The notes under the pieces: model-generated
What the model saw: the letters and a program-made list of their open reading frames with translations, nothing else
Told to the model about the DNA's origin: nothing
Database searches by the model: none
DNA from: Candidatus Fermentibacterota bacterium
Lineage (GTDB): Bacteria > JAFGKV01
Assembly: GCA_030620115.1 (NCBI GenBank)
Contig: JAUXFG010000015.1
Span: 1 to 38,871 of the forward strand
Length of the DNA: 38,871 nucleotides
Reading direction: 5' to 3'
Shown here: piece by piece, positions 1 to 38,871 of the stretch
Numbering within the stretch: the stretch's first letter is position 1
Layout of the letters: each line of letters opens with the position of its first letter
Translations under genes and position numbers: made by a program

Positions 1-1019
1 ATCACTTTGGCAGAGGCTGCCTTTTCTGAACCCACAAACCACGCCCCGTCACGCCGGACGAAATCCACATGGCCCTTTCCCGGTTTCATCGCGCTCACCC
101 GATCAACACTGTATGAGTAGAAAGGAAGCAGATGCCGATCCCGCCAGACATCGATACCCCGAGCCGGCAACGAGAGAAGATCGGGATCTATAGCCATGAC
201 GAAGTCCCTGACACTATTCCGGGCCACCACATGGGCGGGATCTTGTTCATGGACCCGCAAGGTCTCCCCAGGATCGGTGCTGCTGCGCCGGAAGATCCAC
301 GAAGTCTCCGGGCTACCGCCCACCGATCCCATCTCCCCCGGAGAGAATCCTGTCACCACCGGCTCCTGGAGTTTCCGCAATAAGGAGGACACCTTCTCGG
401 CGTCGGCGCGTGCATGCAGAGGAGCCGTTAGCCACCAATCATTTTCACACCGGACGAACCTGATCGTATCGTTGCCCGCATGGTGCTCCACCAGGGACAC
501 GTCGCTTCTCTCCATGCAAAGGAGCCGTCTACTTCTCAGCTGGCCCAACCCTTTGTCCACAGTCCTGAAGATGGAGCCCCCAATGAGCAAGATGGAACCG
601 CGGTCTTCTGTCTGTGCATACCTGGAATCTCCGGCCGGGTTGGTGCGGCCGATTCGCAGCACCGTGTGTGGCAACGCATCACCGGCCAGCGTGATCTCCA
701 AGGCCGGGGGATCGAGACCGTAGTTGGAGAGATCTCCCTCAGCATCAAACGATCGCTGGGCGCTGATCTCCTCCAAGCCGGAGAGGAGTTCATCAATGGC
801 TGCGTGATCCGCCAGGTCATGGAGAGGGGAGACGATCTCCCAGCCGCCTCCCTTGCGGGCCGCGCGGACCGTCTCGTCGGAGCGTGCGATCTGCAGGGTT
901 TCGACATCTGCTCGTGAGAACTGAAGCAGCCTGTTCTCTTCCGTCTGTGGCTCCCGGTCGACGAGCTGTCCCACATGTATCAGGACAGCGAGAGCAAGCG
1001 TGATTAGCAGTAGGATCAT
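1..1019 (-). CDS. DUF4340-like GldG-associated protein, partial (runs off window start). Hand-translated N-terminus MILLLITLALAVLIHVGQLV..., no stop codon down to position 1
   Basis: Continuous minus-strand frame found by manual translation; absent from the ORF track because it has no in-window stop. N-terminal TM helix and a position directly downstream of the GldG-like gene match the usual DUF4340 arrangement. Start codon is the complement of 1017–1019. Confidence 0.55.
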   Translation of the reverse strand, partial: MILLLITLALAVLIHVGQLVDREPQTEENRLLQFSRADVETLQIARSDETVRAARKGGGWEIVSPLHDLADHAAIDELLSGLEEISAQRSFDAEGDLSNYGLDPPALEITLAGDALPHTVLRIGRTNPAGDSRYAQTEDRGSILLIGGSIFRTVDKGLGQLRSRRLLCMERSDVSLVEHHAGNDTIRFVRCENDWWLTAPLHARADAEKVSSLLRKLQEPVVTGFSPGEMGSVGGSPETSWIFRRSSTDPGETLRVHEQDPAHVVARNSVRDFVMAIDPDLLSLPARGIDVWRDRHLLPFYSYSVDRVSAMKPGKGHVDFVRRDGAWFVGSEKAASAKV

Positions 1020-1043
1020 CAAGGCACGACCACTCACCTCGCG

Positions 1044-2570
1044 CTACCTCCTCCGCAACCAGACGATGAGCCCCGGCAGTAGAACTGCGCCCGGCATCAC
1101 CAGGACCACCAGATAGAAGATGCTCCTGGCCGCCTGAGCGCTCAGCATCATCGCTCCTCCCCGGACTTCCTTTGGGCGGATTCCGATGAGCTCCTCTCGT
1201 TGCGCAAGCCATGAGAGACAGTTCATGAAGAGATCCCCATTGGCGGATATGCGCAAGAAGCCGTTGGAAGCGAAATCGATATCGCCTGCAACCACCATCC
1301 GTCCAGGAATTGCCGATGAGGTATCCCCGAGATCAGAACGGTCCCAACTGATGGCGGCCAAAACACAGAGAGGTCCTTCCGTGTCCATGCCCGGCTCGAA
1401 GGAGATCTCAGGCGCGTCCAGAGAGCCTGTCTCGCCCCAACTCGCTTCGCTTGTAGTGGCGATGCACGTGGCTTCGATACCCTGGGGCAGGGAATCAGCC
1501 AGAGAGAGTGACCGACAGAGAGGAAAAAAGGTCGCCGCCGAGAAATGTTGTGTAATGGCGTGGTTTTCCTCATAATGGGCAACCAGCGGGACCACCTCAC
1601 TCATGCCAAACAAGCTGCCGATACCGCTGGCATCCAGAATGACGTCGCTTCGGGGTTCCACGCCCCATGGTCGGAGAAGTCCTTCCAGGCCGGGTCCCGG
1701 ATGTGGCTCCAGACATACGAACAGGTTGCCGCCCCGACGCACGAAAGCGAGCAAGCTATCCATTTCTGTGGGAAGCAATGGCGTGGTAGCGCCTGCGATG
1801 AGAAGAACGTCGCTGACGGACGGCAGCCCGTCTCTCAGCAGCAGTGTCTCTTCCGTGCGGTAGCCCTCATCCTGCAATAACGCGGCAAGCTGGCTGAGCC
1901 CCTCCTTATCTTCTTCCTCAACGCGCCGCTCCCCATGCCCGGTAAGGAATCTCACCCATGTGGTTTCTTCACTCATGAGACGTGCCAGTGCCGACGTGAA
2001 ATCGTTCTCCGTGGCCGAGGTCACGCGTTCGTGCCGCGTACCCATGGTGAAGACCATGGCGCCGTAATCACGAATCTTGTACTCCAGAGCCTTTTCGGGA
2101 TGTCTATCCGGATCGGTGAACTGGAAGAAGAATCGCCTGGACGAAGCGGCATACTCGGTGAGGAGGTCTCTGGCATCCTGGCCTTCACCTTCAGGGAAAA
2201 AGGCCAGTACCTGCACTTTCTCTGGCAAGGAAGCGAGTACTCGCTTCGTCTGTTGGGAAAGGCTGAACCGTCCTGAGCGGGTGACATCCCATCGTAATGT
2301 GTAGCGGGCACCGAGCACATTGAGCAGAACAAGAATGACAAGAACCAGCAGCATACCCATTCCCAGGGTTGCGCTGCCGAAGAAAACGCGGGCTTGGCTC
2401 CTTTTGAGCGTCAGAAGAGAGGAAAGCGGCCACGCGACCAAAAAAACAACCCCAAGAATCACCAGCAGATCCGGGACCGAACTCGATACCGATGGAATCA
2501 TGGAGAGGAGGAGGCCCACTGCCAACGCCACCACACCAATCACCGATACGTATCTTGCAATCTTTCTCAT
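1044..2570 (-). CDS. GldG-like auxiliary component of an ABC-type transporter (N- and C-terminal TM anchors, large periplasmic domain)
   Basis: 508 aa with TM helices at both ends. Sits downstream of the ABC-2 permease and ATPase genes, with a 4-nt gap to the permease. Matches the architecture of the GldG/ABC_transp_aux family. Confidence 0.75.
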   Translation of the reverse strand: MRKIARYVSVIGVVALAVGLLLSMIPSVSSSVPDLLVILGVVFLVAWPLSSLLTLKRSQARVFFGSATLGMGMLLVLVILVLLNVLGARYTLRWDVTRSGRFSLSQQTKRVLASLPEKVQVLAFFPEGEGQDARDLLTEYAASSRRFFFQFTDPDRHPEKALEYKIRDYGAMVFTMGTRHERVTSATENDFTSALARLMSEETTWVRFLTGHGERRVEEEDKEGLSQLAALLQDEGYRTEETLLLRDGLPSVSDVLLIAGATTPLLPTEMDSLLAFVRRGGNLFVCLEPHPGPGLEGLLRPWGVEPRSDVILDASGIGSLFGMSEVVPLVAHYEENHAITQHFSAATFFPLCRSLSLADSLPQGIEATCIATTSEASWGETGSLDAPEISFEPGMDTEGPLCVLAAISWDRSDLGDTSSAIPGRMVVAGDIDFASNGFLRISANGDLFMNCLSWLAQREELIGIRPKEVRGGAMMLSAQAARSIFYLVVLVMPGAVLLPGLIVWLRRR

Positions 2571-2573
2571 CGC

Positions 2574-3341
2574 CTACCTCCCATGCCGCGCTGCCAGAAG
2601 CTGGGCAGACAGAAAGAGAGGGAAAAAGATCAGACTCAGCAAGAAAACAATGTGTTTGGTATCAATGATTCCTTTGGCAAACTCCTCGTAATGAGAGAGC
2701 ACCGAGAGGTACTCAAGCACGTTGGAGAGAGTACCCTCCGTCACAATCGATGCCCAGTTCACCACCCATAGGAGGAGAAGGAAACCAAAGGTGGCCACGG
2801 CTGCCACGATCTGGTTCTCACTTGCTGCTGAAGCCAAGAGTCCACAAGAGACAAATGCCGACCCCAAGAGAAAAAGCCCTAGTACCGAGGTCAGCATGGG
2901 CCCTGGGTCGGGGTCGCCGATGAGCAGGCAAATGAGGGGATACGCAAAGGAGAGAAGCGCGAGCACGCCAATCATGCCCACGGCAGCCAGGAACTTGCCC
3001 AAAATCACATGCCACGGGGAAACCGGCGCGGTGAGAAGAAGCTCTGCCGTGCCGCTTTTCCGTTCCTCTGCCACGAGTCTCATGGTAATCATAGGAATCA
3101 CCATGAGCAGGATCAGGCTGAGATTCATGGAGAACGGGCGCAAAACCATGTCATTGATGTTTATCTCGCTCTCGGGATACCCATACTGTGCCAGTTGGAA
3201 CGATACCATGCTGAAATGCGAGATCATGACGTAGAAGAAAAAGCCCCCGATGAGAAGAAAGACCGTGATGATCACATAGGCCATAGGGGAAAGGAAGTAT
3301 CCCTTGAACTCCTTCAAGAAGATTGTACCAATCTTACTCAT
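2574..3341 (-). CDS. ABC-2 family transporter permease (GldF-like)
   Basis: 255 aa polytopic hydrophobic protein. Its start overlaps the stop of the upstream ATPase gene by 4 nt. Confidence 0.8.
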   Translation of the reverse strand: MSKIGTIFLKEFKGYFLSPMAYVIITVFLLIGGFFFYVMISHFSMVSFQLAQYGYPESEININDMVLRPFSMNLSLILLMVIPMITMRLVAEERKSGTAELLLTAPVSPWHVILGKFLAAVGMIGVLALLSFAYPLICLLIGDPDPGPMLTSVLGLFLLGSAFVSCGLLASAASENQIVAAVATFGFLLLLWVVNWASIVTEGTLSNVLEYLSVLSHYEEFAKGIIDTKHIVFLLSLIFFPLFLSAQLLAARHGR

Positions 3342-4282
3342 TGCCGCTCCTCCCGGGTGAGTTCCAAGAATACATCCTCCAGGCTGGTTCCGCTGGGCAA
3401 GAGACTCCTCAGGCCCCAGCCCTGTTCCACTATGGCCTGGACCAGCCGTTCCCGAAAGAGCGGCTCGGCAGGGATACGCAGCTCGGCGACATTTATCCCT
3501 TGGTCATCTGCGGTGAGAGTGACCAACTCCGTATTCTGGAGCGCGTTGAGGAAAGCGCGTACGTCATCCTCAGGGCCCCGAACCTCCAGCTTCACGGGAA
3601 GTGCACCCTCCATCCTCGAGATCAGACCTTGGGTCGTATCTTGGGCCACCACCGTGCCTTGATGGATGATCGCGATCCTGTCGCATGTGGCGCCGACTTC
3701 CGACAATATGTGCGAGCACAGTATGACCGTGTGATCTCGACCAAGCTCTTTGATGAGCTTCCTCACTTCGTGGATCTGTTTGGGATCAAGGCCGACCGTG
3801 GGTTCATCCAGAATCACGACCTTTGGATCATGCACAATGGCCTGGGCGAGTCCGATTCGTTGCCGGTACCCCTTGGAAAGCCCTTTGATAAGCCGATGTT
3901 GTACAGAGCCGATTTCACATCGCTCGATCACCGAATCAAGAGCGGCATGTCGCCTCTCCTTGGGCACCTCCTTGAGTGCCGCCATATATTCGAGGAATGC
4001 CCTGGCCGTCATCTCCGTGTACAATGTCACATTCTCTGGGAGATACCCGATTGAGCGCCTCACATCCATTGACTGCCCGGGTATATGATACCCTGCCACT
4101 GATACGCTTCCCTCGTCTGGGGAAAGAAACCCTGTCAAGATCCGCATGGTGGTCGTTTTGCCTGCAGCGTTCGGTCCGAGGAAGCCGAGGATCTCATGTC
4201 GCTGTACACAAAAATTCACCCCGTGGAGCGCCTCAACTTCACCGAATCGCTTGTGAAGATCCTTCACATCTATCATCGTCAC
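3338..4282 (-). CDS. ABC transporter ATP-binding protein (GldA-like)
   Basis: Walker A motif GPNAAGKTT, ABC signature LSKGYRQR, Walker B VVILDEPT. Confidence 0.9.
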   Translation of the reverse strand: MTMIDVKDLHKRFGEVEALHGVNFCVQRHEILGFLGPNAAGKTTTMRILTGFLSPDEGSVSVAGYHIPGQSMDVRRSIGYLPENVTLYTEMTARAFLEYMAALKEVPKERRHAALDSVIERCEIGSVQHRLIKGLSKGYRQRIGLAQAIVHDPKVVILDEPTVGLDPKQIHEVRKLIKELGRDHTVILCSHILSEVGATCDRIAIIHQGTVVAQDTTQGLISRMEGALPVKLEVRGPEDDVRAFLNALQNTELVTLTADDQGINVAELRIPAEPLFRERLVQAIVEQGWGLRSLLPSGTSLEDVFLELTREERQ

Positions 4283-4317
4283 CTCATCTGTTGAGCAGCA
4301 TGATTGTGGGTAATGGT

Positions 4318-4947
4318 TTATGGGGACCTCGGGTGGTCCCCCGTGGCTGTGGTACGCCGAGCGCGTGATCTGCGCCAGGTCAGGTAGATGAATATCAGCG
4401 CCAGCGCGGCCAGCGCCAAACCCGCCTTGCTGATGAATGAAATGACCTCAAGCCAGTACATCCCCACGGAGTAACCACCAGCCACAAGTATGGTCTGCCA
4501 CATGATGACGGCTATCGCCACGGCCCATGCAGCCCGGCCGAACCGCATCCGGGCAAGCCCGGCGGCCAGGATGATCAAAGATCGAACGCCTGGTATGAAC
4601 CGAGAGAGGATCACGATAATAGTACCCCGTTCTCGAACCAGGGATCGCGCCCGATCCATGGAACTCGATCGGGACAGCCAGCCCATGAATCCACTACGGG
4701 GGGTATCAGCCCACGTACGGCCGAGAGCCCACAACAGGAGTGCCCCGAGATAGCTCCCGAGGATTGAAAGCACCAGAACAAAAACAAGCGCGCGCTGCTG
4801 CCTGGCAGCGGCAAAACTGCAGAACACGATTACCGTATCTCCTGGATAAGGAGGGAATATTGTCTCAACAAATGAAGAGATGAATAGGATGTAGTAGATA
4901 TGATCGAGAGGAATGCTATCTATGAACCGAAGAACCTGATCCTGCAC
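4318..4947 (-). CDS. DedA/VTT-domain (SNARE-associated) inner-membrane protein
   Basis: Motif YILFISSFVETIFPPYPGDTVIV followed by multiple TM helices. Confidence 0.75.
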   Translation of the reverse strand: MQDQVLRFIDSIPLDHIYYILFISSFVETIFPPYPGDTVIVFCSFAAARQQRALVFVLVLSILGSYLGALLLWALGRTWADTPRSGFMGWLSRSSSMDRARSLVRERGTIIVILSRFIPGVRSLIILAAGLARMRFGRAAWAVAIAVIMWQTILVAGGYSVGMYWLEVISFISKAGLALAALALIFIYLTWRRSRARRTTATGDHPRSP

Positions 4948-5420
4948 TATTCAACAATGGCAACAGCAATGGCCGCCGCGCCCTCTCCTCTTCCGATGGC
5001 CCCTAATCCTTCCTGTGTGGTTGCTTTTACTGAAACGGATTCTCTCTCAATACCAAGCGCTGAAGAAATCTCGGCACGCATGGCCTCACGAAAGGGTGCG
5101 ATTTTGGGTTCCTCCAAGATGACGGTGGCGTCTACCTGCCTGATGGACAAGCCCCGTGCCGCGACCAACCTTTGCACATGGCTCAGAAGTGTGGGGCCGC
5201 GTACGCCCTTCCATTTCGGATCATTGGGCGGGAAATGCTCGCCGATATCTCCATGCGCGGCAGCGCCGAGGACCGCATCCGCTATGGCATGGCAGAGCAC
5301 GTCCCCATCGGAATGTCCCTGAAGGCCTTTGGGGTAATCCAGCTTGATCCCCCCGAGAAAAAAGGCCCGGCCTGCAACGAATGCGTGGACATCATAACCA
5401 AGACCAATCCTCATCCTCAT
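4947..5420 (-). CDS. ispF: 2-C-methyl-D-erythritol 2,4-cyclodiphosphate synthase
   Basis: GLGYDVHAF...GHSDGDV...HAIADAVLGA, the conserved metal and substrate-binding motifs of IspF; 157 aa. Confidence 0.95.
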   Translation of the reverse strand: MRMRIGLGYDVHAFVAGRAFFLGGIKLDYPKGLQGHSDGDVLCHAIADAVLGAAAHGDIGEHFPPNDPKWKGVRGPTLLSHVQRLVAARGLSIRQVDATVILEEPKIAPFREAMRAEISSALGIERESVSVKATTQEGLGAIGRGEGAAAIAVAIVE

Positions 5421-6138
5421 TCCTCCTAGCGGTCAGCCATGGGGCCAAGGCTCGCGCCATATCCAAATCATCCTGCGTCGTAATCTTGAAACAGAATACG
5501 CTTCCCTTCACCATACAGGGTGGGGCTCCCAGGAGTTCCGCGCCAACCGCTTCATCAGTGGGCGAGGCTCCTTCTGTCTCGGGCGCATCGAGGACGCGCT
5601 GGAGAAGCTCCCTAGAAAATGCCTGGGGTGTCTGTGCCCGATACAGAACGGATCGATCGACCGTTCTCTCCACCATGGTGCCACTGCTGCTTCTCTTGAG
5701 AGTATCCACCACGGGGAGAACGGCCAGCGATGCCGATGATTCCGCCGCTGCCCACGCCACGGCTCTCAATACCGAGAGTGGAAGAAAAGGTCGCGCGGCG
5801 TCATGCACCACCACAATACGGGTCTCGGCGGGGACATGTCGCAGCCCCGCGGCCACGGAATCTCGCCTCCGTGCTCCTCCTTGACACACCACTATCGTAC
5901 TGCCCGTCTGTGTGGGGACTGATCGTCGGACAGCCCCCACACATGCCTGGGGCACTACCACCACTACACCGTGGACACCTGCTGCCAAGAACGATTCCAA
6001 TGCAAATGAGTAGAGCGGCTTTCCGCCTAGCTCCCTGAACTGTTTCGGCGTGGCCTGTCCCAGGCGGATGCCCATCCCTCCGGCTGCCAGGATGGCCCAA
6101 GTCCCTTTCGGGATTCCCCGGCGTACCCCATCCCGCAT
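5392..6138 (-). CDS. ispD: 2-C-methyl-D-erythritol 4-phosphate cytidylyltransferase
   Basis: N-terminal AILAAGGMGIRLG nucleotide-binding motif; 248 aa; overlaps ispF as in many ispDF operons. Confidence 0.9.
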   Translation of the reverse strand: MRDGVRRGIPKGTWAILAAGGMGIRLGQATPKQFRELGGKPLYSFALESFLAAGVHGVVVVVPQACVGAVRRSVPTQTGSTIVVCQGGARRRDSVAAGLRHVPAETRIVVVHDAARPFLPLSVLRAVAWAAAESSASLAVLPVVDTLKRSSSGTMVERTVDRSVLYRAQTPQAFSRELLQRVLDAPETEGASPTDEAVGAELLGAPPCMVKGSVFCFKITTQDDLDMARALAPWLTARRNEDEDWSWL

Positions 6139-6361
6139 CGTCTACATCCCCTCCTGTGCTAGCGAAGCTGCGCCTTGGACCGACGAGCGATGATGCCATA
6201 GCCCATTGATCGAGGCGCAGCGATACCGGTTGCTTGATGCTTGATGCTGGATGCTGGATACCCCCTTCCCGCAAGCAGGATCAAGCATCACCTCGCAGCT
6301 AACCCACAAACGTCGCTGTAAACTTGACTCGTTTGTCAAGTCTCCAACCTATTGAAGACAG

Positions 6362-7750
6362 CTAGTGGGCATAATGAATGAGCGAAAGCACGTTGGCCGC
6401 CAGCGCCAGAAGAAGCCCGCCGCCCAAAGGAATCGATCTCCTATTCCATCCGAGGAGTGCGATCCACCCCAATTGCAGCAGGTAGACAATCGGTGCAACG
6501 CACGGCATGAGAAACCGGCCCTGTGGATGCGGAAAATCAATGTTATACCGGTACACGCCCACGAGGAGAAGGAAGAACGCCAACCCAAGAAGGCCGATCT
6601 CTCGCCTGATGGCCCCAGGGAGTTGCCACCGGATCTTCGCAACAGCTGGTACAAGAAGCGCCGCCACGGCAAGCGCCAACAAGAGCTTCGCGAGAAACCC
6701 GCTCACCAAGGGTGACCACGCGCTGAACCACGGCACCGCCAAGGGCCAACCCAAGAAGGCCACGACTCCACCACCCAGAAGCGCCCCCGCCAATCGACCG
6801 TACCGGCTCGACCAGCGAGCCGCCATCAAACCGGCAACGCCCGGGGCCACAGTCATGGCCAAGAGGATATACACGGATGGGGACGCTGTCTGGCGGGCGG
6901 CCGGCCCAAACGCCGCCCAGAACGATCGCCATAACTCCACCGCCACGGCGTAGAGATACTCCGGTGTGATGCGAGCCCTTCGCACCAGCGCCATGGCGGA
7001 AGCCATCTGCTGCTGCCAACCCAGCGGATCTCCGTAGAGAAGCCAGTTTCGCCAGAACCACCATCCTGTCAAAAGAAGCAGGACCAGGAAAAGGCGTCCC
7101 GAAAGCCGGATCACTTCCTCCAACGACAACCTTTTCTCAGTGAGAAGCCGCATCCACGCGATGAGGAGGTATGGAATAAGAAACAGCCCTGAGAGCTTGC
7201 TCAGCACTGCAGCGGCTACGAATCCGCCCATCCACCACGAGCGAGCGCCACGCCACCTCCGAGGCTCCACGCCAAGATACAGGACAACCGCCACGGCGAG
7301 CTGCACCATGGCGCCATTATTGACAGTCGCCGAAAGGTAGGAGAACATGGGTAACAGCCCCGCAGTGGCTGCCATGCTCGCGGCCTCGAGCCTGCGCCCC
7401 GGAAAAAGCCTGAGGGCGATACCGTAGTATGCCAATACACTTCCAAAACCCATGAGAAGGGAGAGCCATCGTAATCCCCAACCAAGCCCCAAGACAGGAG
7501 ACGCCAGGGCGGCAATCATGTAGTAGAGGGGTGGTTGATGCCCCTCCGCCGATCCGACTTGAGATGAAAAGCTAAGCACTGGAAAGGAGCGTTCTTCTAC
7601 AAGCACCTTCACATAACCGACGTGAGCCTCTTCATCGGGTCCATGGCCCGGTGGAAGAGATATGATCCATGCGGCGCCCAACACAAATGGCAGAAGAAGA
7701 AGCAGACCAGGAAGGATCTTCCTCGTCGCGGCATCACCTCTCCAGTGCAT
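6362..7750 (-). CDS. Polytopic membrane protein, GT-C-fold glycosyltransferase-like (DUF2142-like; PDEEAH motif in the first extracytoplasmic loop)
   Basis: 462 aa with more than 10 predicted TM helices. Acidic motif after TM1 as in GT-C enzymes that use polyprenyl-phosphate-sugar donors. Confidence 0.55.
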   Translation of the reverse strand: MHWRGDAATRKILPGLLLLLPFVLGAAWIISLPPGHGPDEEAHVGYVKVLVEERSFPVLSFSSQVGSAEGHQPPLYYMIAALASPVLGLGWGLRWLSLLMGFGSVLAYYGIALRLFPGRRLEAASMAATAGLLPMFSYLSATVNNGAMVQLAVAVVLYLGVEPRRWRGARSWWMGGFVAAAVLSKLSGLFLIPYLLIAWMRLLTEKRLSLEEVIRLSGRLFLVLLLLTGWWFWRNWLLYGDPLGWQQQMASAMALVRRARITPEYLYAVAVELWRSFWAAFGPAARQTASPSVYILLAMTVAPGVAGLMAARWSSRYGRLAGALLGGGVVAFLGWPLAVPWFSAWSPLVSGFLAKLLLALAVAALLVPAVAKIRWQLPGAIRREIGLLGLAFFLLLVGVYRYNIDFPHPQGRFLMPCVAPIVYLLQLGWIALLGWNRRSIPLGGGLLLALAANVLSLIHYAH

Positions 7751-7773
7751 TGCAGTCCTCCTGGAAGCGGGAA

Positions 7774-9033
7774 TCAGTCATGGATCGAGCTTCTCTTTGG
7801 GAGCGGCTCATCATGCCTGGCTAACCAGGCGAGATGAAGAAGGCATGCGGTAAGCACGGTACGGAATGCACCCACCAGTACCCCGCCAAGCTTGAGCCTA
7901 TCCAGGAGTTCCATGGGATGAGGCCAACTATCAAACCTAGAAGGTGAGAGCACGGAGAAAAGCAGGACCGATGCTTCGCGATCGAACTGGAAGGTATAGA
8001 ACATCACGCAGACCGCCATGAGCCACGTCAAGGGAACTACCCGATTCCTCGATACCCGCTGAAGCGCAAGAAAGGGTACTGCCCACACGATCCACTGGGG
8101 GTGGAAATAGGTGGATGCGAAAAACCAGTACATCAGCCACGCGCCCCATCGCCACATATCATTTGCTCCGGCAGGACGAGAGGCATCAATAGAAGTCAGA
8201 TAAAGAAGGGCTACGCCCAGCGGAAAGAGGTAGATGACGTCTGCCTGCAGCAATGGCACATACGCCGCGAACAGGAATTTCCTGTGCGGCATGGTAAGCA
8301 GACTCAACAGTTCCGCGCTGTCCCGGAACGCCGCCCATGAGCTCGCCTGTAGAAACTGCAGAACCAGCACCGCGGCGAGAGGAATAACCACCATGGCACA
8401 CAGAGAGAGCCGCTCTCTCTTCCCCGACGGCACGAGCCATAGGTAGAGCGGCACGAGAAGGACGGCGTAGAATCGAAGCAGTGTAGCGAAAACAAGAGCT
8501 ATCAATCCGAGCATGGGCCGCCCACGTGAAAGCGCAAGAATGCAAAGGAGAATGAGAAGTACCGGGAAGCTCTCATACCTTCCATACAGGTGTACGCCGT
8601 AAAGGATGAGTGGGTTGAAAAGCCAGTAGAGAGCCAACGATTTCCTCGAATCAGGCGCCACCATCAGCAAGAGCACGTAGAGCGCGGCCAGTTCGGCAAA
8701 AAGGTAGGGGACCTTCAGCAGTATCAAGAAGACCCACGCATGAGGATGGCCGGCAAGAGCCCTCCAGCCTGTCTCATAGTCAAAGGGCTGGATCCAGAGA
8801 CTCTCAGGGATAAGATGGGCCAAACGAAGCAGCCAGAGCCACACAACATGCACGATGTGCGCAAGAAACTGATTGTGCTCGATAGCCTTTCCATGGTACA
8901 CCGCTTCATGAGCTCGCCAGTAGATGGAGTAGAGATCCCCGTGGAAGCCGATGCCCATGAGAAGCAGCCGTAGGGCGCCTGCAGGCACGAGCCACCATCT
9001 CGGAATGCCGAAAGACTTCATCGCGCTCACCAT
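7774..9033 (-). CDS. Polytopic membrane protein, GT-C-like (DUF2029/GT87-like mannosyltransferase family)
   Basis: The ORF track gives 7774..9504, but the first ~150 codons are low-complexity Arg/Gly-rich and non-protein-like. The start was trimmed to the ATG at 9031–9033 (MVSAMKSF...), directly abutting the stop of the upstream gene. Multi-TM, His/Trp-rich loops. Confidence 0.5.
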   Translation of the reverse strand: MVSAMKSFGIPRWWLVPAGALRLLLMGIGFHGDLYSIYWRAHEAVYHGKAIEHNQFLAHIVHVVWLWLLRLAHLIPESLWIQPFDYETGWRALAGHPHAWVFLILLKVPYLFAELAALYVLLLMVAPDSRKSLALYWLFNPLILYGVHLYGRYESFPVLLILLCILALSRGRPMLGLIALVFATLLRFYAVLLVPLYLWLVPSGKRERLSLCAMVVIPLAAVLVLQFLQASSWAAFRDSAELLSLLTMPHRKFLFAAYVPLLQADVIYLFPLGVALLYLTSIDASRPAGANDMWRWGAWLMYWFFASTYFHPQWIVWAVPFLALQRVSRNRVVPLTWLMAVCVMFYTFQFDREASVLLFSVLSPSRFDSWPHPMELLDRLKLGGVLVGAFRTVLTACLLHLAWLARHDEPLPKRSSIHD

Positions 9034-10622
9034 ATCGTGCTGGGTGACAACCAATCGAAATTGTTCCATAGCCTGACAATCACGTACAAATTGTAGGCAA
9101 TAGCGAGGGCAACCACAACCCCGATCACTCGTCTCATGCGCTTCCCCAGGTGACTGAGCATTGAAGCGGCGACCCCCGTCATGGGAACTATGGTAAGCAT
9201 GAGGTGCTTTGTTTGCCGCCAATCCGTCACCGAAGCGAGGACCCACCCCAGCACCGCCCAGAGGGAGAGAAAACGAAGTCGTCCGCCTTTCCACACACCC
9301 CAGAGTACTCCGACCACTCCAAGCAGCAAGAGTGGCGGTGTGAGATTCCTCGCCCATTCCGCCCACAGTCCACCGATTCCCGGATACCATGCCCCGCCAG
9401 CGCTCCCCAGTGAGAGATCCTGGAACAAGAACCGGTCTCGGAAATCGTAATAGACATGATCTCGGAGGAAGGTGGACCAGTCCACGAGCGCACCGTATGT
9501 CCACCAGAGTGCCGTGCCCATGGCAGCGCCCCGGAGCCAGGGTTGTCTTAACGCCCGGAAAAGACCGGTCTTTCCCTGGATCACAAGATAGACGGCATAG
9601 AGCGCAGGCACGAAGAGCATCTTCTGGTTCGTGAGAGCCAAAAGCATGCCGGTGAACAGCAGCGCTCTGGAAGAGCGACCTTCGCGCCCTAAAAGCAGCA
9701 GGGCCGAAAGGGCCAAGAGGACCGTACTCGGCGCCGTGAACCCGGCATACCCGGCCCGAATCACCACTTCCGGGAGTGTCAGATAGACAAATCCTGCGCC
9801 CAATGCCAAGGTGGCCGAAGCGCCCAATGTCAAGGCAAGATGAGAGAGGAGCAGCGGTGCGATGGCCCCATAGAGGATCGGCAGAAGGCGCGTTGCCCGT
9901 ACCAGACCAAGATTCATATCAAAACACTCGACATCCCTCTTGCGAAACCTCTTGATCGCCCAATGTGCCTCATCACGGAGCTCGACTATTCTGCCGCTCT
10001 GCCAGTAGAAGTATGCCGGTTCAAGCCAGTCCAGGAGCAAGAGACATGCCCCTGCCTGGAGATGATACAGCGGCGGCTTGGAGAAGATGAAAGCGAAGTG
10101 CGTCTCGGTTCCATATGGTTTCCCGTGCTGAAGGTACCCATATGTGGGATTCGCGATCACCATGTCTTGATCCTGCTGCGGAGGAACGATCCACATGGCC
10201 GAGGCATACGTCACCAGGAGACCCGCGGCAAAAAGCGCCAGCACCCTTCTGTCGAGACCAACAAGGGCGTGGATCAATCGACTGCCGAGTTGCCCCACAT
10301 GTCCTGGCCGGGCAACCGTGGCCACCAGCAGCAGAAACCATAAGAAGACCCACGCATGCCAAGAGCATAGATGGAGATCCGAGAGCCGTGCACCGATCAA
10401 CCCCAGGAGCAGAATACCACTGCTGACCGCAGCCGCTTCGGCCCAATATGCCCACGACAAGCGGCGGGGCAGTTTGATGAACAGCAACCCGGGGAACAGC
10501 AAAACCAAACCGGGGATCAAGATGGCGGTGGGGATGCCGAAAGGGACGTAGCGTGAGCACGCGTACGCCAGCCCCAGGGCGACGTGGCTTGCCAGGACGG
10601 CGCTCAGGCGGTTCACCGCCAC
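9027..10622 (-). CDS. Polytopic membrane glycosyltransferase-like protein (GT39/GT83 ArnT/PMT-like GT-C family)
   Basis: 531 aa with ~12 TM helices and a large C-terminal extracytoplasmic portion. Start is 1 nt after the GT2 stop. Confidence 0.55.
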   Translation of the reverse strand: MAVNRLSAVLASHVALGLAYACSRYVPFGIPTAILIPGLVLLFPGLLFIKLPRRLSWAYWAEAAAVSSGILLLGLIGARLSDLHLCSWHAWVFLWFLLLVATVARPGHVGQLGSRLIHALVGLDRRVLALFAAGLLVTYASAMWIVPPQQDQDMVIANPTYGYLQHGKPYGTETHFAFIFSKPPLYHLQAGACLLLLDWLEPAYFYWQSGRIVELRDEAHWAIKRFRKRDVECFDMNLGLVRATRLLPILYGAIAPLLLSHLALTLGASATLALGAGFVYLTLPEVVIRAGYAGFTAPSTVLLALSALLLLGREGRSSRALLFTGMLLALTNQKMLFVPALYAVYLVIQGKTGLFRALRQPWLRGAAMGTALWWTYGALVDWSTFLRDHVYYDFRDRFLFQDLSLGSAGGAWYPGIGGLWAEWARNLTPPLLLLGVVGVLWGVWKGGRLRFLSLWAVLGWVLASVTDWRQTKHLMLTIVPMTGVAASMLSHLGKRMRRVIGVVVALAIAYNLYVIVRLWNNFDWLSPSTIW

Positions 10623-10623
10623 G

Positions 10624-11367
10624 CTATCGCCTGAAGCGCAGCTTGGAGAATCTCAGCCGGAGAATGCCATGGATATCTTCGGACACTGCAGCCTTGATTC
10701 GAACGGTACTCCTCGGATCCTCCACCCACTTCACCGGGATCTCCTTGAGGCGATAGCCATTCTTCTCCGCCAATACCAGCATCTCCGTGTCGAAGAACCA
10801 CTTGGTCCCCTGTATCCGCGGCACAACCTCCGTCACGAAATCCCTGGTGGCAGCTTTGAAACCACACTGCGCGTCGCGGAAATGCACATTGAGGCAGATT
10901 CGAAGAAGCAGGTTGTACCCCCGCGAAAGAATCTCCCGGGCCGGGGACCGTTCTATCTCCGCGGCTGGGTGCAGCCGGCATCCGGTGGAGAGGTCGTATC
11001 CCTCCTCCAGTGATCCTACGAGCTCTTCAAGCGCCTCAAGATCAGTGGACAGGTCGACATCCATGTAGCAAAGAATATCCGCGTCAGAGGCGCTCCATAC
11101 CTGTCGCAAAGCGCGGCCCCGCCCCTTCTCAGGAATCCATACGTACTTCACCTGAGGGAACTCGGCCGCCAACCGCTCTGCGATCATGGGGGTTCCATCT
11201 ATGGATCCATTGTCCGCCACCACCACCCGCCATTGAAAACGAGGGAGGGTTTGCACATGTGACAGCACACGCCGAACGCTCTGTTCAAGGTCACGTTCTT
11301 CGTTGTATACGGGGATCACGATATCAACCGTGGACATTCGATTCATGTTGCTTCCGCTCCCGGTCAC
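10624..11367 (-). CDS. GT2-family polyprenol-phosphate glycosyltransferase (dolichyl-phosphate mannose synthase / Ppm1 / ArnC-like)
   Basis: VDIVIPVYNEE...VVADNGSIDGT...DVDLS motifs (DXD). 247 aa soluble catalytic domain without a TM anchor. Confidence 0.85.
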   Translation of the reverse strand: MTGSGSNMNRMSTVDIVIPVYNEERDLEQSVRRVLSHVQTLPRFQWRVVVADNGSIDGTPMIAERLAAEFPQVKYVWIPEKGRGRALRQVWSASDADILCYMDVDLSTDLEALEELVGSLEEGYDLSTGCRLHPAAEIERSPAREILSRGYNLLLRICLNVHFRDAQCGFKAATRDFVTEVVPRIQGTKWFFDTEMLVLAEKNGYRLKEIPVKWVEDPRSTVRIKAAVSEDIHGILRLRFSKLRFRR

Positions 11368-11388
11368 TGTCTGCCCCCTACTGTGCGA

Positions 11389-12330
11389 TCATTGCGGCGC
11401 CAGCATTGCCTCGACGAAACGTTCGGGGGAAAACGGCTCGATATCATCGATTCCCTCTCCCACGCCAAGCCATCGAACAGGGAGGCCAAGTTCACGAATG
11501 ATAGGGACAACCACACCGCCCTTGGCCGTCCCGTCAACTTTCGCAAGAAAAATGCCGTCAAGCTCCAGGACTTCATGAAACAGCCGTGCCTGTGAAACTG
11601 CGTTCTGTCCTACCGTGGCATCCAATACCAGAAGGGACTCGTGCGGCGCGCCGCTGTGGGCCTTGTTCACTACACGCCGAATCTTGGCAAGCTCGTTCAT
11701 GAGATTGACTTTCGTATGCTGCCGGCCAGCCGTGTCCAGCAATACCACCGAATGGCCACGGGCCTTCGCCGCGGTCACTGCATCAAAGGCGACGCTGGCC
11801 GGATCCGCGCCTGGCTTCTGTGCCACCAGATCCGCCCCGGCCCGCTGTGCCCAGATGGCCAACTGCTCCACCGCCGCCGCGCGAAAGGTGTCCGCCGCGC
11901 CCACCATGACCCGGTGACCTTCTTTCGCATAGTGGCGAGCGAGTTTTCCCAGCGACGTGGTCTTCCCTGAACCGTTCACCCCTGCGATAAGGACCACATA
12001 GGGTGCAACGCGCTCCTCCGGTTCCGCCAGGGGAGGAGGGACAGGCGCGCGCATCAGATCGAGCAACTGCTTTCTAATGACCCCCACAAGCTCTTCCAAA
12101 GACGGTCCGGGGGACGTGCGCAGGTATTCTTCCAACCTGTCTCGAATGATGACTGCCGCCTCCACGCCCACATCAGCCTCGATCAAGCGCTGCTCCAACT
12201 CCTCAAGAGCATGCTCCCGTTCGGCTCCTCGTGTAGTGCGGAGCCGTTCCAGCCCTCTACCGAGTACCTCTCTTGTCCTTCTGAGACCGCCGCGCAGTCT
12301 ACCAAATGCACCTGTCACCATGTTCCGCAC
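11389..12330 (-). CDS. ftsY: Signal recognition particle receptor
   Basis: SRP54-type GTPase: GVNGSGKTTS (G1), DTAGR (G3), NG-domain architecture, 313 aa. Confidence 0.9.
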   Translation of the reverse strand: MRNMVTGAFGRLRGGLRRTREVLGRGLERLRTTRGAEREHALEELEQRLIEADVGVEAAVIIRDRLEEYLRTSPGPSLEELVGVIRKQLLDLMRAPVPPPLAEPEERVAPYVVLIAGVNGSGKTTSLGKLARHYAKEGHRVMVGAADTFRAAAVEQLAIWAQRAGADLVAQKPGADPASVAFDAVTAAKARGHSVVLLDTAGRQHTKVNLMNELAKIRRVVNKAHSGAPHESLLVLDATVGQNAVSQARLFHEVLELDGIFLAKVDGTAKGGVVVPIIRELGLPVRWLGVGEGIDDIEPFSPERFVEAMLAPQ

Positions 12331-12519
12331 CTACATCTATGCCAACATCCAATGTCGAAGAGGGGCTCTTCCATTGTATGTTCGATGTTGGACGTGCGAT
12401 GTTCAATTCCTCACAAGTCTGCAAATCGGCAACCCGCGTCCCGCGGGACAGTAAAATCGTATTCTCGGTCACCAGCCATGATCGCCGGTGACTATGCAGA
12501 GGAAACTTGCCACTCATCA

Positions 12520-12676
12520 TAGGAATCGCAAGGCCCTTTATGATCTTCAAAAGGGTTATCCCGGACTTCTCACCGGCTTTCGTCGCGAAGCGGTGGAGTT
12601 GGCGGTGGCTGTCCCGCACCCAACGCTTTGGGTGCGGGATGAGAAATGCGGGTTATAGGTTATCCCGGACACCCTT
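12520..12676. repeat. REPIN-like composite repeat. Inverted copy of module 'cttcgcgacgaaagccggtgagaagtccgggataaccc' (12553–12590), then perfect hairpin cccgcacccaa-cgct-ttgggtgcggg (12613–12638), then module 'gagaaatgcgggtta'
   Basis: Same modules recur at 31897–31970, 33530–33700, 37540–37590 and 38366–38450. The six-frame track translates them into pseudo-similar peptides (HRFATKAGEK.., HRFETKAGEK.., SRLATKAGEK..) in different frames. Confidence 0.7.
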
Positions 12677-13073
12677 CTCACAAGAGAGATTCCACCGCGT
12701 GATTGCGGCGATTGCGAGAATGGAATGAGGGAAGACTGGCTCCCATCGATGAAACGGACACAAGACTGCCTCGCGCAGTCTCGTTGTTCTACGACTGCAA
12801 TTGTACAACGAAGTAGGACAAGATTCCTCGCCCCCGTGAACCCAAAGTAGATTCCGTCGATCTATACTGCGAACCTCCTGCCTGCAGTAGTCATGAATCT
12901 GTGGAAGTATGAGCCGCTCTTGACATGAGGAACTATCGACATATAGATTCGGCGTCTATCATCTTTTTTCGTACATTGACTGTCTGATGTTCATGTAGAT
13001 GGAGAGCAAGAAACCCCCGTATTGACACAGGCAGTCCGGATGCCACAAGCACTCTTATTGAGGAGGAAATGAT

Positions 13074-13517
13074 ATGGCAAAGACCATGGTTGAAATGGCA
13101 GCGGAGATTGTTGGAGCCCAGGCGGCTTCGGGCAGGATGTCACCGGAGGAACTCTCAAACTCCATCCACAGAGTGTATGATTCATTGGTGGAGGTTCAGA
13201 GAAAAGAGAAGCTGGCGGAGACGGAGCCGGAAGACGTTAGCGGACTGGGGCAGCTTCGGGCTCGACCGGAAAAATCGATTACTCGCGCGCACGTCATCTG
13301 TCTCGAGTGCGGGATGAAGTTCAAGCAGCTCACGGCCAGACATCTGGCGACCCACGGCGTGTCTCCCGCGGATTACCGCGCCAAATGGGGCTTCACCAAG
13401 AGACAACCCCTTGTCGCCAAGCAGCTTTCTGCCCAGCGTCGCAAGACGGCACTGGACAACAAGCTTGGTGAGCGTCTCGCAGAGGCTCGCCGTCAACGTT
13501 TGGCAGAGAGAGGCTAA
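13074..13517 (+). CDS. MucR/Ros-family C2H2 zinc-finger transcriptional regulator
   Basis: ICLECGMKFKQLTARHLATHGVSPADYRAKWG matches the Ros/MucR zinc-finger and DNA-binding signature. GGAGG RBS 7 nt upstream of the ATG. Long AT-rich upstream region with TTGACA-like -35 elements. Confidence 0.85.
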   Translation: MAKTMVEMAAEIVGAQAASGRMSPEELSNSIHRVYDSLVEVQRKEKLAETEPEDVSGLGQLRARPEKSITRAHVICLECGMKFKQLTARHLATHGVSPADYRAKWGFTKRQPLVAKQLSAQRRKTALDNKLGERLAEARRQRLAERG

Positions 13518-13692
13518 CCCTCCGGTTCCCGCGGGCAGAGGCCTGAGCCAAGCTTTGCTCCGAAAGAGGAACAACAGGCGAGAGTGAGGACCAGCCTCGC
13601 AAGGGAGGCCTCTTTCTCGTCTGAAGTGGATGTATCCTCCCGGTACATGCGACCATGGGAGGAGTCCCAAAAATCGAATGAACCGCTCCAAG

Positions 13693-13732
13693 CCGGTCTT
13701 CGGAACTTGCTTCCGGAGACCGGTTTGTCTTT
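13693..13732 (+). terminator. Putative rho-independent terminator: 11-bp stem ccggtcttcgg / ccggagaccgg (one G·U), 9-nt loop, followed by TTTGTCTTT
   Basis: Read directly from the sequence; lies between the mucR-like gene and tatD. Confidence 0.5.
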
Positions 13733-13893
13733 AATTGCTGAACGTGAGGTCGTATCCTGTTGGCGATCTCTCTATTCGGGGTCGAGGAGTATTTCCGATT
13801 TCTGGTTCTTGCCCCTGCATCCGGAGCCCTTCCTTATGGGACGCGAGGTGGCTGCGGAGAACACTCATTTTCATAGGAGATCCGGAGGGCTGA

Positions 13894-14676
13894 ATGGCTC
13901 GCAGAACAGTCTACGCAGACGCACATTGCCATCTTGATCAACTCGAAGATGCGCCAAAGGAGATCGCTGCCGCCAAGAAGCTCGGTGTGAAGCGTTTCCT
14001 TTCCAACAGCGAGGATCTGGCCTCCATGAAACGTAACCTCGCGCTGGCTCGTGAATTCCCGGGCGTGGTACTCCCGGGGTTGGGCATTCATCCGGCGGAA
14101 TTGGTAGGCCAGGATGACAAAACAGTTGCGGCGGAGCTGGATTTCATCAAGGCGCATGTAGAATCTGCCTCGTTTCTCGGTGAGATCGGCCTTGATTTCC
14201 TGCATGCCGCCACTCCAGTCCAACAGGATCGACAGAAGAAGATCCTCATCGAGCAGTTCGAGGTTGCGGCGGCGGCCGACCTCCCCGTGGTCATCCATTC
14301 CCGCCGTGCACAGCGCCCTGCCATGAACGCCGCGTTTCGATATGTAGAAACATACGGCCGGCCGGTTCTTCTGCACTGGTTTACTCAATCGGTCAAATTG
14401 CTGCTCGAGGTGAATCGCCGACCAGGGATCTATATCTCGGCAGGCCCGGCAGTGCTTTTCAATGCAGGAGCTCGCAAGGTCGTTGCCCATGCCATACTCG
14501 ACCGGTTGCTGGTTGAGACCGATGCCCCCGTGCCGTTCGACGGCGAACCAGCTCGACCATCATGGATACCCCGAGTGGTGGAAACGATTGCAAGCATCTT
14601 CCGGATATCACCCGAAGACCTGGCAAAACAACTGAACAAGAATCTTGATCGCTTCTTAGGACTCGCGCAGAAATAA
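13894..14676 (+). CDS. tatD: TatD-family metal-dependent hydrolase/DNase
   Basis: N-terminal DAHCHLD motif, TIM-barrel hydrolase pattern, 260 aa. Confidence 0.9.
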   Translation: MARRTVYADAHCHLDQLEDAPKEIAAAKKLGVKRFLSNSEDLASMKRNLALAREFPGVVLPGLGIHPAELVGQDDKTVAAELDFIKAHVESASFLGEIGLDFLHAATPVQQDRQKKILIEQFEVAAAADLPVVIHSRRAQRPAMNAAFRYVETYGRPVLLHWFTQSVKLLLEVNRRPGIYISAGPAVLFNAGARKVVAHAILDRLLVETDAPVPFDGEPARPSWIPRVVETIASIFRISPEDLAKQLNKNLDRFLGLAQK

Positions 14677-14745
14677 GTTCGTAGTTATGGCACACAGATA
14701 TGCCGCAGATTGGGTCTCCCCCATGTAGGGGCATGCCGTGCCCAC
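14660..14745. repeat. Inverted partial copy of the composite element seen at 37200–37330: shared 'tg(c/t)gccataact..cttat(t)tctgcgcga(a/g)tcc' and 'catgcccctacatggg'
   Basis: Nucleotide similarity is visible directly. It is also reflected in pseudo-peptides CPYMGE.../AIT..LFLRES in ORFs 14656..14856(-) and 37201..37587(+). Overlaps the last codons of tatD. Confidence 0.6.
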
Positions 14746-15023
14746 CGGAGGCGTGGTATAGGCATCGCCCGAGTTCCGCGTACTGCGCGGGATACGCGAC
14801 GGCGGGACAAAGATGAGATGCGAGAATGTACAGGTTAGTCCTGGACAAGCCCTCAAGCGTGGGATAGCTTGAGGGCTCGGAAATTACACGATTCCCGAGA
14901 ATGGAATGTTAGGAGAGGGATCTCGGAGAAGAAGGAGCAGAGCCTTTTCCCTTCCAACCGATTGTTCCATCACTCCAGTGCCCCAATTGCGGCCTCCATC
15001 CCATAGGAGATGAGGAGGAGGAG

Positions 15024-16868
15024 ATGCTTCTAGACCAAGCCCACTGTCCGGAGACGCCGGGGCCGGATCGAGACGAACTGGTGACTATACGGAAAGCCCG
15101 CGCATTCTTCCCCCAGGCCAAGGAATTGGCGCTGCTGCGCAGAGCATGCAATACCTGGAGAACCAAGAAGACTGGCGTTGCGCTGGAGATTGACCTGTTC
15201 CCGCCCAAAATTCCCTGCCGCTTCCGGAAAATCTGTGCCATCACCGTGGTATCCGACGACTGGCCTGGCATGGGTGAGACATGCCTTGGCATTGTGCACG
15301 AGCGCGGCTGGAATGTCCACTATGCCCAAGGCATGGTTCTCCAGGAAAACGACCAAGACCTGGGCGTGTTCATCATGGCAATCGGCATTGAATCGGATGA
15401 GGGGCTCCGGCAAATATCCGCGGAGCTCAAGGACATTGAGTCGGAGTTGCTGAGCCTGAGCATTGGAAGGCGTGCGAAAATGCTGCTCATCGCCAAGGAA
15501 GCGAAGAAGCTGGCGCTCCTGAGCAAAGTGGTTGAGGAATTGGCCAAGCTTTCCAGCGGCAAAGAGCTCCAAGAGATCATCGCGCCCATGGGAGAATCGA
15601 CAAAGTTCTTTGCGGCACGGACAGATGAGTACATGCATGCCTGGTCACCGGCGGTGCTGGCATATCAGATCACCACGAACTATGGATTGCTCAAGAAGGT
15701 GCGAGCATCCGGTGGTTTCGGTGTGATCCGAGTAGAGAACTGCCAGGCAGCAAACGAAACAAGAACGTGTATCACCGTGGTGGGCCTCGTACGGGACATA
15801 TCGGTGGAAGAGACGCTCCGGGTCGTGGGTGAGCGCCTGGGGTTCCATGAGCAATACCATTTGATTGAGTTTACGACCCAGGATGGACTCAACCTGGTCC
15901 GCTTGGAAATTGGGCAGGCTGGAGGCCGGGAGCTTTCGGTTGCCCAGGTCAAAGAACTCGAGCTCAGCCTCAAAGAAATGCTCTCGGGCCAGCGGGTTGC
16001 CTGGGCACACAGAATCGAGTCCAGGGGAGGCTTCGAGCAGTATGTCAGAGCAATCATACCATTGCTCCTGAAAGAACATGCAGCCACCGGGCTCCCTCAA
16101 GTATATATGTCCCCCACGTCACGCGAGAAGACCGTGGCGAGTTTCAAGGTGATCTTTGTTTATTCTACGCCCGTCGGCCAAACCGCACCGTCGATACGCC
16201 TCCCAGAGTTGTTGCAGGTACTGCCCGGTGTCCAGGTCGTCTCGTCATCGAGTCCAAGGATCATGGGGGATCAGCGTCTGTTCGTCATGAACATCAATGT
16301 TGATCTCACCAAATTCAAGGATACCGAGGACATCTATCACACATTGCGAAAGCAGGTTCACGAGGTCTTCTCGGAATTCCGTGATTTCGATGAGGGAATG
16401 CGCCTCGGTGACATGACGAAGCTCAAGGAAATCGAGGATGCGCTCTCCGGGTATGACCTACGAATCGTGAGTAGGATCTACTACGCCATCGATGATTTCT
16501 CGCGGCTCAGCATGAGCCGGGATGAAATCGTCCGCCTTCTTCGGCTTGGACTGTCGGCTCTCTCTGAACTGGATGCGCGAACCGAACCCGATCCCTCGCC
16601 CGTGATCTATGATGAACGACTCAAGAATCATCATGGAGAGGTGATCTCGGCGCTGTTGGCAATCGTCTCGCCCCAGGGACGGGGTATCCCGAGCTGCATT
16701 CGAGAATTATCATCGCAGGCCCAGGTCACCGTCAGTCAGATCCGGCATGGCGACGGCGAGCTCCTCTTGTGCCGCATCACGGGCATGGGAGGAAATCCTC
16801 CCGATGAGTCCGCGATACAGGATGTCCTCCAGTGTATTGCGGGGATGCAGTGTCACGACTGGCACTAA
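15024..16868 (+). CDS. Hypothetical protein built from ~4 ACT-like (βαββαβ) regulatory repeats; no catalytic domain recognised
   Basis: Repeated segments such as ITVVSDDWPGMGETCLGIVHERGWNVHYAQ, CITVVGLVRDISVEETLRVVGERLGF and KVIFVYSTPVGQ...VQVVSSS. GAGGAGG RBS upstream of the ATG. Confidence 0.55.
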   Translation: MLLDQAHCPETPGPDRDELVTIRKARAFFPQAKELALLRRACNTWRTKKTGVALEIDLFPPKIPCRFRKICAITVVSDDWPGMGETCLGIVHERGWNVHYAQGMVLQENDQDLGVFIMAIGIESDEGLRQISAELKDIESELLSLSIGRRAKMLLIAKEAKKLALLSKVVEELAKLSSGKELQEIIAPMGESTKFFAARTDEYMHAWSPAVLAYQITTNYGLLKKVRASGGFGVIRVENCQAANETRTCITVVGLVRDISVEETLRVVGERLGFHEQYHLIEFTTQDGLNLVRLEIGQAGGRELSVAQVKELELSLKEMLSGQRVAWAHRIESRGGFEQYVRAIIPLLLKEHAATGLPQVYMSPTSREKTVASFKVIFVYSTPVGQTAPSIRLPELLQVLPGVQVVSSSSPRIMGDQRLFVMNINVDLTKFKDTEDIYHTLRKQVHEVFSEFRDFDEGMRLGDMTKLKEIEDALSGYDLRIVSRIYYAIDDFSRLSMSRDEIVRLLRLGLSALSELDARTEPDPSPVIYDERLKNHHGEVISALLAIVSPQGRGIPSCIRELSSQAQVTVSQIRHGDGELLLCRITGMGGNPPDESAIQDVLQCIAGMQCHDWH

Positions 16869-16917
16869 CGCACACTTCCTTGTCCGAGACTCCACTCGTC
16901 ATACACACCCCTGATCA

Positions 16918-17886
16918 GTGAACTGGCGTTTCTCCTGGTATCTGAAGAGGCTTCCTGGAAAGTCTCCTCCCCACTACCTCAATTTGGAACCGACGAATCG
17001 GTGCAACCTTTCGTGCATCTGGTGCGTGGCTTCATCGGCTCGACCGCAGGGGTTCCTCGAGCTTGCGCTGGCCCAACGCGTGCTTGATCAGGCTGCTTCC
17101 GCGGGTGTACGGGAGATCCGCTTTTTTCTTGCAGGCGAACCGTTGCTTCATCCCAAGATCCATGAGCTGGTCTCCATGGCCAAGATCCGGAAGCTCAGGA
17201 CCGTGATTCACAGCAATGCAATGCTTCTCACCCGAGAGAAGAGCAAAGCCCTGATTTCCGCCGGTCTCGACGAAATCTCATTCAGCGTGAACGGCCTCAC
17301 TCATGAGGAAATCAGTCAAAACCAGCCCGGCGCCGAGCTTGATGTGATGGTTTCGCACATCCACGACTTCCTGACGCAAAAACGAGACACAAGCTCTTCT
17401 TTTCCCTTGGTTATCCTCCAAATCATACAGCATCCCACTGAATTGGGAAAACCGCTGGACCGAGACAGGATAAAGGCCTTGTTTGGTGAGCCTGGCCCCG
17501 ATCGGATTCTCCGCCTTGCCCCCCATTCCTGGGCCGGCCAGCTTTCCGGCGATGCCGCGGCTGCGCGAGGAACGCGATATCATCCCTGTCAGCCTCTCTG
17601 GCAGGGCATGAGCGTGGCGTGGGATGGACGAGTGTTCCTCTGCTGTGGAGATCTGAACGGCAGGGTGGTAATTGGTGACCTCAGACAAGAGCAGCTCATG
17701 GATGTATGGAACGGTCAACGATTGAACAAAATAAGACAACACGTGGTAAAGAATGATCGGAGCGCACTTGCTCTCTGTTCCGGATGCGATGCCCTCTGGT
17801 GGCACACGCATCCTCTGAGCCATGACCTAAGAAGAGCCGGCTGGAGAGTGCTCGGCAGGGTTCTCCACAAGACCAAGGGATTTTGA
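16918..17886 (+). CDS. Radical SAM enzyme with C-terminal SPASM/twitch-like auxiliary cluster domain
   Basis: CNLSCIWC (CX3CX2C) at residues ~29–36; C-terminal CQ...CCGDLNG...CSGC cysteine cluster; GTG start; 322 aa. Confidence 0.8.
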   Translation: MNWRFSWYLKRLPGKSPPHYLNLEPTNRCNLSCIWCVASSARPQGFLELALAQRVLDQAASAGVREIRFFLAGEPLLHPKIHELVSMAKIRKLRTVIHSNAMLLTREKSKALISAGLDEISFSVNGLTHEEISQNQPGAELDVMVSHIHDFLTQKRDTSSSFPLVILQIIQHPTELGKPLDRDRIKALFGEPGPDRILRLAPHSWAGQLSGDAAAARGTRYHPCQPLWQGMSVAWDGRVFLCCGDLNGRVVIGDLRQEQLMDVWNGQRLNKIRQHVVKNDRSALALCSGCDALWWHTHPLSHDLRRAGWRVLGRVLHKTKGF

Positions 17887-17899
17887 GAAGGAGAATTCA

Positions 17900-19726
17900 A
17901 TGAAGGAACAGATCCGCCGGGTTCTCTGTCGCTTCCAGGGTGGAGCCACTCCTGCGCTTCGTGGATCATCTTCCGCCTTCTGGATGATATGCGCAGCGCT
18001 CTCGCTTCTCGCCTGTTCCGACAAGAAGGGCCCTCGCCTGGTAATCCTGGGGCTTGACGCAGCGAACTGGGTATCCATGGAACCTCTTCTGGAGGAGGGG
18101 CTTCTCCCCAACCTCTCTCGACTCATTCGAGAGGGCGCCGCGGGCTCATTGTCTACTTTTATTCCCACCGCTTCCCCAGCCATTTGGACCACTATTGCCA
18201 CCGGCCAGTCTCCCGACAAGCATGGTATCGCTTTTCGCGTGCTCCAGATAGGAGAAGGGAAACCCGGGGAGGAGATGCTCGCCGCTATCAGCTCTGATGA
18301 GCGGGAGGTCAAGGCGCTGTGGAACCTCTTCACGGATTACGGCATCCAGAGTGCATTCATCGGCTGGTGGGCAACATGGCCCGCGGAAAAGATCCTTGGA
18401 TATGTGGTTTCTGACAAGGTGTATGAACCCCGGCTCAAACGGACCACATTCCCGACGGATCTTCGCAACAAACTTGCCCGGCAGGGTCTGCTTGAACAAG
18501 GATTGCCGCCCGAGCAGAAGGCTTGGTTTCGAAGGTTGCGGGGTGAGTTCAATGCATGGCGTCAAAACGTGGAAGAGGGAAGAACGCGGTGGACGGGGAC
18601 TGCCCCAAACGTAAAACGTTACTTCCAAGATCTCGAGGAGAAACTCCAAGCATACCGCCGAATAATGGCATTGGACTACCGCACAGAGCTGATTACGCAT
18701 CACCTGATGGATACTGATCCACCCGTCGAAGTCATTGCACCGTATTTCTGGTACATGGATATCTGCCAGCACATATTCTGGAAATACTGGAAGCCGGAAG
18801 GCTTCGACATCGACGAGAAAGAATTGGAGATCTTCGGAAAACTTGTTCCCCACTACTACGAGTTCATTGATGAGGTCGTCGGCAGGATCCTCGATCATGC
18901 CGGTCGCCATGCTATGGTTGTTGTCGTTTCAGACCATGGCATGGAAAGCTACTACTCGGACGCGTATGTCAACGATCTCTTCGATGTCGAAGGCGTGCTT
19001 GTCGACCTTGGCTGGTCGACCCGCGGTGCGGACAGGCGCCCGGATCTTGCACGATCAAAGGCTTATGTGAAGGCTGGGTCTCGACAGATGCGCCTCATCA
19101 ACCTCTCGGTGCAGGGACGTGAGCCGCACGGCAAAATCCAGGAGAAGGATCGGGCAGCGATGGTGGAGACGTTGGCCGAACAGCTCAAATCACTCAAGAC
19201 ACGGGCCTCTTCGAGACCTCTCTTCAACGAGGTGAGGATCCTGGGTGATTCGGAACAGAGCTATTCCACAGGCGGCTTTGTCTACTATGTCTTCGAACGC
19301 GCGGATCTCGCCTTGACTCTTAATAATCATGTGGATCTCGATGATTCCTTGAATGTCGCGGGAAAGGTCTTTCCATTGTCCCGTTGGAACAAGTGGCGCC
19401 CGTCGATCACGGGGCATCATTCCATGGCGCCCGCAGGCATCGTCATACTCAAAGGAGCTCCCTTTCAACGAGGCGCACGCCTTGAGAATGCGCGGGTCCA
19501 CGATGTTACTCCCACGATCATGGCCGCCTTTGGCCTCCCGGTGGCGGAGGATCTTGAAGGAAGAGTACTTGCCGAGGGCTTTAGGCAAGCGTTCTTCGAG
19601 AACAGCCCCGTTATCTCGATTCCCGGCTATGGCGCCAGGGCCGCCTTTGTAAAAGAGGGCATTCTGGAGGGCAGTGCGGACGACGCGCTCATCCAGCAGT
19701 TGAAGGCAATCGGCTACATACGGTGA
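17900..19726 (+). CDS. Alkaline-phosphatase-superfamily enzyme of the NPP / type I phosphodiesterase family; predicted lipoprotein
   Basis: LVILGLDAANW metal-binding start; IPTASPAIWTTIATGQSPDKHGI nucleophile region resembling the NPP TxP...TG...HG signature; VVVSDHGME. Signal peptide with lipobox LLAC. AGGAGA RBS. Confidence 0.8.
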   Translation: MKEQIRRVLCRFQGGATPALRGSSSAFWMICAALSLLACSDKKGPRLVILGLDAANWVSMEPLLEEGLLPNLSRLIREGAAGSLSTFIPTASPAIWTTIATGQSPDKHGIAFRVLQIGEGKPGEEMLAAISSDEREVKALWNLFTDYGIQSAFIGWWATWPAEKILGYVVSDKVYEPRLKRTTFPTDLRNKLARQGLLEQGLPPEQKAWFRRLRGEFNAWRQNVEEGRTRWTGTAPNVKRYFQDLEEKLQAYRRIMALDYRTELITHHLMDTDPPVEVIAPYFWYMDICQHIFWKYWKPEGFDIDEKELEIFGKLVPHYYEFIDEVVGRILDHAGRHAMVVVVSDHGMESYYSDAYVNDLFDVEGVLVDLGWSTRGADRRPDLARSKAYVKAGSRQMRLINLSVQGREPHGKIQEKDRAAMVETLAEQLKSLKTRASSRPLFNEVRILGDSEQSYSTGGFVYYVFERADLALTLNNHVDLDDSLNVAGKVFPLSRWNKWRPSITGHHSMAPAGIVILKGAPFQRGARLENARVHDVTPTIMAAFGLPVAEDLEGRVLAEGFRQAFFENSPVISIPGYGARAAFVKEGILEGSADDALIQQLKAIGYIR

Positions 19727-20805
19727 CTAAAGTCTCCCGCGGTCGGTTGCTTCGAGCCGGTGCACTCCATCTGCAAAGGAATCTGCTGGCAACCCTTTCT
19801 ACGCGCCGAACTACACCTCTCGGTCCCCCGCTCTACCTGGCGTTGGGCATCACAAAGCGGTGCAACTCGAAATGTTTGTACTGCGACCTCTGGCGCGCGG
19901 ATTCCACGGCTGAACTTGGGATCCATGAGTGGACGGCAATCATCAATGAGGCGGCAGCCTGGGTGGCGCCGGCCCATGTCTCCATTGCAGGCGGTGAGCC
20001 ATTCCTCCGCCCGGATCTTGGCGCCATCGTTCTGGCAGCACACGAGGCTGGTCTCTTGCCTTCGGTTGTCACCAACGGTACTCTCCTGCCGCCGCACAGA
20101 ATCAAAGAGGTGGCCTCGTGGCCCCTGGCATCGCTGACCATCTCTATTGACTCGCTCTCTCCGGAGCCCCATGACCGTATTCATGGCCTGCCGGGCACGC
20201 ACCACAAGGCCATGGCTGCGTTGAGAGGTCTCCTCCAGCGGGGCATGGGGCCCCGGCTGCGGGTTGCCGCCGTGATCACGGGCTTCAACATTCACGATCT
20301 TTTACCCCTTGCGCAATGGGTATTCGACCAGGGAATCGGCGGCTTCACTGTGCAACCATTGGGGGAGCCGTTCGAGCGCACCCGCGACCCCTCCTGGTAT
20401 GAAAAGTCACCGCTCAGACTGACCGACCCCCAGGACGTAAAGCCTCTGGTCGAGAGCCTGAAACAGTTAAAAACCAAAGGATGCCCCGTCATGAATCCCG
20501 CCAGACAACTGGATGCACTCCCCGTTTATTACGAGAATCCGGAGCGGGGGCTCTTCCTCCCGTGTCGTGTCGGCAGCACTACCTTGGGGATCGGCCCTGG
20601 CGGCGATCTTCGCTTCTGCCCGTACCATCCACCCTTTGGTCAGTGGGGTGCAGGCCCCCTCCGCGATCAATGGGTCAGCGCCACCGCGGCTTCAGCCCGC
20701 ACCAAGATCCTGAAATGCGCCCGAGGCTGCAGCATCATGAACTGCACTTTCAACCCAACTCTGGGGGAGCGTGTTGTCCGTTGGAAGAGAGCTTTGGCCT
20801 GGTGA
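19723..20805 (+). CDS. Second radical SAM enzyme with full SPASM-like C-terminal domain
   Basis: CNSKCLYC (CX3CX2C); C-terminal C...GDLRFC...CARGCSIMNC. GTG start overlapping the stop of the upstream gene (GTGA). Confidence 0.8.
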   Translation: MTKVSRGRLLRAGALHLQRNLLATLSTRRTTPLGPPLYLALGITKRCNSKCLYCDLWRADSTAELGIHEWTAIINEAAAWVAPAHVSIAGGEPFLRPDLGAIVLAAHEAGLLPSVVTNGTLLPPHRIKEVASWPLASLTISIDSLSPEPHDRIHGLPGTHHKAMAALRGLLQRGMGPRLRVAAVITGFNIHDLLPLAQWVFDQGIGGFTVQPLGEPFERTRDPSWYEKSPLRLTDPQDVKPLVESLKQLKTKGCPVMNPARQLDALPVYYENPERGLFLPCRVGSTTLGIGPGGDLRFCPYHPPFGQWGAGPLRDQWVSATAASARTKILKCARGCSIMNCTFNPTLGERVVRWKRALAW

Positions 20806-21808
20806 AGTGAGACACCCATTGTTTACCGACGAGAGGACACTTCCTTCGCTGGATGGCGAACCGAAACTGAAACTGTCGATACTCATCGTGAATACCAATA
20901 GCAAGGAGCTTCTTCTTGCGTGTCTCCAATCGATCTACGCCACCGTACGTGCCATCCCCTACGAGATCATCGTGGTCGACAATGCATCTACCGACGGATC
21001 GGTTGAGGCCGTGCGCGACCGGTTCCCCAAGGTGCTTCTTATTGAGAACGACTACAACAACTGGTTCACCGGGGGAACCAACCAGGCAACACTCGCCAGC
21101 ACGGGCGAGTATCTGCTCTGCCTCAATCCCGATACGATCTGTCATGAAGAGGCCATCGATGCCCTGGTGACCTTCCTCGATGACCACCCCAAGGTTGGTG
21201 TCGTCGGCCCGAAACTACTGAATGGCGACGGAACGCTCCAGCCTTCGTGTCGCAACTTCCTGACGAACCGGCGCTTGGTGCTGCAGCACTTCTTCCCTTG
21301 GCGAAAAACGCCAAATGCTTGGCGGAAGAGGACGGTTCTCGAATACTGGGACCACGACGAGACCACAGAAGTCGATTGGCTGATCGGCGCGTGTATCCTT
21401 GTACGACGAACTGCCGTGGAGTTGGTGGGCCTCAAAGACGAGGGCTACCCTATCTTCCATGAGGAAACGGACTGGTGTTACCGCCTCAAACAAGCGGGAT
21501 GGGAGACTTGGTTTCTCCATCATGCCCAGATCGTTCATTTCGGGAGCCAAACAGTGGGAAAACTGTGGGGGCGCGGGCTTGTCTTGGAGTTCTACAAGGG
21601 CAAGCACCGTTTCATCAGAAAGCATTACGGGAATACCGCGCTGCTCTTTCATCGTATGCTCATCTCTTGCCTGCTCCTTGCGAGGCTTGTGAAATCCTCG
21701 CTTCTTGGAGCCCTACCTATGGGTACTATGCACAGGGAACAGATCCCAATCCTGCTGCAGGCCATAGCCCTTCAACTGGGCGCCTATCGCAGAAGGCGGG
21801 TCGAGTAA
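20771..21808 (+). CDS. GT2-family glycosyltransferase (rhamnosyl/β-glycosyltransferase-like, Glyco_tranf_2_3 type)
   Basis: LSILIVNTNS...IIVVDNASTDGS...LNPDT (DXD). Start uncertain: the ATG at 20771 overlaps the previous gene by 35 nt; an in-frame TTG at about 20816 is an alternative. Confidence 0.8.
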   Translation: MLSVGRELWPGEVRHPLFTDERTLPSLDGEPKLKLSILIVNTNSKELLLACLQSIYATVRAIPYEIIVVDNASTDGSVEAVRDRFPKVLLIENDYNNWFTGGTNQATLASTGEYLLCLNPDTICHEEAIDALVTFLDDHPKVGVVGPKLLNGDGTLQPSCRNFLTNRRLVLQHFFPWRKTPNAWRKRTVLEYWDHDETTEVDWLIGACILVRRTAVELVGLKDEGYPIFHEETDWCYRLKQAGWETWFLHHAQIVHFGSQTVGKLWGRGLVLEFYKGKHRFIRKHYGNTALLFHRMLISCLLLARLVKSSLLGALPMGTMHREQIPILLQAIALQLGAYRRRRVE

Positions 21809-21816
21809 GGAGAAGC

Positions 21817-22953
21817 ATGGGCACAGATTCCTATCTCAAGGCGGTGGAACGCGTACTCAGTGAACTTCCCAGGGAACAGGTGGATCAACTTGTGGAGGTA
21901 TTGGCAAAGGCGCGAACCCTCCGCCGCCAGGTTTTTCTTATGGGAAATGGCGGATCGGCAGCCACCGCTTCACACATTGCCTGTGACCTTGGCAAAGGAA
22001 CGGTCAGACCCGACAAGAAGCGCTTTCGCGTTACCGCGTTGACCGACAACGTACCACTCATGACTGCCTGGGCAAACGACACGTCGTACGACATGGTTTT
22101 CGTGGAGCAGCTCTCGGGGTGCATCCAGCCGGGAGACGTCGTGATTGCCCTCAGCGGAAGCGGCAACTCGCCGAATGTCCTCAAAGCCATCGAGTATGCG
22201 GCGTCAGCCGGCGCAACTACTGTTGGCCTCACAGGGTATGATGGAGGGCGCCTGGCCCGATTGGTCGACCACGCGGTGATCGTTTCGGATAACTGCATGG
22301 AGAGAATAGAAGATGTTCACCTGGTGCTCGGCCATGCCGTGGCCGCCGCCCTGAGAGACATCATCGCCCAAGAGCCTGTGCCCAGCAGAGATCGGGTGGT
22401 CTTTCTCGACAGGGATGGTGTCATCAATCAACTGGCGCCGGACAATGGATACGTCACTTCTTGGGAGGATTTCCGATTCCTTCCCGGGGCTCTCGATGCC
22501 ATTGCTCGACTCACAAGAAGTGGATTCCGCATTGTGGTAGTCACCAATCAAAGCTGTATCGGCCGGGGCCTTGCGACCCATGAAGATATCCGACTCATCC
22601 ACAGAATCATGGAGGAGAGAATAGAGGAAGTCGGCGGAAGAATAGAAGCGGTGTACTATTGTCCGCATAAGCCTGATGACGGCTGTTCGTGCAGAAAACC
22701 AAAACCCGGCCTTTTTCTTGCCGCGCAGGAAGACCTTGGTATCGATCTCGTGCAATCCATAGTGATTGGGGATAGCCTATCAGACCTGCAGGCAGTGGAG
22801 AAAATCCACGGGACGTCTCTCCTTGTCCGCACGGGCCACGGTTCTGACACAATGGCGCAACTCGGACCGGGGGTAGTGCAACCATCGGCCATCGCCCATG
22901 ACGTGGGCGAGGCGGCAGAATGGATCCTTGAGAAGAGAGCCCCGCCGGGATAA
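21817..22953 (+). CDS. Bifunctional SIS-domain phosphoheptose isomerase (GmhA-like) fused to HAD-family D,D-heptose 1,7-bisphosphate phosphatase (GmhB-like)
   Basis: N-terminal half: FLMGNGGSAATASHIACDL...ALSGSGNSPNV (SIS). C-terminal half: VFLDRDGVIN...YCPHKPDDGCSCRKPKPG...IGDSLSDL (HAD IIIA/GmhB with Cys-cluster zinc site). Start trimmed from the track's 21475 to ATG 21817, which has an AAGGAG RBS directly after the GT2 stop. Confidence 0.8.
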   Translation: MGTDSYLKAVERVLSELPREQVDQLVEVLAKARTLRRQVFLMGNGGSAATASHIACDLGKGTVRPDKKRFRVTALTDNVPLMTAWANDTSYDMVFVEQLSGCIQPGDVVIALSGSGNSPNVLKAIEYAASAGATTVGLTGYDGGRLARLVDHAVIVSDNCMERIEDVHLVLGHAVAAALRDIIAQEPVPSRDRVVFLDRDGVINQLAPDNGYVTSWEDFRFLPGALDAIARLTRSGFRIVVVTNQSCIGRGLATHEDIRLIHRIMEERIEEVGGRIEAVYYCPHKPDDGCSCRKPKPGLFLAAQEDLGIDLVQSIVIGDSLSDLQAVEKIHGTSLLVRTGHGSDTMAQLGPGVVQPSAIAHDVGEAAEWILEKRAPPG

Positions 22954-23027
22954 CCTCGCATCTCTCCCCGGGTACCAATACATTTGCGGGTTCGTAATTG
23001 AAACCATGACCATATCAGGAGGATTGA

Positions 23028-23948
23028 ATGTTGCAGAAGGATCTTCTTTCCATTGATCGCATGACAAAGGAAGACGTTGCCGACCTGCTGAAGGCGGCCC
23101 ACGAGATGAAGACACTCTACAAAGGGGGAGGGACGGTCGACTCCCTCAAGGGCAAGGTCCTTGCCATGCTCTTCGCAAAGCCAAGCCTTCGAACCCGAGT
23201 GAGTTTTGAGGTCGCTGCCGTGCAACTGGGAGGCCATGCCATGTACATCACCCATGGCGAGGTGGGGCTCGGCAAACGAGAAGCGGTTTGTGACGCGGCA
23301 CGGGTTCTTTCCCGCATGGTGGATGGCATCATGATCCGGACCTTTGCCCAAAGCGAGGTGGAGGAGCTCGCTGCACATGCCTCGGTACCGGTCATCAATG
23401 GACTCACCGACCGGTACCATCCTTGTCAGGTGCTTGCCGATCTCATGACCGTTGAGGAAGCATTCGGAAGCCTTGAGGGCATCCGAATCACCTATATCGG
23501 GGACGGGAACAATGTCGCGCACAGCCTGATCCACGGCGCAAGAAGAACCCCGATCCACCTCACTCTGGTGACGCCAGAGGGCTACGAGCCCAACAAGGAG
23601 CTCGTGGATGCAGGCAAGACGGAGATCGGTGATCGTCTCCGGGTGCTCCATGATGCCACAGAGGGAGCCAAAGGCGCTCATGTCATCTACACCGACGTGT
23701 GGGCTAGCATGGGCCAGGAATCAGAGCGACAGAAGCGGCTGAACGATTTCGCGGGATATCAGGTACAGGAAACGCTCCTGGAGAAGGCTGATCCCGGCGT
23801 CAGGGTGATGCACTGTTTGCCGGCACATCGGGGAGAAGAGATCACCGACGAGGTCATGGACGGCGCCCATGCACTCATGTTTGATCAAGCGGAGAACCGT
23901 CTTCACCTGCAGCGGGCATTGCTCCACATACTCATGGGAGCGCAGTGA
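23028..23948 (+). CDS. argF: Ornithine carbamoyltransferase
   Basis: SLRTRVSFE (STRT carbamoyl-phosphate site), HPCQ, HCLPAHRGEE; 306 aa; AGGAGG RBS. Confidence 0.95.
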   Translation: MLQKDLLSIDRMTKEDVADLLKAAHEMKTLYKGGGTVDSLKGKVLAMLFAKPSLRTRVSFEVAAVQLGGHAMYITHGEVGLGKREAVCDAARVLSRMVDGIMIRTFAQSEVEELAAHASVPVINGLTDRYHPCQVLADLMTVEEAFGSLEGIRITYIGDGNNVAHSLIHGARRTPIHLTLVTPEGYEPNKELVDAGKTEIGDRLRVLHDATEGAKGAHVIYTDVWASMGQESERQKRLNDFAGYQVQETLLEKADPGVRVMHCLPAHRGEEITDEVMDGAHALMFDQAENRLHLQRALLHILMGAQ

Positions 23949-25315
23949 ACAGGGCAGCCGTCTACTCGCTCCTTCTTGGCCTCCTGGTAAACTCGTGTGC
24001 CAAGCGGGGAGCGCCGGGCGGGGGGCCAAAGGACGAGACCGCTCCCTTTGTGGCGATTTGGGCTCCCGTACAAGGACGGGCCGACGTGGATCCCGAGACT
24101 TGGGTGGAGCTGACCTGGAACGAACCCGTGGACCGGGGGAGTGTGGAAGAACGGCTCCACATCAGCCCTGACACCATGCTTGTCCAGCGCTCCTGGAAGG
24201 GACAGACATTGCGTCTCCGGCCCCAAAGCGGTTGGATGGAAGACCAAACCCACTGGGTCTGTATCGGCCATGGAGTGCTCGATCGTCACGATCTATCCAT
24301 GGAAGAACCATTTGTTTTGTGGTTTTCCACAGGAGATTCCATGCCGCCCACCAGCGTGGAAGGAGAGGCCGTATTGGCGGGCGGAGGGTCGCCGGCCCAG
24401 GCGGCATTGATCACTGCTTCAAACGACCGGAACACCTTGCGGTGGCTGGTCACCTCATCACGCACGGGTTCCTTTCTTCTGCAAGGTCTTGATCCGGGAA
24501 CATGGCACATCACCGCGCTCTTGGATACTGATGGCGACGGCGCCTATGCCCGGGGTGCTGAACCATGGGCCGAGCATATCCTCGAACTCGTGCCCGATTC
24601 GCTCTGCTCCGTGAAGTTGGTACTTGCCATCGAGGATACGATTCCTCCCCTTGTGGTCGATGTCCGGGCTCTGCATAGCACCCTTGTCCGGGCAGCGTTC
24701 ACCGAACCCGTATGCGGCATTGCCGACACGACGTTATCCGTCACGGATAGTACGGGAATACCCTATGAGATCGCCTCGGCATACTCCCCGGATGCGCACC
24801 CGGAGCTCATCAACATCTACCTCTCCCGCGCCATGAAGGATGACGAGATGCGACTCTCTGTGAACGCCGTGCAAGATACGGTAGGTCTCGTTTCGGCCGA
24901 TACTCTGCTCTCGTTTCTTGGTACGAGTCTGGCCGACACGGTGGCGCCTTCCGTGGAACATCTCTGGTATGCGGATTCGACGTTTTCACAAATCTCCATC
25001 GTGTTCAGTGAGGCGGTTCTCCCCACAGAGGCACAAGAGGCATTAAGAATCGCGGATCTTGACAGTCTGGACCGAATTGCCGGTATGATCTCCTGGCCCG
25101 ATCCTTCGGTCTTGGTCTGGATGTCCACCGATAGCCTCCGGCATTCGAACCGATATCTGCTAAGCCTTTCAGACTCGATCCATGACTTATCGGGAAACAT
25201 GCTCCGTAATGCTTTTCACGTCCGAACACCTCCATCCTCTGACTCTCACATTCCCCCATGGGAACCGCGCCCACGCCTTCGTGGACAAGGTCCCGGGTTG
25301 GTATCATCTCAATAG
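23945..25315 (+). CDS. Lipoprotein with Ig-like/β-sandwich repeats, function unknown
   Basis: GTG start overlapping the argF stop (GTGA). Signal peptide with lipobox LVNSC. Repeated β-rich segments. Confidence 0.55.
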   Translation: MNRAAVYSLLLGLLVNSCAKRGAPGGGPKDETAPFVAIWAPVQGRADVDPETWVELTWNEPVDRGSVEERLHISPDTMLVQRSWKGQTLRLRPQSGWMEDQTHWVCIGHGVLDRHDLSMEEPFVLWFSTGDSMPPTSVEGEAVLAGGGSPAQAALITASNDRNTLRWLVTSSRTGSFLLQGLDPGTWHITALLDTDGDGAYARGAEPWAEHILELVPDSLCSVKLVLAIEDTIPPLVVDVRALHSTLVRAAFTEPVCGIADTTLSVTDSTGIPYEIASAYSPDAHPELINIYLSRAMKDDEMRLSVNAVQDTVGLVSADTLLSFLGTSLADTVAPSVEHLWYADSTFSQISIVFSEAVLPTEAQEALRIADLDSLDRIAGMISWPDPSVLVWMSTDSLRHSNRYLLSLSDSIHDLSGNMLRNAFHVRTPPSSDSHIPPWEPRPRLRGQGPGLVSSQ

Positions 25316-25541
25316 GTCTGTGCGACAACGCATCACCATCATGAATTCATCCGCTGGAGGGCCACGCTCCGTCGTGGCCGCCTATGCCGCATACCTCGGA
25401 CGCGATGGAACGCGTCCCTCCATCATAGAAAGCAGGAACGGGAGAAGGTTGGATGCACTGGCCTATTGAGAACCCACCTGGATTATGATCAATCCGCTTC
25501 GGCGCAGCCCTCTCATCGCCAAGTTTCGTGCAGAGTCCCGC

Positions 25542-26666
25542 ATGTCGGTGGGACAGACGGATATTCTTCTCGCCTCACGTTTTGGGTTCTGCTTGGGCGT
25601 TCGACGTGCGCTGGTCCAGGTGGGGCAAGCGTGGGAGAAACATTCGGGGCCGGGCAGGCTCTTCGTGCTCCACGAGATCATCCATAACCCCACCGTTTGT
25701 CGGTGGTTGCACGCGCAAGGTCTGGTCTCTCTCGACCCGAGTACGCCACGATGGTGGGCTGACCTCCGAGAGCAGGACACGGTAATTGTGTCGGCTTTCG
25801 GAGCCACCGTGGAAGAGGAAGCACACTTGGCCGACGCAGGCGTTGCGGTAGTGGCAACAACCTGCCCAAGCGTCACCAAGGTGTGGCGGCAGGTATCGAT
25901 CTATGCACGCGATGGTTTTACCACGGTTCTCCATGGCAGGTACGATCATCCGGAGACCCAGGCAACGCTCTCCCGGGCGGAGGCGAGAGGCGGGCCCTAC
26001 GTGGTAGTGAAGGATAAAGCGGAGGCGGAGGAACTCGCCCAGCTCATCGCCCGGGGAAGTGGCGCCATGCCGGAGGAGAAATCGCTTTCCCAAACGACAT
26101 CCGCGGGATTTGATCCGGCCCATGACCTCACGCGCATCGGTCTCGCAAACCAGACCACTATGCTCGCGGGAGAATCCATGGAGGTTGCCGCGATCCTCCG
26201 CCATGCCATGGAGATACGGTACGGATCAGGGCATGTGGAGAATCATTTCAGAACATATGGGACGATCTGTCGCGCAACCCAGCAGAGACAGGATGCCGCA
26301 GCGGCCCTTGCCCGGGAGCAGCCGGACCTGGTGGTGGTAGTGGGCGGCCATAACAGCAGCAACACACGTCACCTTGCCGAACTGATCGCCACCAAGGGCC
26401 GGGTTATGCACATCGAAGGTCCCGACGCCATCGAATCCCTCCGGCGCGTGACCTATCAGCCCGCCGGAAAGAACAAAAAGGCCCATGCGAGCATCGCCTG
26501 GCTCAAGGAACATCCCAAGCGGCGGATTGGGTTCACCGCAGGCGCATCAACACCGGATGCGGAGCTGGGGGAGACCATCGCGAAGCTTGTATGGCTGCTT
26601 GAGGAAGATCTTCCGGAGATTATGGATGATGAGCTGCGGCTTTCGGAGAAGGGTTATCGCTGTTGA
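25542..26666 (+). CDS. ispH: 4-hydroxy-3-methylbut-2-enyl diphosphate reductase
   Basis: FGFCLGVRRA, TTCPSVTKV and ICRATQQRQ (three Cys ligands of the 4Fe-4S cluster), VVGGHNSSNT. An alternative start at 25485 would add 19 residues. Confidence 0.9.
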   Translation: MSVGQTDILLASRFGFCLGVRRALVQVGQAWEKHSGPGRLFVLHEIIHNPTVCRWLHAQGLVSLDPSTPRWWADLREQDTVIVSAFGATVEEEAHLADAGVAVVATTCPSVTKVWRQVSIYARDGFTTVLHGRYDHPETQATLSRAEARGGPYVVVKDKAEAEELAQLIARGSGAMPEEKSLSQTTSAGFDPAHDLTRIGLANQTTMLAGESMEVAAILRHAMEIRYGSGHVENHFRTYGTICRATQQRQDAAAALAREQPDLVVVVGGHNSSNTRHLAELIATKGRVMHIEGPDAIESLRRVTYQPAGKNKKAHASIAWLKEHPKRRIGFTAGASTPDAELGETIAKLVWLLEEDLPEIMDDELRLSEKGYRC

Positions 26667-26940
26667 AGCGAAGGGTCATCCAACTTGAGAACACCAGGGG
26701 GCTCAAGACGAGCCACATGGCCAACAGCAGCGCCGTGACCCCAAGGCTCCTGATTACGACATAGCTCCCGAAGCCGACGACCAGCGTGACGTACGCGACG
26801 CCGAACGCGGCGAGATGGAATCTCCTTGCATCCACGTACAGCGCGGCCCTACACCATCGGCATGTGTAGCGCTGACCCGGTTCCCAGGTGAATACGGCGG
26901 AGAGGGAGGGCCTCCTGGAGCACGACGGGCAGAGTGCCAA
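26620..26940 (-). CDS. Small zinc-ribbon plus 2-TM membrane protein (DUF983-like), questionable
   Basis: CPSC...CRWC followed by two hydrophobic helices. Its 3' end overlaps the ispH 3' end convergently by ~47 nt, which lowers confidence. Confidence 0.35.
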   Translation of the reverse strand: MALCPSCSRRPSLSAVFTWEPGQRYTCRWCRAALYVDARRFHLAAFGVAYVTLVVGFGSYVVIRSLGVTALLLAMWLVLSPLVFSSWMTLRFNSDNPSPKAAAHHP

Positions 26941-26941
26941 A

Positions 26942-27280
26942 TCAGCCTTCCTCTATGTACACGTCCCTGATCCACCCTAACTGCATGCTTTCCGGCACCT
27001 GGACCTGGAACCAGTCGCCATCGCGCCCAAAACACCGCAATGCCGTGCCAACGGGGACCTTGGCTACCCGGGGGCTGTCCCCCTGTGGCGCCAGCCGGAT
27101 ATTGGCATAGGTTCTTCCCTTTTTGGCCAGCACCGTGATGGTGTACACGCTGGGCTCGCGCTCCTCTTCGGTCATCTCTTGTGTCTGTCCGGCGAACGTG
27201 CCTCCCGAGTGGGTACATGCCGCGATGAGCAAGATAACAAAAAGAAACACAAGAAGGAGTCCATATGAAAATCGGTGCAT
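26942..27280 (-). CDS. Lipoprotein with bacterial SH3 (SH3b)-like domain
   Basis: Signal peptide with lipobox LIAAC. YANIRLAPQGDSPRVAKVPVGTALRCFGRDGDWFQVQV is SH3b-like. Confidence 0.6.
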   Translation of the reverse strand: MHRFSYGLLLVFLFVILLIAACTHSGGTFAGQTQEMTEEEREPSVYTITVLAKKGRTYANIRLAPQGDSPRVAKVPVGTALRCFGRDGDWFQVQVPESMQLGWIRDVYIEEG

Positions 27281-27365
27281 ACCTGCCTCCCGGGAGGATG
27301 TGCTTGTGGGTTCAGGGTTCAGTCCGGCCTCTGATGGCGCCGCGCCATCAGGTTTTTCAAGGCAG

Positions 27366-27443
27366 AGAGTACAGCAAATATGAAATGTACTCTCAAAGAA
27401 GCATTCAGCGTTCAGCGTTCAGCGTTCAGGGTTGTAAGTTCAG
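27366..27443. promoter_or_regulatory. 9-bp inverted repeat gagagtaca/tgtactctc with AT-rich loop (27366–27395), followed by tandem heptads cattcag-cgttcag-cgttcag-cgttcag-..-agttcag (27402–27443)
   Basis: Read directly from the sequence. Lies 90–160 nt upstream of the minus-strand SH3b lipoprotein gene. Confidence 0.5.
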
Positions 27444-27518
27444 AACTTCGGCAATGACATGTCAACCAGAATGGACGCTTTCCTCGATCTCGCGTAACAT
27501 CTCAATAAATCCGGGCAT

Positions 27519-27547
27519 CCGACATCCTCCCCCTTTGGCAAAGGGGG
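27519..27547. repeat. Repeat module 'gcatccgacatcctcc(c/a)ccttt(g/c)gcaaagggg', including the hairpin ccccctttggcaaaggggg
   Basis: Second copy at 31759–31790. Confidence 0.6.
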
Positions 27548-27876
27548 ATTGAGGCCACCGGCTCATAGAGCCTATGGCTCGGTGAGGGGATTTTTCCAAT
27601 ATCGCACGGACTTATTGAGAAACCACGACTATTGGACATACATAACACCATGGCCATTCCCTCTCCTCCGCAACATCTTCGGAATCGGAATCGGCATCGC
27701 TATCGAAATCAGCCACCCAGCTGCTCGTTTTTCTAACCTTCGTCAGACATCTATATTCTCGTGACTGAGGGCTATGTGATCACACCTCAATTCGATTCCG
27801 ATCCCGATCAACTCGTCTTTTTCCGCCTCTATTCATACCCAATGGCATATGTGTCACCCAGACAAGACGCCCTTCC

Positions 27877-28959
27877 TCAATTGCGTGCCAGGAAAACAAT
27901 GGCTCCTACGATCACAAGCGCCACACCTACCGCCAAGGCAATCTTCCACGCGGACCACGGCCGTTCTCCTTGCACCTCCCCGGTCCGTCCATTGATCAGG
28001 AAGCGGTACACTTTGTCCCGATACCGATAAGCGCTGATCCATATGGGCAAAAGGATATGCTTGAACGTGATGTTATCGTGTTGGGTCTTGACCGAATGGA
28101 TGCGCTGGTGATCTCCGCCGATATCAGCCCGGATGGTGTGCCTGATCTGGCCATCCATGATCTCCTTGCCCCGATCGAACCCCGCGGCGAGATCAACCTT
28201 GTATGACTCAGCCTGAAATCCACTGATGTACTCATCCTGGTATAACACGAGGTTCTCGAGATCCCACGGTTCGAGGCTGGCGGTCTTGTCCGGCGGCAAT
28301 GACTCGCTTGCCAAGACCAGCACATCGTCGAATGTGTTCCACACAACACCGCTCACCGGGGCCCATCTCGTTTTCCTGACCTGGCGTGTCCGGGTTACCA
28401 TATTGCCGTTCGAGTCCTTGGTTCGGTACGTCTCAGTCACATAGTAGTCAGTACCCCGCTCACCCGTGTAATGACTTGTGGTGGCGCAGTCGAATGTCCA
28501 ATAGGGAATGTACATCCCCTTGAGGTTCCCCTCGCTCCGGGCGTACCTTTTTAACTTGTTGGGTGCGAATCGAAGCTTCTTGATCCATTGACTGAATCGC
28601 TCGTGTGCCTCCCATTTCGCAACTTTGAACGGCAAGAGGGCCTTTGGCTTGATGATCCTTTGCACATGCGCTTTGTCCATCAACTGGCTGCCGCAGAAGG
28701 GACAATGACTGGTGGTGATATGAGGATCAACGGTAGATTCTGCCCCGCATGACCGGCAAAGTACCGTCCTGCGCTCTACCGTCTCTTCTTCATCCAGGAC
28801 CGAGGTCAAATACTCATTGAAATCCAGTTCCTTTATATCTGCTTCAGATTGTGGGATCTGATTCTCGGCATCACAGTAGGGACACTTGAGAGATGCTGCG
28901 CCCGGGGAGAACTCGAGCATGGCACCGCAGGAGCCACAGGGGAATTGTTTGGCACTCAT
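27877..28959 (-). CDS. Double zinc-ribbon protein with C-terminal TM anchor (YdjG/YdjH-like partner of the SPFH protein)
   Basis: CGSCGA...CPYCD and CRSCGA...CPFCGS zinc ribbons; C-terminal hydrophobic helix WKIALAVGVALVIVGAIVFL. Begins 14 nt after the SPFH gene stop. Confidence 0.6.
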   Translation of the reverse strand: MSAKQFPCGSCGAMLEFSPGAASLKCPYCDAENQIPQSEADIKELDFNEYLTSVLDEEETVERRTVLCRSCGAESTVDPHITTSHCPFCGSQLMDKAHVQRIIKPKALLPFKVAKWEAHERFSQWIKKLRFAPNKLKRYARSEGNLKGMYIPYWTFDCATTSHYTGERGTDYYVTETYRTKDSNGNMVTRTRQVRKTRWAPVSGVVWNTFDDVLVLASESLPPDKTASLEPWDLENLVLYQDEYISGFQAESYKVDLAAGFDRGKEIMDGQIRHTIRADIGGDHQRIHSVKTQHDNITFKHILLPIWISAYRYRDKVYRFLINGRTGEVQGERPWSAWKIALAVGVALVIVGAIVFLARN

Positions 28960-28974
28960 CGTTCAAGCACTGTG

Positions 28975-30099
28975 TTACTCGCCGGCCGGAGGAGACGGAG
29001 GAACCGGGGGCGGCGTCTGTGCAAACAACCCGCCAAGCTCAGCCACTTGCCCCGCAGGCGCCCAGTTGGCCATGCCTTGCTTCCATACCAGCGTCTCTTG
29101 CGTCAGCTGCCCTGATGCTACCTGTTGCTTCAGCACCGCCATGTCGAACGGCCCTGTCTGCTGGCCGCCGACAGCGATGAAGAATTGCACCGTGCCGGGT
29201 ATGGGCGGTGGTCCGGGAGCTGCCTGCGGTGACGCGGCTTGTGGCCCCATGGTTTTTGCCATCTGGTTGGCCATGGCAAAGCCCATGCCCATGCCCATAC
29301 CTGCACCGGCCATGCCGCTGGGATTCTGGGCCGCATCCTTGATGGCGCCTGCCGTTTCGTACTGTGTATAGGCTTGGAGATTGCCGATGGCACGCATGGC
29401 GCCGCCCTTGTCAATGGCTTTCTCTACCTCCTCGGGCAAGCCGATATCCTGCACCTGGACTTCCGTGACCTCAAGGCCGTAATCGCCGAATGGGGGCGAG
29501 ATACGTTCCTTGAGCATATCGCCCAGAATCACGACCTTGCTCTCCAGGTCGAGCACGGGGATACCGAGCTCGGGCATGACCTCCTTGATCCGCATCCCGA
29601 TCTTGCCCTTGAGATTCTGTTCGATCTCCTCGGTGGTAAACGTCCCGTCCGTTCCCACGATCTCTCGGATAAAGACCGCAGGATCCTTGATCTTGATGGC
29701 GTAGAGACCGAATGCCGTGACCCGAACGGCTCCGAACTCTTGGTCCCGCATGGTGCAAGGGCCCGGAGTGCCCCATTTCAGGCTCGTGAACTGCCGAGTA
29801 CTACAGAAGTAGACTTCCGCCTTGAACGGGCTGTTGAAACCGTATTTCCAGCCCTGTAACGTCGTGAGAATCGGCAGGTTCTGTGTGGTCAACGTGTACG
29901 TGCCGGGGGTGAATACGTCGGCCAGCTGGCCTTCGTTGATGAATACGGCCGCCTGGCCTTCCCGCACCACCAGTTTCGCGTCGTACTTGATCTCGTTCCC
30001 ATACCGCTCAAAGCGATGGACCAGCGTATCGCCGGTGGGATCAAGCCACTCAATGATGTCAATGAATTGGCCGCGGAGTTTATCCCAGAGTGCCATCAT
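28975..30099 (-). CDS. SPFH/band-7 domain protein (YdjI-like) with C-terminal GYF-like/DUF4339 domain
   Basis: N-terminal ALWDKLRGQFIDIIEWLD...HRF motif characteristic of the YdjI-type SPFH family. Gly/Met/Ala-rich linker. C-terminal FFIAVGGQQTGPFDMAVLKQQVASGQL...WKQGMANW. GAGGAGG RBS before ATGATG. Confidence 0.75.
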   Translation of the reverse strand: MMALWDKLRGQFIDIIEWLDPTGDTLVHRFERYGNEIKYDAKLVVREGQAAVFINEGQLADVFTPGTYTLTTQNLPILTTLQGWKYGFNSPFKAEVYFCSTRQFTSLKWGTPGPCTMRDQEFGAVRVTAFGLYAIKIKDPAVFIREIVGTDGTFTTEEIEQNLKGKIGMRIKEVMPELGIPVLDLESKVVILGDMLKERISPPFGDYGLEVTEVQVQDIGLPEEVEKAIDKGGAMRAIGNLQAYTQYETAGAIKDAAQNPSGMAGAGMGMGMGFAMANQMAKTMGPQAASPQAAPGPPPIPGTVQFFIAVGGQQTGPFDMAVLKQQVASGQLTQETLVWKQGMANWAPAGQVAELGGLFAQTPPPVPPSPPAGE

Positions 30100-30321
30100 A
30101 TCCTCCTCGCAGGTGAGCATTCCAGAGCTCGTCGATGTTCATAAAATGTCTGGGCTACATCAATAGACAAGTATACGATGCAGCAATCTATCCATCACCC
30201 CAACGGCGGGGCAACTCCCAAGAATTGGGATCACTCACTCGTATTCCTCCCCAGTCTCTCCCATGGGACCAGTGGGGCAGGCGTCCCTGCCTGCCATCCC
30301 GAAGGGAAAAAGATATGCCGT

Positions 30322-31518
30322 CTATTGAGGAAAACGCGGTCGAACCGGCGTTCGCTTGAAGTCAGATCGGTTGAGATTGACGTCTACATTAGGATCATAG
30401 TGCTCGTCATTCGTATAGATGACATCACCGCCGGGATTCGTCCAGCGATTCTCCCATTGATTGGAACCAGTTTCCACCTCATTGGTGAATGGGTTCACAT
30501 ACTCCTCTTGTTCAGTAAGCGTGAGAAATGTGTCATTATTGATCTCTGCATTGGTCTTGGTTTGGTGATCCGCGATCTCCTGGCCGATTCGGTTGATATC
30601 GCGGATCACATCCGCGGCGATTTGCCCTCGGGTAATCTGTCCTCGGATCTCTCCCGTAACCCACTTTGGATTGAGCCTCACGGATCTCAAGATGATACCT
30701 GCAACCGGTTCCCACTGCACGAACTCATCCGCCGGCGCCCGCGCGAAGAATGTTGACTTGTTCTTCCACCCTCCAGGTATGAGATACCCATAGTCTTCAA
30801 TGCCAGTGAAGAAGGTTTCTCTATATTGAGTGCCTCCTTCTCGATAGGAGACCGTCATTATTGCGACATCATAGGATAGCGCCAGCCCGGGCATCATGGC
30901 GCGTTGGGCATCCTGGAACTGCTTGGCCACCTTCGGGAGTGCACGCTGCTCGACCACTTGAACCGTCTGTGCGTGGGGACGCGCTTTGGGGAATACCACC
31001 CGACTTAGGAACTCGAGCGCAGAGAGCTTCGGCCAGACAGTCATGCCGGCGTAGTTGCTCCCCTGGGGAAACATGCCCATTTGTCCGGCGGGTGAAAACC
31101 TCATATCGATATACATGAGCTCGGGCACCCATTTCATCATCACCGATCCCATCTGATCCTTTTTCAAGGCAAAATCGAGCTTTGCCTCTATGGACTGCGC
31201 GGGGCCGCCCTGGGCCGTTGGATCGATCCGGACAATGCCCCCTTCCACCAACCAGCCCTGCGGAACCAGAAGGTCGAAGGCGCGCTCCCGAGGTTCGGCC
31301 TTTCGCACAAAACGGACCGTGTGTGCTATGCCGCGTTCGCTGGCTGTCGAGGCTTCAAGATGTGTTGTCTGCCTCGCCTGGCCTTGAGCCTCCGAAGGGG
31401 AGCTGCGGGCAGCATCGACCTGGGTGGATGACTCTGATGATTCTCCCTTGGATTCAGTCTGCCCCCCACAGACGAGCAGGAACGGCAGAAAGAACAGGCC
31501 AAGTGTATACTGTCTCAT
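30322..31518 (-). CDS. Secreted lipoprotein, function unknown
   Basis: Signal peptide with lipobox LLVCGG. Start taken at the MRQYTLGLFF... ATG (31518); the ORF-track start at 31551 adds 11 residues. Confidence 0.5.
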   Translation of the reverse strand: MRQYTLGLFFLPFLLVCGGQTESKGESSESSTQVDAARSSPSEAQGQARQTTHLEASTASERGIAHTVRFVRKAEPRERAFDLLVPQGWLVEGGIVRIDPTAQGGPAQSIEAKLDFALKKDQMGSVMMKWVPELMYIDMRFSPAGQMGMFPQGSNYAGMTVWPKLSALEFLSRVVFPKARPHAQTVQVVEQRALPKVAKQFQDAQRAMMPGLALSYDVAIMTVSYREGGTQYRETFFTGIEDYGYLIPGGWKNKSTFFARAPADEFVQWEPVAGIILRSVRLNPKWVTGEIRGQITRGQIAADVIRDINRIGQEIADHQTKTNAEINNDTFLTLTEQEEYVNPFTNEVETGSNQWENRWTNPGGDVIYTNDEHYDPNVDVNLNRSDFKRTPVRPRFPQ

Positions 31519-31559
31519 TTGGATTCTCCTTGCCGAATCATGGGTTAGCATAGCTTCTC

Positions 31560-31964
31560 GTGTAACCGTTCAGGGGTTGAAAGGTTGATAGGTTCAGGGT
31601 TCACCGGAAATCCGAACCGTTGAGTCGTGGGATCTGAAAGGTAGCCTTGAATCCCGCTTCCAGCGGGAAACTCTGAACCTGTGAACGCTTACAGATGGCC
31701 CAAGCTGACTTCAGGCAACCCTGAACGGTGAACGCTGAACCCGTGAACGGCTTGTCCGTGCATCCGACATCCTCCACCTTTCGCAAAGGGGAATTCATCC
31801 GATATCTCACGAACTCATTGAGAAGTTACCAACTCCGCACATATTGCGCTATGGAGGGACGTCGGCTTCCAGATACTTCGCTGTCGCTCTGCATCCCGCG
31901 TCAGACGCGGGACAGCCACAGCCAACTACACCGCTTCGAGACGAAAGCCGGTGAGAAGTGCGGG
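31560..31964. repeat. Repeat cluster of four parts: TGAAC heptad arrays (31570–31600, 31660–31680, 31705–31740), the CCTTTCGCAAAGGGG hairpin module (31759–31790), the GC hairpin cccgcgtcagacgcggg (31897–31913), and module 'gagacgaaagccggtgagaagtgcgggctaag' (31936–31968)
   Basis: Direct comparison with 27400–27550, 12550–12660, 33530–33700 and 38366–38450. Confidence 0.65.
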
Positions 31965-33506
31965 CTAAGGATGCAACTGGCGCCGCCATCTCAATGCTAC
32001 AAGAACATGTCCCTTAAGTCGACGCCACCCGTTCTTGAGCGCCACCAGCCGATTGAAAAGGCTCTCGAAATAGGGCCGGTTGAATAGGGAGAGAAAGACC
32101 GGCTTGGAAAGGATTCGTACGATGCCATGGGGAAAACCTCGGGCGAGGAGTACATAGAGGACATTGAGGTAGTTACGGCGGAAAACACGATAGTCCTTCT
32201 GGTACAGAAGCCTCTCTTCGTCTACTATTCCTTCGGATAGCGCCTTCTCCAATAGCTTCGTACCCGGGAACAGTGCTAGCGAATAGAGCTGCAATACAAA
32301 AGGTCTTGGCAGGTCAAGGACCAGTTGAAGGGTCTCAAGTTCGTCCTCTATTGCGGAGAAGGGATTATCCAGAATGATGTCATAGAGAGGAATGATGCGG
32401 CCTTTGTACTTGTTGATGATCTTGGCGGCCTGAGTGACTGTTTCGCGTGAAGACCAAGTGCGTTGATACAGCTCATTTATCCTCTTGCTTCCTGTCTGGA
32501 TCCCGACCTGAAGCAAGAAAAGCCCCGCGTCCGCGAGGTACTTCATTTTTTCGGATGTGATACTCCGAGGGGTGGCCGTACACCGAAATGGGAGAGCTAC
32601 TTCTCTGGTATATGCCTCAAGAAAGTCCCTTATCTCTTCATTCCGTGTGTGAACGAATGTATCATCAGAAAAAAGAATGGCCCGTACAAAAGGAAAGCGT
32701 TCTCTGAATGCTTTGATCTCAGCAATTGCATTGGCATTCGACCGGCGTCGAACGTACGGCTGCCCAGGATAAAGCGCAGCCAACGCTTGATTGCCGCAGA
32801 ATGTGCACTTGTATGGACAACCCCGCGTAATCATGATCTGAAAGGTCGATTGAGCCCGACGGAGAGATCGAGGGCCGTAGTCCAGATAAACCTCAAGTAA
32901 GCCTGGATCCAAATTGACGATCCGCTGTTCTTCACGGCGGGAGATGTATTGATCTTCAAGATCGTAGTCCTGGAAGGGGAGAGTATCGAGATCCTGCAGC
33001 AGTGGGCGAAGCGGCGTCTCCACAATATGCCCATCTGTTTTCGTGTAGATATTCCTGATTCTTGTGGTGGGTTTGTCCTCTTTGAGAGCAATTGCCAACT
33101 CCAGTAGCGCTTCTTCCCCTTCCCCAACGCATACGAAATCTGCGTGCTCCAGGCATTGTTCTGGACGGAGAGTTGGATGAATTCCTCCCCATACGACGGG
33201 AACGCCCAGGCGTTGCACGATCCCGTCTGTGAGATGCCCCATGGAATGATGGTAATTTGTCATCATGGAGATGCCGATGAGAGATGACCCCTCGCACAGC
33301 TCAATCACCTGATCAATAACGTGAGGAGGGAATGTGAATTCCCAATTCGGGGTATCAACCTCTTCACAGAGCAAAACGTTCGATAGGAACAGCATTCGCG
33401 TCGAAACGCCATGTTCTTTGAGATACGACGAAAGCCCGCGCAGACTAAGAGCGGAAATATCAGTAAAGGGACTGATGAGAACAACGTCATAGGATTTCAT
33501 AAACAA
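31965..33506 (-). CDS. B12-binding-domain radical SAM protein (class B radical SAM family)
   Basis: N-terminal Rossmann-like cobalamin-binding domain (VVLISP...GISMMT...VVWGGIHPT), then radical SAM motif ITRGCPYKCTFC (CX3CX2C), then a long C-terminal domain; 513 aa. Confidence 0.85.
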   Translation of the reverse strand: MFMKSYDVVLISPFTDISALSLRGLSSYLKEHGVSTRMLFLSNVLLCEEVDTPNWEFTFPPHVIDQVIELCEGSSLIGISMMTNYHHSMGHLTDGIVQRLGVPVVWGGIHPTLRPEQCLEHADFVCVGEGEEALLELAIALKEDKPTTRIRNIYTKTDGHIVETPLRPLLQDLDTLPFQDYDLEDQYISRREEQRIVNLDPGLLEVYLDYGPRSLRRAQSTFQIMITRGCPYKCTFCGNQALAALYPGQPYVRRRSNANAIAEIKAFRERFPFVRAILFSDDTFVHTRNEEIRDFLEAYTREVALPFRCTATPRSITSEKMKYLADAGLFLLQVGIQTGSKRINELYQRTWSSRETVTQAAKIINKYKGRIIPLYDIILDNPFSAIEDELETLQLVLDLPRPFVLQLYSLALFPGTKLLEKALSEGIVDEERLLYQKDYRVFRRNYLNVLYVLLARGFPHGIVRILSKPVFLSLFNRPYFESLFNRLVALKNGWRRLKGHVLVALRWRRQLHP

Positions 33507-33519
33507 TCACCTTAGTTCT

Positions 33520-33730
33520 ATCCGTTCAGTCCGCGTCACGCGGCATCTTTGTTCGGTACTGCCGACGTGATGTGACAAATCCCTCCTCGTGATCCCGCGT
33601 TCGCCGCGGGGGGAAGAAATGCGGGCTTAGCCCAAGCTTCTCACCAATCCTGCGGCGGGTTCGCTTCGAAAGCCGGTGAGAAGTCCGGATTAGGCGGGTT
33701 TCGAACCCGGCTTTGGACTCAAAACAGGGA
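33520..33730. repeat. REP-like cluster with three components: hairpins tccgcgtcacgcgg and cccgcgttcgccgcgggg, modules 'ggaagaaatgcgggcttagcc' and 'cgaaagccggtgagaagtccggattaggc', and 'gtttcgaacccggctt'
   Basis: Same module family as at 12553–12656, 31897–31968, 37540–37590 and 38366–38450. Confidence 0.65.
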
Positions 33731-33812
33731 TAAGAAGGAGATCTTTTTGAAATTTGCAAGAGATCGGTGTGAATATGAGGATATCTTGGAAGAACCCTTC
33801 TGGGGGCCAAGT

Positions 33813-34820
33813 GGGGTCAGGCATTGCTAACGGCGAATTGAGATTTACTCTTCACGTCATTGATACGATCGTGTAGTGTTCTATCCCGATTCATCCTGTT
33901 CCGTAATCGAGCCGCGCCCGCGCTCAGGGTCGAGCTGTCCCGCTGAAATACTTTCGCCGCTTCTGCAATCGTGATCTCAGGGTGCTCCTGTACTATCAGC
34001 CCGATAACCGACCGCGCCTCTGACGCCAATCGTCCCCTTCCCGGTGCCAAAAGCTCGTCCTGTGCTATCCCGTATGCTTTGCATACGCCATCAATGATCC
34101 CGTCGAGTGTTATCCGTGTCCCTTTCATGCCATCTTCGGCTTCCTGCACTCGCTCGATGAAACTCTCATTTCCGATGAGTCGACCGTCAGACTGCGCCGG
34201 ACTGAACTCAGACTTGGCTGCGTCACTATCCAATCCACCCAAAACGAATCGGTGGAACCGTTCTCGTGCTTCTCCTTCTCGGTCTGCAAACCGAGCCAAA
34301 ACCAACCCCTCTGTGAGCCAGGGCAGTGTATCGTCTCCTCTGTAGAATCGATGGCTGCTCCAGCGATATGATTCCGGTCTTTTCATGATACCGGCTCGCA
34401 CAGGATTGAGATGAATGTAGCTCACCAATTGAAGCAGATAGGAGTCGACATCTACCAAATTTGTCTTGTACCGCCCCTGAAACAGATGACCAACTCGTTG
34501 GTGGCGCCTGTTGAACCACTGGGTATACCGGAACGTGAGATTCTGCATGATGCGGGAGAGTGGCCGTTCTCCCACCTGGATCGCGATATGGATGTGGTCG
34601 TCGAGCAGACAAAACGCGTGAACGCGGTACCCAAATCGCTCGGTCCCTTCTTGCATCAAAAGACAAAATCTTGTCCGGTCTACGTCATCATAGAACACAT
34701 CATCCTGGGCGTTCCCCCGCAGGATGACATGATACAAGGCCCCTTGATAGTGGATTCGTGGTTTACGTGACATGCTGTCCAATATACATACTCACATCGC
34801 TGTTAGCAATGCCTGACCCC
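33813..34820 (-). mobile_element. Y1 (IS200-like/RAYT-type) transposase unit bounded by 23-bp imperfect terminal inverted repeats: ggggtcaggcattgctaacggcg (33813–33835) and cgctgttagcaatgcctgacccc (34798–34820)
   Basis: The inverted repeats match at 22 of 23 positions. The right IR encodes the C-terminal ...AVSNA of the transposase. Confidence 0.7.
33817..34773 (-). CDS. IS200-like Y1 tyrosine transposase (REP-associated tyrosine transposase-like) with C-terminal DnaA-C-like helix-turn-helix domain
   Basis: HxH motif DDHIHIAIQ and catalytic-Tyr region YRWSSHRFY typical of the Y1_Tnp family; C-terminal GIAQDELL...ITIAEAAKVFQRDSSTLS resembles DnaA domain IV. Start taken at ATG 34771–34773; the ORF-track start at 34782 is a TTG. 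Confidence 0.8.
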   Translation of the reverse strand: MSRKPRIHYQGALYHVILRGNAQDDVFYDDVDRTRFCLLMQEGTERFGYRVHAFCLLDDHIHIAIQVGERPLSRIMQNLTFRYTQWFNRRHQRVGHLFQGRYKTNLVDVDSYLLQLVSYIHLNPVRAGIMKRPESYRWSSHRFYRGDDTLPWLTEGLVLARFADREGEARERFHRFVLGGLDSDAAKSEFSPAQSDGRLIGNESFIERVQEAEDGMKGTRITLDGIIDGVCKAYGIAQDELLAPGRGRLASEARSVIGLIVQEHPEITIAEAAKVFQRDSSTLSAGAARLRNRMNRDRTLHDRINDVKSKSQFAVSNA

Positions 34821-34827
34821 AATCGGC

Positions 34828-34981
34828 ACTCCTTGTCTATACCGCCCGGAATGTTCCGTCGCTTCAGGATGTACCGATCCCCAGACGTCACCGTCACCGC
34901 CGTGGCACTTCCCCAATAGGAGTCAATCGGTTCGTTCGAGACGACGTCGCCTATATCCCAAGATGCGAGCAAGTCCTTCAT
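34828..34981 (-). pseudogene. 5' fragment (about 50 codons) of an APH/homoserine-kinase-type-II family phosphotransferase gene, truncated at the transposase-unit boundary
   Basis: MKDLLASWDIGDVVSNEPIDSYWGSATAVTVTSGDRYILKRRNIPGG matches the N-terminal nucleotide-binding lobe pattern of APH/HSK-II kinases. Protein-like sequence stops where the 23-bp IR begins (34820). Confidence 0.4.
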
Positions 34982-35078
34982 TTGTTTTCTGTGTCCAATC
35001 GCCGCGGCGCCAGTCGCCGGGAACGTGAAATTCAGCGGCGCGGCTTGTCCGCGTCCGCTGGAGTATCTTGTTGGCCTT

Positions 35079-35462
35079 CTACTTCGTGTAGGCTGGCCTG
35101 AGGCCCTTAAGCATAGGGTAGTGTTTGGTGTTGAGGGTTTTCAGCTCCGCGTTCTCGGCTTGAGCGGTAGCAGCCAAGATGGCATCTGCAAGGCCGACGC
35201 CGTGTGACTTGGCATAATCACGCTTGTAGAGCCCTCCAGTCTTCGCGATCGCCGCATCTACAGGGATAACACGAAAGAGTGAGATGAAATCCTCCAAAAC
35301 AACTTGTTCTGCATCTCCCTTCACTCCAGCGTATAGTTCCGCAACGACGATGGATGACAGGACAATTAGATCAGATTTGGCGTTTACCAAGGCCAGCGCT
35401 TTGCTGTGGCCGCGGAGGAAGTCAACAAGAACATCTGTGTCGAGAAGGATTGACTTTGCCAT
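35079..35462 (-). CDS. vapC: PIN-domain toxin
   Basis: ILLDTDVLVDFL (first conserved Asp), PIN fold pattern. Start ATG overlaps the antitoxin stop (ATGA). Confidence 0.85.
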   Translation of the reverse strand: MAKSILLDTDVLVDFLRGHSKALALVNAKSDLIVLSSIVVAELYAGVKGDAEQVVLEDFISLFRVIPVDAAIAKTGGLYKRDYAKSHGVGLADAILAATAQAENAELKTLNTKHYPMLKGLRPAYTK

Positions 35463-35464
35463 GA

Positions 35465-35698
35465 TCAGTTCCTGTCCCATTCGGCTCGCGTTGCCTTGAA
35501 GTCAGGAAGATCCGTACGATTCTTCCAGATTCCGGCAGCCTCGCGTAATACCACCTCCCGTCGACTGCGGCCTGATTGATCGATGAGGCGATTGACGGCC
35601 TCTCGAATGAGCTCGCTCTGTTTTTTCCCCGCGGTCTTGGAGATAGCAGCCAGTTCGTCACGTTGGTGCTCTGTCAGGTATATCTGCGTTCGTATCAT
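35465..35698 (-). CDS. vapB: Ribbon-helix-helix (CopG/VapB-type) antitoxin
   Basis: 77 aa; N-terminal RHH pattern TQIYLTEHQRDELAAISK; located upstream of and coupled to vapC. Confidence 0.8.
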   Translation of the reverse strand: MIRTQIYLTEHQRDELAAISKTAGKKQSELIREAVNRLIDQSGRSRREVVLREAAGIWKNRTDLPDFKATRAEWDRN

Positions 35699-35705
35699 GC
35701 GACAC

Positions 35706-35755
35706 CTCCAATGCTGTATACACCAGTATTATACATCATTTTCATTCCCTGTCAA
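35706..35755 (-). promoter_or_regulatory. Near-consensus σ70 promoter for vapBC: -35 TTGACA (complement of 35750–35755), 16-nt spacer, -10 TATAAT (complement of 35728–35733). Inverted repeat TGTATA-N9-TATACA overlaps the -10 and is a likely autoregulatory operator. GGAGGTG RBS
   Basis: Read directly from the minus-strand sequence upstream of vapB. Confidence 0.6.
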
Positions 35756-36049
35756 GACCAACGGTTCGAGTTCAGCGGACCGAACCCCGCAGGGGTGAGG
35801 GTCCGCTTGAGCGAGTTGTTCAAGTAAGCCGCTTCGCGGCAGTTTGGTTTCCCTCTTTCATGTAGTATACTTGCCGTTGACACCCGCCGAAGTCCGATTC
35901 CGAACCTTTACCTTTTGAACTAGCATATACCTTGCCGGGGCGGCTTGGCGACCACATCTCTTGCCACGCTCCGCGGCTTCATGAACCAGGAATTAGAAGC
36001 GAGCACTCGCTTCGCGAGACTCGGGTCTAATCCTTATCTTGTTCGGCTT

Positions 36050-36280
36050 CTATTCGTTGTCATCATCTCGCAGCATCACCATTGCCCCATGGATTACTGC
36101 AATGACATCAATTTGATCTGATTTGATGTGATATATGATTCTGTATGGACCGACAAAGACTTCTCTGATTTGATCAATGTCATATTCTGGGACACGACGG
36201 CCAGACAGCGGAAACGCCCCTATCTGTTGCGATTTCCTTGTGATTCGATCAACTGTGCGAAGTGCATATATGGCGTCCAA
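36050..36280 (-). CDS. ParE/RelE-superfamily toxin; N-terminus uncertain
   Basis: GAFPLSGRRVPEYDIDQIREVFVGPYRIIYHIKSDQIDVIAVIHGA matches the ParE/RelE core. The only in-frame canonical start is a TTG. The 12 codons upstream (IKIHWTETAEGH) look like a genuine ParE N-terminus but lack ATG/GTG/TTG. Confidence 0.6.
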   Translation of the reverse strand: MDAIYALRTVDRITRKSQQIGAFPLSGRRVPEYDIDQIREVFVGPYRIIYHIKSDQIDVIAVIHGAMVMLRDDDNE

Positions 36281-36312
36281 ATGTCCCTCTGCCGTTTCTG
36301 TCCAATGTATTT

Positions 36313-36501
36313 TTATTCAGGGAGTCCGTATTTCTTTCTGATCTCATTTACATCTTTTATTCTGCCTGCGTTGCTGTCTTCCAGTCCCTTCTCAATGGCT
36401 TCACGCACATAAATCTCGTGCATCAAGTCATCCCACGTCGCATCAGCCGGCAGTTGATCGACCAGCCTATGAGCATCTTCTTTTCTGACTACGGTGGACA
36501 T
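36313..36501 (-). CDS. Type II antitoxin (ParD/Phd-like) cognate to the downstream ParE-like toxin
   Basis: 62 aa from MSTVVRKEDAHRL... to ...IRKKYGLPE; AGGAGG RBS 7 nt upstream of the ATG. The ORF-track N-terminal extension to 36687 is non-protein-like. Confidence 0.6.
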   Translation of the reverse strand: MSTVVRKEDAHRLVDQLPADATWDDLMHEIYVREAIEKGLEDSNAGRIKDVNEIRKKYGLPE

Positions 36502-36544
36502 ACATGTGCCTCCTCTTGCCGATTCGCAATCAATGATTGAGTTC

Positions 36545-36695
36545 TTGCCGAATGTGTGCGAGCTCAGCGGCGCCCGGACGTGGCGGAGCAAGCTTGCATG
36601 CGGAGTCCTGGGAGGGTGTCCGCTCGAGCGAGTCGTTCGGCGGCACAAGCCGCCGGGCAACTCGCTTGCGAAGCAGCTCGCACACATTCGGACGG
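36545..36695. repeat. Highly structured GC-rich element: 17-bp perfect inverted repeat ccgaatgtgtgcgagct/agctcgcacacattcgg separated by ~110 bp that itself contains nested hairpins (ccggcggc-acaa-gccgccgg; gcgagt...actcgc)
   Basis: Read directly; lies immediately upstream of the antitoxin gene on the minus strand. Confidence 0.5.
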
Positions 36696-37295
36696 CAGCG
36701 CAGCCGACGTCCGAACCTTGATTATAGGACGGTTCTGCCTACAAATATCCACATACATAATGCGCTGCAGAGGAGAAGGCAACAAGTTCTTGGGGAAATT
36801 GAGCGGTCTTGGCTTGACTCAGAGCGTTGACGAGTAGAGCCAATAGCTAGCGATATATGGTCATTAAATGAAATAACAGAGAGATAGCATGACCAGATCA
36901 CTTATTGCTTCGTTCAATTCAAATCCGAGATGGCCGAGTGGTACTGCATCCAAGTGCTTCGGAATTGGATGGTAGAGGAGAGCGATATTGCTCATTTCTT
37001 GCGATGGGTCCGAGCGTTCTTCGCTGCATAAGAGAGCTCCGCTTTGAACCATGTCTGATGGCATTTGCTGGATGCTTGATGCTGGAAGGAAAGGACGGAT
37101 CAAGGGTCCCGTCTACGCTTGACCGCGCCGTGACAAATCACCGTGGCGACCTGTCTCGGCGAAGCTCGAAGAGCGAAGACGGAAGCCGGATGGGCATGGC
37201 ATGCCATGCCCCTACATGGGCGAGGTCTGGGAGCGTCAGGAAAGGGATGGGGGATTGTCGGGTTACGCTATGCTAACCCGACCTACGGGATACTG

Positions 37296-37600
37296 CGCCA
37301 TAACTGTGATCTTATTCTTGCGCGAATCCTTGGCTATGTCTCGCCCTTTCAGGGCTGAGGGGTTTTACTTCTGTGCCTGTGCCCCAGGGCTACGCCCTGT
37401 CGGGCTTTCCCTGGGCTGGTATGTCAAGCCCCTTCAGGGCACATTGCGAGAATGGCTATATCGACTGACGGACAGAGTATACGGCATCGGGCTACGCGCT
37501 GGCAGAGCCGGGGTCCTCGATCGTCCCGGGACAGCCGCAGGCATCTATGGCCTCTCGCGACAAAATCGGATGAGAAGTCCGGGTTAAGATGCGACATCTG
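37296..37600 (+). repeat. Composite repeat copy A (~300 bp) with three modules: 'cttattcttgcgcgaatccttggctatgtctcgccctttcagggctgagg', 'ccagggctacgccc...gggctttccctgggctggtatgtcaagccccttcagggcacattgcgagaatggctatatcg', and terminal 'tctcgcgacaaaatcggatgagaagtccgggttaag'
   Basis: Direct repeat of 38165–38458, roughly 85% identical with one 26-bp hairpin indel, by eye alignment. Confidence 0.75.
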
Positions 37601-37690
37601 ATGAAATTCTTCTTCGGGAACATCACACCTTTTCGTGGACGGGAAAATGGGCAGCAAAGAATAGTCTAGTAAATCTATGGATTTACTAGA

Positions 37691-38143
37691 CTATTCATCT
37701 ATCTGCTTCAGGATGGCCTGGATTTCATGGGCGAATGCCCGGATCTCGTCGCGGATGCGACGGTAGTGTTGAAGAGCTTCATCCTCGTTATGCGCGCGCG
37801 CAGCAAGCGCCGGGGGATCATCGAATCCGCGGTGGAGCATGGTCGTTTTGCGTGGAAAGATCGGGCACGTTTCCCTGGCGTGGCCGCAGAGGGTAATGAC
37901 ATAGTCGAATTCCACATCGAGTAGTTCTTGCACGTCTTTTGAACGCTGGTCCGAGATATCAACGCCAGCCTCCGCCATTACTATGATGGCCCTCGGATCC
38001 ACGCTTTTTGCCACGATGCCCGCGGAATATGCCTCCACCAGGTCACCCATGAGACGACGCGTCCACCCTTCTGCCATCTGGCTCCTGCAGGAATTCCCGG
38101 TGCAGAGAAAGAGTATCTTCGGATTCAGTTGCTTCTCTTGCAT
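37691..38143 (-). CDS. arsC: Arsenate reductase of the LMW-PTP (thioredoxin-coupled) family
   Basis: ILFLCTGNSCRSQMAEGW (CX5R P-loop), downstream Cys pair LCGHARETCP, GFDDP; 150 aa; aligns along its length with the pI258-type ArsC pattern. Confidence 0.9.
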   Translation of the reverse strand: MQEKQLNPKILFLCTGNSCRSQMAEGWTRRLMGDLVEAYSAGIVAKSVDPRAIIVMAEAGVDISDQRSKDVQELLDVEFDYVITLCGHARETCPIFPRKTTMLHRGFDDPPALAARAHNEDEALQHYRRIRDEIRAFAHEIQAILKQIDE

Positions 38144-38164
38144 GGCACTCGTCCCCTATTGGCG

Positions 38165-38458
38165 CGCTATTCTCGCGCGAATCCTTGGCTATGTCTCGCC
38201 CTTTCAGGGCTGAGGGATTTTCCTTCTGTGCCCCAGGGCTACGCCCCGTCGGGCTTTCCCTGGGCTGGTATGTCAAGCCCCTTCAGGGCACATTGCGAGA
38301 ATGGCTATATCGGCTGACGGACAGAGGCTACGCCCTGGCAGAGCCGGGAGCCTTGGTCGTCCCGCACCCAAAGCGTTGGGTGCGGGACAGCCACAACCAT
38401 TTCTCCCGTCTCGCGACGAAAGCCGGTGAGAAATGCGGGTTAAGCATGAGATGTGACA
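38165..38458 (+). repeat. Composite repeat copy B; contains the hairpin cccgcacccaa-agcg-ttgggtgcggg (38368–38393) and terminal module 'tctcgcgacgaaagccggtgagaaatgcgggttaag'
   Basis: Direct repeat of 37296–37600. Its hairpin has the same stem as 12613–12638 but a reverse-complemented loop, so the two copies are in opposite orientation. Confidence 0.75.
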
Positions 38459-38604
38459 CAACAGCAACGAAGGAACCTGGCCGGATGCTCCCCGGTGCGC
38501 AGTGGACGCGTGGACCCCACATGGATATCTTCCCTCGCGATTCTTCACCAGCTATCGTGATTTCGGTACTGCATGAATATCGCCCGGCCCCATGCCCGGG
38601 CAAC

Positions 38605-38632
38605 CCTTGAACCCTGAACGGTGAACCCCTAC
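38605..38632 (+). promoter_or_regulatory. Three tandem (C/T)TGAAC(C/G) heptads (ttgaacc-ctgaacg-gtgaacc) immediately upstream of a secreted-protein gene
   Basis: Same heptad family as at 27402–27443 and 31570–31740. Confidence 0.4.
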
Positions 38633-38646
38633 AAGAGAGGAACCCA

Positions 38647-38871
38647 ATGTACGCCACAAAGAAACTCCTTACCCTCGCAATGAGCGTCATTCTCTTATCG
38701 GCGACATCCTCATTCGCTCAGACGGACGATGTGGATGGCAGCAGCGACCACCCGCTTATTTCACGTTATTCCGGGTCGTACATTATCGGCTATGAGACGC
38801 GAGATTACGACGAGCTCGTGCTGCCATTAGGAAAGCAGATAATGGATCCGGAAAGCGGGAAAAGAACCTTC
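38647..38871 (+). CDS. Secreted protein, partial (runs off window end). N-terminus MYATKKLLTLAMSVILLSATSSFAQ, a signal peptide
   Basis: Hand translation of the plus strand from ATG 38647; no stop before the window end; signal-peptide n/h/c regions with an AQ↓ cleavage-like site. Confidence 0.5.
   Translation, partial: MYATKKLLTLAMSVILLSATSSFAQTDDVDGSSDHPLISRYSGSYIIGYETRDYDELVLPLGKQIMDPESGKRTF

Follow-up and report, generated by a model that had tools for sequence, protein, structure and literature searches.

Gene content of the locus

The window, i.e., the whole 38,871-nt stretch of contig JAUXFG010000015.1 (Candidatus Fermentibacterota bacterium, GCA_030620115.1), contains four tightly packed minus-strand genes at 6362–11367 in the order GT2s, M1, M2, and M3. 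They encode a small glycosyltransferase and three membrane proteins. These coordinates and the common strand agree with an earlier note on this DNA, as does the position of ftsY upstream and of ispD and ispF downstream on the same strand. The following features were annotated:

11389–12330, minus strand: ftsY (SRP receptor), the first co-directional gene; TIGR00064, 2.9e-98, above cut-off
10624–11367, minus strand: GT2s, 247 aa, GT2 glycosyltransferase without TM helices, putative polyprenyl-phosphate monosaccharide synthase; PF00535, 1.9e-25
9027–10622, minus strand: M1, 531 aa, predicted GT-C fold, family without a model
7774–9033, minus strand: M2, 419 aa, predicted GT-C of the ALG3/ALG6/PIG-M/PimE structural class
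6362–7750, minus strand: M3, 462 aa, putative GT-C, placed via its relatives in the PMT_2/DUF2142 neighbourhood
6139–6361: M3–ispD spacer, 223 nt, with an inverted repeat (cttgac-aaacga-gtcaag) and short direct repeats
5392–6138, minus strand: ispD; TIGR00453, 2.3e-59, above cut-off
4947–5420, minus strand: ispF; TIGR00151, 1.1e-57, above cut-off
4318–4947, minus strand: DedA-family (VTT domain) membrane protein, candidate polyprenyl phosphate recycler; PF09335, 1.5e-16, above cut-off
1044–4282, minus strand: ABC ATPase, ABC-2 permease, and GldG-like auxiliary protein; Pfam and NCBIfam matches
13074–22953, plus strand: divergent cluster encoding MucR/Ros, TatD, an apparently soluble 614-aa protein, a radical SAM/SPASM protein, a Phosphodiest-family lipoprotein, a second radical SAM protein, a 345-aa GT2, and a GmhA-GmhB fusion

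The DedA-family gene (4318–4947) did not figure in the earlier account of the locus. Rfam, tRNA, and tandem-repeat scans of the window revealed nothing relevant.

Intergenic distances were 21 nt (ftsY–GT2s), 1 nt (GT2s–M1), −7 nt (M1–M2), 23 nt (M2–M3), 223 nt (M3–ispD), −29 nt (ispD–ispF), and −1 nt (ispF–DedA). This spacing is operon-like, and the string is putatively co-transcribed, less surely so across the 223-nt spacer. No consensus terminator was found in that spacer. Relatives show either an M3–ispD overlap or a gap of 16 nt, versus 223 nt here. A 576-aa ORF (7774–9504) was ruled out as the M2 gene because 478 nt of it overlap M1 and because alignments with the M2 homologs (405–434 aa) start at the ATG at 9033 or 9021. 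Either of these codons, the former overlapping the M1 stop, is a plausible start. The 614-aa protein (15024–16868) was considered as a fourth GT-C and rejected, since no long hydrophobic stretch was seen in its sequence, which looks like that of a soluble protein.

The putative glycosyltransferases

A GT-A-type GT2 domain with a DXD motif was present in GT2s, its MDVDLS (D103-V-D105) being aligned with MDADLQ of Dol-P-Man synthase (DPMS). The protein was most similar to the DPMS/ArnC/GtrB group, with P. furiosus DPMS (5mlz, 5e-15) as the best PDB sequence match, followed by ArnC and GtrB. The best NCBIfam matches were PgfS, AglJ, ArnC, and Dol-P-hexose transferase; as all these equivalog scores were far below cut-off, no specific sugar can be assigned to GT2s. 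TM helices were not found in a hydropathy scan (no 19-mer above a Kyte–Doolittle threshold of 1.5), and the C-terminal TM anchoring of GtrB, ArnC, and archaeal DPMS was absent. A basic amphipathic C-terminus (residues 215–247) could be read from the sequence. In lacking TM helices, GT2s resembles Ppm1 and DPM1, which are TM-less polyprenyl-P-mannose synthases. PF00535, the PDB matches, and hydropathy thus back the earlier description of a Ppm1/ArnC-like protein without TM helices, and GT2s probably charges a lipid carrier with a sugar.

Each of the three membrane proteins contains a conserved Asp motif just past a helix that follows a basic flank, and the positive-inside pattern would place the acidic-motif loops of all three in the periplasm. 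For M1, the basic loops 49–56 and 105–124 suggest this location. None of the three matched PDB sequences on its own, and M1 and M3 had no direct sequence or profile matches to PDB. No match to Pfam or NCBIfam was obtained for M1, M2 (including PF09594 and PF26314), or M3 even at E 0.1. The three proteins had been described as mutually dissimilar, with which the hhalign comparison of their families agrees: M1/M2 and M2/M3 gave nothing significant, and M1/M3 was marginal (E 4e-4, probability 34%). The reading in the earlier note would have been refuted had they classified as transporters or O-antigen ligase/polymerase (Wzy/WaaL-type) proteins; all three were placed with GT-C instead, M3 through its relatives. 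The labels that the note gave them (GT39/83, GT87, and DUF2142) hold as approximations but not as memberships, since M1 belongs to no described family, and M2 and M3 reach the labelled families through distant relatives only.

M1 begins with about 145 residues of extra helices, followed by VPPQQDQD (146–153); TDWRQTKH (466–473) lies near the C-terminus. Among 60 members with 18–54% identity, D151 was invariant and D153 was conserved in at least 90%. The predicted fold of M1, polytopic and with conserved acidic residue(s) after the first core helix, matches solved GT-C enzymes, ArnT (PDB 5f15) being the best structural match; by this fold M1 is a putative GT-C. Membership in the described GT-C families (PMT_2/GT39, GT83, GT87, DUF2142, YfhO, and others) was not found. 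One of 15 M1 members matched Mannosyl_trans4 (E 0.0048), and the M1 family profile retrieved nothing from PDB sequences at E 10. The family is small and sharply defined (282 clusters at 50% identity), its hallmarks being VPPxxDxD, DWRQTKH, and the family-wide extra N-terminal helical module. It is rare and is represented by no Pfam or NCBIfam model and no solved structure. The M1 members of 712–759 aa were inspected for a GT2–M1 Rosetta-stone fusion, and their extra N-terminal 230–270 residues contained no Pfam domain; other fusions in the family bear TPR or PA14 domains.

M2 contains the motif GFHGDLYS (H31, D33) after TM1, its first outer loop bearing a conserved Asp. Its predicted fold is that of the ALG3/ALG6/PIG-M/PimE class, which makes M2 a putative GT-C. 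A GT87 match (1.2e-7) was found only in the most distant M2 relative, P0029 (26% identity); another relative, P0028, matched MptA_B weakly, and the M2 profile matched PIG-M.

M3 contains GPDEEAH (D39, E40), whose D-E motif falls in the loop that follows TM1, as well as HQPPLYY. Residues P38, D39, E40, and H43 were invariant in 20 sequences. Among the 20 aligned relatives, PMT_2 was matched by 11 (best 1.3e-13), PMT by 4, and DUF2142 by 3; relatives with 58–63% identity matched PF13231 and carry the names GT39 (NCBI) or ArnT-like (JGI). M3 is thus a putative GT-C only through its relatives.

Gene neighbourhood in relatives

M1–M2–M3 were syntenic in every close relative with enough flanking sequence. 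The gene ftsY precedes M1 in all six close-clade loci and in none of the 51 distant M1 loci. The linkage with ftsY, ispD/ispF, and DedA was likewise conserved only in the Fermentibacteria/Eisenbacteria-like clade (0/51 distant loci); being limited to the close clade, it is weak evidence of shared function. The gene string with ftsY and the MEP genes reported in the earlier note is real as an arrangement, but the linkage is absent from the 51 distant loci. ABC ATPase, ABC-2 permease, and GldG-like genes were also syntenic in the clade (L001, L028, L029). GT2s was missing from the operon in four of the six clade relatives (L003/L010, L009, L028, and L029), where the order is ftsY-M1-M2-M3-ispD-ispF. 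This contradicts the donor synthase as a fixed part of the operon, and GT2s may not be dedicated to making the donor of all three GT-Cs.

Neighbours in the distant loci were counted as domain hits on stop-to-stop ORFs, as longest-ORF and GC3 gene callers were unreliable at high-GC loci. A GT2s-like gene was found within 6 kb of the M1 homolog in 19 of 51 non-redundant distant loci from other phyla. In 12 of these 19 the GT2s match had E ≤1e-27; in eight of them the matches were 1e-58 to 1e-68, and the four of these eight checked by tblastn showed 45–48% identity. The DPMS-like GT2 gene next to M1, here and in 12–19 of the 51 distant loci, is indirect evidence that M1 may use a sugar donor linked to a lipid phosphate. 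M2-like genes were near M1 in one of the 51 loci and M3-like genes in three. Locus L004 has the order GT87-M1...GT2...PMT_2, its GT87 and PMT_2 genes not being detectable orthologs of M2 or M3; L013 has the order GmhB-GT2s-PMT_2/TPR-M1-Phosphodiest, and in L006 M1 is grouped with radical SAM, Phosphodiest, and GT2 genes. In four distant loci a GmhB-like phosphatase gene lies directly upstream of GT2s. Homologs of some genes of the divergent cluster (13074–22953) thus adjoin distant M1 homologs, and the cluster is possibly linked in function to the four genes.

Possible pathway and known systems

We consider it fairly probable that the four genes constitute an extracytoplasmic glycosylation module dependent on a polyprenyl-phosphate sugar. 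By homology, GT2s would be held at the inner face of the membrane by its basic amphipathic C-terminus and would use a nucleotide sugar to charge polyprenyl phosphate with a single sugar; as to its identity, we would guess at a hexose of manno configuration. The lipid-linked sugar would then be flipped to the periplasmic face. There the three non-homologous GT-Cs (M1 of ArnT-like, M2 of ALG3/PIG-M/PimE-like, and M3 of PMT_2-like type), given the folds predicted for M1 and M2 and the motifs of all three, would each use a lipid-linked donor and together glycosylate one or more envelope acceptors. The downstream DedA-family protein may bring polyprenyl phosphate, once released, back to the inner face, and ispD and ispF would contribute to isoprenoid supply in a general sense only. 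Since M1–M2–M3 belong to a clade-wide housekeeping operon, a constitutive envelope glycoconjugate is likelier than a variable serotype decoration.

Glycosylation systems of this kind need a lipid-sugar flippase. No gene for one was identified: flippases of the GtrA, SMR, or MATE type were not found among the window ORFs, and the operon itself has no room for such a gene. The 154-aa ORF at 26754–27218 looks spurious, and a 409-aa ORF encodes a secreted protein instead. The N-terminal module of M1 (~145 aa) was considered as a built-in GtrA-like flippase, an idea that found no support: neither Pfam nor PDB gave a signal for 20 family members or their profile.

Other readings of the locus were weighed. 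It is possible, though doubtful, that only GT2s and M1 form a real pair, a cassette present in several phyla, and that M2 and M3 are independent, with donors and acceptors of their own. The distant loci point this way, GT2s alone recurring beside M1 (19/51, against one and three loci with M2-like and M3-like genes), as do the GT87 and PMT_2 genes of L004, which are not detectable M2/M3 orthologs, and the different GT-C classes of M1, M2, and M3. However, these three genes overlap or abut and stay together in every close relative even without GT2s, and in mycobacteria different GT-C classes cooperate on one glycan. GT2s might also be a soluble GT-A enzyme whose substrate is a small molecule or a growing glycan (e.g., GpgS-like), with the GT-C donors made elsewhere. 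This would agree with the lack of a TM helix, a match to glucosyl-3-phosphoglycerate synthase (2.8e-11), and the absence of the gene from the operon in most close relatives; we regard it as improbable, because the GpgS match spans only residues 9–120, while those to DPMS, ArnC, and AglJ extend over about 200 residues, and the GT2s gene repeatedly adjoins a GT-C. TM-less polyprenyl-P-mannose synthases are, moreover, on record (Ppm1 and DPM1; PMC3485146, in part).

Modification of lipid A or LPS core sugars in the manner of ArnC/ArnT, affecting charge or resistance and excluding lipoglycan or protein glycosylation, is suggested by ArnT as the best structural match of M1, ArnC among the best matches of GT2s, the JGI ArnT-like label on M3 relatives, and the nearby GmhA-GmhB heptose gene. 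It seems unlikely: arnA, arnB, and arnD for Ara4N synthesis and ArnE/F are absent, the likeness to ArnT is at fold level only (14% identity), M2 falls into the mannosyl/glucosyl ALG/PIG-M class, and three different GT-Cs exceed the known needs of lipid A modification. Hardly credible is a non-catalytic role for at least one GT-C-fold protein, as a scaffolding or substrate-binding subunit comparable to PIG-U/GAB1, as the Asp motifs are invariant at the positions of GT-C catalytic residues and catalytic enzymes score higher.

A bolder extension of the four-gene module is offered as a long shot. M1 would found a new CAZy-level GT-C family that, in five or more phyla, works in a fixed pairing with a DPMS-like GT2 lacking TM helices; in this clade the pair, joined by M2 and M3, would produce a constitutive envelope lipoglycan, either lipomannan-like or containing heptose, in a lineage of diderm type, and the donor could be polyprenyl-phospho-manno-heptose. 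Two observations hint at such a donor: in four distant loci a GmhB-like phosphatase gene directly precedes GT2s, and the divergent cluster of the window contains a GmhA-GmhB fusion. To our knowledge, this donor has not been described previously.

The overall scheme is already known, but M1 belongs to a putative GT-C family that lacks a model. The recurrent pairing of this family with one subgroup of TM-less GT2s offers two defined genes for biochemical reconstitution. Its practical use is improved annotation plus a candidate for a new GT family; no new principle is involved.

Regarding lipid carrier recycling, DedA-family UptA is an undecaprenyl-phosphate transporter (Roney and Rudner, 10.1101/2022.02.03.479048), and by analogy with that work the DedA protein of the locus is a candidate for polyprenyl-phosphate recycling. 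Both share the VTT/DedA domain (PF09335, 61.4 bits for the protein encoded here versus a cut-off of 33.9), but against the UptA equivalogs the protein (3e-13) scored only 50.1 bits versus 250 and 48.2 bits versus 300. Other substrates have been proposed for DedA proteins, and the linkage here is limited to one clade. A literature search joining GT-C, DedA, and polyprenyl phosphate found no paper.

Compared with ArnT (GT83) from Cupriavidus metallidurans (5f15), M1 shows fold-level likeness only, at 14% identity; neither the M1 sequence nor the family profile matches 5f15, and M1 has about 145 additional N-terminal helical residues before the catalytic loop and motifs of its own, VPPxxDxD and DWRQTKH. 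ALG3, ALG6, and PIG-M (GT58/GT57/GT50) are eukaryotic ER GT-Cs using Dol-P-Man or Dol-P-Glc, whereas M2 is bacterial, shares 11–15% identity with them, and passes no Pfam model.

Lipid-linked monosaccharides serve as donors for extracytoplasmic glycosylation in several settings, namely the modification of lipid A, O-antigen seroconversion, the synthesis of lipomannan and arabinan, and the O-mannosylation of proteins. The mycobacterial and corynebacterial PIM/LM/LAM pathway depends on polyprenyl-phosphomannose and employs Ppm1 with PimE, MptA, MptB, MptC, and others. The comparison with mycobacterial lipomannan drawn in the earlier note fits M2, given its distant GT87/MptA_B-like relatives and PIG-M profile match. 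In contrast to that pathway, a Ppm2/Lnt-like partner, PimA/PimB-type GT4, and inositol genes were not seen here, M1 and M3 are not GT87, the host belongs to an FCB-type uncultivated lineage, and mannose is a candidate sugar.

In three-component systems (GtrA/GtrB/Gtr*, ArnC/ArnEF/ArnT, and Citrobacter youngae ORF15/14/12 with GT136), an enzyme at the cytoplasmic face charges polyprenyl phosphate and a GT-C transfers the sugar on the outer face; elaborate versions with several GT-Cs have been noted (PMC11127046). The present locus would follow the same general scheme, but with no recognisable flippase gene, with three unrelated GT-Cs instead of one, and with a GT2s that lacks the TM helices of GtrB and ArnC. 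Those systems lie in O-antigen or prophage loci; here, in Fermentibacteria/Eisenbacteria-like bacteria with chemically unstudied envelopes, the known logic appears in a clade-wide housekeeping operon with ftsY and ispDF.

Layout of the gene string

GT2s, a putative polyprenyl-phosphate monosaccharide synthase of the GT2 family, and the polytopic membrane proteins M1, M2 and M3 were encoded in one string of genes, given here in order of transcription.

12330-11389, minus strand: ftsY, first in the string
11367-10624, minus strand: GT2s (247 aa)
10622-9027, minus strand: M1 (531 aa)
Start at ATG 9033 or ATG 9021, minus strand: M2 (about 419 aa)
7750-6362, minus strand: M3 (462 aa)
6138-5392, minus strand: ispD
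5420-4947, minus strand: ispF
4947-4318, minus strand: DedA-family gene
Downstream of the DedA-family gene: ABC ATPase, ABC-2 permease and GldG-like protein

The genes from ftsY to the DedA-family gene were separated, in this order, by 21, 1, -7, 23, 223, -29 and -1 nt, and co-transcription of the string is plausible. The sole sizeable gap—223 nt between M3 and ispD (6139-6361)—is missing from relatives, and a search of it for a consensus terminator found none. An inverted repeat (cttgacaaacgagtcaag) lies in this spacer, together with short direct repeats (atccagc atccagc atcaagc atcaagc). A mechanically called ORF of 576 aa for M2 (9504-7774) was rejected: it overlapped M1 by 478 nt, and all homologs of M2 are about 419 aa long. 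The true start is almost certainly ATG 9033, overlapping the M1 stop codon, or ATG 9021.

Elsewhere in the window, ispH (LytB) was found at 25485-26666, about 19 kb from ispD and ispF, which makes three MEP-pathway genes in 38.9 kb. A B12-binding radical SAM protein was encoded at 31965-33506 (best matches, all sub-threshold, to HpnJ and the lipid-biosynthesis B12/radical SAM family), and a single protein at 33817-34782 combined an IS200-like Y1 transposase domain with a DnaA C-terminal helix-turn-helix domain. The following region of about 2.9 kb (34800-37690) had no ORF of at least 140 aa on either strand and a lower G+C content (~0.52); scans of it for Rfam families, tRNA and tandem repeats gave no match.

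The putative donor synthase and the three membrane proteins

GT2s matched PF00535 (1.9e-25), and its best NCBIfam matches were all polyprenyl-phosphate glycosyltransferases: PgfS, AglJ, ArnC and the haloarchaeal Dol-P-hexose transferase. All of these scores were far under the equivalog cut-offs; thus, no sugar can be assigned from them. The top PDB sequence match was the Dol-P-mannose synthase of Pyrococcus (5e-15, residues 13-214), whose MDADLQ motif was aligned with MDVDLS of GT2s; ArnC and GtrB followed. Since no hydrophobic segment was found in GT2s and its C-terminal end is a basic amphipathic stretch, the protein is nearer to the TM-less Ppm1/DPM1 type than to GtrB or ArnC. These data agree with the earlier note, which had described a Ppm1/ArnC-like GT2 without transmembrane helices.

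That note had labelled the membrane proteins GT39/83-, GT87- and DUF2142-like. These labels are not memberships, because none of the three proteins had a Pfam or NCBIfam match at E 0.1 or a meaningful match among PDB sequences (none at E 10 for M1 and M2, only chance-level matches at E 0.6 or worse for M3). Their broader placement in the GT-C superfamily of glycosyltransferases, rather than among transporters, ligases or polymerases, was upheld for M1 and M2 by predicted fold and for M3 via its relatives; the three are GT-C proteins from three different branches.

The AlphaFold model of M1 was confident (pLDDT 87.5, pTM 0.90), and Foldseek agreed on its predicted GT-C fold. A word-indexed search returned 15 M1 homologs; exhaustive HMMER searching of 1.84 billion representatives gave a family of 282 clusters. 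In an alignment of 60 sequences (18-54% identity), D151 was invariant, while D153, E285, R289, K334 and the DWRQTKH block were nearly so. A helical stretch of about 145 residues, comprising four transmembrane helices and one more, precedes the Asp loop, which is unusual among GT-C proteins; this N-terminal module is common to the whole family, with P44 and G45 invariant. The basic loops 49-56 and 105-124 suggest that the Asp loop lies outside. M1 is thus a GT-C protein by fold and motif, yet it stands outside every described sequence family. Its similarity to the M3 family by hhalign was marginal (E 4e-4), pairing VPPQQDQD of M1 with PPGHGPDE of M3, and SKPPLYH with HQPPLYY. Some proteins of the M1 family (among P0225, P0134 and P0123-P0198) carry fused C-terminal TPR repeats or a PA14 domain. 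In others, 230-270 extra N-terminal residues contain no known domain, and two members reach about 1550 aa.

The M2 model (pLDDT 80.7) matched ALG3 (22.9), ALG6 (22.5), PIG-M (22.2), PIG-U and PimE (16.5), and the family profile matched PIG-M at 3e-10; the most distant relatives of M2 touched GT87 and MptA_B. H31 and D33, located after TM1, were invariant. Among 20 relatives of M3, PMT_2 was detected in 11, PMT in four and DUF2142 in three; relatives with 58-63% identity were labelled GT39 (NCBI) or ArnT-like (JGI). The GPDEEAH motif of M3, also after TM1, was invariant.

Gene neighbourhoods within and beyond the close clade

In the close clade of Fermentibacteria/Eisenbacteria-like relatives (M1 identity of 54-58%; its named MAGs belong to Ca. 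Fermentibacteria and Ca. Eisenbacteria), the order ftsY-M1-M2-M3-ispD-ispF-DedA-ABC was kept, as was the divergent cluster on the opposite flank. The small GT2 was encoded only in the window and in loci L001/L002 (71% identity); it was absent from L003/L010, L009, L028 and L029. The MAGs whose operon lacks GT2s are FWPV01, JAFGKV01 and JALOPK01. The divergent cluster (13074-22953, plus strand), whose synteny with the GT-C operon extends through the clade, encoded a MucR/Ros regulator, TatD, a 614-aa soluble protein that fell in no family, a radical SAM/SPASM protein, a Phosphodiest-family protein bearing the lipoprotein-like signal LLACS, another radical SAM protein, a 345-aa GT2 and a fused GmhA-GmhB. 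Genes of these kinds are also found around the distant M1 homologs of L004, L006 and L013.

Beyond the close clade, 107 M1 loci formed 80 clusters at 80% identity; neighbours within 6 kb of M1 were counted in the 51 non-redundant loci with at least 3 kb of flank. A GT2s-like gene was present in 19 of them, an M2-like gene in one and an M3-like gene in three; therefore, the pair travelling across phyla is GT2s and M1. Twelve of the 19 GT2s-like neighbours matched at E <=1e-27, eight of them at 1e-58 to 1e-68, and four of these eight, checked by tblastn, had 45-48% identity and lay at most ~730 nt from M1. The link to ftsY and the MEP genes, also claimed previously, held in the close clade but not in the distant loci, where ftsY, ispD, ispF and DedA were found in 0/51. 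This linkage is a feature of one lineage and may reflect common descent rather than shared function.

Other GT-C genes also neighboured M1. In L004, the order was GT87-M1-...-GT2 (255 aa)-PMT_2. In L013 (5977-11988), a GmhB-like HAD phosphatase, a GT2s homolog, a PMT_2/TPR protein (799 aa), the M1 homolog and a protein homologous to the Phosphodiest protein of the window followed one another. The phosphatase also immediately preceded the GT2s homolog at the equivalent positions of L015, L018 and L023; L015 and L018 had, in the position of the PMT_2/TPR protein, an ORF of similar length (the domain scan covered the L013 protein). In L012, a Thermoanaerobaculia MAG, a GT2 (333 aa), an M1 homolog, an NAD-dependent epimerase/dehydratase (309 aa) and a GMC-type flavoprotein oxidoreductase (597 aa) were encoded at 6831-12685, an arrangement recalling DprE1/DprE2-style epimerisation of a lipid-linked sugar beside a GT-C.

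Proposed mechanism and comparison with known systems

GDP-Man and Dol-P-Man are used by the nearest characterised relatives of GT2s and M2, and often by PMT_2 relatives too; for this reason, mannose or a manno-configured sugar is our best guess. A heptose donor is a speculative alternative, hinted at by the neighbouring GmhB and GmhA-GmhB genes.

The best-supported reading is that the four-gene set follows the established scheme of periplasmic glycosylation from polyprenyl-phosphate monosaccharides (PMC11127046). GT2s would act at the inner face of the membrane, the lipid-linked sugar would be flipped across, and the GT-C enzymes, presumably sharing this donor, would transfer the sugar on the outside. 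The carrier would then be recycled, for which the DedA protein is a reasonable candidate, although its score is far under the UptA cut-off.

The scheme itself would not surprise a specialist; of moderate interest are the family of M1 and the GT2 that is its fixed partner. Three-component glycosylation systems share the same working scheme, but the flippase that they include was not found among the ORFs of the window. PPM-dependent lipomannan assembly has PI-anchor enzymes that the window system lacks, although the two would work alike.

Follow-up and report, generated by a model that had tools for sequence, protein, structure and literature searches.

Short non-autonomous MITEs of the Correia/NEMIS, ERIC and RUP type are intergenic, occur in many copies, carry terminal inverted repeats and target-site duplications, and fold over their whole length into a hairpin. 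The repeats described here share these properties but differ in parent IS family, in target (a 4-bp YTAR duplication) and in being spread across several phyla; Correia elements duplicate TA. Transposition by HUH/Y1 enzymes (IS200/IS605) leaves no target duplications. In ISfinder, the IS1380 family is characterized by ends starting with CC and 4–5-bp duplications. Its members (IS1380, ISEcp1 and ISPme1 among them) use surrogate ends and move adjacent DNA (PMC9330008), which could account for one-ended and composite copies such as those found here. The window analysed is a stretch of 38,871 nucleotides from a Candidatus Fermentibacterota bacterium. We conclude that its repeats are very probably decayed copies of a non-coding MITE derived from an IS1380-family IS.

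Repeats and element copies in the window

The dispersed repeats are real and far above chance. Self-BLAST and repeat detection across the window returned a direct repeat of ~284 bp (37313–37594 against 38168–38451, E 3e-63) with 95–96% identity over its first ~170 nt, inverted matches of 94 nt (12556–12649 against 38350–38443, 84% identity) and 71 nt (12556–12626 against 31898–31968, 87% identity), matches at 75% (31883–31973 against 38356–38448) and 74% identity (37527–37595 against 31908–31977), and one of 29 nt (33660–33688). The 21-mer GAAAGCCGGTGAGAARTSCGG occurs four times in the window, against 0.00 expected from 100 shuffles. A sequence-only reading of this DNA had described seven or more loci built from GC-rich hairpins and modules numbered (ii) to (iv), with short chance similarity, nowhere above 80 bp, as the possible objection; the presence of aligned copies longer than 80 bp removes it. 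Six of the seven listed are present, but 36840–37100 holds no copy of any module, its sole match in these searches being 22 nt long (37065–37086 against 6230–6251) and not reaching E 1e-3.

An nhmmer profile built from foreign copies only (alignment A2) has exactly five matches in the window, with E values from 4e-11 to 7e-5, each beginning at the same element terminus (model position 1, or 2 in one case). The sequence listed as module (ii) is the inverted repeat (CCCGCAYTTCTCACC...) at the termini of the MITE family. The features are as follows.

6362–6365: empty target site CTAG, including the stop codon of gene 6362–7750 (−)
12556–12559: left target-site duplication TTAT, same as 12653–12656 (sequence reading)
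12560–12652 (+): complete internally deleted MITE copy, 93 bp (nhmmer E 2.2e-08, model positions 1–72)
12653–12656: right target-site duplication TTAT (sequence reading)
14660–14745 (−): module (iii) 14660–14692 plus 27-nt block 14716–14742, collinear with 37198–37330
31877–31964 (−): one-ended copy, end A plus hairpin 31894–31912 (nhmmer E 2e-08, model positions 1–66)
31965–31968: YTAR flank CTAA, of which 31965–31967 is the TAG stop codon of the B12/radical-SAM gene 31965–33506 (−)
33593–33625 (+): remnant, hairpin TCCCGCG..CGCGGGG then truncated terminus GGAAGAAATGCGGG, the terminus found with ≤3 mismatches
33627–33630: left target-site duplication TTAG, same as 33690–33693, non-palindromic
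33631–33689 (−): complete 59-bp mini-MITE, two termini and a short linker (nhmmer E 6e-05, model positions 2–47)
33690–33693: right target-site duplication TTAG (sequence reading)
33806–34827 (−): TIRtron bounded by 37-nt inverted repeats (33806–33842, 34791–34827) with GGGGTCAG
37198–37330 (+): second block copy, 27-nt block 37198–37224 plus module (iii) 37298–37330, abutting the composite copy
37316–37583 (−): composite copy downstream of arsC (nhmmer E 6.6e-05, model positions 1–51; alignment A1; self-BLAST)
38171–38439 (−): composite copy upstream of arsC (nhmmer E 4.3e-11, model positions 1–76; alignment A1)

The copy at 12560–12652 consists of end A (about 58 nt), a hairpin (12612–12639) and a 13-nt end B (TGAGAAATGCGGG), and its termini are base-paired in the structure predicted for it (−48.8 kcal/mol, z −3.8). 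Since TTAT is non-palindromic, its flanks do not continue the inverted repeat and represent a direct duplication. At 31877–31964 the profile match starts at terminus 31964, with 87% identity to the 12.5-kb copy over 71 nt, and no second terminus is recognisable; a stop codon within the target is also seen at loci L020 (gyrA, pdxT) and L031. The remnant at 33593–33625 has the same junction between hairpin and 13-nt end as 12612–12652. The termini of the mini-MITE pair in its fold (−26.4 kcal/mol), and the element is comparable to 53–59-bp copies at other loci (e.g. L009, 57 bp). The composite downstream of arsC has a degenerate end A (37533–37583), a collapsed hairpin (about 37522–37534) and a homologue of the central region of the canonical element, followed by module (iv); it is flanked by TTAT (37312–37315) and TTAA (37584–37587), and its far end has no recognisable terminus. 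Its upstream counterpart retains an intact end A (38364–38439), the hairpin 38360–38387, the central-region homologue and module (iv) between CTAT (38167–38170) and TTAA (38440–38443), and folds with −125.8 kcal/mol (z −4.0). In all, the second terminus is not recognisable at three of the five window sites, and the left flanks (TTAT, CTAT) only partly match the right (TTAA). End A is kept at all five, whereas partial copies elsewhere are unbiased (23 A, 23 B).

Part of what had been read from the letters survives. The repeats are dispersed, intergenic, hairpin-forming and non-autonomous, and the hairpins at 12612–12639 and 38360–38387 are real, with a 12-bp stem; that at 31894–31912 is shorter. 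The hairpin TCCCGC...GCGGGA is confined to these elements, in the window and at L008, and is an internal feature of a local subfamily, not a separate REP. The proposed modularity holds for modules (iii) and (iv), which are separate, but not for module (ii) and the hairpin, which form one unit, the element end. The reverse-complemented loop was correctly seen but is no REPIN hallmark: over its full length, the 94-nt unit runs in opposite directions at the two sites, as expected from any element inserting either way, and the flipped loop reflects only opposite insertion orientations. The region 31.5–38.9 kb does look plastic: its G+C is lower, it contains four of the five element sites, and its genes include arsC, a TIRYT and toxin–antitoxin genes.

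The MITE family and its autonomous partner

Outside the window, other genomes and metagenomes yielded 80 complete elements, with a length mode of 176 bp (175–177 bp in 55 of them). The canonical MITE is a 176-bp long hairpin with 4-bp target-site duplications at YTAR; the terminal inverted repeats of the elements measure 13–30 bp. Perfect 4-bp direct repeats flank 31 of the 80 (CTAG 20, TTAA 7, TTAG 3, CTAA 1). Because TTAG/CTAA reverse-complement combinations are absent from the flanks of the complete elements, YTAR as part of the inverted repeat and a TA-only duplication are both excluded. The family occurs in several bacterial phyla next to ordinary genes (gyrA, pdxT, kinases, transporters), and the element interior is a frequent contig break point. 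Our literature search found no description of the 176-bp MITE or its termini.

An autonomous IS of 1,731–1,736 bp has the same termini and 4-bp YTAR duplications as the MITE, carries CCCGCATTTCTCAC at both ends and encodes a 470-aa transposase. The copy at L088 (1–1736) starts CCCGCATTTCTCA and ends GGTGAGAAATGCGGG, directly followed by TTAG. The one ORF it contains is assigned to Pfam PF13701 with E 6e-154 and, with 387 bits against a cut-off of 180, to the NCBIfam model NF033539 ‘IS1380 family transposase’. Four more full copies (1731–1736 bp) lie on 42–130-kb contigs, flanked by CTAG/CTAG, CTAA/CTAA, CTAG/CTAG and CTAG/CTAA, and the YTAR targeted by the IS is often the TAG/TAA of a stop codon. 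The transposase has at least 8000 homologues at E ≤ 1e-60, some named IS1380 family transposase (Terriglobia). Only one autonomous copy is found among 151 loci fetched by terminus pattern, and no IS1380 transposase gene lies within the 38.9-kb window. The partner resembles the IS1380 family in being a single-ORF IS of ~1.7 kb with short inverted repeats starting CC and 4-bp duplications, and in a transposase far above the PF13701 and NF033539 cut-offs. The differences are that the window carries non-coding derivatives only and that the 176-bp derivative is a near-perfect long hairpin with covariation, both of its ends being similar to the IS right end. IS5 differs in that the partner transposase here is of the IS1380 and not the IS5 family, and IS5 ends are presumably unrelated to the termini of this IS and MITE. 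What IS5 shares with them is the YTAR target consensus and the 4-bp duplication length (PMC5009759).

A presence/absence polymorphism in a close relative speaks for movement of the family within this lineage. L031 shares 94.7% identity with the window over 6 kb and has an element terminus inserted exactly at the CTAG matching window 6362–6365, so that ...cccaCTAG is followed by CCCGCATTTCTCACCGG..., against ...cccaCTAG followed by ctgtcttc... in the window. The termini, the duplications and the autonomous partner are likewise observed directly.

REPIN, RNA and integron readings

The repeats had been assigned to REP/REPINs, short palindromes that a RAYT (Y1/HUH) transposase, present in single copy, moves as single-stranded hairpin doublets. 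Like these, they are intergenic, GC-rich and hairpin-forming and occur in either orientation, the family hairpin is strand-asymmetric, as single-strand processing would predict, and CGTC or CATC precedes the hairpin, a resemblance to CGTC-tagged REPs (PMC3733652). A RAYT-like Y1 gene also lies 117 nt from one repeat cluster, with ‘REP-associated tyrosine transposase’ as its top NCBIfam match. The score of 67 bits is, however, under the cut-off of 80, and this gene (33817–34773, with a DnaA-C-like HTH; the only Y1 transposase gene in the window) fits a TIRYT in its 37-nt arms with GGGGTCAG and its HUH (HIH) and RY motifs (PMC3733652, PMC6006769). TIRYTs are Y1 transposases with a GGGGWSAS inverted-repeat motif (PMC3733652) that form subclass 2.1.2, a class with no REPs found nearby (PMC6006769). 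The likeness concerns a neighbouring gene: the arms have no significant similarity to the MITE termini, the repeats do not flank the Y1 gene, and the TIRtron is unrelated to them. The DNA surrounding about 270 element ends, 921 kb in total, contains no Y1 homologue. The REPIN assignment fails because the elements have 4-bp duplications and a DDE IS1380-family parent with identical ends, and because the sole Y1 gene belongs to the TIRYTs and has inverted repeats unrelated to theirs; the 13–30-bp terminal inverted repeats, the spread over several phyla and not one lineage, and the confinement of the TCCCGC hairpin to these elements add to this, and we consider the assignment extremely unlikely.

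Covariation analysis, proposed earlier for the hairpins and run on the family hairpin, found compensatory changes in 36 of 47 pairs. Paired cells amount to 92.3%, against 74.5% in shuffles and 32–47% with slid partners, and the covariation score is 0.479 against 0.183, a value reached by none of 500 shuffles. G·U outnumbers A·C by 266:51, with 15 pair columns at ≥10% G·U and none at ≥10% A·C, and of the two strands one folds more stably in 61 of 62 copies, as it does in each of the three window copies tested. All this would suit a family of structured non-coding RNAs, cis-regulatory or small, with copies maintained for RNA function and not spread by transposition. As the sole explanation it is nevertheless very improbable, leaving the duplications, the empty/filled site and the IS parent unaccounted for; the family has no Rfam match, copies show only a weak preference for one direction with respect to adjacent ORFs (24:15 and 27:23), and they are inserted at unrelated genes. 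An RNA layer on top of the MITE explanation is compatible with the data. Compensatory covariation combined with a strand-specific G·U excess makes this an unusual hairpin.

The repeats could also be read as integron attC sites, in a cassette array or an integrase-less cluster, with module (ii), ending in GTTAAGC, as the R' core site: GCGGGTTAAGC matches GTTRRRY, the partner arm terminates in ..TTAAC, and arsC and toxin–antitoxin genes are typical cassette cargo. Its probability is negligible, as no integron integrase or any tyrosine recombinase is found in the window, the arms are fully complementary and have neither the extrahelical bases nor the unpaired spacer of attC, direct duplications of 4 bp flank the elements, and an IS with the same ends exists. 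Copies elsewhere are single, amid housekeeping genes and not in arrays, and those in the window are in mixed orientation.

Composite copies and the origin of the repeats

The canonical element contains nothing that corresponds to modules (iii) and (iv), which are outside what an IS1380-type element explains. Module (iii) occurs at 14660–14692 (−), where it overlaps the TatD gene at its final codons and stop, at 37298–37330 (+) and partly at 38165–38185, and is collinear with a second match of 27 nt (14716–14742 against 37198–37224); L098 has a similar inverted pair (6100–6122 and 6336–6370). Module (iv) has two copies only, both within the 284-bp repeat. It is possible, though rather unlikely, that one member of the pair flanking arsC derives from the other through gene conversion or local segmental duplication, in place of two independent insertions. 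The copies share an orientation, lie 855 bp apart and are 95–96% identical in module (iv), which is seen nowhere else in the window or the 151 fetched loci, whereas their end-A parts are only 66–79% identical. Each copy, however, has its own YTAR-like flanks (TTAT...TTAA; CTAT...TTAA), and a 20-nt hairpin deletion together with many substitutions separates the end-A parts, which are therefore older than the module (iv) parts.

For the repeats as a whole, the IS1380-derived MITE suggests the following history. An IS of ~1.73 kb with a 470-aa DDE transposase would have inserted with 4-bp duplication at YTAR targets and given rise to the 176-bp non-autonomous derivative, with both ends like the IS right end and the whole element one long hairpin. 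Its IS1380 transposase would have moved the window copies in trans, leaving the two complete miniatures with intact duplications, one solo end, one remnant of hairpin and terminus, and two long composite copies on either side of arsC. The one-ended and composite copies may stem from deletion, internal insertion or surrogate-end use, and most window copies are probably now immobile. As worn IS1380-derived MITE copies, the repeats would therefore be an ordinary kind of mobile DNA.

Decayed copies of an IS1380-derived element in the window

Apart from modules (iii) and (iv), the dispersed repeats in the window are decayed copies of a family of MITEs derived from an IS1380-family IS, a known kind of element. 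Repeat detection and sensitive self-BLAST of the window both recovered the repeats, which are real and non-random. They include a direct repeat of ~284 bp (37313–37594 and 38168–38451, E 3e-63) and inverted matches of 94 nt at 84% identity (12556–12649 and 38350–38443) and 71 nt at 87% (12556–12626 and 31898–31968). Weaker matches connect 37527–37595 and 33660–33688 to the repeat unit of the copies at 12.5, 31.9 and 38.3 kb. The 21-mer GAAAGCCGGTGAGAARTSCGG occurs four times in the window, where shuffles predict 0.00 occurrences. The 94-nt and ~284-bp alignments are both longer than the 80 bp that the sequence-only reading had set as the limit between aligned copies and chance similarity. That reading had described REP/REPIN-like repeats at seven or more loci and a plastic region at 27–38 kb. 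Non-autonomous mobile repeats in such a region are indeed what we find, but their kind is that of an IS1380-derived MITE, and the partial site claimed at 36840–37100 holds no copy of any of the repeat blocks (modules i–iv). The repeats are intergenic, and the genes around them were named by Pfam and NCBIfam.

Genes adjoining the repeats of the window (Pfam and NCBIfam)
12.5-kb copy: ftsY and mucR, on its flanks
14.7-kb repeat: 3' end of tatD
31.9- and 33.6-kb repeats: at either end of a B12/radical-SAM gene
37.5- and 38.3-kb repeats: on either side of an arsC-type gene

The 38.9-kb window, an entire NCBI contig of 38,871 bp, contains no tRNA, integrase or DDE transposase and no Rfam family at gathering threshold, and a search of a plasmid collection gave short irrelevant matches only. 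Exact-protein look-ups returned no record for the Y1, arsC and FtsY products of the window; FtsY is ~61–62% identical to its nearest named homologues, from Ca. Eisenbacteria and Ca. Fermentibacteria, which places the lineage probably outside the Acidobacteriota.

An HMM made from foreign 176-bp elements only (alignment A2) matches exactly five sites in the window, and each match starts at model position 1, which is end A of the element. Reading of the junctions gave the extent of the copies.

HMM matches in the window and the copies to which they belong
12560–12631 (+), E 2e-08: complete 93-bp copy at 12560–12652, with end A, a 12-bp-stem hairpin and a 13-nt end B; flanks TTAT/TTAT
31964–31899 (–), E 2e-08: solo end A with hairpin, 31877–31964
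33688–33642 (–), E 6e-05: complete 59-bp mini copy at 33631–33689; flanks TTAG/TTAG
37583–37533 (–), E 7e-05: long composite at 37316–37583, with end A, a collapsed hairpin, ~35 nt of central-region homology (alignment A1) and module (iv)
38439–38364 (–), E 4e-11: long composite at 38171–38439, with end A, hairpin, ~35 nt of central-region homology (alignment A1) and module (iv)

The mini copy was inserted beside an older remnant (33593–33625) that consists of a hairpin and a truncated terminus. Directly past the 93-bp copy, at 12660–12684, the left junction (GGTTAT|CCCGGAC) is repeated and followed by a degenerate terminus, CCCGGACACCCTTCTCACAAG; this may be one more decayed copy, arranged in tandem. 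The TCCCGC...GCGGGA hairpin occurs solely in the window copies and in L008, the foreign element most like them; it thus belongs to the interior of a local subfamily of elements and is not a REP standing on its own. Its reverse-complemented loop, which had been taken as a sign that the hairpin unit moves as a whole in either orientation, simply reflects a 12.5-kb copy that lies opposite to the 38.3-kb copy. The junction reading revealed no recognisable terminus at the far end of either composite. End A is kept at all five window sites, and one-ended transposition is a possibility for these copies; that it produces solo ends in general is not supported by the wider data, in which partial copies comprise 23 A and 23 B ends. 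Members of the IS1380 family use surrogate ends and take adjacent DNA along (PMC9330008). Use of surrogate ends by an IS1380-type transposase could, in principle, yield one-ended composites.

Module (iv) is present in two copies only, both within the 284-bp repeat. Between the two composites that flank arsC it is 95–96% identical, compared to 66–79% for end A, and this uneven similarity suggests local duplication or conversion over older insertions. The segment 37588–38439 (arsC and one composite, flanked by TTAA...TTAA) was considered as a mobilised module but is not put forward as one, since flanks of TTAA are common and its left junction is unlike a terminus. Right after the arsC stop codon lies a 38-nt near-perfect palindrome (37659–37696, core ctagtaaatctatggatttactag), likely a bidirectional terminator between arsC and the composite repeat. 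Module (iii), GCCAWAAYTGTGAWCTTATTYYTGCGCGAAYCC, together with a second 27-nt block, connects 14660–14745 with 37198–37330, and in the window it gives tatD its last codons and stop codon. The same module forms an inverted pair ~270 bp apart in an unrelated metagenome contig (L098, 6100–6122 and 6336–6370), where a small lysine-rich ORF and radical-SAM genes follow downstream. Module (iii) may represent a conserved regulatory site or one terminus of another small element.

A second repeat family in the window is made up of a 7-nt unit, CTGAACG/GTGAACC (consensus about CAACCCTGAACGSTGAAC), repeated in runs.

Runs of the 7-nt unit
27404–27434
31560–31600
31716–31750
38596–38625

Of the four runs, three are located upstream of, and in the sense of, ORFs (26942–27280(–), 30322–31551(–) and an ORF from 38647) whose predicted N-termini look hydrophobic by eye and resemble signal peptides or lipoproteins. 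Two runs are accompanied by a conserved 41-nt block (27510–27550 and 31755–31795) with a 10-bp palindrome, TCCCCCTTTG.CAAAGGGGGA. This family may serve as a leader element or as an array of binding sites for a regulator. Elsewhere in the window, three radical-SAM genes, of which one has a SPASM domain, cluster at 15024–21808 with a glycosyltransferase, a gene of the phosphodiesterase family and a 614-aa ORF that has no Pfam match; this may be a peptide- or glycan-modification locus.

The MITE family and its autonomous partner

A scan for the 21-mer in one genome per species yielded 30 loci, mostly in Acidobacteriota MAGs of several classes and otherwise in Nitrospirota, Planctomycetota, Deltaproteobacteria and Thiohalobacter; three matches in Acidobacteriaceae (L001, L006 and L011) and a few more are coding or chance matches and not elements. 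At the genuine loci conservation is lost sharply past GCGGG and YTAR, and an inverted partner, YTAR followed by CCCGCAYTTCTCACC..., sits 57–248 bp upstream. A metagenome scan for the terminus gave at least 120 loci, which together with the genome loci provided 80 complete elements. Terminal inverted repeats beginning CCCGCAYTTCTCACC are present at both ends of these 80 copies and of the two complete window copies (12560–12652 and 33631–33689). The elements range from 53 to 267 bp with a sharp mode at 176 bp (175–177 bp in 55 of the 80) and have no coding capacity. Clustering of ORFs in the fetched loci found no shared ORF adjoining the ends, and the genes around sampled ends are mostly ordinary.

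Perfect 4-bp direct repeats flank 31 of the 80 elements (CTAG in 20, TTAA in seven, TTAG in three and CTAA in one), and in most of the others the two flanks differ by one base. Non-palindromic flanks are direct matches and never reverse complements, and the combinations CTAA...TTAG and TTAG...CTAA are absent. YTAR is thus a genuine 4-bp target-site duplication. The absence of reverse-complementary flanks disposes of YTAR as part of the inverted repeat, and a TA-only 2-bp duplication of the IS630 type fails on the covariation of outer and inner flank bases and on the missing CTAA/TTAG and TTAG/CTAA pairs. YTAR includes TAA or TAG, and the stop codon of the adjacent ORF abuts the element in ten cases. 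The duplicated target contains the stop codon of gyrA and pdxT in L020 and of the radical-SAM gene in the window (31965–31967).

One of ten ORFs sampled beside element ends encodes an IS1380 transposase, which identifies the autonomous partner. This ORF (62–1504 of the metagenome contig L088) matches Pfam PF13701 with E 6e-154 and 513 bits (cut-off 34.7) and NCBIfam NF033539 with 387 bits (cut-off 180); the transposase itself has 470 aa and is encoded by 92–1504. The contig starts exactly with CCCGCATTTCTCA, and ...GAAAGCTGGTGAGAAATGCGGG followed by TTAG is reached at base 1736. Homologues of the transposase at E ≤ 1e-60 number at least 8000; the best 120 of these are 77–96% identical, lie mostly on contigs of 1.7–2.5 kb, and some bear the name IS1380 family transposase [Terriglobia bacterium]. 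Four further copies, from long contigs (L152–L155), measure 1731–1736 bp and have the same 14-nt termini, with flanks CTAG/CTAG, CTAG/CTAA, CTAA/CTAA and CTAG/CTAG. The MITE and the IS have common termini and the same target-site behaviour, with 4-bp YTAR flanks. Both ends of the MITE resemble the right end of the IS over 20–24 nt, and the left end of the IS is common over 14 nt only. No IS1380-family transposase gene is found within the 38.9-kb window.

Evidence that the element has moved in this lineage comes from a Logan contig of SRR22936143 (L031), a close relative that is 94.7% identical to window 6361–12404. At the stop codon of the gene 6362–7750(–) this contig reads CTAG|CCCGCATTTCTCACCGG..., compared to CTAG|ctgtcttc... 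in the window, where the site (6362–6365) is empty. The two form an occupied/empty pair at a YTAR site, in one case with one junction visible, because only the first 25 nt of the element precede the contig edge.

A pair of ends spanning 1676 bp in L113 (425–2100) was examined as an autonomous copy and proved to be a 176-bp MITE split by an insertion of ~1.5 kb that encodes an IS110-family (DEDD) transposase. A site-specific IS can therefore use the MITE as its own landing site. Many of the metagenome contigs (L032–L151) begin or finish 25–175 nt within an element or exactly at an IS terminus, and L088 begins at base 1 of the IS. Such contig edges indicate that assemblies of soil and sediment metagenomes often break because of this repeat family.

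The Y1 gene and other readings of the repeats

The sole Y1 gene of the window (33817–34773) is intact, combining a Y1_Tnp domain (PF01797) with a C-terminal DnaA-C-like HTH (PF08299), and its translation carries HIH and RY motifs. On the NCBIfam RAYT model it scores 67 bits, under the cut-off of 80. Inverted repeats of 37 nt with GGGGTCAG bound the gene (33806–34827) and overlap its stop codon. This arrangement is that of TIRYTs and TIRtrons, in which a Y1 gene lies between inverted repeats with GGGGWSAS (PMC3733652); Quentin et al. found no REP-like sequences near members of their subclass 2.1.2 (PMC6006769). The segment 33806–34827 is a TIRtron, sharing the Y1 HUH domain, the DnaA-C-like HTH and GGGGWSAS-type arms with the published TIRYT class, which it fits on all features tested. 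Two putative toxin–antitoxin pairs lie between the TIRtron and arsC, where G+C is at its lowest (0.49–0.54), one (35079–35698) with a PIN/VapC-like gene and an upstream 77-aa partner, the other (36050–36687) with a weakly RelE-like 76-aa ORF beside a 124-aa ORF with no family assigned.

A REP/REPIN origin would make the repeats tagged palindromes of 20–40 nt, but the repeated unit is 57–94 nt or more and starts at an IS terminus. The hairpin varies in sequence and is never found outside these elements, and the tag before it reads CATC except in two copies that have CGTC, in contrast to the conserved GTAG/CGTC. The 37-nt arms of the Y1 gene are unrelated to the repeats, and MITE remnants lie on one side of the gene only. 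HUH transposition produces no target-site duplications, and the 4-bp duplications seen here therefore speak against REPINs. The Y1/TIRYT gene as mobiliser fares no better: the likeness between its arms and the MITE termini is loose and of opposite polarity, and no Y1 homologue occurs near any end, in 921 kb surrounding about 270 element ends.

An attC site was raised by the motif GTTAAGC. There is no integrase or other recombinase in the window, the copies are single and dispersed with direct duplications, and arrays at cassette spacing were not encountered elsewhere. The terminal 17–20 nt of the MITE pair fully, with no bulges, unlike attC with its spacer and extrahelical bases. A plain RNA motif was set aside because the canonical MITE matches no Rfam family. 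A permissive search gave a weak Acido-Lenti-1-like signal in module (iv) (37383–37441 and 38232–38290; 18.6 bits, threshold 37). In L044 a genuine Acido-Lenti-1 RNA (4591–4636(–), 49.5 bits) is separated from a MITE by 135 nt; another 137 kb of MITE-bearing loci contained none, so this co-occurrence is probably incidental.

A strand-asymmetric hairpin and the meaning of the family

The median pairwise identity among elements is 0.61 (measured on a set of 66 copies), and one long hairpin is kept in the 62 that were aligned. Compensatory changes occur in 36 of the 47 predicted pairs, counted over these 62 related sequences. Paired cells make up 92.3%, compared to 74.5% in shuffles and 32–47% with slid partners, and the covariation score of 0.479 (shuffles 0.183) was reached by none of 500 shuffles. 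On the strand for which the structure was predicted, G·U cells outnumber A·C cells about 5:1 (266 and 51), with 15 pair columns at 10% or more G·U and none at that level of A·C. Read from end A to end B, which is the transposase-sense strand, the elements have a mean folding energy of –108.9 kcal/mol, compared to –94.3 kcal/mol for the complement. Of the 62 copies, 61 have the A-to-B strand as the more stable one, and the same holds for 20 of the 21 representatives that are less than 80% identical and for the three window copies tested. With respect to neighbouring ORFs the elements show only a weak orientation bias (24:15 and 27:23, from crude ORF calls), which leaves a simple explanation by co-transcription unsupported. 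It is conceivable, though on balance doubtful, that selection acting on one particular strand, as RNA or single-stranded DNA, maintains the hairpin of the 176-bp element.

The searchable literature yielded no description of this MITE family, its IS or the terminus sequences. For annotation, the window sites should be masked as remnants of an IS1380-derived MITE and not treated as ORFs, REPs or regulatory RNAs. Copies of the MITE also account for breaks between contigs when such organisms are assembled from metagenomes. The family extends over Acidobacteriota, Nitrospirota, Planctomycetota and Proteobacteria as well as the lineage of this contig, and often inserts into stop codons through its YTAR target. 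The unusually well-conserved, strand-asymmetric covarying hairpin is the sole part that could lead somewhere new, and it bears on the transposition of IS1380 elements or on a use of the hairpin as RNA by host or element. If strand-specific selection does act, the element may be transcribed into a structured RNA and may, having spread to numerous genes across several phyla, stabilise 3' ends, present a target to an RNase or act as a regulator. Another option is that elements of the IS1380 type transpose via a strand-specific single-stranded hairpin intermediate.

Follow-up and report, generated by a model that had tools for sequence, protein, structure and literature searches.

The window analyzed here, a stretch of 38,871 nucleotides from a Candidatus Fermentibacterota bacterium, carries six co-directional genes on its plus strand, which we call O1 to O6. 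All six had been proposed in an earlier reading of the DNA letters alone (the sequence-only reading), and we found their orthologues, 50 to 76% identical and in unchanged order, in at least seven independent contigs; therefore, they are genes and not chance open reading frames (ORFs). O3 and O4 share an exact GTGA overlap (19723 to 19726), as had been claimed, and it is kept in five other loci. A second proposed overlap, ATGA at ∼20771, is not there: O5 starts either at GTG 20771 (35 nt into O4, behind GGGGGAG) or at GTG 20807 (1 nt past the O4 stop). Tight spacing behind ribosome-binding sites holds for O2/O3 (13 nt) and O5/O6 (8 nt), with an AGGAG-type site at each, but not for O1/O2, whose gap is 49 nt here, with no visible site, and only 3 to 18 nt in orthologous loci. 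Although the O6 frame is open from 21475 onward, the gene itself begins at ATG 21817, with AAGGAG ahead of it.

Although the genes stood, the extent of the cluster did not: the co-directional, tightly spaced run exceeds six genes, reaching from Ros/MucR (13074) to IspH (26666). A long stretch of conserved synteny surrounds the cluster in Fermentibacteria and takes in housekeeping genes (TatD, argF, and ispH); thus, conservation within Fermentibacteria alone proves little. The window holds no flippase, PMT_2, polymerase, or chain-length genes and no heptose kinase or nucleotidyltransferase. Nor does it show a RiPP signature: it has no precursor-peptide ORF, in agreement with the sequence-only reading, and no Rfam match.

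O1 (15024 to 16868, plus strand) had been described as a protein with four ACT domains, which is borne out at the level of fold but not of sequence family: O1 has no match in Pfam, NCBIfam, or PDB sequences. Foldseek matched its AF2 model (pLDDT 82.7) best to mycobacterial L-GDH180 (7jsr; E = 1e-12), in the N-terminal region that contains ACT*, and also to further ACT proteins; the ACT* topology has been described (PMC8175468). Acidobacteriota and other phyla have O1 homologues (∼30% identity); their neighborhoods are unrelated. O1 probably binds a ligand or has a regulatory function; that it belongs to the pathway is doubtful, and its role in the module would be at most that of a regulator.

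O2 (16918 to 17886, plus strand; 322 amino acids) and O4 (19723 to 20805, plus strand; 360 amino acids) are radical SAM proteins. O2 matches the Pfam models Radical_SAM (59.9 bits) and SPASM (52.7 bits); its invariant cysteines are C29/C33/C36 plus C224, C242, C243, C287, and C290, and its auxiliary-cluster pattern (CX12GX4C...CX2C) is that of a BtrN-type four-cysteine twitch domain. O2 is confined to the Fermentibacteria/Eisenbacteria form of the cluster. In O4 (Radical_SAM, 70.4 bits; abbreviated SPASM/twitch-like C terminus), C47/C51/C54, a GGE motif, C281, C299, C332, C336, and C341 are invariant. Both proteins thus have the N-terminal CX3CX2C and C-terminal cysteine array attributed to them as a SPASM pair, but the array consists of five conserved cysteines in each, a twitch or abbreviated SPASM pattern, and not seven. 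Their closest solved relatives, BtrN for O2 (4m7s; 3.6e-12) and BlsE for O4 (7vob; 3.6e-16), act on sugars; most of this likeness is confined to the radical SAM core that they share, and it falls far under family cutoffs (the BlsE model needs 400 bits and scored 55.6). No NCBIfam model reached its cutoff for O2 or O4, and no curated or characterized family claims either one.

O3 (17900 to 19726, plus strand; 608 amino acids), which lies between them, is a lipoprotein of the NPP branch of the alkaline phosphatase (AlkP) superfamily, as had been recognized: it matches PF01663 (84.9 bits), its lipobox (LLAC or equivalents) is kept in orthologues, and the top 50 Foldseek PDB matches of its AF2 model (pLDDT 87.9; pTM 0.84) are all NPP, ENPP, or autotaxin. 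Its lipobox predicts that O3 is exported. Residues D53, S92-P93, D287/H291, D345/H346, and H507 are invariant or nearly so, and the two-metal NPP site is complete, with all six ligands present. The TASP motif singled out earlier as the nucleophile region is there, but the predicted nucleophile is Ser92 rather than Thr90; Ser92 aligns to a position that differs between the two deposited PhnA chains (Thr in 3szy and Ala in 3t02).

O5 (20771 or 20807 to 21808, plus strand; 345 amino acids, or 333 from GTG 20807) is a GT2 glycosyltransferase (PF00535, 76.9 bits), whose best NCBIfam match, the rhamnosyltransferase TIGR01556, is far under its cutoff. The GmhA-GmhB fusion call for O6 (21817 to 22953, plus strand; 378 amino acids) was likewise correct. 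Its N-terminal half is a GmhA-like (SIS) sedoheptulose-7-phosphate isomerase (TIGR00441, 107 bits, under the cutoff of 209; phosphoheptose isomerases in the PDB, 1.6e-24), and its C-terminal half is a GmhB heptose-1,7-bisphosphate 7-phosphatase (NF006506, 188.8 bits, above the cutoff of 178; GmhB in the PDB, 3e-38).

The O3-O4-O5 trio recurs beyond this lineage. A second lineage (L005/L006) has contiguous orthologues at 41%, 38%, and 58% identity, respectively, with an O3-stop/O4-start overlap identical to that seen here, flanked by a Polysacc_synt (Wzx-type) flippase and a PMT_2 GT-C transferase; O2 is missing, and an unrelated HAD protein takes the position of O6. In a third lineage (L096), a relative of O4 (35% identity) adjoins a membrane-anchored PF01663 enzyme, in a locus that also has two PMT_2 genes, a GT4, and a 51%-identical GT2, with Wzz and Wzy_C upstream and nothing in the O6 position. 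The radical SAM-AlkP adjacency is therefore kept in other genomes; O5 is the most conserved core member, and O6 is a lineage-specific accessory gene outside the core.

O4 belongs to a large, uncharacterized clade (816 representatives at E ≤ 1e-30 in an exhaustive profile search), most of which lacks any AlkP neighbor; an AlkP gene adjoins O4 orthologues in three clades. Among the best 150 representatives, at least 12, from other phyla, join a GT2 and an O4-type radical SAM domain (185 to 236 bits) in one chain; BLAST shows the GT2 to be O5-like in 11 of these (29 to 36% identity to O5), and in nine a second radical SAM/SPASM domain lies between the two. One fusion that we examined shares its locus, of the WecA/Wzm-Wzt O-antigen type, with radical SAM-SPASM-GT4 fusions, and a standalone O4 relative in Brocadiia neighbors a GT4, a GT2, a UDP-sugar dehydrogenase, and a deacetylase. 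Neighborhoods of distant O4 relatives (∼25% identity) are mixed (GH10, UbiD/UbiA, Bac_transf, GT2, and AT3-SGNH).

We think it probable that the module makes or tailors a surface glycan or other lipid-linked glycoconjugate, with O3-O4-O5 as its core, a second radical SAM protein in O2, and, in this lineage, a supply of precursor from O6. The arrangement of the genes, their domains and catalytic residues, their conservation, and the fusions and genomic contexts are observed; which substrate is used, what chemistry each radical step performs, and which bond O3 attacks are inferred, as follows. The sugar that cytoplasmic O5 would add to its acceptor, a lipid-linked or growing glycan, may in this lineage be a heptose provided through O6; this remains a guess because O6 lies outside the conserved core and the window has no heptose kinase or nucleotidyltransferase. 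O2 and O4 would abstract hydrogen from a sugar C-H bond, a tailoring of the BtrN/BlsE/DesII kind whose outcome could be oxidation to a keto-sugar, epimerization, decarboxylation, or deoxygenation. After export, O3, at the outer face of the inner membrane, would act through its Ser92 two-metal site to cleave or transfer a group that a phosphodiester or pyrophosphate linkage joins to the glycan or to its polyprenyl carrier. The sequence-only reading had offered sugar-acting twitch/SPASM enzymes working with a GT2 as its second hypothesis, with heptose as the substrate; we favor the sugar-acting part because O4-type domains are fused to O5-like GT2s and the clade occurs in polysaccharide loci, and the nearest solved relatives, as judged by sequence, point the same way, as do the flippase, Wzz/Wzy_C, and PMT_2 contexts of the core in the second and third lineages, the export and intact two-metal site of O3, and the lack of a RiPP signature. 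Counting against it are the genes that the window lacks (flippase, PMT_2, heptose kinase, and nucleotidyltransferase), the mixed contexts of distant O4 relatives, and, in the closest subclade, the strictness with which O3 and O4 are paired, which it does not account for in detail.

That pairing bears on the leading hypothesis of the sequence-only reading, maturation of O3 by one or both radical SAM proteins. O4, and perhaps O2, would modify O3 post-translationally in the cytoplasm before export, much as anSME/AtsB turns a Cys or Ser of sulfatases into formylglycine, giving an NPP-type enzyme a new cofactor-like residue. The AlkP neighbor is found only with close relatives of O4 (profile score ≥330 bits) but in all three such clades with available flanks, the O3-stop/O4-start overlap persists in six loci spanning ∼40% sequence divergence, and L096 has two distinct radical SAM-AlkP pairs. 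Ser-type sulfatases are likewise exported and their maturase is cytoplasmic, and a SPASM-family radical SAM gene adjoins that of an exported AlkP-superfamily enzyme in both systems. However, formylglycine enzymes are single-metal (PF00884, with a (C/S)xPxR motif), whereas O3 has an NPP fold (PF01663) with all six two-metal ligands, a Ser-Pro pair, and no (C/S)xPxR motif. Moreover, Ser92-Pro93 is also invariant in relatives without a radical SAM neighbor (e.g., P0018/L007), and no O3 residue is conserved solely in the radical SAM-linked clades (the Cys of DICQH is Val in L005/L006). O2 and O4 have five auxiliary cysteines rather than seven or eight and are unlike anSME outside the common core; anSME is absent from the solved structures that match them by sequence and from the best 25 of 51 NCBIfam matches of each. 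Finally, the O4 clade is fused to glycosyltransferases and never to an AlkP or recognizable peptide-binding domain. Such maturation found no positive support beyond adjacency, and we consider it improbable.

Glycosyl transfer and radical chemistry could instead yield a glycolipid head group or diffusible glycosylated metabolite, not a polymer, with O3 hydrolyzing lipid phosphodiesters as autotaxin and ENPP6/7 do. The nearest folds of O3 do include these lipid-phosphodiester hydrolases, UbiA, UbiD, and acyl-CoA ligase genes lie beside some distant O4 relatives, and the window lacks polymerase, flippase, and chain-length genes. In mycofactocin biosynthesis, a SPASM-family radical SAM protein and a GT2 (MftC/MftF) share one cluster and yield a small molecule, and O5 weakly matches MftF; but the models fall far under their cutoffs (46.5 against 280 for MftF and 55.7 against 265 for MftC), and precursor peptide, MftB, and MftD/E are lacking here. 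Since both core contexts outside Fermentibacteria carry polymer-typical Wzx, Wzz, Wzy, and PMT_2 genes, and the examined fusion lies in an O-antigen-type locus, we regard this as unlikely. Improbable, too, is that the six genes form no single pathway, O1, O2, and O6 being held beside O3-O4-O5 by phylum-level synteny alone, with O6 as a general heptose supply (for LPS core) and O1 as an unrelated regulator. The unrelated neighbors of O1 homologues, the lack of O2 and O6 in L005/L006, and the presence of TatD, argF, and ispH in the same block are consistent with this. The short O1/O2 gaps of orthologous loci and the closely spaced O5/O6 junction with its ribosome-binding site argue against it, as do tandem radical SAM-radical SAM and GT2-radical SAM-radical SAM fusions, which show that joint action of two radical SAM domains is common in this clade; as to O1, moreover, it overlaps the explanation that we favor.

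Glycan tailoring, our preferred reading, has partial precedents. Like BtrN (2-deoxy-scyllo-inosamine dehydrogenase), BlsE, and DesII, O2 and O4 have the CX3CX2C core and a carbohydrate biosynthesis context, and O2 shares with BtrN the single auxiliary-cluster pattern CX(n)GX4C...CX2C; however, those enzymes act on antibiotic intermediates, where O2 and O4 would act on sugars that are lipid-linked or part of a glycan, and they are not known to be coupled to a GT2 or NPP-like ectoenzyme. BcsG, OpgB, EptA/B, and LtaS are extracytoplasmic AlkP-superfamily enzymes encoded with surface-polymer glycosyltransferases, and the L096 homologues resemble them in having an N-terminal multi-transmembrane region followed by an external catalytic domain. 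They differ in being PF00884 (sulfatase-like) enzymes whose Thr/Ser nucleophile transfers phosphoethanolamine or phosphoglycerol from lipids; O3 is lipid anchored and of the NPP branch. O6 contains the isomerase and 7-phosphatase of the nucleotide-heptose pathway (GmhA, HldE or HddA/HddC, and GmhB) but fuses the two, and the window has neither the intervening kinase nor the nucleotidyltransferase. The sequence-only interpretation is thus partly supported, its glycan-tailoring hypothesis being the best reading, and its view that the combination matches no described pathway stands: the gene set is a conserved, undescribed module, whose most likely role is to build or decorate a sugar polymer of the cell surface.

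Gene calling confirmed the six plus-strand open reading frames (ORFs) described at 15024-22953, and Pfam and NCBIfam upheld most of the domain calls, though not that for O1 (15024-16868), which has no family match: O2 (16918-17886) carries Radical_SAM and SPASM domains (Pfam); O3 (17900-19726) belongs to PF01663, the type I phosphodiesterase/nucleotide pyrophosphatase (NPP) branch of the alkaline phosphatase (AlkP) superfamily; O4 (19723-20805) carries a Radical_SAM domain (Pfam); O5 (20771-21808) is a GT2 glycosyltransferase; and O6 joins an SIS half to a HAD-IIIA half, its true start being ATG 21817 within an open frame that begins earlier, at 21475. Direct reading of the junctions showed that GTGA at 19723-19726 is common to the O3 stop and the O4 start, and that an AGGAG-like site accompanies both the 13-nt O2/O3 gap and the 8-nt O5/O6 gap. 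The ATGA overlap that the sequence-only reading placed at ~20771 is not there; the O5 start codon is either GTG 20771, which gives a 35-nt overlap with O4, or GTG 20807. The tightly packed, codirectional run outgrows these six genes, taking in Ros/MucR and TatD genes upstream and argF, a Big_5 lipoprotein gene, and ispH downstream; therefore, spacing by itself defines no pathway. Promoter/terminator consensus matches were no more numerous than in shuffled sequence, and an Rfam scan gave no match to a known RNA element. The sole strong terminator-like site in the run is a 17-bp GC-rich hairpin with a T-rich tail at 13689-13727 (plus strand), 170 nt 3' of Ros/MucR.

The closest named relatives of the window genes come from Candidatus Fermentibacteria and one Candidatus Eisenbacteria MAG (50 to 76% protein identity). 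The block from Ros/MucR to IspH is syntenic in these relatives, and in one of their loci (L001) synteny runs on to FtsY. Such block-wide synteny among close relatives indicates that O1 to O6 are real genes and is a weak guide to functional linkage. Downstream of IspH, L001 (19034-21767) and a second relative's locus, L002 (16223-18824), encode a lysine-2,3-aminomutase-like radical SAM protein and a GNAT acetyltransferase, a pair whose genes resemble those for the osmolyte N-epsilon-acetyl-beta-lysine, as well as an ATP-grasp ligase (L001 has two).

Two loci from other genomes, L005 and L006, have the gene order Polysacc_synt flippase, AlkP, radical SAM, PMT_2, GT2, and HAD; their AlkP, radical SAM, and GT2 genes are orthologous to O3, O4, and O5 (41%, 38%, and 58% identity, respectively), the AlkP stop overlaps the radical SAM start as in O3/O4, and neither locus has a counterpart of O1, O2, or O6. 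In L096, Wzz and Wzy_C are followed by a radical SAM gene (35% identity to O4), a PF01663 gene, two PMT_2 genes, GT4, and GT2 (51% identity to O5). The L096 PF01663 proteins have N-terminal regions with multiple transmembrane (TM) segments and share the SPxxWT, DxxxH, and DHG motifs of O3. The same Wzz/Wzy locus holds a second set (positions 1-2662) comprising a radical SAM/SPASM protein, a SAM methyltransferase, and a membrane-anchored PF01663 protein, as well as a third PF01663 gene at its end. In 98 loci scanned with AlkP-family and O4-family HMMs, an AlkP-family ORF adjoined the O4 relative only where that relative scored ≥330 bits; none of the ~80 O4 relatives scoring lower had one. O3 and O4 are neighbors in three clades, two of which also show the start/stop overlap, so the radical SAM-AlkP linkage seen in the window is conserved elsewhere. 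The evidence from L005/L006, L096, and the 98-locus scan therefore defines O3-O4-O5 as the conserved core, and this core occurs within Wzx/Wzy-type surface-polysaccharide loci. A profile scan of genome contigs with the O4 alignment returned only two true orthologous loci and three remote matches; a metagenome scan returned mostly relatives at ~25% identity, whose mixed neighborhoods were not decisive.

A profile built from 17 O4 orthologues, searched exhaustively against 1.84 billion representatives, yielded an O4 clade of 816 proteins (E ≤ 1e-30). Architectures assigned by Pfam and BLAST showed that many of the top matches are long chains: at least nine representatives (e.g., P0180, P0183, P0184, P0193, P0198, P0199, and P0261) have the order GT2, ~300 aa, radical SAM/SPASM, and O4-type radical SAM; three further chains (P0214, P0216, and P0278) pair GT2 with an O4-type domain alone; and others are radical SAM-GT2 chains or double and triple radical SAM chains. 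The fusion GT2 domains are 29 to 36% identical to O5, and the C-terminal domain is clearly O4-type (185 to 236 bits over the full profile). The middle domain gives low scores with either the O2 or the O4 profile; it is therefore of a different radical SAM/SPASM type, and the idea that it is orthologous to O2 was rejected. The giant single-chain proteins P0180, P0183, P0184, and P0199 are 1130 to 1490 aa long, and no curated family covers them.

The locus encoding P0183, from Omnitrophota, also has genes for a WecA-like initiating transferase and a carbamoyltransferase, Wzm/Wzt genes for ABC export, a number of GT4 and GT2 genes, and more radical SAM-SPASM-GT4 fusions. The O-antigen-like Omnitrophota Wzm/Wzt locus L097 encodes a giant GT2-radical SAM/SPASM-radical SAM/SPASM chain (10001-13540) and a radical SAM-SPASM-GT4 fusion (21904-23540), together with a carbamoyltransferase and an SxtJ-like protein. 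In Brocadiia, a standalone O4 relative is flanked by GT4 genes; GT2, UDP-sugar dehydrogenase, AsnB-like amidotransferase, and polysaccharide deacetylase genes are nearby, and the locus has no AlkP gene. Both the fusions and the two contexts examined thus link the O4 clade with glycosyltransferases and with the assembly of polysaccharides rather than with AlkP proteins as a whole. It is quite possible, at a little under an even chance, that O4-type proteins form a large radical SAM family devoted to glycan tailoring and hard-wired to GT2 glycosyltransferases, with a sugar chemistry that would be new.

O2 and O4 both match PF04055 above the gathering threshold. In the orthologue alignments the CX3CX2C motif is invariant (C29/C33/C36) in O2, as are C47/C51/C54 and the GGE SAM-binding motif (G90-G91-E92) in O4. 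The C-terminal auxiliary-cluster cysteine array described from the sequence is present in both proteins, but in abbreviated form: C224-X12-G237-X4-C242(C243) ... C287-X2-C290 in O2 and, with variant spacing, C281-X12-G294-X4-C299 ... C332-X3-C336-X4-C341 in O4, each invariant in orthologues. With five conserved C-terminal Cys each, both thus have an abbreviated (twitch-type) SPASM domain, and their cysteines fit the twitch-type pattern predicted to hold a single auxiliary [4Fe-4S] cluster, CX(9-15)GX4C ... CX2C. The O2 pattern is that of BtrN, also its best solved relative in a PDB sequence search (3.6e-12); the best for O4 is the cytosylglucuronate decarboxylase BlsE (3.6e-16), and PqqE, SuiB, MoaA, and DesII come after these. 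Since the matches lie mostly within the common N-terminal core, BtrN and BlsE are leads, not assignments. All NCBIfam matches of O2 and O4 scored 35 to 91 bits against cutoffs of 170 to 725, the best being generic SPASM families; assignment as a W-cofactor maturase, NirJ/Ahb, PqqE, MftC, BlsE, or "rSAM_w_lipo" (TIGR04133) fell below cutoff in each case, with the BlsE family (TIGR04466) at 55.6 bits for O4 and 40.2 bits for O2 against a cutoff of 400. No characterized NCBIfam family, then, claims either protein or comes near doing so; likewise, no NCBIfam model reached its cutoff with the distant O2/O4 relatives or the GT2-radical SAM fusions.

The description of O3 as a lipoprotein of the NPP branch was borne out. 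In Pfam it matches PF01663 only (84.9 bits; cutoff, 23) and not the sulfatase family PF00884. For its AF2 model (pLDDT 87.9; pTM 0.84), every one of the best 50 Foldseek matches in the PDB is an NPP, an ENPP, or autotaxin, with the Xanthomonas (Xac) NPP first (E = 3.7e-14; TM 0.61 on target). The six two-metal ligands (D53, D287, H291, D345, H346, and H507) are conserved, as is S92; invariant or nearly so across 38 family members are D53, S92(-P93), W96, T97, T101-G102, H108-G109, D287, H291, S344-D345-H346-G347, and H507. The predicted nucleophile is Ser where the usual NPP residue is Thr. Within the "TASP" stretch earlier taken as the nucleophile region, Thr90 is not conserved in the family and Ser92 is. 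Ser92 aligns with the sole position at which two deposited PhnA sequences differ (Thr in 3szy, Ala in 3t02), which we take to be the T64 nucleophile and its T64A variant. The lipobox (L-x-x-C) reads ...ALSLLAC39SD, and an equivalent Cys follows a hydrophobic leader in all orthologues. Together, the HMM match, fold, ligands, and lipobox predict that O3 is exported, has the NPP fold, and retains a complete two-metal site, with Ser as its nucleophile.

The headline of the sequence-only reading was that one or both radical SAM proteins could mature O3 much as anSME matures sulfatases. The two systems are alike in that the maturase gene is linked to its target gene, and O3 and O4 are strictly paired, with translational coupling, in three clades, which favors the proposal; nothing else does. 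The anSME target is a single-metal PF00884 protein, whereas O3 is a PF01663 protein with two-metal ligands; anSME has a full SPASM domain with 7 or 8 Cys and two auxiliary clusters, unlike the five-Cys domains of O2 and O4; and anSME is absent from their PDB sequence matches and from the NCBIfam matches listed (the best 25 of 51 per protein). The (C/S)-x-(P/A)-x-R formylglycine signature is absent from O3, whose corresponding residues are P-T-A-S92-P-A-I-W and include no Arg at +4. SPxxWTT is invariant across the O3 family, and its SP is equally so in P0018, a related protein with no radical SAM gene inside 10 kb of its own gene (locus L007); no family residue is conserved solely in the radical SAM-linked clades. 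NPP- and AP-type enzymes work without modification. The pattern of active-site conservation and the GT2 fusions of the O4 clade argue against maturation. The sequences do not favor the headline, and we consider an anSME-like modification of O3 unlikely. That O4 puts a new kind of posttranslational modification into this NPP-type ectoenzyme is very doubtful; if true, it would extend the anSME/formylglycine principle to a second AlkP-superfamily branch. Glycan tailoring by the O4 clade is more likely than such a modification, and is less radical yet still new.

A RiPP cluster with a SPASM maturase was rejected, as anticipated, for lack of a precursor ORF next to O2 or O4: the 347-nt TatD-O1 gap, which shrinks to 37 nt in L001, holds only unconserved mechanical ORFs, the O1/O2 gap is 49 nt, and every other O1-O6 junction is ≤49 nt.

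The "4x ACT" designation of O1 stands at the fold level and not at the sequence level, where neither Pfam, NCBIfam, nor a PDB sequence search gave any match. Its AF2 model, built with 24 homologues (pLDDT 82.7), shows four beta-beta-alpha-beta-beta modules with long helices after each; mycobacterial L-GDH180 gives the best Foldseek match, through its ACT*-containing N-terminal region (E = 1e-12), and several other ACT or ACT-like proteins match at high probability. The topology agrees with the ACT* topology described in PMC8175468. Homologues (~30% identity; Acidobacteriota and other phyla) have unrelated neighbors, which downgrades O1 as part of the system; at best, it is a lineage-specific regulator. 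O1 (window 15024-16868) and P0154-P0172 together form a family that no Pfam model covers; its members are standalone 4x ACT*-like proteins, ~600 aa long, and occur in several phyla and varied contexts. As for O6, called a GmhA-GmhB fusion, the GmhB half exceeds its equivalog cutoff (NF006506, 188.8 bits versus 178), and residues 189-372 have a best PDB GmhB match of 3e-38. The GmhA-like half reaches 107.4 bits against the TIGR00441 cutoff of 209; the best solved matches of residues 12-180 are phosphoheptose isomerases (to 1.6e-24), with the related SIS protein DiaA at ~7e-20. The link to heptose is weak: O6 is not in the conserved core, and the window contains neither a heptose kinase nor a nucleotidyltransferase.

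The most economical reading of the O1-O6 region is a tailoring module for a glycan or lipid-linked glycoconjugate. In the cytoplasm, the GT2 would act alongside a sugar-modifying radical SAM enzyme of the twitch type, or two of them; outside it, the NPP-like enzyme would then attack the exported product, or the carrier of that product, at a phosphodiester or pyrophosphate linkage; and in the window lineage the GmhA-GmhB fusion may supply heptose to the pathway. No homologues of the PMT_2 proteins or flippase of L005/L096 were found in the window. On the minus strand at 6362-11367, three proteins of 460 to 580 aa with 8 or 9 predicted TM segments and no Pfam match come after a small, soluble GT2 (10624-11367; 247 aa); the equivalent position in L001 has three unannotated genes (455, 424, and 518 aa), also without a Pfam match. 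The three window proteins may be unrecognized GT-C-type transferases or polymerases and could provide membrane steps absent from O1-O6. Elsewhere on the minus strand are genes for an SPFH/Band_7_1 protein with a C-terminal GYF_2 domain (27877-30120), adjoined by a multi-zinc-ribbon protein; a 513-aa B12-binding radical SAM protein unrelated to O2 and O4 (31965-33506); and a 321-aa fusion of an IS200-like Y1 transposase domain with a DnaA C-terminal helix-turn-helix domain (33817-34782).

A surface-glycan locus with tailoring enzymes is known as a general kind; the enzyme combination and the radical chemistry are not previously known. We found no description of the O1-O6 module or of the GT2-radical SAM-radical SAM proteins in curated families or in the literature, where subscription journals were incompletely covered and absence is no proof. 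To our knowledge, bacterial surface polysaccharides have hardly been explored as substrates of radical SAM chemistry. In the present case, a large, uncharacterized twitch/SPASM clade has two kinds of tie to glycosyltransferases, gene fusion (GT2-radical SAM-radical SAM) and conserved gene order, and one subclade is further tied to an exported NPP-like phosphodiesterase. The phyla concerned (Fermentibacteria, Eisenbacteria, Omnitrophota, and Brocadiia) have no cultured representatives, and the Omnitrophota fused proteins are natural candidates for heterologous expression. The clade thus offers a concrete, testable way into a new sugar-tailoring reaction and into what PF01663 ectoenzymes do when envelope glycans are assembled.

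Follow-up and report, generated by a model that had tools for sequence, protein, structure and literature searches.

What kind of genetic unit is a gene for a Y1 transposase-like protein which is bracketed by inverted repeats and lies among GC-rich hairpin repeats? Terminal inverted repeats (TIRs) are unusual for Y1 enzymes, and an earlier note on this DNA had read the locus as a RAYT with its cognate REPs. The locus was analyzed within its window, i.e., the whole stretch of 38,871 nt of Candidatus Fermentibacterota DNA. The window is ordinary chromosome (IspD, FtsY, TatD, ornithine/aspartate carbamoyltransferase, IspH and ABC transporters), and the neighbors of the module are toxin-antitoxin genes (PIN/RHH, ParE) and a B12-binding radical-SAM gene.

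Genes for RAYT-like proteins between long TIRs unrelated to REPs were described by Di Nocera, De Gregorio and Rocco in 2013 (BMC Genomics 14:522, PMC3733652), from whom the names TIRYT for the protein and TIRtron for the structure derive. Many of these TIRs have the motif GGGGWSAS in common; their distances from the gene are similar, and in some cases they extend into its 3' end. The locus in the window is a fresh example of this class and not a new type of element. The evidence for this assignment is given below, together with three other explanations of the locus.

The gene and its protein

The module, its gene and the two protein domains have the following positions:

33813..34820, minus strand: whole TIR-bounded module (TIRtron), 1008 bp from GGGG to CCCC
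33817-34773, minus strand: TIRYT gene, 318 aa plus stop, with ATG at 34773 according to the family alignment
34402..34731, minus strand: Y1/HUH nuclease domain, aa 15-124 (Pfam Y1_Tnp, E 2.8e-14)
33835..34116, minus strand: C-terminal DnaA-domain-IV-like helix-turn-helix (HTH), aa about 220-313 (Pfam, NCBIfam, profile and fold)

The ORF finder returned 33817..34782 on the minus strand (321 aa), beginning with a TTG three codons upstream of the ATG. The ATG is favored, as the family alignment of 28 sequences opens there with M-[SA]-R-K-P-R. The HUH motif is H60-I-H62, and the putative catalytic Tyr119 lies within YIHLNP; in the alignment, H62 and Y119 are invariant and H60 is conserved in at least 90% of the sequences.

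For the 318-aa protein, the best NCBIfam model was REP_Tyr_transpos (NF047646) with 67.1 bits, which is below the cut-off of 80 bits, whereas the model transpos_IS200 (NF033573) reached 19 bits compared to a cut-off of 55. The structure of the protein was modeled with AlphaFold2 (mean pLDDT 85.8). The top match of the predicted fold was 4ER8, the E. coli RAYT in complex with a REP hairpin (E 5.4e-7, TM 0.74 on the target); the TnpA structures of IS608 and ISDra2 came next. The view that the protein is RAYT-like and not an ordinary IS200 TnpA, which the earlier note had taken, agrees with both comparisons.

The same note had proposed that the Y1 transposase carries a DnaA-C-like HTH, and several searches bear this out. 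Bac_DnaA_C was matched at aa 227-287 with E 1.2e-6 and 28.9 bits, slightly below the Pfam cut-off of 31.5. Positions 342-436 of the NCBIfam DnaA model TIGR00362 matched the C-terminal domain (E 7.6e-9), and the family profile matched the DnaA domain IV structures 3PVP and 1J1V in the PDB (E about 1e-9). In the predicted model, the C-terminal part superposed onto the DnaA DNA-binding domain 3PVP with a TM of 0.86 and an rmsd of 1.5 Å. The DnaA-domain-IV-like character of the tail is confirmed by the family profile searched against the PDB and by the predicted fold. About 95 C-terminal aa of the model superpose on 1J1V and 3PVP at 1.5-1.6 Å, and a recognition segment R-D-x-(S/T)-T aligns with RDHTTV of DnaA. 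Unlike in DnaA, the base-contacting His is not conserved in the TIRYT and an AAA+ domain is missing.

The terminal inverted repeats

The two arms which bracket the gene are:

34791..34827, minus strand: upstream (5') TIR arm, reading GCCGATT-GGGGTCAG-GCATTGCTAACAGCGATGTGAG on the gene strand
33806..33842, plus strand: downstream (3') TIR arm, covering the last 8 codons and the TGA stop

A near-perfect inverted repeat pair of 23 bp had been noted before. The pair is real and longer than that, with arms of 37 nt (33806-33842 and 34791-34827) which are 86% complementary; including this extended repeat, the module spans 33806-34827. The exact core of the TIR comprises 19 nt, GGGGTCAGGCATTGCTAAC, and has exactly two sites in the 38.9-kb window at ≤ 3 mismatches, compared to 0 in 100 shuffles. 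Both arms open with GGGGTCAG, which matches the published GGGGWSAS. In the upstream arm, GGGGTCAG starts with its first G 47 nt 5' of the ATG, and the arm ends 17 nt 5' of it. The last codons (F-A-V-S-N-A) are part of the downstream arm, in which the TGA stop (33817-33819, minus strand) falls within the conserved CTGACCCC; that one of the repeats encodes C-terminal residues had been recognized correctly.

Folded as single-stranded DNA, the arms had z-scores of +0.4 to -1.4, no better than shuffled sequences. Therefore, they are true terminal inverted repeats and not palindromes of the REP type. Neither a GTAG tag nor a REP palindrome was present in the repeats bracketing the gene. Terminal or subterminal hairpins were not found at the module ends by folding of single-stranded DNA, and there is no tnpB. 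The 38.9-kb window holds neither a second copy of the module nor a solo TIR. The inner part of the TIR, GCATTGCTAACRGCGA, is lineage-specific and was found elsewhere only in one metagenomic relative with 75% identity and in two solo copies. A scan for GGGGTCAGGCATTGCWAACRG across 185,579 species genomes, the source genome not being among them, gave 0 matches.

An ORF of 72 aa (34763..34981, minus strand) spans the upstream TIR and looked like an N-terminal kinase fragment. An interrupted gene at this position is unsupported, as the ORF matched nothing but itself in Pfam, NCBIfam and a full protein search.

Conservation of the module across the family

The two-domain architecture is very common: at least 5,879 proteins scored as homologs, and of the 120 best listed nearly all have both domains. 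For 80 homologous loci from species-representative genomes (30-52% identity), the flanks were examined for inverted repeats. The loci derive from Desulfobacterota (including Geobacter), Zetaproteobacteria, Acidobacteriota, Nitrospirota, Chlamydiota, NC10, Binatia and Gammaproteobacteria.

In most of the surveyed loci, the flanking repeats scored far above shuffled flanks. The octamer GGGGTCAG was present at both ends with ≤ 1 mismatch in 57 of the 70 loci with usable flanks (30-75% identity), and the consensus of the terminus across the family is T-GGGGTCAG-GC-n-T. The register relative to the gene is fixed: in most loci, the motif starts 44-53 nt upstream of the ATG. At the other end, the downstream motif extends exactly 4 nt beyond the stop codon in many loci, which places the TGA inside CTGACCCC, as in the window. 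From GGGG to CCCC, the elements have a median length of 1010 bp (IQR 1003-1044), and the module in the window has 1008 bp. The inner parts of the TIRs are lineage-specific, and tandem subrepeats of 7-8 nt were found in 13 of 60 arms compared to 1.4 expected. Concerning target-site duplications, direct repeats flanking the elements were no more common across the family than expected from shuffling, and such a lack is expected for HUH chemistry.

These data bear on whether the locus could be an ordinary IS200/IS605 insertion sequence, whose inverted repeat would be there by chance or as a local feature. The Pfam Y1_Tnp match and the database label of the homologs, which is plain 'transposase', speak for such an element. 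Likewise, the locus shares the HUH/Y1 fold, the motif with the tyrosine and the absence of a target-site duplication with the TnpA of IS608 and ISDra2. The latter are dimeric enzymes of 130-155 aa without HTH, however, and their elements have subterminal hairpins in place of TIRs, are often multicopy and often carry tnpB. The protein in the window has 318 aa with an additional HTH and reaches 19 bits compared to 55 for the IS200 model. Its gene is bounded by TIRs, without subterminal hairpins and without tnpB, and the repeat has a chance expectation of 0 and is conserved across the family. Hence, the chance that the locus is an ordinary IS200/IS605 element is close to nil.

A predicted promoter in the upstream TIR

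Upstream of the gene, the following promoter was predicted:

34781..34809, minus strand: predicted σ70-like promoter, TTGCTA-17 nt-TATATT, 9 of 12 consensus matches

Its -35 hexamer lies inside the upstream TIR and its -10 hexamer ends 7 nt 5' of the ATG. Taken alone, the promoter call in the window is weak, as chance would give about 1.2 such sites in the region. Among 60 loci of the family, 19 have a promoter of this kind with its -35 hexamer inside the TIR, compared to 1.8 expected. In 14 of these 19, only 5-7 nt separate the end of the -10 hexamer from the ATG, which points to leaderless transcripts. For the TIRYT gene, we infer from this spacing that the mRNA may be leaderless or near-leaderless.

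Compared with the published passages on the class, the fixed register, the stop codon within the motif, the TIR promoter, the absence of target duplications and the length of about 1010 bp are additions.

Evidence for movement of the module

The closest relatives of the protein are found at the loci L001 (75% aa identity), L083 (65%) and L084 (64%). Comparing the window with these three loci, homology runs from TIR to TIR only and the flanks are unrelated. For L001, blastn and tblastx detected no similarity to the window beyond the TIR-to-TIR segment. Conserved synteny with L001, in which the 516-aa gene downstream would be the orthologue of the 513-aa radical-SAM gene of the window, was therefore considered and rejected. 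At L001, the TIR terminus is also repeated in additional tandem copies. L093 is a relative whose radical-SAM gene is 86% identical to the neighbor of the module in the window; no trace of the module was found in the 490 nt upstream that its contig covers. The same metagenome assembly contains two solo copies of the TIR, next to which no more than a short remnant of the C-terminal coding sequence is left.

A precise empty site was not found among the radical-SAM orthologues of 86%, 84% and 72% identity. These orthologues are on short contigs or in rearranged contexts, and the homology stops at the gene borders. Identical proteins were found on 8, 11 and 7 independent contigs, always in the same context. 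Recent multicopy spread was rejected as an explanation of these three clusters, each of which is one locus that was sampled repeatedly. Taken together, the sequence comparisons argue for movement of the module over long timescales and against recent activity, of which there was no sign. The lack of a second copy or solo TIR in the window and the rarity of homologs on plasmids likewise speak against recent activity. The picture is a RAYT-like one, with one stable copy per lineage and a patchy distribution.

According to another explanation, the TIRYT gene is a fixed, immobile host gene. The repeats would be operator sites for its own promoter and perhaps act in termination, and the HUH nuclease would have a host role, e.g., processing of single-stranded DNA at replication forks. 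A single-copy gene whose identical proteins always occupy one locus is what would be expected in this case, and the -35 box lies inside the upstream repeat across the family. Furthermore, homologs are rare on plasmids (30 of 72,556 records), and Quentin et al. suggest that the DnaA-like domain may target the replication fork (PMC6006769). An operator role, however, leaves unexplained why an inverted 3' repeat with the same terminal octamer exists in 57 of 70 loci. In addition, the homology of the relatives with 65-75% identity stops at the repeats, beyond which the neighborhoods are unrelated, and solo repeat ends exist. We regard a fixed host gene as unlikely and a module with a history of movement as the preferred reading.

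The hairpin repeats in the neighborhood

The GC-rich hairpin repeats, which had been seen around the gene before, are real. They are present at 31886-31973, in a hairpin-containing repeat region spanning 33585-33725 and in further copies. The family is a dispersed repeat of about 90 nt, in which a CCCGC...GCGGG hairpin showing compensatory variation precedes a conserved CGAAAGCCGGTGAGAAGTCCGGGTTAAG module:

12551-12639 (minus strand), 31886-31973, 37506-37591 and 38359-38448: four full copies of the ~90-nt hairpin repeat (profile/repeat search)
About 33620-33693: partial inverted doublet of the ~90-nt repeat, 125-230 nt downstream of the gene

Folding gave a z of -5.1 for the hairpin, which denotes strong stability, and the 5' tag of the repeat is CGTC, CATC or GATC. 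On the L001 contig, an inverted pair of the 3' module of the repeat is situated about 500-700 nt upstream of the TIRtron. The window contains several further short and unrelated repeat families. No Rfam family matched the hairpin repeats at gathering thresholds or at E up to 1, so that a known RNA was rejected, and no tRNAs were found.

Systems of a RAYT with REP or REPIN sequences are the subject of Nunvar (2010) and of Bertels and Rainey (2011). In a classical REPtron, the protein would be a RAYT which mobilizes or maintains the surrounding GC-rich hairpins as its cognate REP/REPIN population, as had been assumed for this locus. The RAYT-like protein fits this explanation, and so do the four full repeat copies and the partial inverted doublet close to the gene in the window, and the inverted pair of the 3' module near the TIRtron on the L001 contig. 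The E. coli RAYT/TnpA_REP YafM (4ER8) offers the closest solved catalytic fold, REP_Tyr_transpos is the best NCBIfam model and, as in RAYT systems, a single-copy gene is flanked by its putative recognition sequences in inverted orientation.

The sequences abutting the gene are of another kind, however. They are non-palindromic repeats of 25-37 nt and not GTAG-tagged REP hairpins, the protein has an additional DnaA-like HTH, and its 67.1 bits are below the 80 bits of the curated REP_Tyr_transpos model. A dispersed population of cognate repeats is not evident in the 38.9-kb window, and only two solo copies of the TIR were found in metagenomes. The ~90-nt repeat shares no sequence with the TIR. 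It is asymmetric about the gene, being present on one side only within 2.5 kb, and the copies on either side of the gene have the same orientation and are not inverted. A profile search of 80 distant TIRYT loci found no copy of the repeat, which was detected only in the window and on the L001 contig.

Published CGTC REPs have stems of 8-9 bp starting with A/T pairs, loops of 4-5 nt and a CCA tail. Neither this CGTC definition nor the published one for GTAG REPs fits the hairpin repeats, and tagged REPs were rejected for this reason. As several unrelated short repeat families exist in the window, proximity to the gene is expected from their density alone. Moreover, Quentin et al. report no REP-like sequences near genes of subclass 2.1 (PMC6006769). 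Thus, of a 'RAYT with cognate REPs', the RAYT-like protein holds, and the cognate REPs are not supported, the TIRs being non-palindromic and without GTAG. A classical REPtron is very unlikely, even more so than the host gene. The ~90-nt repeat is best read as an independent, lineage-specific intergenic repeat, on which the Y1 protein might still act in trans.

Placement within the published class and proposed mechanism

The combination found in the window is a RAYT-related Y1/HUH protein with conserved motif and Tyr, a C-terminal HTH, and non-REP TIRs with GGGGWSAS. With the published TIRYTs/TIRtrons, the locus shares a RAYT-like Y1 protein of ~310 aa with a Bac_DnaA_C HTH, REP-unrelated TIRs and the overlap with the 3' end of the gene, and, as far as sequence is available, no amplification of its TIR is seen either. 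There is no essential difference; the inner TIR of the window, GCATTGCTAACRGCGA, is peculiar to its lineage.

Quentin et al. (2018, BMC Genomics 19:475, PMC6006769) assign 20 of the 26 TIRYT examples of Di Nocera et al. to the TnpA-Y1 subclass 2.1. The C-terminal HTH extensions of this subclass are of the Bac_DnaA_C, HTH_23 or HTH_28 type, and subgroup 2.1.2 bears the Bac_DnaA_C-like tail. Domain architecture and TIR motif would place the protein of the window in subgroup 2.1.2.

HUH enzymes act on single strands, and HTH domains of the DnaA type bind duplex DNA. We are largely confident that the locus is a TIRtron, i.e., a single-copy module of ~1 kb with one gene, for which the following TIR-guided nicking mechanism is proposed. 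In each TIR, the HTH domain would bind the inner, lineage-specific part in duplex form. This binding would position the HUH/Tyr119 site, which would nick one strand, and join it again, at the invariant GGGGTCAG terminus or next to it. In this way, the module could be excised and re-inserted, rarely and without target duplication. Binding to the upstream TIR would also repress the expression of the gene itself, because this TIR carries the -35 box of a promoter whose transcript would start at about the ATG; activity and copy number would stay low. Concerning the recognition step, the TIR has no resemblance to the DnaA box TTATNCACA, and Quentin et al. also describe GGGGWSAS as unlike a DnaA box (PMC6006769). 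Therefore, TIR recognition may not be a function of the HTH at all.

Meaning for annotation and for the family

The gene should be labeled as TIRYT/TIRtron (TnpA-Y1 subclass 2.1) and neither as a plain IS200 transposase nor as a REP-associated RAYT, and the neighboring hairpin repeats should not be attributed to it. TIRYTs form an abundant and conserved class which is experimentally uncharacterized: a full-text literature search found no report of activity for any TIRYT, and the published accounts are computational. Experimental handles are the T-GGGGTCAG-GC terminus, the register of start and stop codon, the TIR promoter and the lack of target duplications. Tentatively, and with somewhat less than even confidence, we suggest that TIRtrons may form a very large class of minimal autonomous elements which extends across phyla. 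These would combine duplex recognition of the TIR by a DnaA-type HTH with single-strand HUH/Y1 chemistry at GGGGTCAG. Promoter and stop codon would be built into the element ends, and self-repression would keep the element at one copy per genome.

The dispersed hairpin repeat

A repeat of ~90 nt is dispersed through the intergenic DNA of the window at the following positions:

12551-12639, (-) strand, copy of the ~90-nt repeat
31886-31973, further copy
37506-37591, further copy
38359-38448, further copy
about 33620-33693, partial inverted doublet of the ~90-nt repeat

Each copy is laid out as a GC-rich hairpin (CCCGC...GCGGG) followed by the conserved module CGAAAGCCGGTGAGAAGTCCGGGTTAAG. The apical sequence of the hairpin is variable and the changes are compensatory. 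No match to the repeat was found in Rfam. The conserved module also occurs as an inverted pair (672-700 and 512-490) in L001, the contig of the closest relative.

One hairpin repeat lies at the end of each copy of a direct repeat of ~280 nt (37313-37592 and 38168-38448, ~850 nt spacing), whose copies are 95-96% identical across the first 215 nt and which encloses a low-molecular-weight phosphotyrosine phosphatase gene (37691..38143, (-) strand).

Several repeat types are unusually abundant in the intergenic DNA of this organism. Short repeats unrelated to the above were found in the window at 27510-27550 and 31755-31795, at 27410-27434 and 31716-31740, and at 14716-14742 and 37198-37224, as well as at 1-56 of L093, a contig carrying an orthologue of the neighbouring radical-SAM gene. 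The further families are a hairpin CCCCCTTTGGCAAAGGGGG, a tandem-like GTTCAGC motif and CCCCATGTAGGGGCATGCC; one of the repeat types was found again in a related metagenomic contig.

Gene neighbourhood of the TIRtron

Positions in the window:

34763-34981, (-) strand, 72-aa ORF that spans the upstream terminal inverted repeat (TIR) and runs into the 5' end of the TIRYT gene
15024-22953, (+) strand, one-strand gene cluster

The 72-aa ORF had no family match in Pfam or NCBIfam, and a full protein search returned only the ORF itself; it may be spurious, or what is left of a gene that was interrupted at the TIR. Toxin-antitoxin genes lie directly upstream of the TIRtron (35079-35698 and 36050-36280, both (-) strand); they encode a PIN-domain toxin paired with a ribbon-helix-helix antitoxin, as well as a toxin of the ParE family. 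Such genes are typical of a variable chromosomal neighbourhood.

The one-strand cluster contains a radical-SAM gene with a SPASM domain, a second radical-SAM gene, and genes for a phosphodiesterase, a glycosyltransferase and a SIS/HAD protein. Near the radical-SAM orthologue on contig L091 there is a similar pair of a radical-SAM/SPASM gene with a phosphodiesterase gene.

Solo TIRs and duplicated termini

Assembly RCNG01 contains two solo copies of exactly the TIR type of the window (L089, 246-279; L090, 2340-2375), with ~90% identity to its arms. Only about 12 codons of the TIRYT C-terminal coding sequence are left at these TIRs, and each is followed by ~260 nt of common non-coding sequence (79% identity between the contigs). 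L090 also carries a TIRYT-like gene 1.7 kb away, which is a different one and truncated.

In L001, whose TIRYT is 75% identical, the TIR terminus CAAGTGGGGTCAG... is present in three tandem copies upstream, and downstream one extra copy is followed by a CACTYGCAC microsatellite-like tract (both sites, 1143-1216 and 2355-2520). GGGGTCA termini are likewise duplicated just beyond the TIR in the homologous loci L011, L013, L017, L025, L038, L046 and L073. The duplicated termini may be footprints of the activity of the TIRYT enzyme at the ends.

What the first reader, a model, noticed from the sequence alone, without database searches (positions are those of the whole stretch)
37296..38458. Stand-alone arsC bracketed by ~300-bp direct repeats
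A thioredoxin-type arsenate reductase gene sits alone, with no arsR/arsB/acr3 in the window. It lies exactly between two same-orientation copies of the composite repeat (37296–37600 and 38165–38458). This geometry is what is expected for a gene captured or excisable by recombination between repeats (a cassette or composite-element-like unit). Alternatively it reflects insertion of arsC into a tandem REP array.
Basis: seen in the sequence. Interest (0 to 1): 0.55.

Follow-up and report, generated by a model that had tools for sequence, protein, structure and literature searches.

The report
arsC gene between two mosaic repeats
A single arsenate-reductase gene really does sit between two same-direction ~277-base repeats, but these are non-coding patchworks of ordinary bacterial intergenic repeat families, and nothing shows that they capture or move the gene.

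Summary
Repeat A is 37313-37588 and repeat B is 38168-38444, in the same orientation. A thioredoxin-type arsC (37691-38143, minus strand) lies between them with its own Shine-Dalgarno sequence and a strong terminator hairpin.

The repeats are mosaics with no coding capacity.
- **5' half:** a doublet of a REP-like two-hairpin unit. This unit is widespread in metagenomes, matches Rfam Acido-Lenti-1 there, and flanks small Y1 (RAYT-like) transposase genes in inverted orientation.
- **3' half:** the right end of a MITE-like element that has other copies in the window.
- **Left of A:** two GTAG-tagged REPs and a further module. B starts inside that module, so B is a truncated copy of an A-like composite.

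Identity is uneven: 97% over the first ~170 nt and 81% over the rest. This points to an old duplication with later partial homogenisation.

arsC has host-like composition. Its closest homologue (78% aa), in an apparent relative, lies in unique DNA. None of 78 other arsC loci has flanking repeats. No integrase, attC or transposase belongs to the unit.

Verdict: a BIME-like repeat cluster duplicated around a resident gene. RecA-mediated loss or amplification of the 855-bp unit is possible but not shown. Interest is low to moderate.

The parts
37192..37215 (-). GTAG-tagged REP hairpin 1, left of repeat A. The + strand reads GGGCATGGC-AT-GCCATGCCC followed by CTAC.
   Evidence: Read from the sequence. 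An inverted partner lies at 14716-14742 (pair I7).
37257..37286 (-). GTAG-tagged REP hairpin 2. The + strand reads GTCGGGTTA-CGCTATGC-TAACCCGAC followed by CTAC.
   Evidence: Read from the sequence. About 11 of the metagenome loci give BLAST hits to this stretch.
37294..37331 (+). Module 3 (TGCGCCATAACTGTGATCTTATTCTTGCGCGAATCCT). It spans the left edge of repeat A. Only its last ~19-21 nt are present in B.
   Evidence: Alignment with the reverse complement of 14655-14700; BLAST 81% over 37 nt.
37313..37588 (+). Direct repeat A, a 276-nt mosaic.
37335..37441 (+). REP-like doublet inside A. It holds motif TATGTCNNGCCCYTTCAGGGC at 37335-37355 and 37420-37440, and an extended hairpin CCCAGGG...CCCTGGG at 37383-37415. 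The stretch 37383-37441 is an Acido-Lenti-1-like unit.
   Evidence: 4 motif matches in the window against 0.04 expected. RF01687 scores 18.6 bits, below the gathering score of 37.
37517..37588 (+). Degenerate right half of a MITE-like element in A. It ends in the terminal repeat GATGAGAAGTCCGGGTTAAG. The internal hairpin is lost through a 20-nt deletion.
37589..37658 (.). Unique AT-rich spacer between A and the arsC terminator. Together with the terminator (37589-37690) it is 40% GC.
37659..37696 (-). Perfect 17-bp palindrome with a 4-nt loop. It overlaps the arsC stop codon and is followed by UUUG on the minus strand. It is a likely intrinsic terminator.
   Evidence: pair I2.: -31.1 kcal/mol, z = -9.3.
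37691..38143 (-). arsC, a thioredoxin-coupled LMWP-type arsenate reductase of 150 aa. Key residues are C14, R20, C86, C93 and D107/D108.
   Evidence: The public record calls the gene from M23 (P0002, 128 aa), which removes the P-loop.
38144..38167 (-). arsC 5' leader. It holds a Shine-Dalgarno-like AGGGGA (38152-38157, minus strand) 8 nt before the ATG.
   Evidence: Read from the sequence.
38168..38444 (+). Direct repeat B, a 277-nt mosaic. Its left end is truncated inside module 3.
38190..38290 (+). REP-like doublet inside B, with the motif at 38190-38210 and 38269-38289. The stretch 38232-38290 is an Acido-Lenti-1-like unit.
38354..38444 (+). Right half of the MITE-like element in B. It holds the hairpin CCCGCACCCAA-AGCG-TTGGGTGCGGG and the terminal repeat GGTGAGAAATGCGGGTTAAG.
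   Evidence: pair I3; 83% identity to the copy at 12.6 kb.
12555..12660 (-). Complete copy of the MITE-like element, with both terminal inverted repeats and the internal hairpin. It serves as the reference for the 3' module of A and B.
31898..31973 (+). Another right-half copy of the MITE-like element. Its terminal repeat overlaps the stop codon of the B12-radical SAM gene.
33626..33694 (+). Short copy of the MITE-like element, with the two terminal repeats in inverted orientation.

Best explanation
**What it is.** The two repeats are copies of one non-coding mosaic intergenic repeat cluster, comparable to the BIMEs (mosaic REP clusters) of enterobacteria. Each copy has three parts:
- the last ~20 nt of a small dispersed module;
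- a doublet of a REP-like two-hairpin unit. This unit belongs to a family that is widespread in metagenomes, matches Rfam Acido-Lenti-1 there, and is the cognate repeat of small Y1 (RAYT-like) transposases;
- the right half of a MITE-like element.

**How the pair arose.** B starts in the middle of a module that is complete at A, and both copies share the same order of parts. B is therefore a segmental copy of an A-like composite rather than an independent accretion. The duplication is old, since the right ~100 nt are about 19% diverged. The left ~170 nt were later homogenised to 97%, most simply by gene conversion between copies only 855 nt apart.

**The gene.** arsC is a resident, compositionally native, monocistronic gene. 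It has its own Shine-Dalgarno sequence and a terminator hairpin.

**What the repeats do.** They have no dedicated function in moving arsC. They behave like other REP or BIME clusters, that is, hairpin-forming intergenic DNA. As a by-product they give RecA a substrate that could delete or tandemly amplify the 855-bp arsC unit.

**Shown versus inferred.**
- Shown: the repeat anatomy, the family links, the uneven identity, the native composition of arsC, and the absence of a recombinase.
- Inferred: the order of events (old duplication, then conversion), the lack of a mobilising role, and the potential for recombination.
For: **Anatomy and identity.**
- Boundaries and indels.
- Uneven identity: 96.8% against 80.8%, p = 3e-5.
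- B's 3' module is 83% identical to the copy at 12.6 kb but only 68-77% identical to A's.
- Module 3 extends left of A and matches 14655-14700, while B begins inside it.

**The REP-like motif.**
- It occurs 4 times in the window, all within A and B, against 0.04 expected.
- The consensus 45-nt unit reaches the Rfam RF01687 gathering score in L107, L129, L166 and L154.
- Hairpin 1 is kept by compensatory changes: CA/TG 115 times, CG/CG 8, TA/TA 6, TG/CA 6, and only 4 uncompensated variants.
- Eleven of the 120 loci carry a ~150-aa Y1_Tnp gene. Wherever both flanks are on the contig, the unit lies on both sides of that gene in inverted orientation.

**The MITE-like element.** Its terminal repeat occurs 6 times in the window against 0 expected. 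Complete inverted-repeat copies are seen at 12555-12660, at 33626-33694, and in L081 at 4211-4329.

**arsC looks resident.**
- Its GC is 0.558 and its GC3 is 0.649, against a window mean GC3 of 0.63 +/- 0.06.
- It has its own terminator.
- Neither the ORFs called on A and B nor arsC itself (next best hit 78%) has a close homologue beyond this contig.
- None of 78 arsC loci has flanking repeats.
Against: - **Copy number is unknown.** Only 38.9 kb of this genome is available, so I cannot say how many copies of the composite exist elsewhere. The protein-level search only sees copies that were called as ORFs.
- **The first duplication is unexplained.** I cannot say how a 277-nt segment came to lie on both sides of a 579-nt gene segment. 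B abuts the arsC leader at a non-homologous junction only 24 nt from the ATG, which is also what a capture or insertion event would leave.
- **Other histories fit the uneven identity.** It could reflect recent insertion of the 5' part at both places, or faster decay of A's 3' part, instead of gene conversion.
- **No cognate transposase here.** No RAYT-like Y1 gene for the REP-like unit lies in the window. The unit is also not abundant in the lineage: there are no copies outside A and B in the window or in about 40 kb of contigs from apparent relatives.
Confidence: 0.55

Rival explanations
1. **Recombination-mediated capture.** In this reading, arsC arrived as a circular or linear unit of about 855 bp that carried one repeat copy. 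It integrated by homologous (Campbell-type or homology-facilitated) recombination at a resident copy of the repeat. That produced the two direct repeats, and the unit can leave again in the same way.
For: - B is truncated inside module 3 and is joined to the arsC leader 24 nt from the ATG, which looks like a novel junction.
- The composite was not found anywhere else.
- The closest arsC homologue, on a contig that shares repeat families with this window, sits in a different context next to CDF and thioredoxin-like genes.
- The spacer and terminator have 40% GC, unlike their surroundings.
- Identical runs of up to 65 nt would allow RecA-dependent exchange.
Against: - arsC composition is indistinguishable from the host genes.
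- The right parts of A and B are about 19% diverged with two indels, so any such event is ancient and the unit has been stable since.
- No second copy of this arsC allele exists in 5.8 billion protein clusters.
- None of 78 homologous arsC loci shows flanking repeats.
- No recombinase is associated with the unit.
Confidence: 0.2
2. **The repeats are RNA genes or cis-regulatory RNA.** Rfam classes Acido-Lenti-1 as an sRNA. In this reading the bracket reflects two paralogous RNA loci rather than repeat DNA.
For: - There are weak RF01687 matches at 37383-37441 and 38232-38290.
- The hairpin shows compensatory changes across metagenome copies.
- B lies about 200 nt upstream of the + strand OmpA-like gene.
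Against: - The window copies score 18.6 bits against a gathering score of 37.
- Whole-repeat folding of A is no better than shuffled sequence (z = -0.14). B's score comes from one perfect hairpin.
- In metagenomes the unit occurs in both orientations, in palindromic pairs, and flanking Y1 transposase genes. That is the signature of a REP acted on as DNA.
- No promoter or terminator pattern frames the repeats.
Confidence: 0.07
3. **Cargo of a single-strand (Y1/HUH) transposable element.** In this reading A and B act as same-orientation left and right ends with subterminal hairpins, as in IS200/IS605-type elements. arsC is a passenger, mobilised in trans by a Y1 transposase encoded elsewhere.
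For: - The hairpin-bearing units in A and B are in direct orientation on one strand, as IS200/IS605 ends are (established knowledge of IS608).
- The unit family is associated with Y1 transposases in metagenomes.
Against: - No Y1 gene of that clade is in the window (tblastn on the window).
- The Y1 gene that is present (33817-34782) belongs to a different, TIR-associated class.
- Homologous ends of 277 nt are not a feature of that family.
- No second copy of the unit was found.
- REPtron-type elements are not known to carry cargo (PMC6006769).
Confidence: 0.04
4. **Integron gene cassette.** In this reading arsC is a cassette and the repeats are attC sites of a chromosomal integron array, with the nearby toxin-antitoxin genes as further cassettes.
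For: - Toxin-antitoxin genes (PIN/RHH, ParE) lie next to arsC.
- The right end of the repeat contains GTTAAGC, which fits the GTTRRRY core.
- The 3' module is an imperfect palindrome in its complete copies.
Against: - No tyrosine recombinase or IntI was seen in the Pfam scans of the window's larger ORFs.
- The repeats are 277 nt and collinear, not 57-141-nt R''-L''...L'-R' palindromes.
- A and B lack the left arm.
- Copies of the 3' module occur in both orientations next to housekeeping genes (ftsY, radical SAM), far from any array.
- The TA genes are not separated by the repeat.
Confidence: 0.01
5. **Assembly artefact.** In this reading the bracket arises from a mis-join at repeats in a metagenome assembly. 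The contig ends 427 nt after B.
For: - The window is a 38,871-nt metagenome-derived contig.
- Contigs of relatives are short (2.4-2.7 kb), which suggests that repeats fragment these assemblies.
Against: - A and B differ by 24 substitutions and three indels, so they are distinct loci and not an unrolled circle or a collapsed repeat.
- The longest identical run is 65 nt.
Confidence: 0.04

Closest known systems
BIMEs, the mosaic clusters of REP sequences and other short motifs in enterobacterial intergenic regions (background in PMC6006769; original descriptions cited from my own knowledge)
   Same: Both are non-coding and extragenic. Both are built from several short dispersed motif types combined in a fixed order and are rich in hairpins. 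Here copies lie downstream of a gene and between divergent genes.
   Different: The motif families here are unrelated in sequence to the E. coli Y/Z REPs. The composite also includes half of a MITE-like element. Only two copies of the composite are known, and they flank one gene.
REP / RAYT systems (REPtrons, REPINs): PMC3116915, PMC3337134, PMC6006769
   Same: The 5' core unit is a short palindromic repeat. Across metagenomes it is multi-copy, keeps its hairpin by compensatory change, and flanks a single small Y1 (HUH) transposase gene in inverted orientation.
   Different: The consensus unit has no GT[AG]G tag at the hairpin foot. It is a two-hairpin unit of 45 nt. The associated Y1 protein scores closest to the IS200 model (51.7 bits against a cut-off of 55). 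No cognate gene lies in this window, and the unit is not abundant here.
Rfam RF01687 Acido-Lenti-1 RNA motif (Weinberg et al. 2010, PMC2864571)
   Same: The architecture is the same: hairpin, conserved CU..U.U.U linker, second short hairpin. Canonical metagenome relatives of the window unit pass the gathering score.
   Different: The window copies score 18.6 bits against a gathering score of 37, because hairpin 1 carries a 13-nt extension. Rfam treats the motif as an sRNA. The contexts seen here point to a DNA repeat tied to a transposase.
MITEs (miniature inverted-repeat transposable elements)
   Same: The 3' module family has complete copies of about 70-120 nt, bounded by 17-26-nt terminal inverted repeats and dispersed in both orientations.
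   Different: A and B hold only the right half. No parent IS is known, and target-site duplications were not established.
REP-mediated tandem duplication and deletion in Salmonella and E. coli (Shyamala et al. 1990; cited from my own knowledge, not checked here)
   Same: Short dispersed repeats in direct orientation can serve as RecA substrates that duplicate or delete the interval between them.
   Different: No duplication or deletion product of the arsC interval has been observed.
Integron cassettes, and IS26-type translocatable units or composite transposons
   Same: A single promoter-proximal gene is bracketed by direct repeats.
   Different: There is no integrase, no attC structure and no transposase gene in the repeats. 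The unit does not recur elsewhere.
Thioredoxin-coupled ArsC of B. subtilis and S. aureus pI258 (PDB 1JL3, 1LJL)
   Same: The LMWP fold family is shared. The CX5R P-loop, the Cys82/Cys89-equivalent pair and the catalytic Asp are conserved.
   Different: The gene is not in an ars operon. Its TIGR02691 score (138) is below the equivalog cut-off of 174.

Membership tests
REP / RAYT system (5' core unit of the repeats) | Short imperfect palindrome able to form a stem-loop | tested here: met
   The hairpin CCCAGGG...CCCTGGG and the short hairpin GCCCCTTCAGGGC are present. Compensatory stem variants occur across metagenome copies.
REP / RAYT system (5' core unit of the repeats) | Extragenic and present in many copies in the host genome | tested here: inconclusive
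   Both copies are extragenic. However, there are only 4 motif copies in 38.9 kb, all inside A and B. The rest of the genome is not available. The family is multi-copy on several metagenome contigs.
REP / RAYT system (5' core unit of the repeats) | Cognate Y1 transposase gene flanked by the repeat in inverted orientation (REPtron) | tested here: met
   This is met for the family in L126, L096/L119 and L154, and partly in L165, L150 and L112. It is not met in the window itself, where no such gene was found.
REP / RAYT system (5' core unit of the repeats) | Conserved GT[AG]G (or CGTC) tetranucleotide at the foot of the hairpin | tested here: not met
   The consensus CCCAGGGCGTTGCCCTGGGCTGG has no such tag. 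PMC6006769 notes that some Y1 subclasses have atypical untagged structures. The two separate REPs at 37192-37215 and 37257-37286 do carry the tag.
Rfam RF01687 Acido-Lenti-1 | Covariance-model score at or above the gathering score (37 bits) | tested here: not met
   The window copies score 18.6 and 13.8 bits. Metagenome relatives score 43.8, 38.7, 38.2 and 37.6 bits.
MITE (3' module) | Terminal inverted repeats bounding a short non-coding element | tested here: met
   This is met at 12555-12660, at 33626-33694 and in L081 at 4211-4329. A, B and the copy at 31898-31973 have only the right terminal repeat.
MITE (3' module) | Target-site duplication and a related autonomous IS | not tested
   There are too few complete copies, and no candidate parent IS lies in the window.
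Integron gene cassette | attC site (R''-L''...L'-R', 57-141 nt) at the 3' end of the cassette | tested here: not met
   The repeats are 277-nt collinear mosaics. A and B lack the left arm of the palindrome.
Integron gene cassette | IntI integrase and a regular array of cassettes | tested here: not met
   No Phage_integrase hit appears in the Pfam scans. The repeat copies are scattered in both orientations.
Composite transposon or IS26-type translocatable unit | Flanking repeats are IS copies that encode a transposase | tested here: not met
   The ORFs on A and B (128 and 139-141 aa) have no homologues other than each other.
IS200/IS605-type element with cargo | Y1 transposase acting on subterminal hairpins at both ends, with defined cleavage sites | not testable with these tools
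   The hairpins are in direct orientation, but there is no cognate Y1 gene in the window and no second copy from which to define ends.
Thioredoxin-coupled arsenate reductase (TIGR02691, pI258 family) | CX5R P-loop, second and third cysteines 7 residues apart (Cys82/Cys89 equivalents), catalytic Asp | tested here: met
   The alignment with 1JL3 shows FLCTGNSCRSQMAEGW, TLCG.A...CP and GFDDP conserved.
Thioredoxin-coupled arsenate reductase (TIGR02691, pI258 family) | Score above the curated equivalog cut-off | tested here: not met
   The score is 138.2 bits against a cut-off of 174.3. TIGR02691 is still the best-scoring family.
ars operon | arsR and an arsenite efflux gene (arsB or acr3) adjacent to arsC | tested here: not met
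   None appears in the Pfam scans of the window's larger ORFs. There is no ArsR-like tblastn hit.

The most novel reading that the evidence does not exclude
The 855-bp interval (one repeat plus arsC) is a repeat-bounded gene module that moves or changes copy number. This could happen in two ways. One is RecA-dependent excision, re-integration or tandem amplification between the mosaic repeats under arsenic stress. The other is mobilisation in trans by a Y1 (RAYT-like) transposase that recognises the same-strand hairpins in A and B. Either way it would be a REP-bounded cargo element with no transposase of its own.
Probability: 0.1. Interest if true: 0.6.

Novelty: new member of a known kind. 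Interest (0 to 1): 0.25.

Why it matters
As it stands, this is an example of how dense, mosaic intergenic repeats can mimic the look of a gene cassette. That is useful as a caution for genome scans and for annotation. The public record calls spurious ORFs on both repeats and starts arsC 22 codons too late, which removes its catalytic loop.

If the repeats did mediate loss, gain or amplification of arsC, it would show REP-type repeats acting as boundaries of a small adaptive gene module in an uncultured lineage.

The side observation may have wider value. The Rfam 'sRNA' Acido-Lenti-1 behaves like the cognate repeat of a small Y1 transposase. That would reclassify a 15-year-old orphan RNA motif as a REP-type DNA element.

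Tried and rejected
1. **Looking up the window's own contig.** Exact look-ups of arsC, of the SPFH protein and of the public gene call P0002 all returned 'not on record'. The rest of the genome could not be reached.
2. **Genome-collection scan with arsC**. It returned 80 loci, the best at 71% aa identity. No close relative and no repeat appeared.
3. **Synteny test through the B12-radical SAM neighbour**. Orthologues at 84-86% identity lie on contigs of only 2.4-2.7 kb. Those at 69-72% have different neighbours. No presence/absence comparison of the arsC interval was possible.
4. **Protein-level search with the ORF that spans repeat A**. It returned only the two ORFs of this contig.
5. **Rfam at gathering threshold over the window**. 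No hits.
6. **tRNA scan**. No hits, so there is no tRNA-linked island.
7. **Whole-repeat RNA folding**. There is no convincing global structure beyond the individual hairpins.
8. **Promoter scan**. It found no convincing sigma-70 promoter for arsC inside B, so the source of arsC transcription remains open.
9. **Taxon names via cluster look-up**. No names are held, so the phylum remains undetermined.
10. **Integron reading.** Rejected for lack of an integrase and of attC architecture.
11. **Unrolled-circle artefact.** Rejected because A and B differ at 24 positions and by three indels.
Full report
**Observation**

The sequence contains two same-orientation copies of a ~277-nt segment. A is 37313-37588 and B is 38168-38444, 855 nt apart start to start. 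The match is far beyond chance (BLAST E = 1.5e-75 within the window). The copies differ by three indels of 6, 13 and 20 nt.

Between them, on the minus strand, lies a 150-aa ORF (37691-38143).
- It is an LMWP-family protein (Pfam PF01451).
- Its best NCBIfam match is the thioredoxin-type arsenate reductase TIGR02691 (138 bits, below the equivalog cut-off of 174).
- It aligns with B. subtilis ArsC 1JL3 at E = 1.7e-32, with the P-loop CTGNSCRS, the TLCG...CP cysteine pair and GFDDP all conserved.
- It has an AGGGGA Shine-Dalgarno sequence 8 nt before the ATG.
- A perfect 17-bp palindrome overlaps its stop codon and is followed by UUUG (-31 kcal/mol, z = -9.3).

It therefore looks like a self-contained monocistronic unit.

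No arsR, arsB or acr3 was found in the window. The window is otherwise chromosomal. It carries ftsY, ispD, ispH, pyrB, tatD, radical SAM enzymes and glycosyltransferases, with toxin-antitoxin genes and a Y1 transposase gene in the last 5 kb.

**Anatomy of the repeats**

They are mosaics of at least three dispersed repeat families.

1. *The MITE-like 3' module.* The last ~70-90 nt hold a hairpin (CCCGC...GCGGGACAGCC) and then ...CGAAAGCCGGTGAGAAGTSCGGGTTAAG.
   - This stretch recurs at 12555-12660 (minus), 31898-31973 and 33626-33694.
   - The 20-nt terminal motif occurs six times in the window against none expected.
   - Three complete copies, two in the window and one in L081, have this motif at both ends in inverted orientation. 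The family is therefore MITE-like.
   - A and B contain only its right half.
2. *The REP-like doublet.* Positions ~22-123 of each repeat contain the motif TATGTCNNGCCCYTTCAGGGC twice, separated by a hairpin CCCAGGG...CCCTGGGCTGG. All four motif copies in the window are in A and B (0.04 expected).
3. *Module 3 and the GTAG-tagged REPs.* The first ~20 nt of the repeat are the right end of a further module (37294-37331). At A this module continues leftwards and matches 14655-14700 in inverted orientation. Left of it lie two canonical GTAG-tagged REP hairpins (37192-37215 and 37257-37286). One has a partner at 14716-14742.

B begins in the middle of module 3, directly against the arsC leader.

**What the REP-like unit is**

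The contexts give the following consensus:

CCCAGGGCGTTGCCCTGGGCTGG-TATGTCACGCCCTTTCAGGGC

- It often occurs as doublets like those in the window, or as large palindromic pairs.
- The first hairpin is maintained by compensatory changes: CA/TG 115, CG/CG 8, TA/TA 6, TG/CA 6, and four uncompensated variants.
- Eleven of the 120 loci encode a ~150-aa protein next to the unit. It is a Y1_Tnp/IS200-like HUH transposase (Pfam E = 1e-20; NCBIfam IS200 51.7 bits against a cut-off of 55).
- Wherever both flanks are on the contig (L126, L096/L119, L154), the gene has the unit antisense just upstream and sense just downstream. This is the REPtron arrangement that defines REP-RAYT pairs (PMC6006769, PMC3116915).
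- The canonical units reach the gathering score of Rfam RF01687 Acido-Lenti-1 (43.8, 38.7, 38.2 and 37.6 bits against 37).
- The window copies score only 18.6 bits because hairpin 1 carries a 13-nt extension. An extended-hairpin copy in L116 scores 32.6 bits, and L182, L183, L106, L110 and L200 carry similar extended hairpins.
- Weinberg et al. described Acido-Lenti-1 only as a two-hairpin motif of Acidobacteria and Lentisphaerae, sometimes near group II introns (PMC2864571, supplement).

**Relationship of A and B**

Identity is 96.8% (153/158) over 37313-37483 but 80.8% (80/99) over the remaining part (p = 3e-5). B's MITE-like half is closer to the copy at 12.6 kb (83%) than to A's (68-77%). 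A's half has lost the hairpin.

The two copies nevertheless share three things:
- the same order of parts;
- a middle segment (GGCTACGCSCTGGCAGAGCCGGG...) not seen elsewhere;
- a left boundary that lies inside module 3.

B is therefore a segmental copy of an A-like composite and not an independent accretion. The simplest history is an old duplication of the ~277-nt mosaic, followed by recent homogenisation of its left 170 nt by gene conversion between copies 855 nt apart. This order of events is inferred. Recent spread of the left part, or faster decay of A's right part, would fit as well.

**Is arsC captured or mobile?**

Evidence against a captured or mobile arsC:
- arsC has GC 0.558 and GC3 0.649, which is typical of the window (mean GC3 0.63 +/- 0.06).
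- In 5.8 billion protein clusters, the only hit above 78% identity is the contig's own gene call.
- The 78% homologue (P0003; L081/L082) lies between a CDF transporter gene and thioredoxin-like genes, without flanking repeats. Yet that contig carries the same MITE-like family and another 42-nt repeat of the window. It also comes from a sample that holds an 84% orthologue of the window's radical SAM gene. It is therefore probably from a relative.
- None of 78 arsC-homologue loci with both flanks available has flanking direct repeats.
- The ORFs that the public record calls on A and B have no homologues but each other.
- There is no integrase, no attC-like structure and no transposase in the unit.

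Evidence that keeps a capture reading alive:
- B meets the arsC leader at a non-homologous junction 24 nt from the ATG.
- The spacer and terminator are AT-rich (40% GC).
- The composite is known only from these two copies.

A Campbell-type integration of a repeat-plus-arsC circle, or some other rearrangement, could have produced the bracket. If so, it was long ago.

**What could not be done**

The contig could not be looked up, so the copy number of the composite in the genome is unknown. Orthologues of the neighbouring radical SAM gene at 84-86% identity sit on 2.4-2.7-kb contigs, and those at about 70% have other neighbours. The decisive presence/absence comparison was therefore not possible. 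The taxon could not be named.

**Verdict**

The cassette interpretation is not supported. The 'REP array' alternative is closer to the truth. The locus is best described as a BIME-like mosaic repeat cluster duplicated on both sides of a resident, stand-alone arsC. Its only inferred consequence is a potential for RecA-mediated deletion or amplification of the 855-bp unit; identical runs of 42, 21 and 65 nt are available. It is a new member of a known kind, and interest is low to moderate.

The most interesting by-product is that Rfam's Acido-Lenti-1 'sRNA' behaves as the cognate REP of a small Y1 transposase.

Noticed in passing
L126 1463-2116; L096 5000-5646; L154 658-1312; L107 1789-2505 (metagenome loci). 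Window 37383-37441 and 38232-38290.: The Rfam family RF01687 Acido-Lenti-1, classed as an sRNA, appears to be a REP-type repeat. Units that pass its gathering score flank ~150-aa Y1 (IS200-like HUH) transposase genes in inverted orientation, which is the REPtron arrangement. They also occur as doublets and palindromic pairs on many metagenome contigs. I found no paper that makes this link.
   Followed up: partly
window 33806-34827: A 321-aa protein (33817-34782, minus) combines a Y1_Tnp domain with a DnaA C-terminal HTH. It is flanked by a 37-nt inverted repeat (33806-33842 and 34791-34827) that contains GGGGTCAG. This fits the TIRYT class (Y1 subclass 2.1), whose flanking repeats have the consensus GGGG[AT][CG]A[CG].
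   Followed up: partly
window 37691-38143: The public record's gene call for arsC starts at Met23 (P0002, 128 aa). That removes the catalytic CX5R P-loop. The full 150-aa ORF has a Shine-Dalgarno sequence, and homologues align from residue 1-9.
   Followed up: yes
window 37201-37587 and 38185-38610: ORFs of 128 and 139-141 aa are called on repeats A and B in the public record (P0121, P0122). Their only homologues are each other, so they are almost certainly spurious translations of the repeats.
   Followed up: yes
window 37192-37215, 37257-37286, 14716-14742: Canonical GTAG-tagged REP hairpins (GTAG followed by a 9-bp stem) sit just left of repeat A. A related copy lies at 14.7 kb next to a copy of module 3. 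They belong to a different REP family from the one inside A and B.
   Followed up: partly
window 27410-27434, 31570-31605, 31716-31740, 38600-38630; 27510-27550 and 31755-31795; L206 1-120: More dispersed intergenic repeat families occur here. One is GTTCAGCGTTCAGGGTTG-type runs. Another is a CATCCGACATCCTCCCCCTTTGGCAAAGGGGGATT hairpin module. The related contig L206 carries a similar hairpin module (ATCCCCCTTCGCAAAGGGGGAAGG) and GGGAACCTTGAACC runs. The lineage is unusually rich in repeats, which probably explains the short contigs of its relatives.
   Followed up: no
window 36000-36041; L081 2623-2664: A 42-nt stretch just downstream of the ParE toxin gene is 95% identical to a stretch on the contig that carries the closest arsC homologue. 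Its nature is unknown; it could be a repeat or the conserved end of a TA module.
   Followed up: no
window 31950-31969: The terminal repeat of a MITE-like copy overlaps the TAG stop codon of the B12-binding radical SAM gene (31965-33506, minus). Orthologues at 82-85% nt identity (L206, L207) have unrelated sequence after the stop.
   Followed up: partly
window 13074-13517: A Ros/MucR-family zinc-finger regulator (Pfam E = 5e-36) is encoded in a genome whose phylum could not be determined. It lies divergent from ftsY, across an intergenic region that carries a complete MITE-like copy.
   Followed up: no
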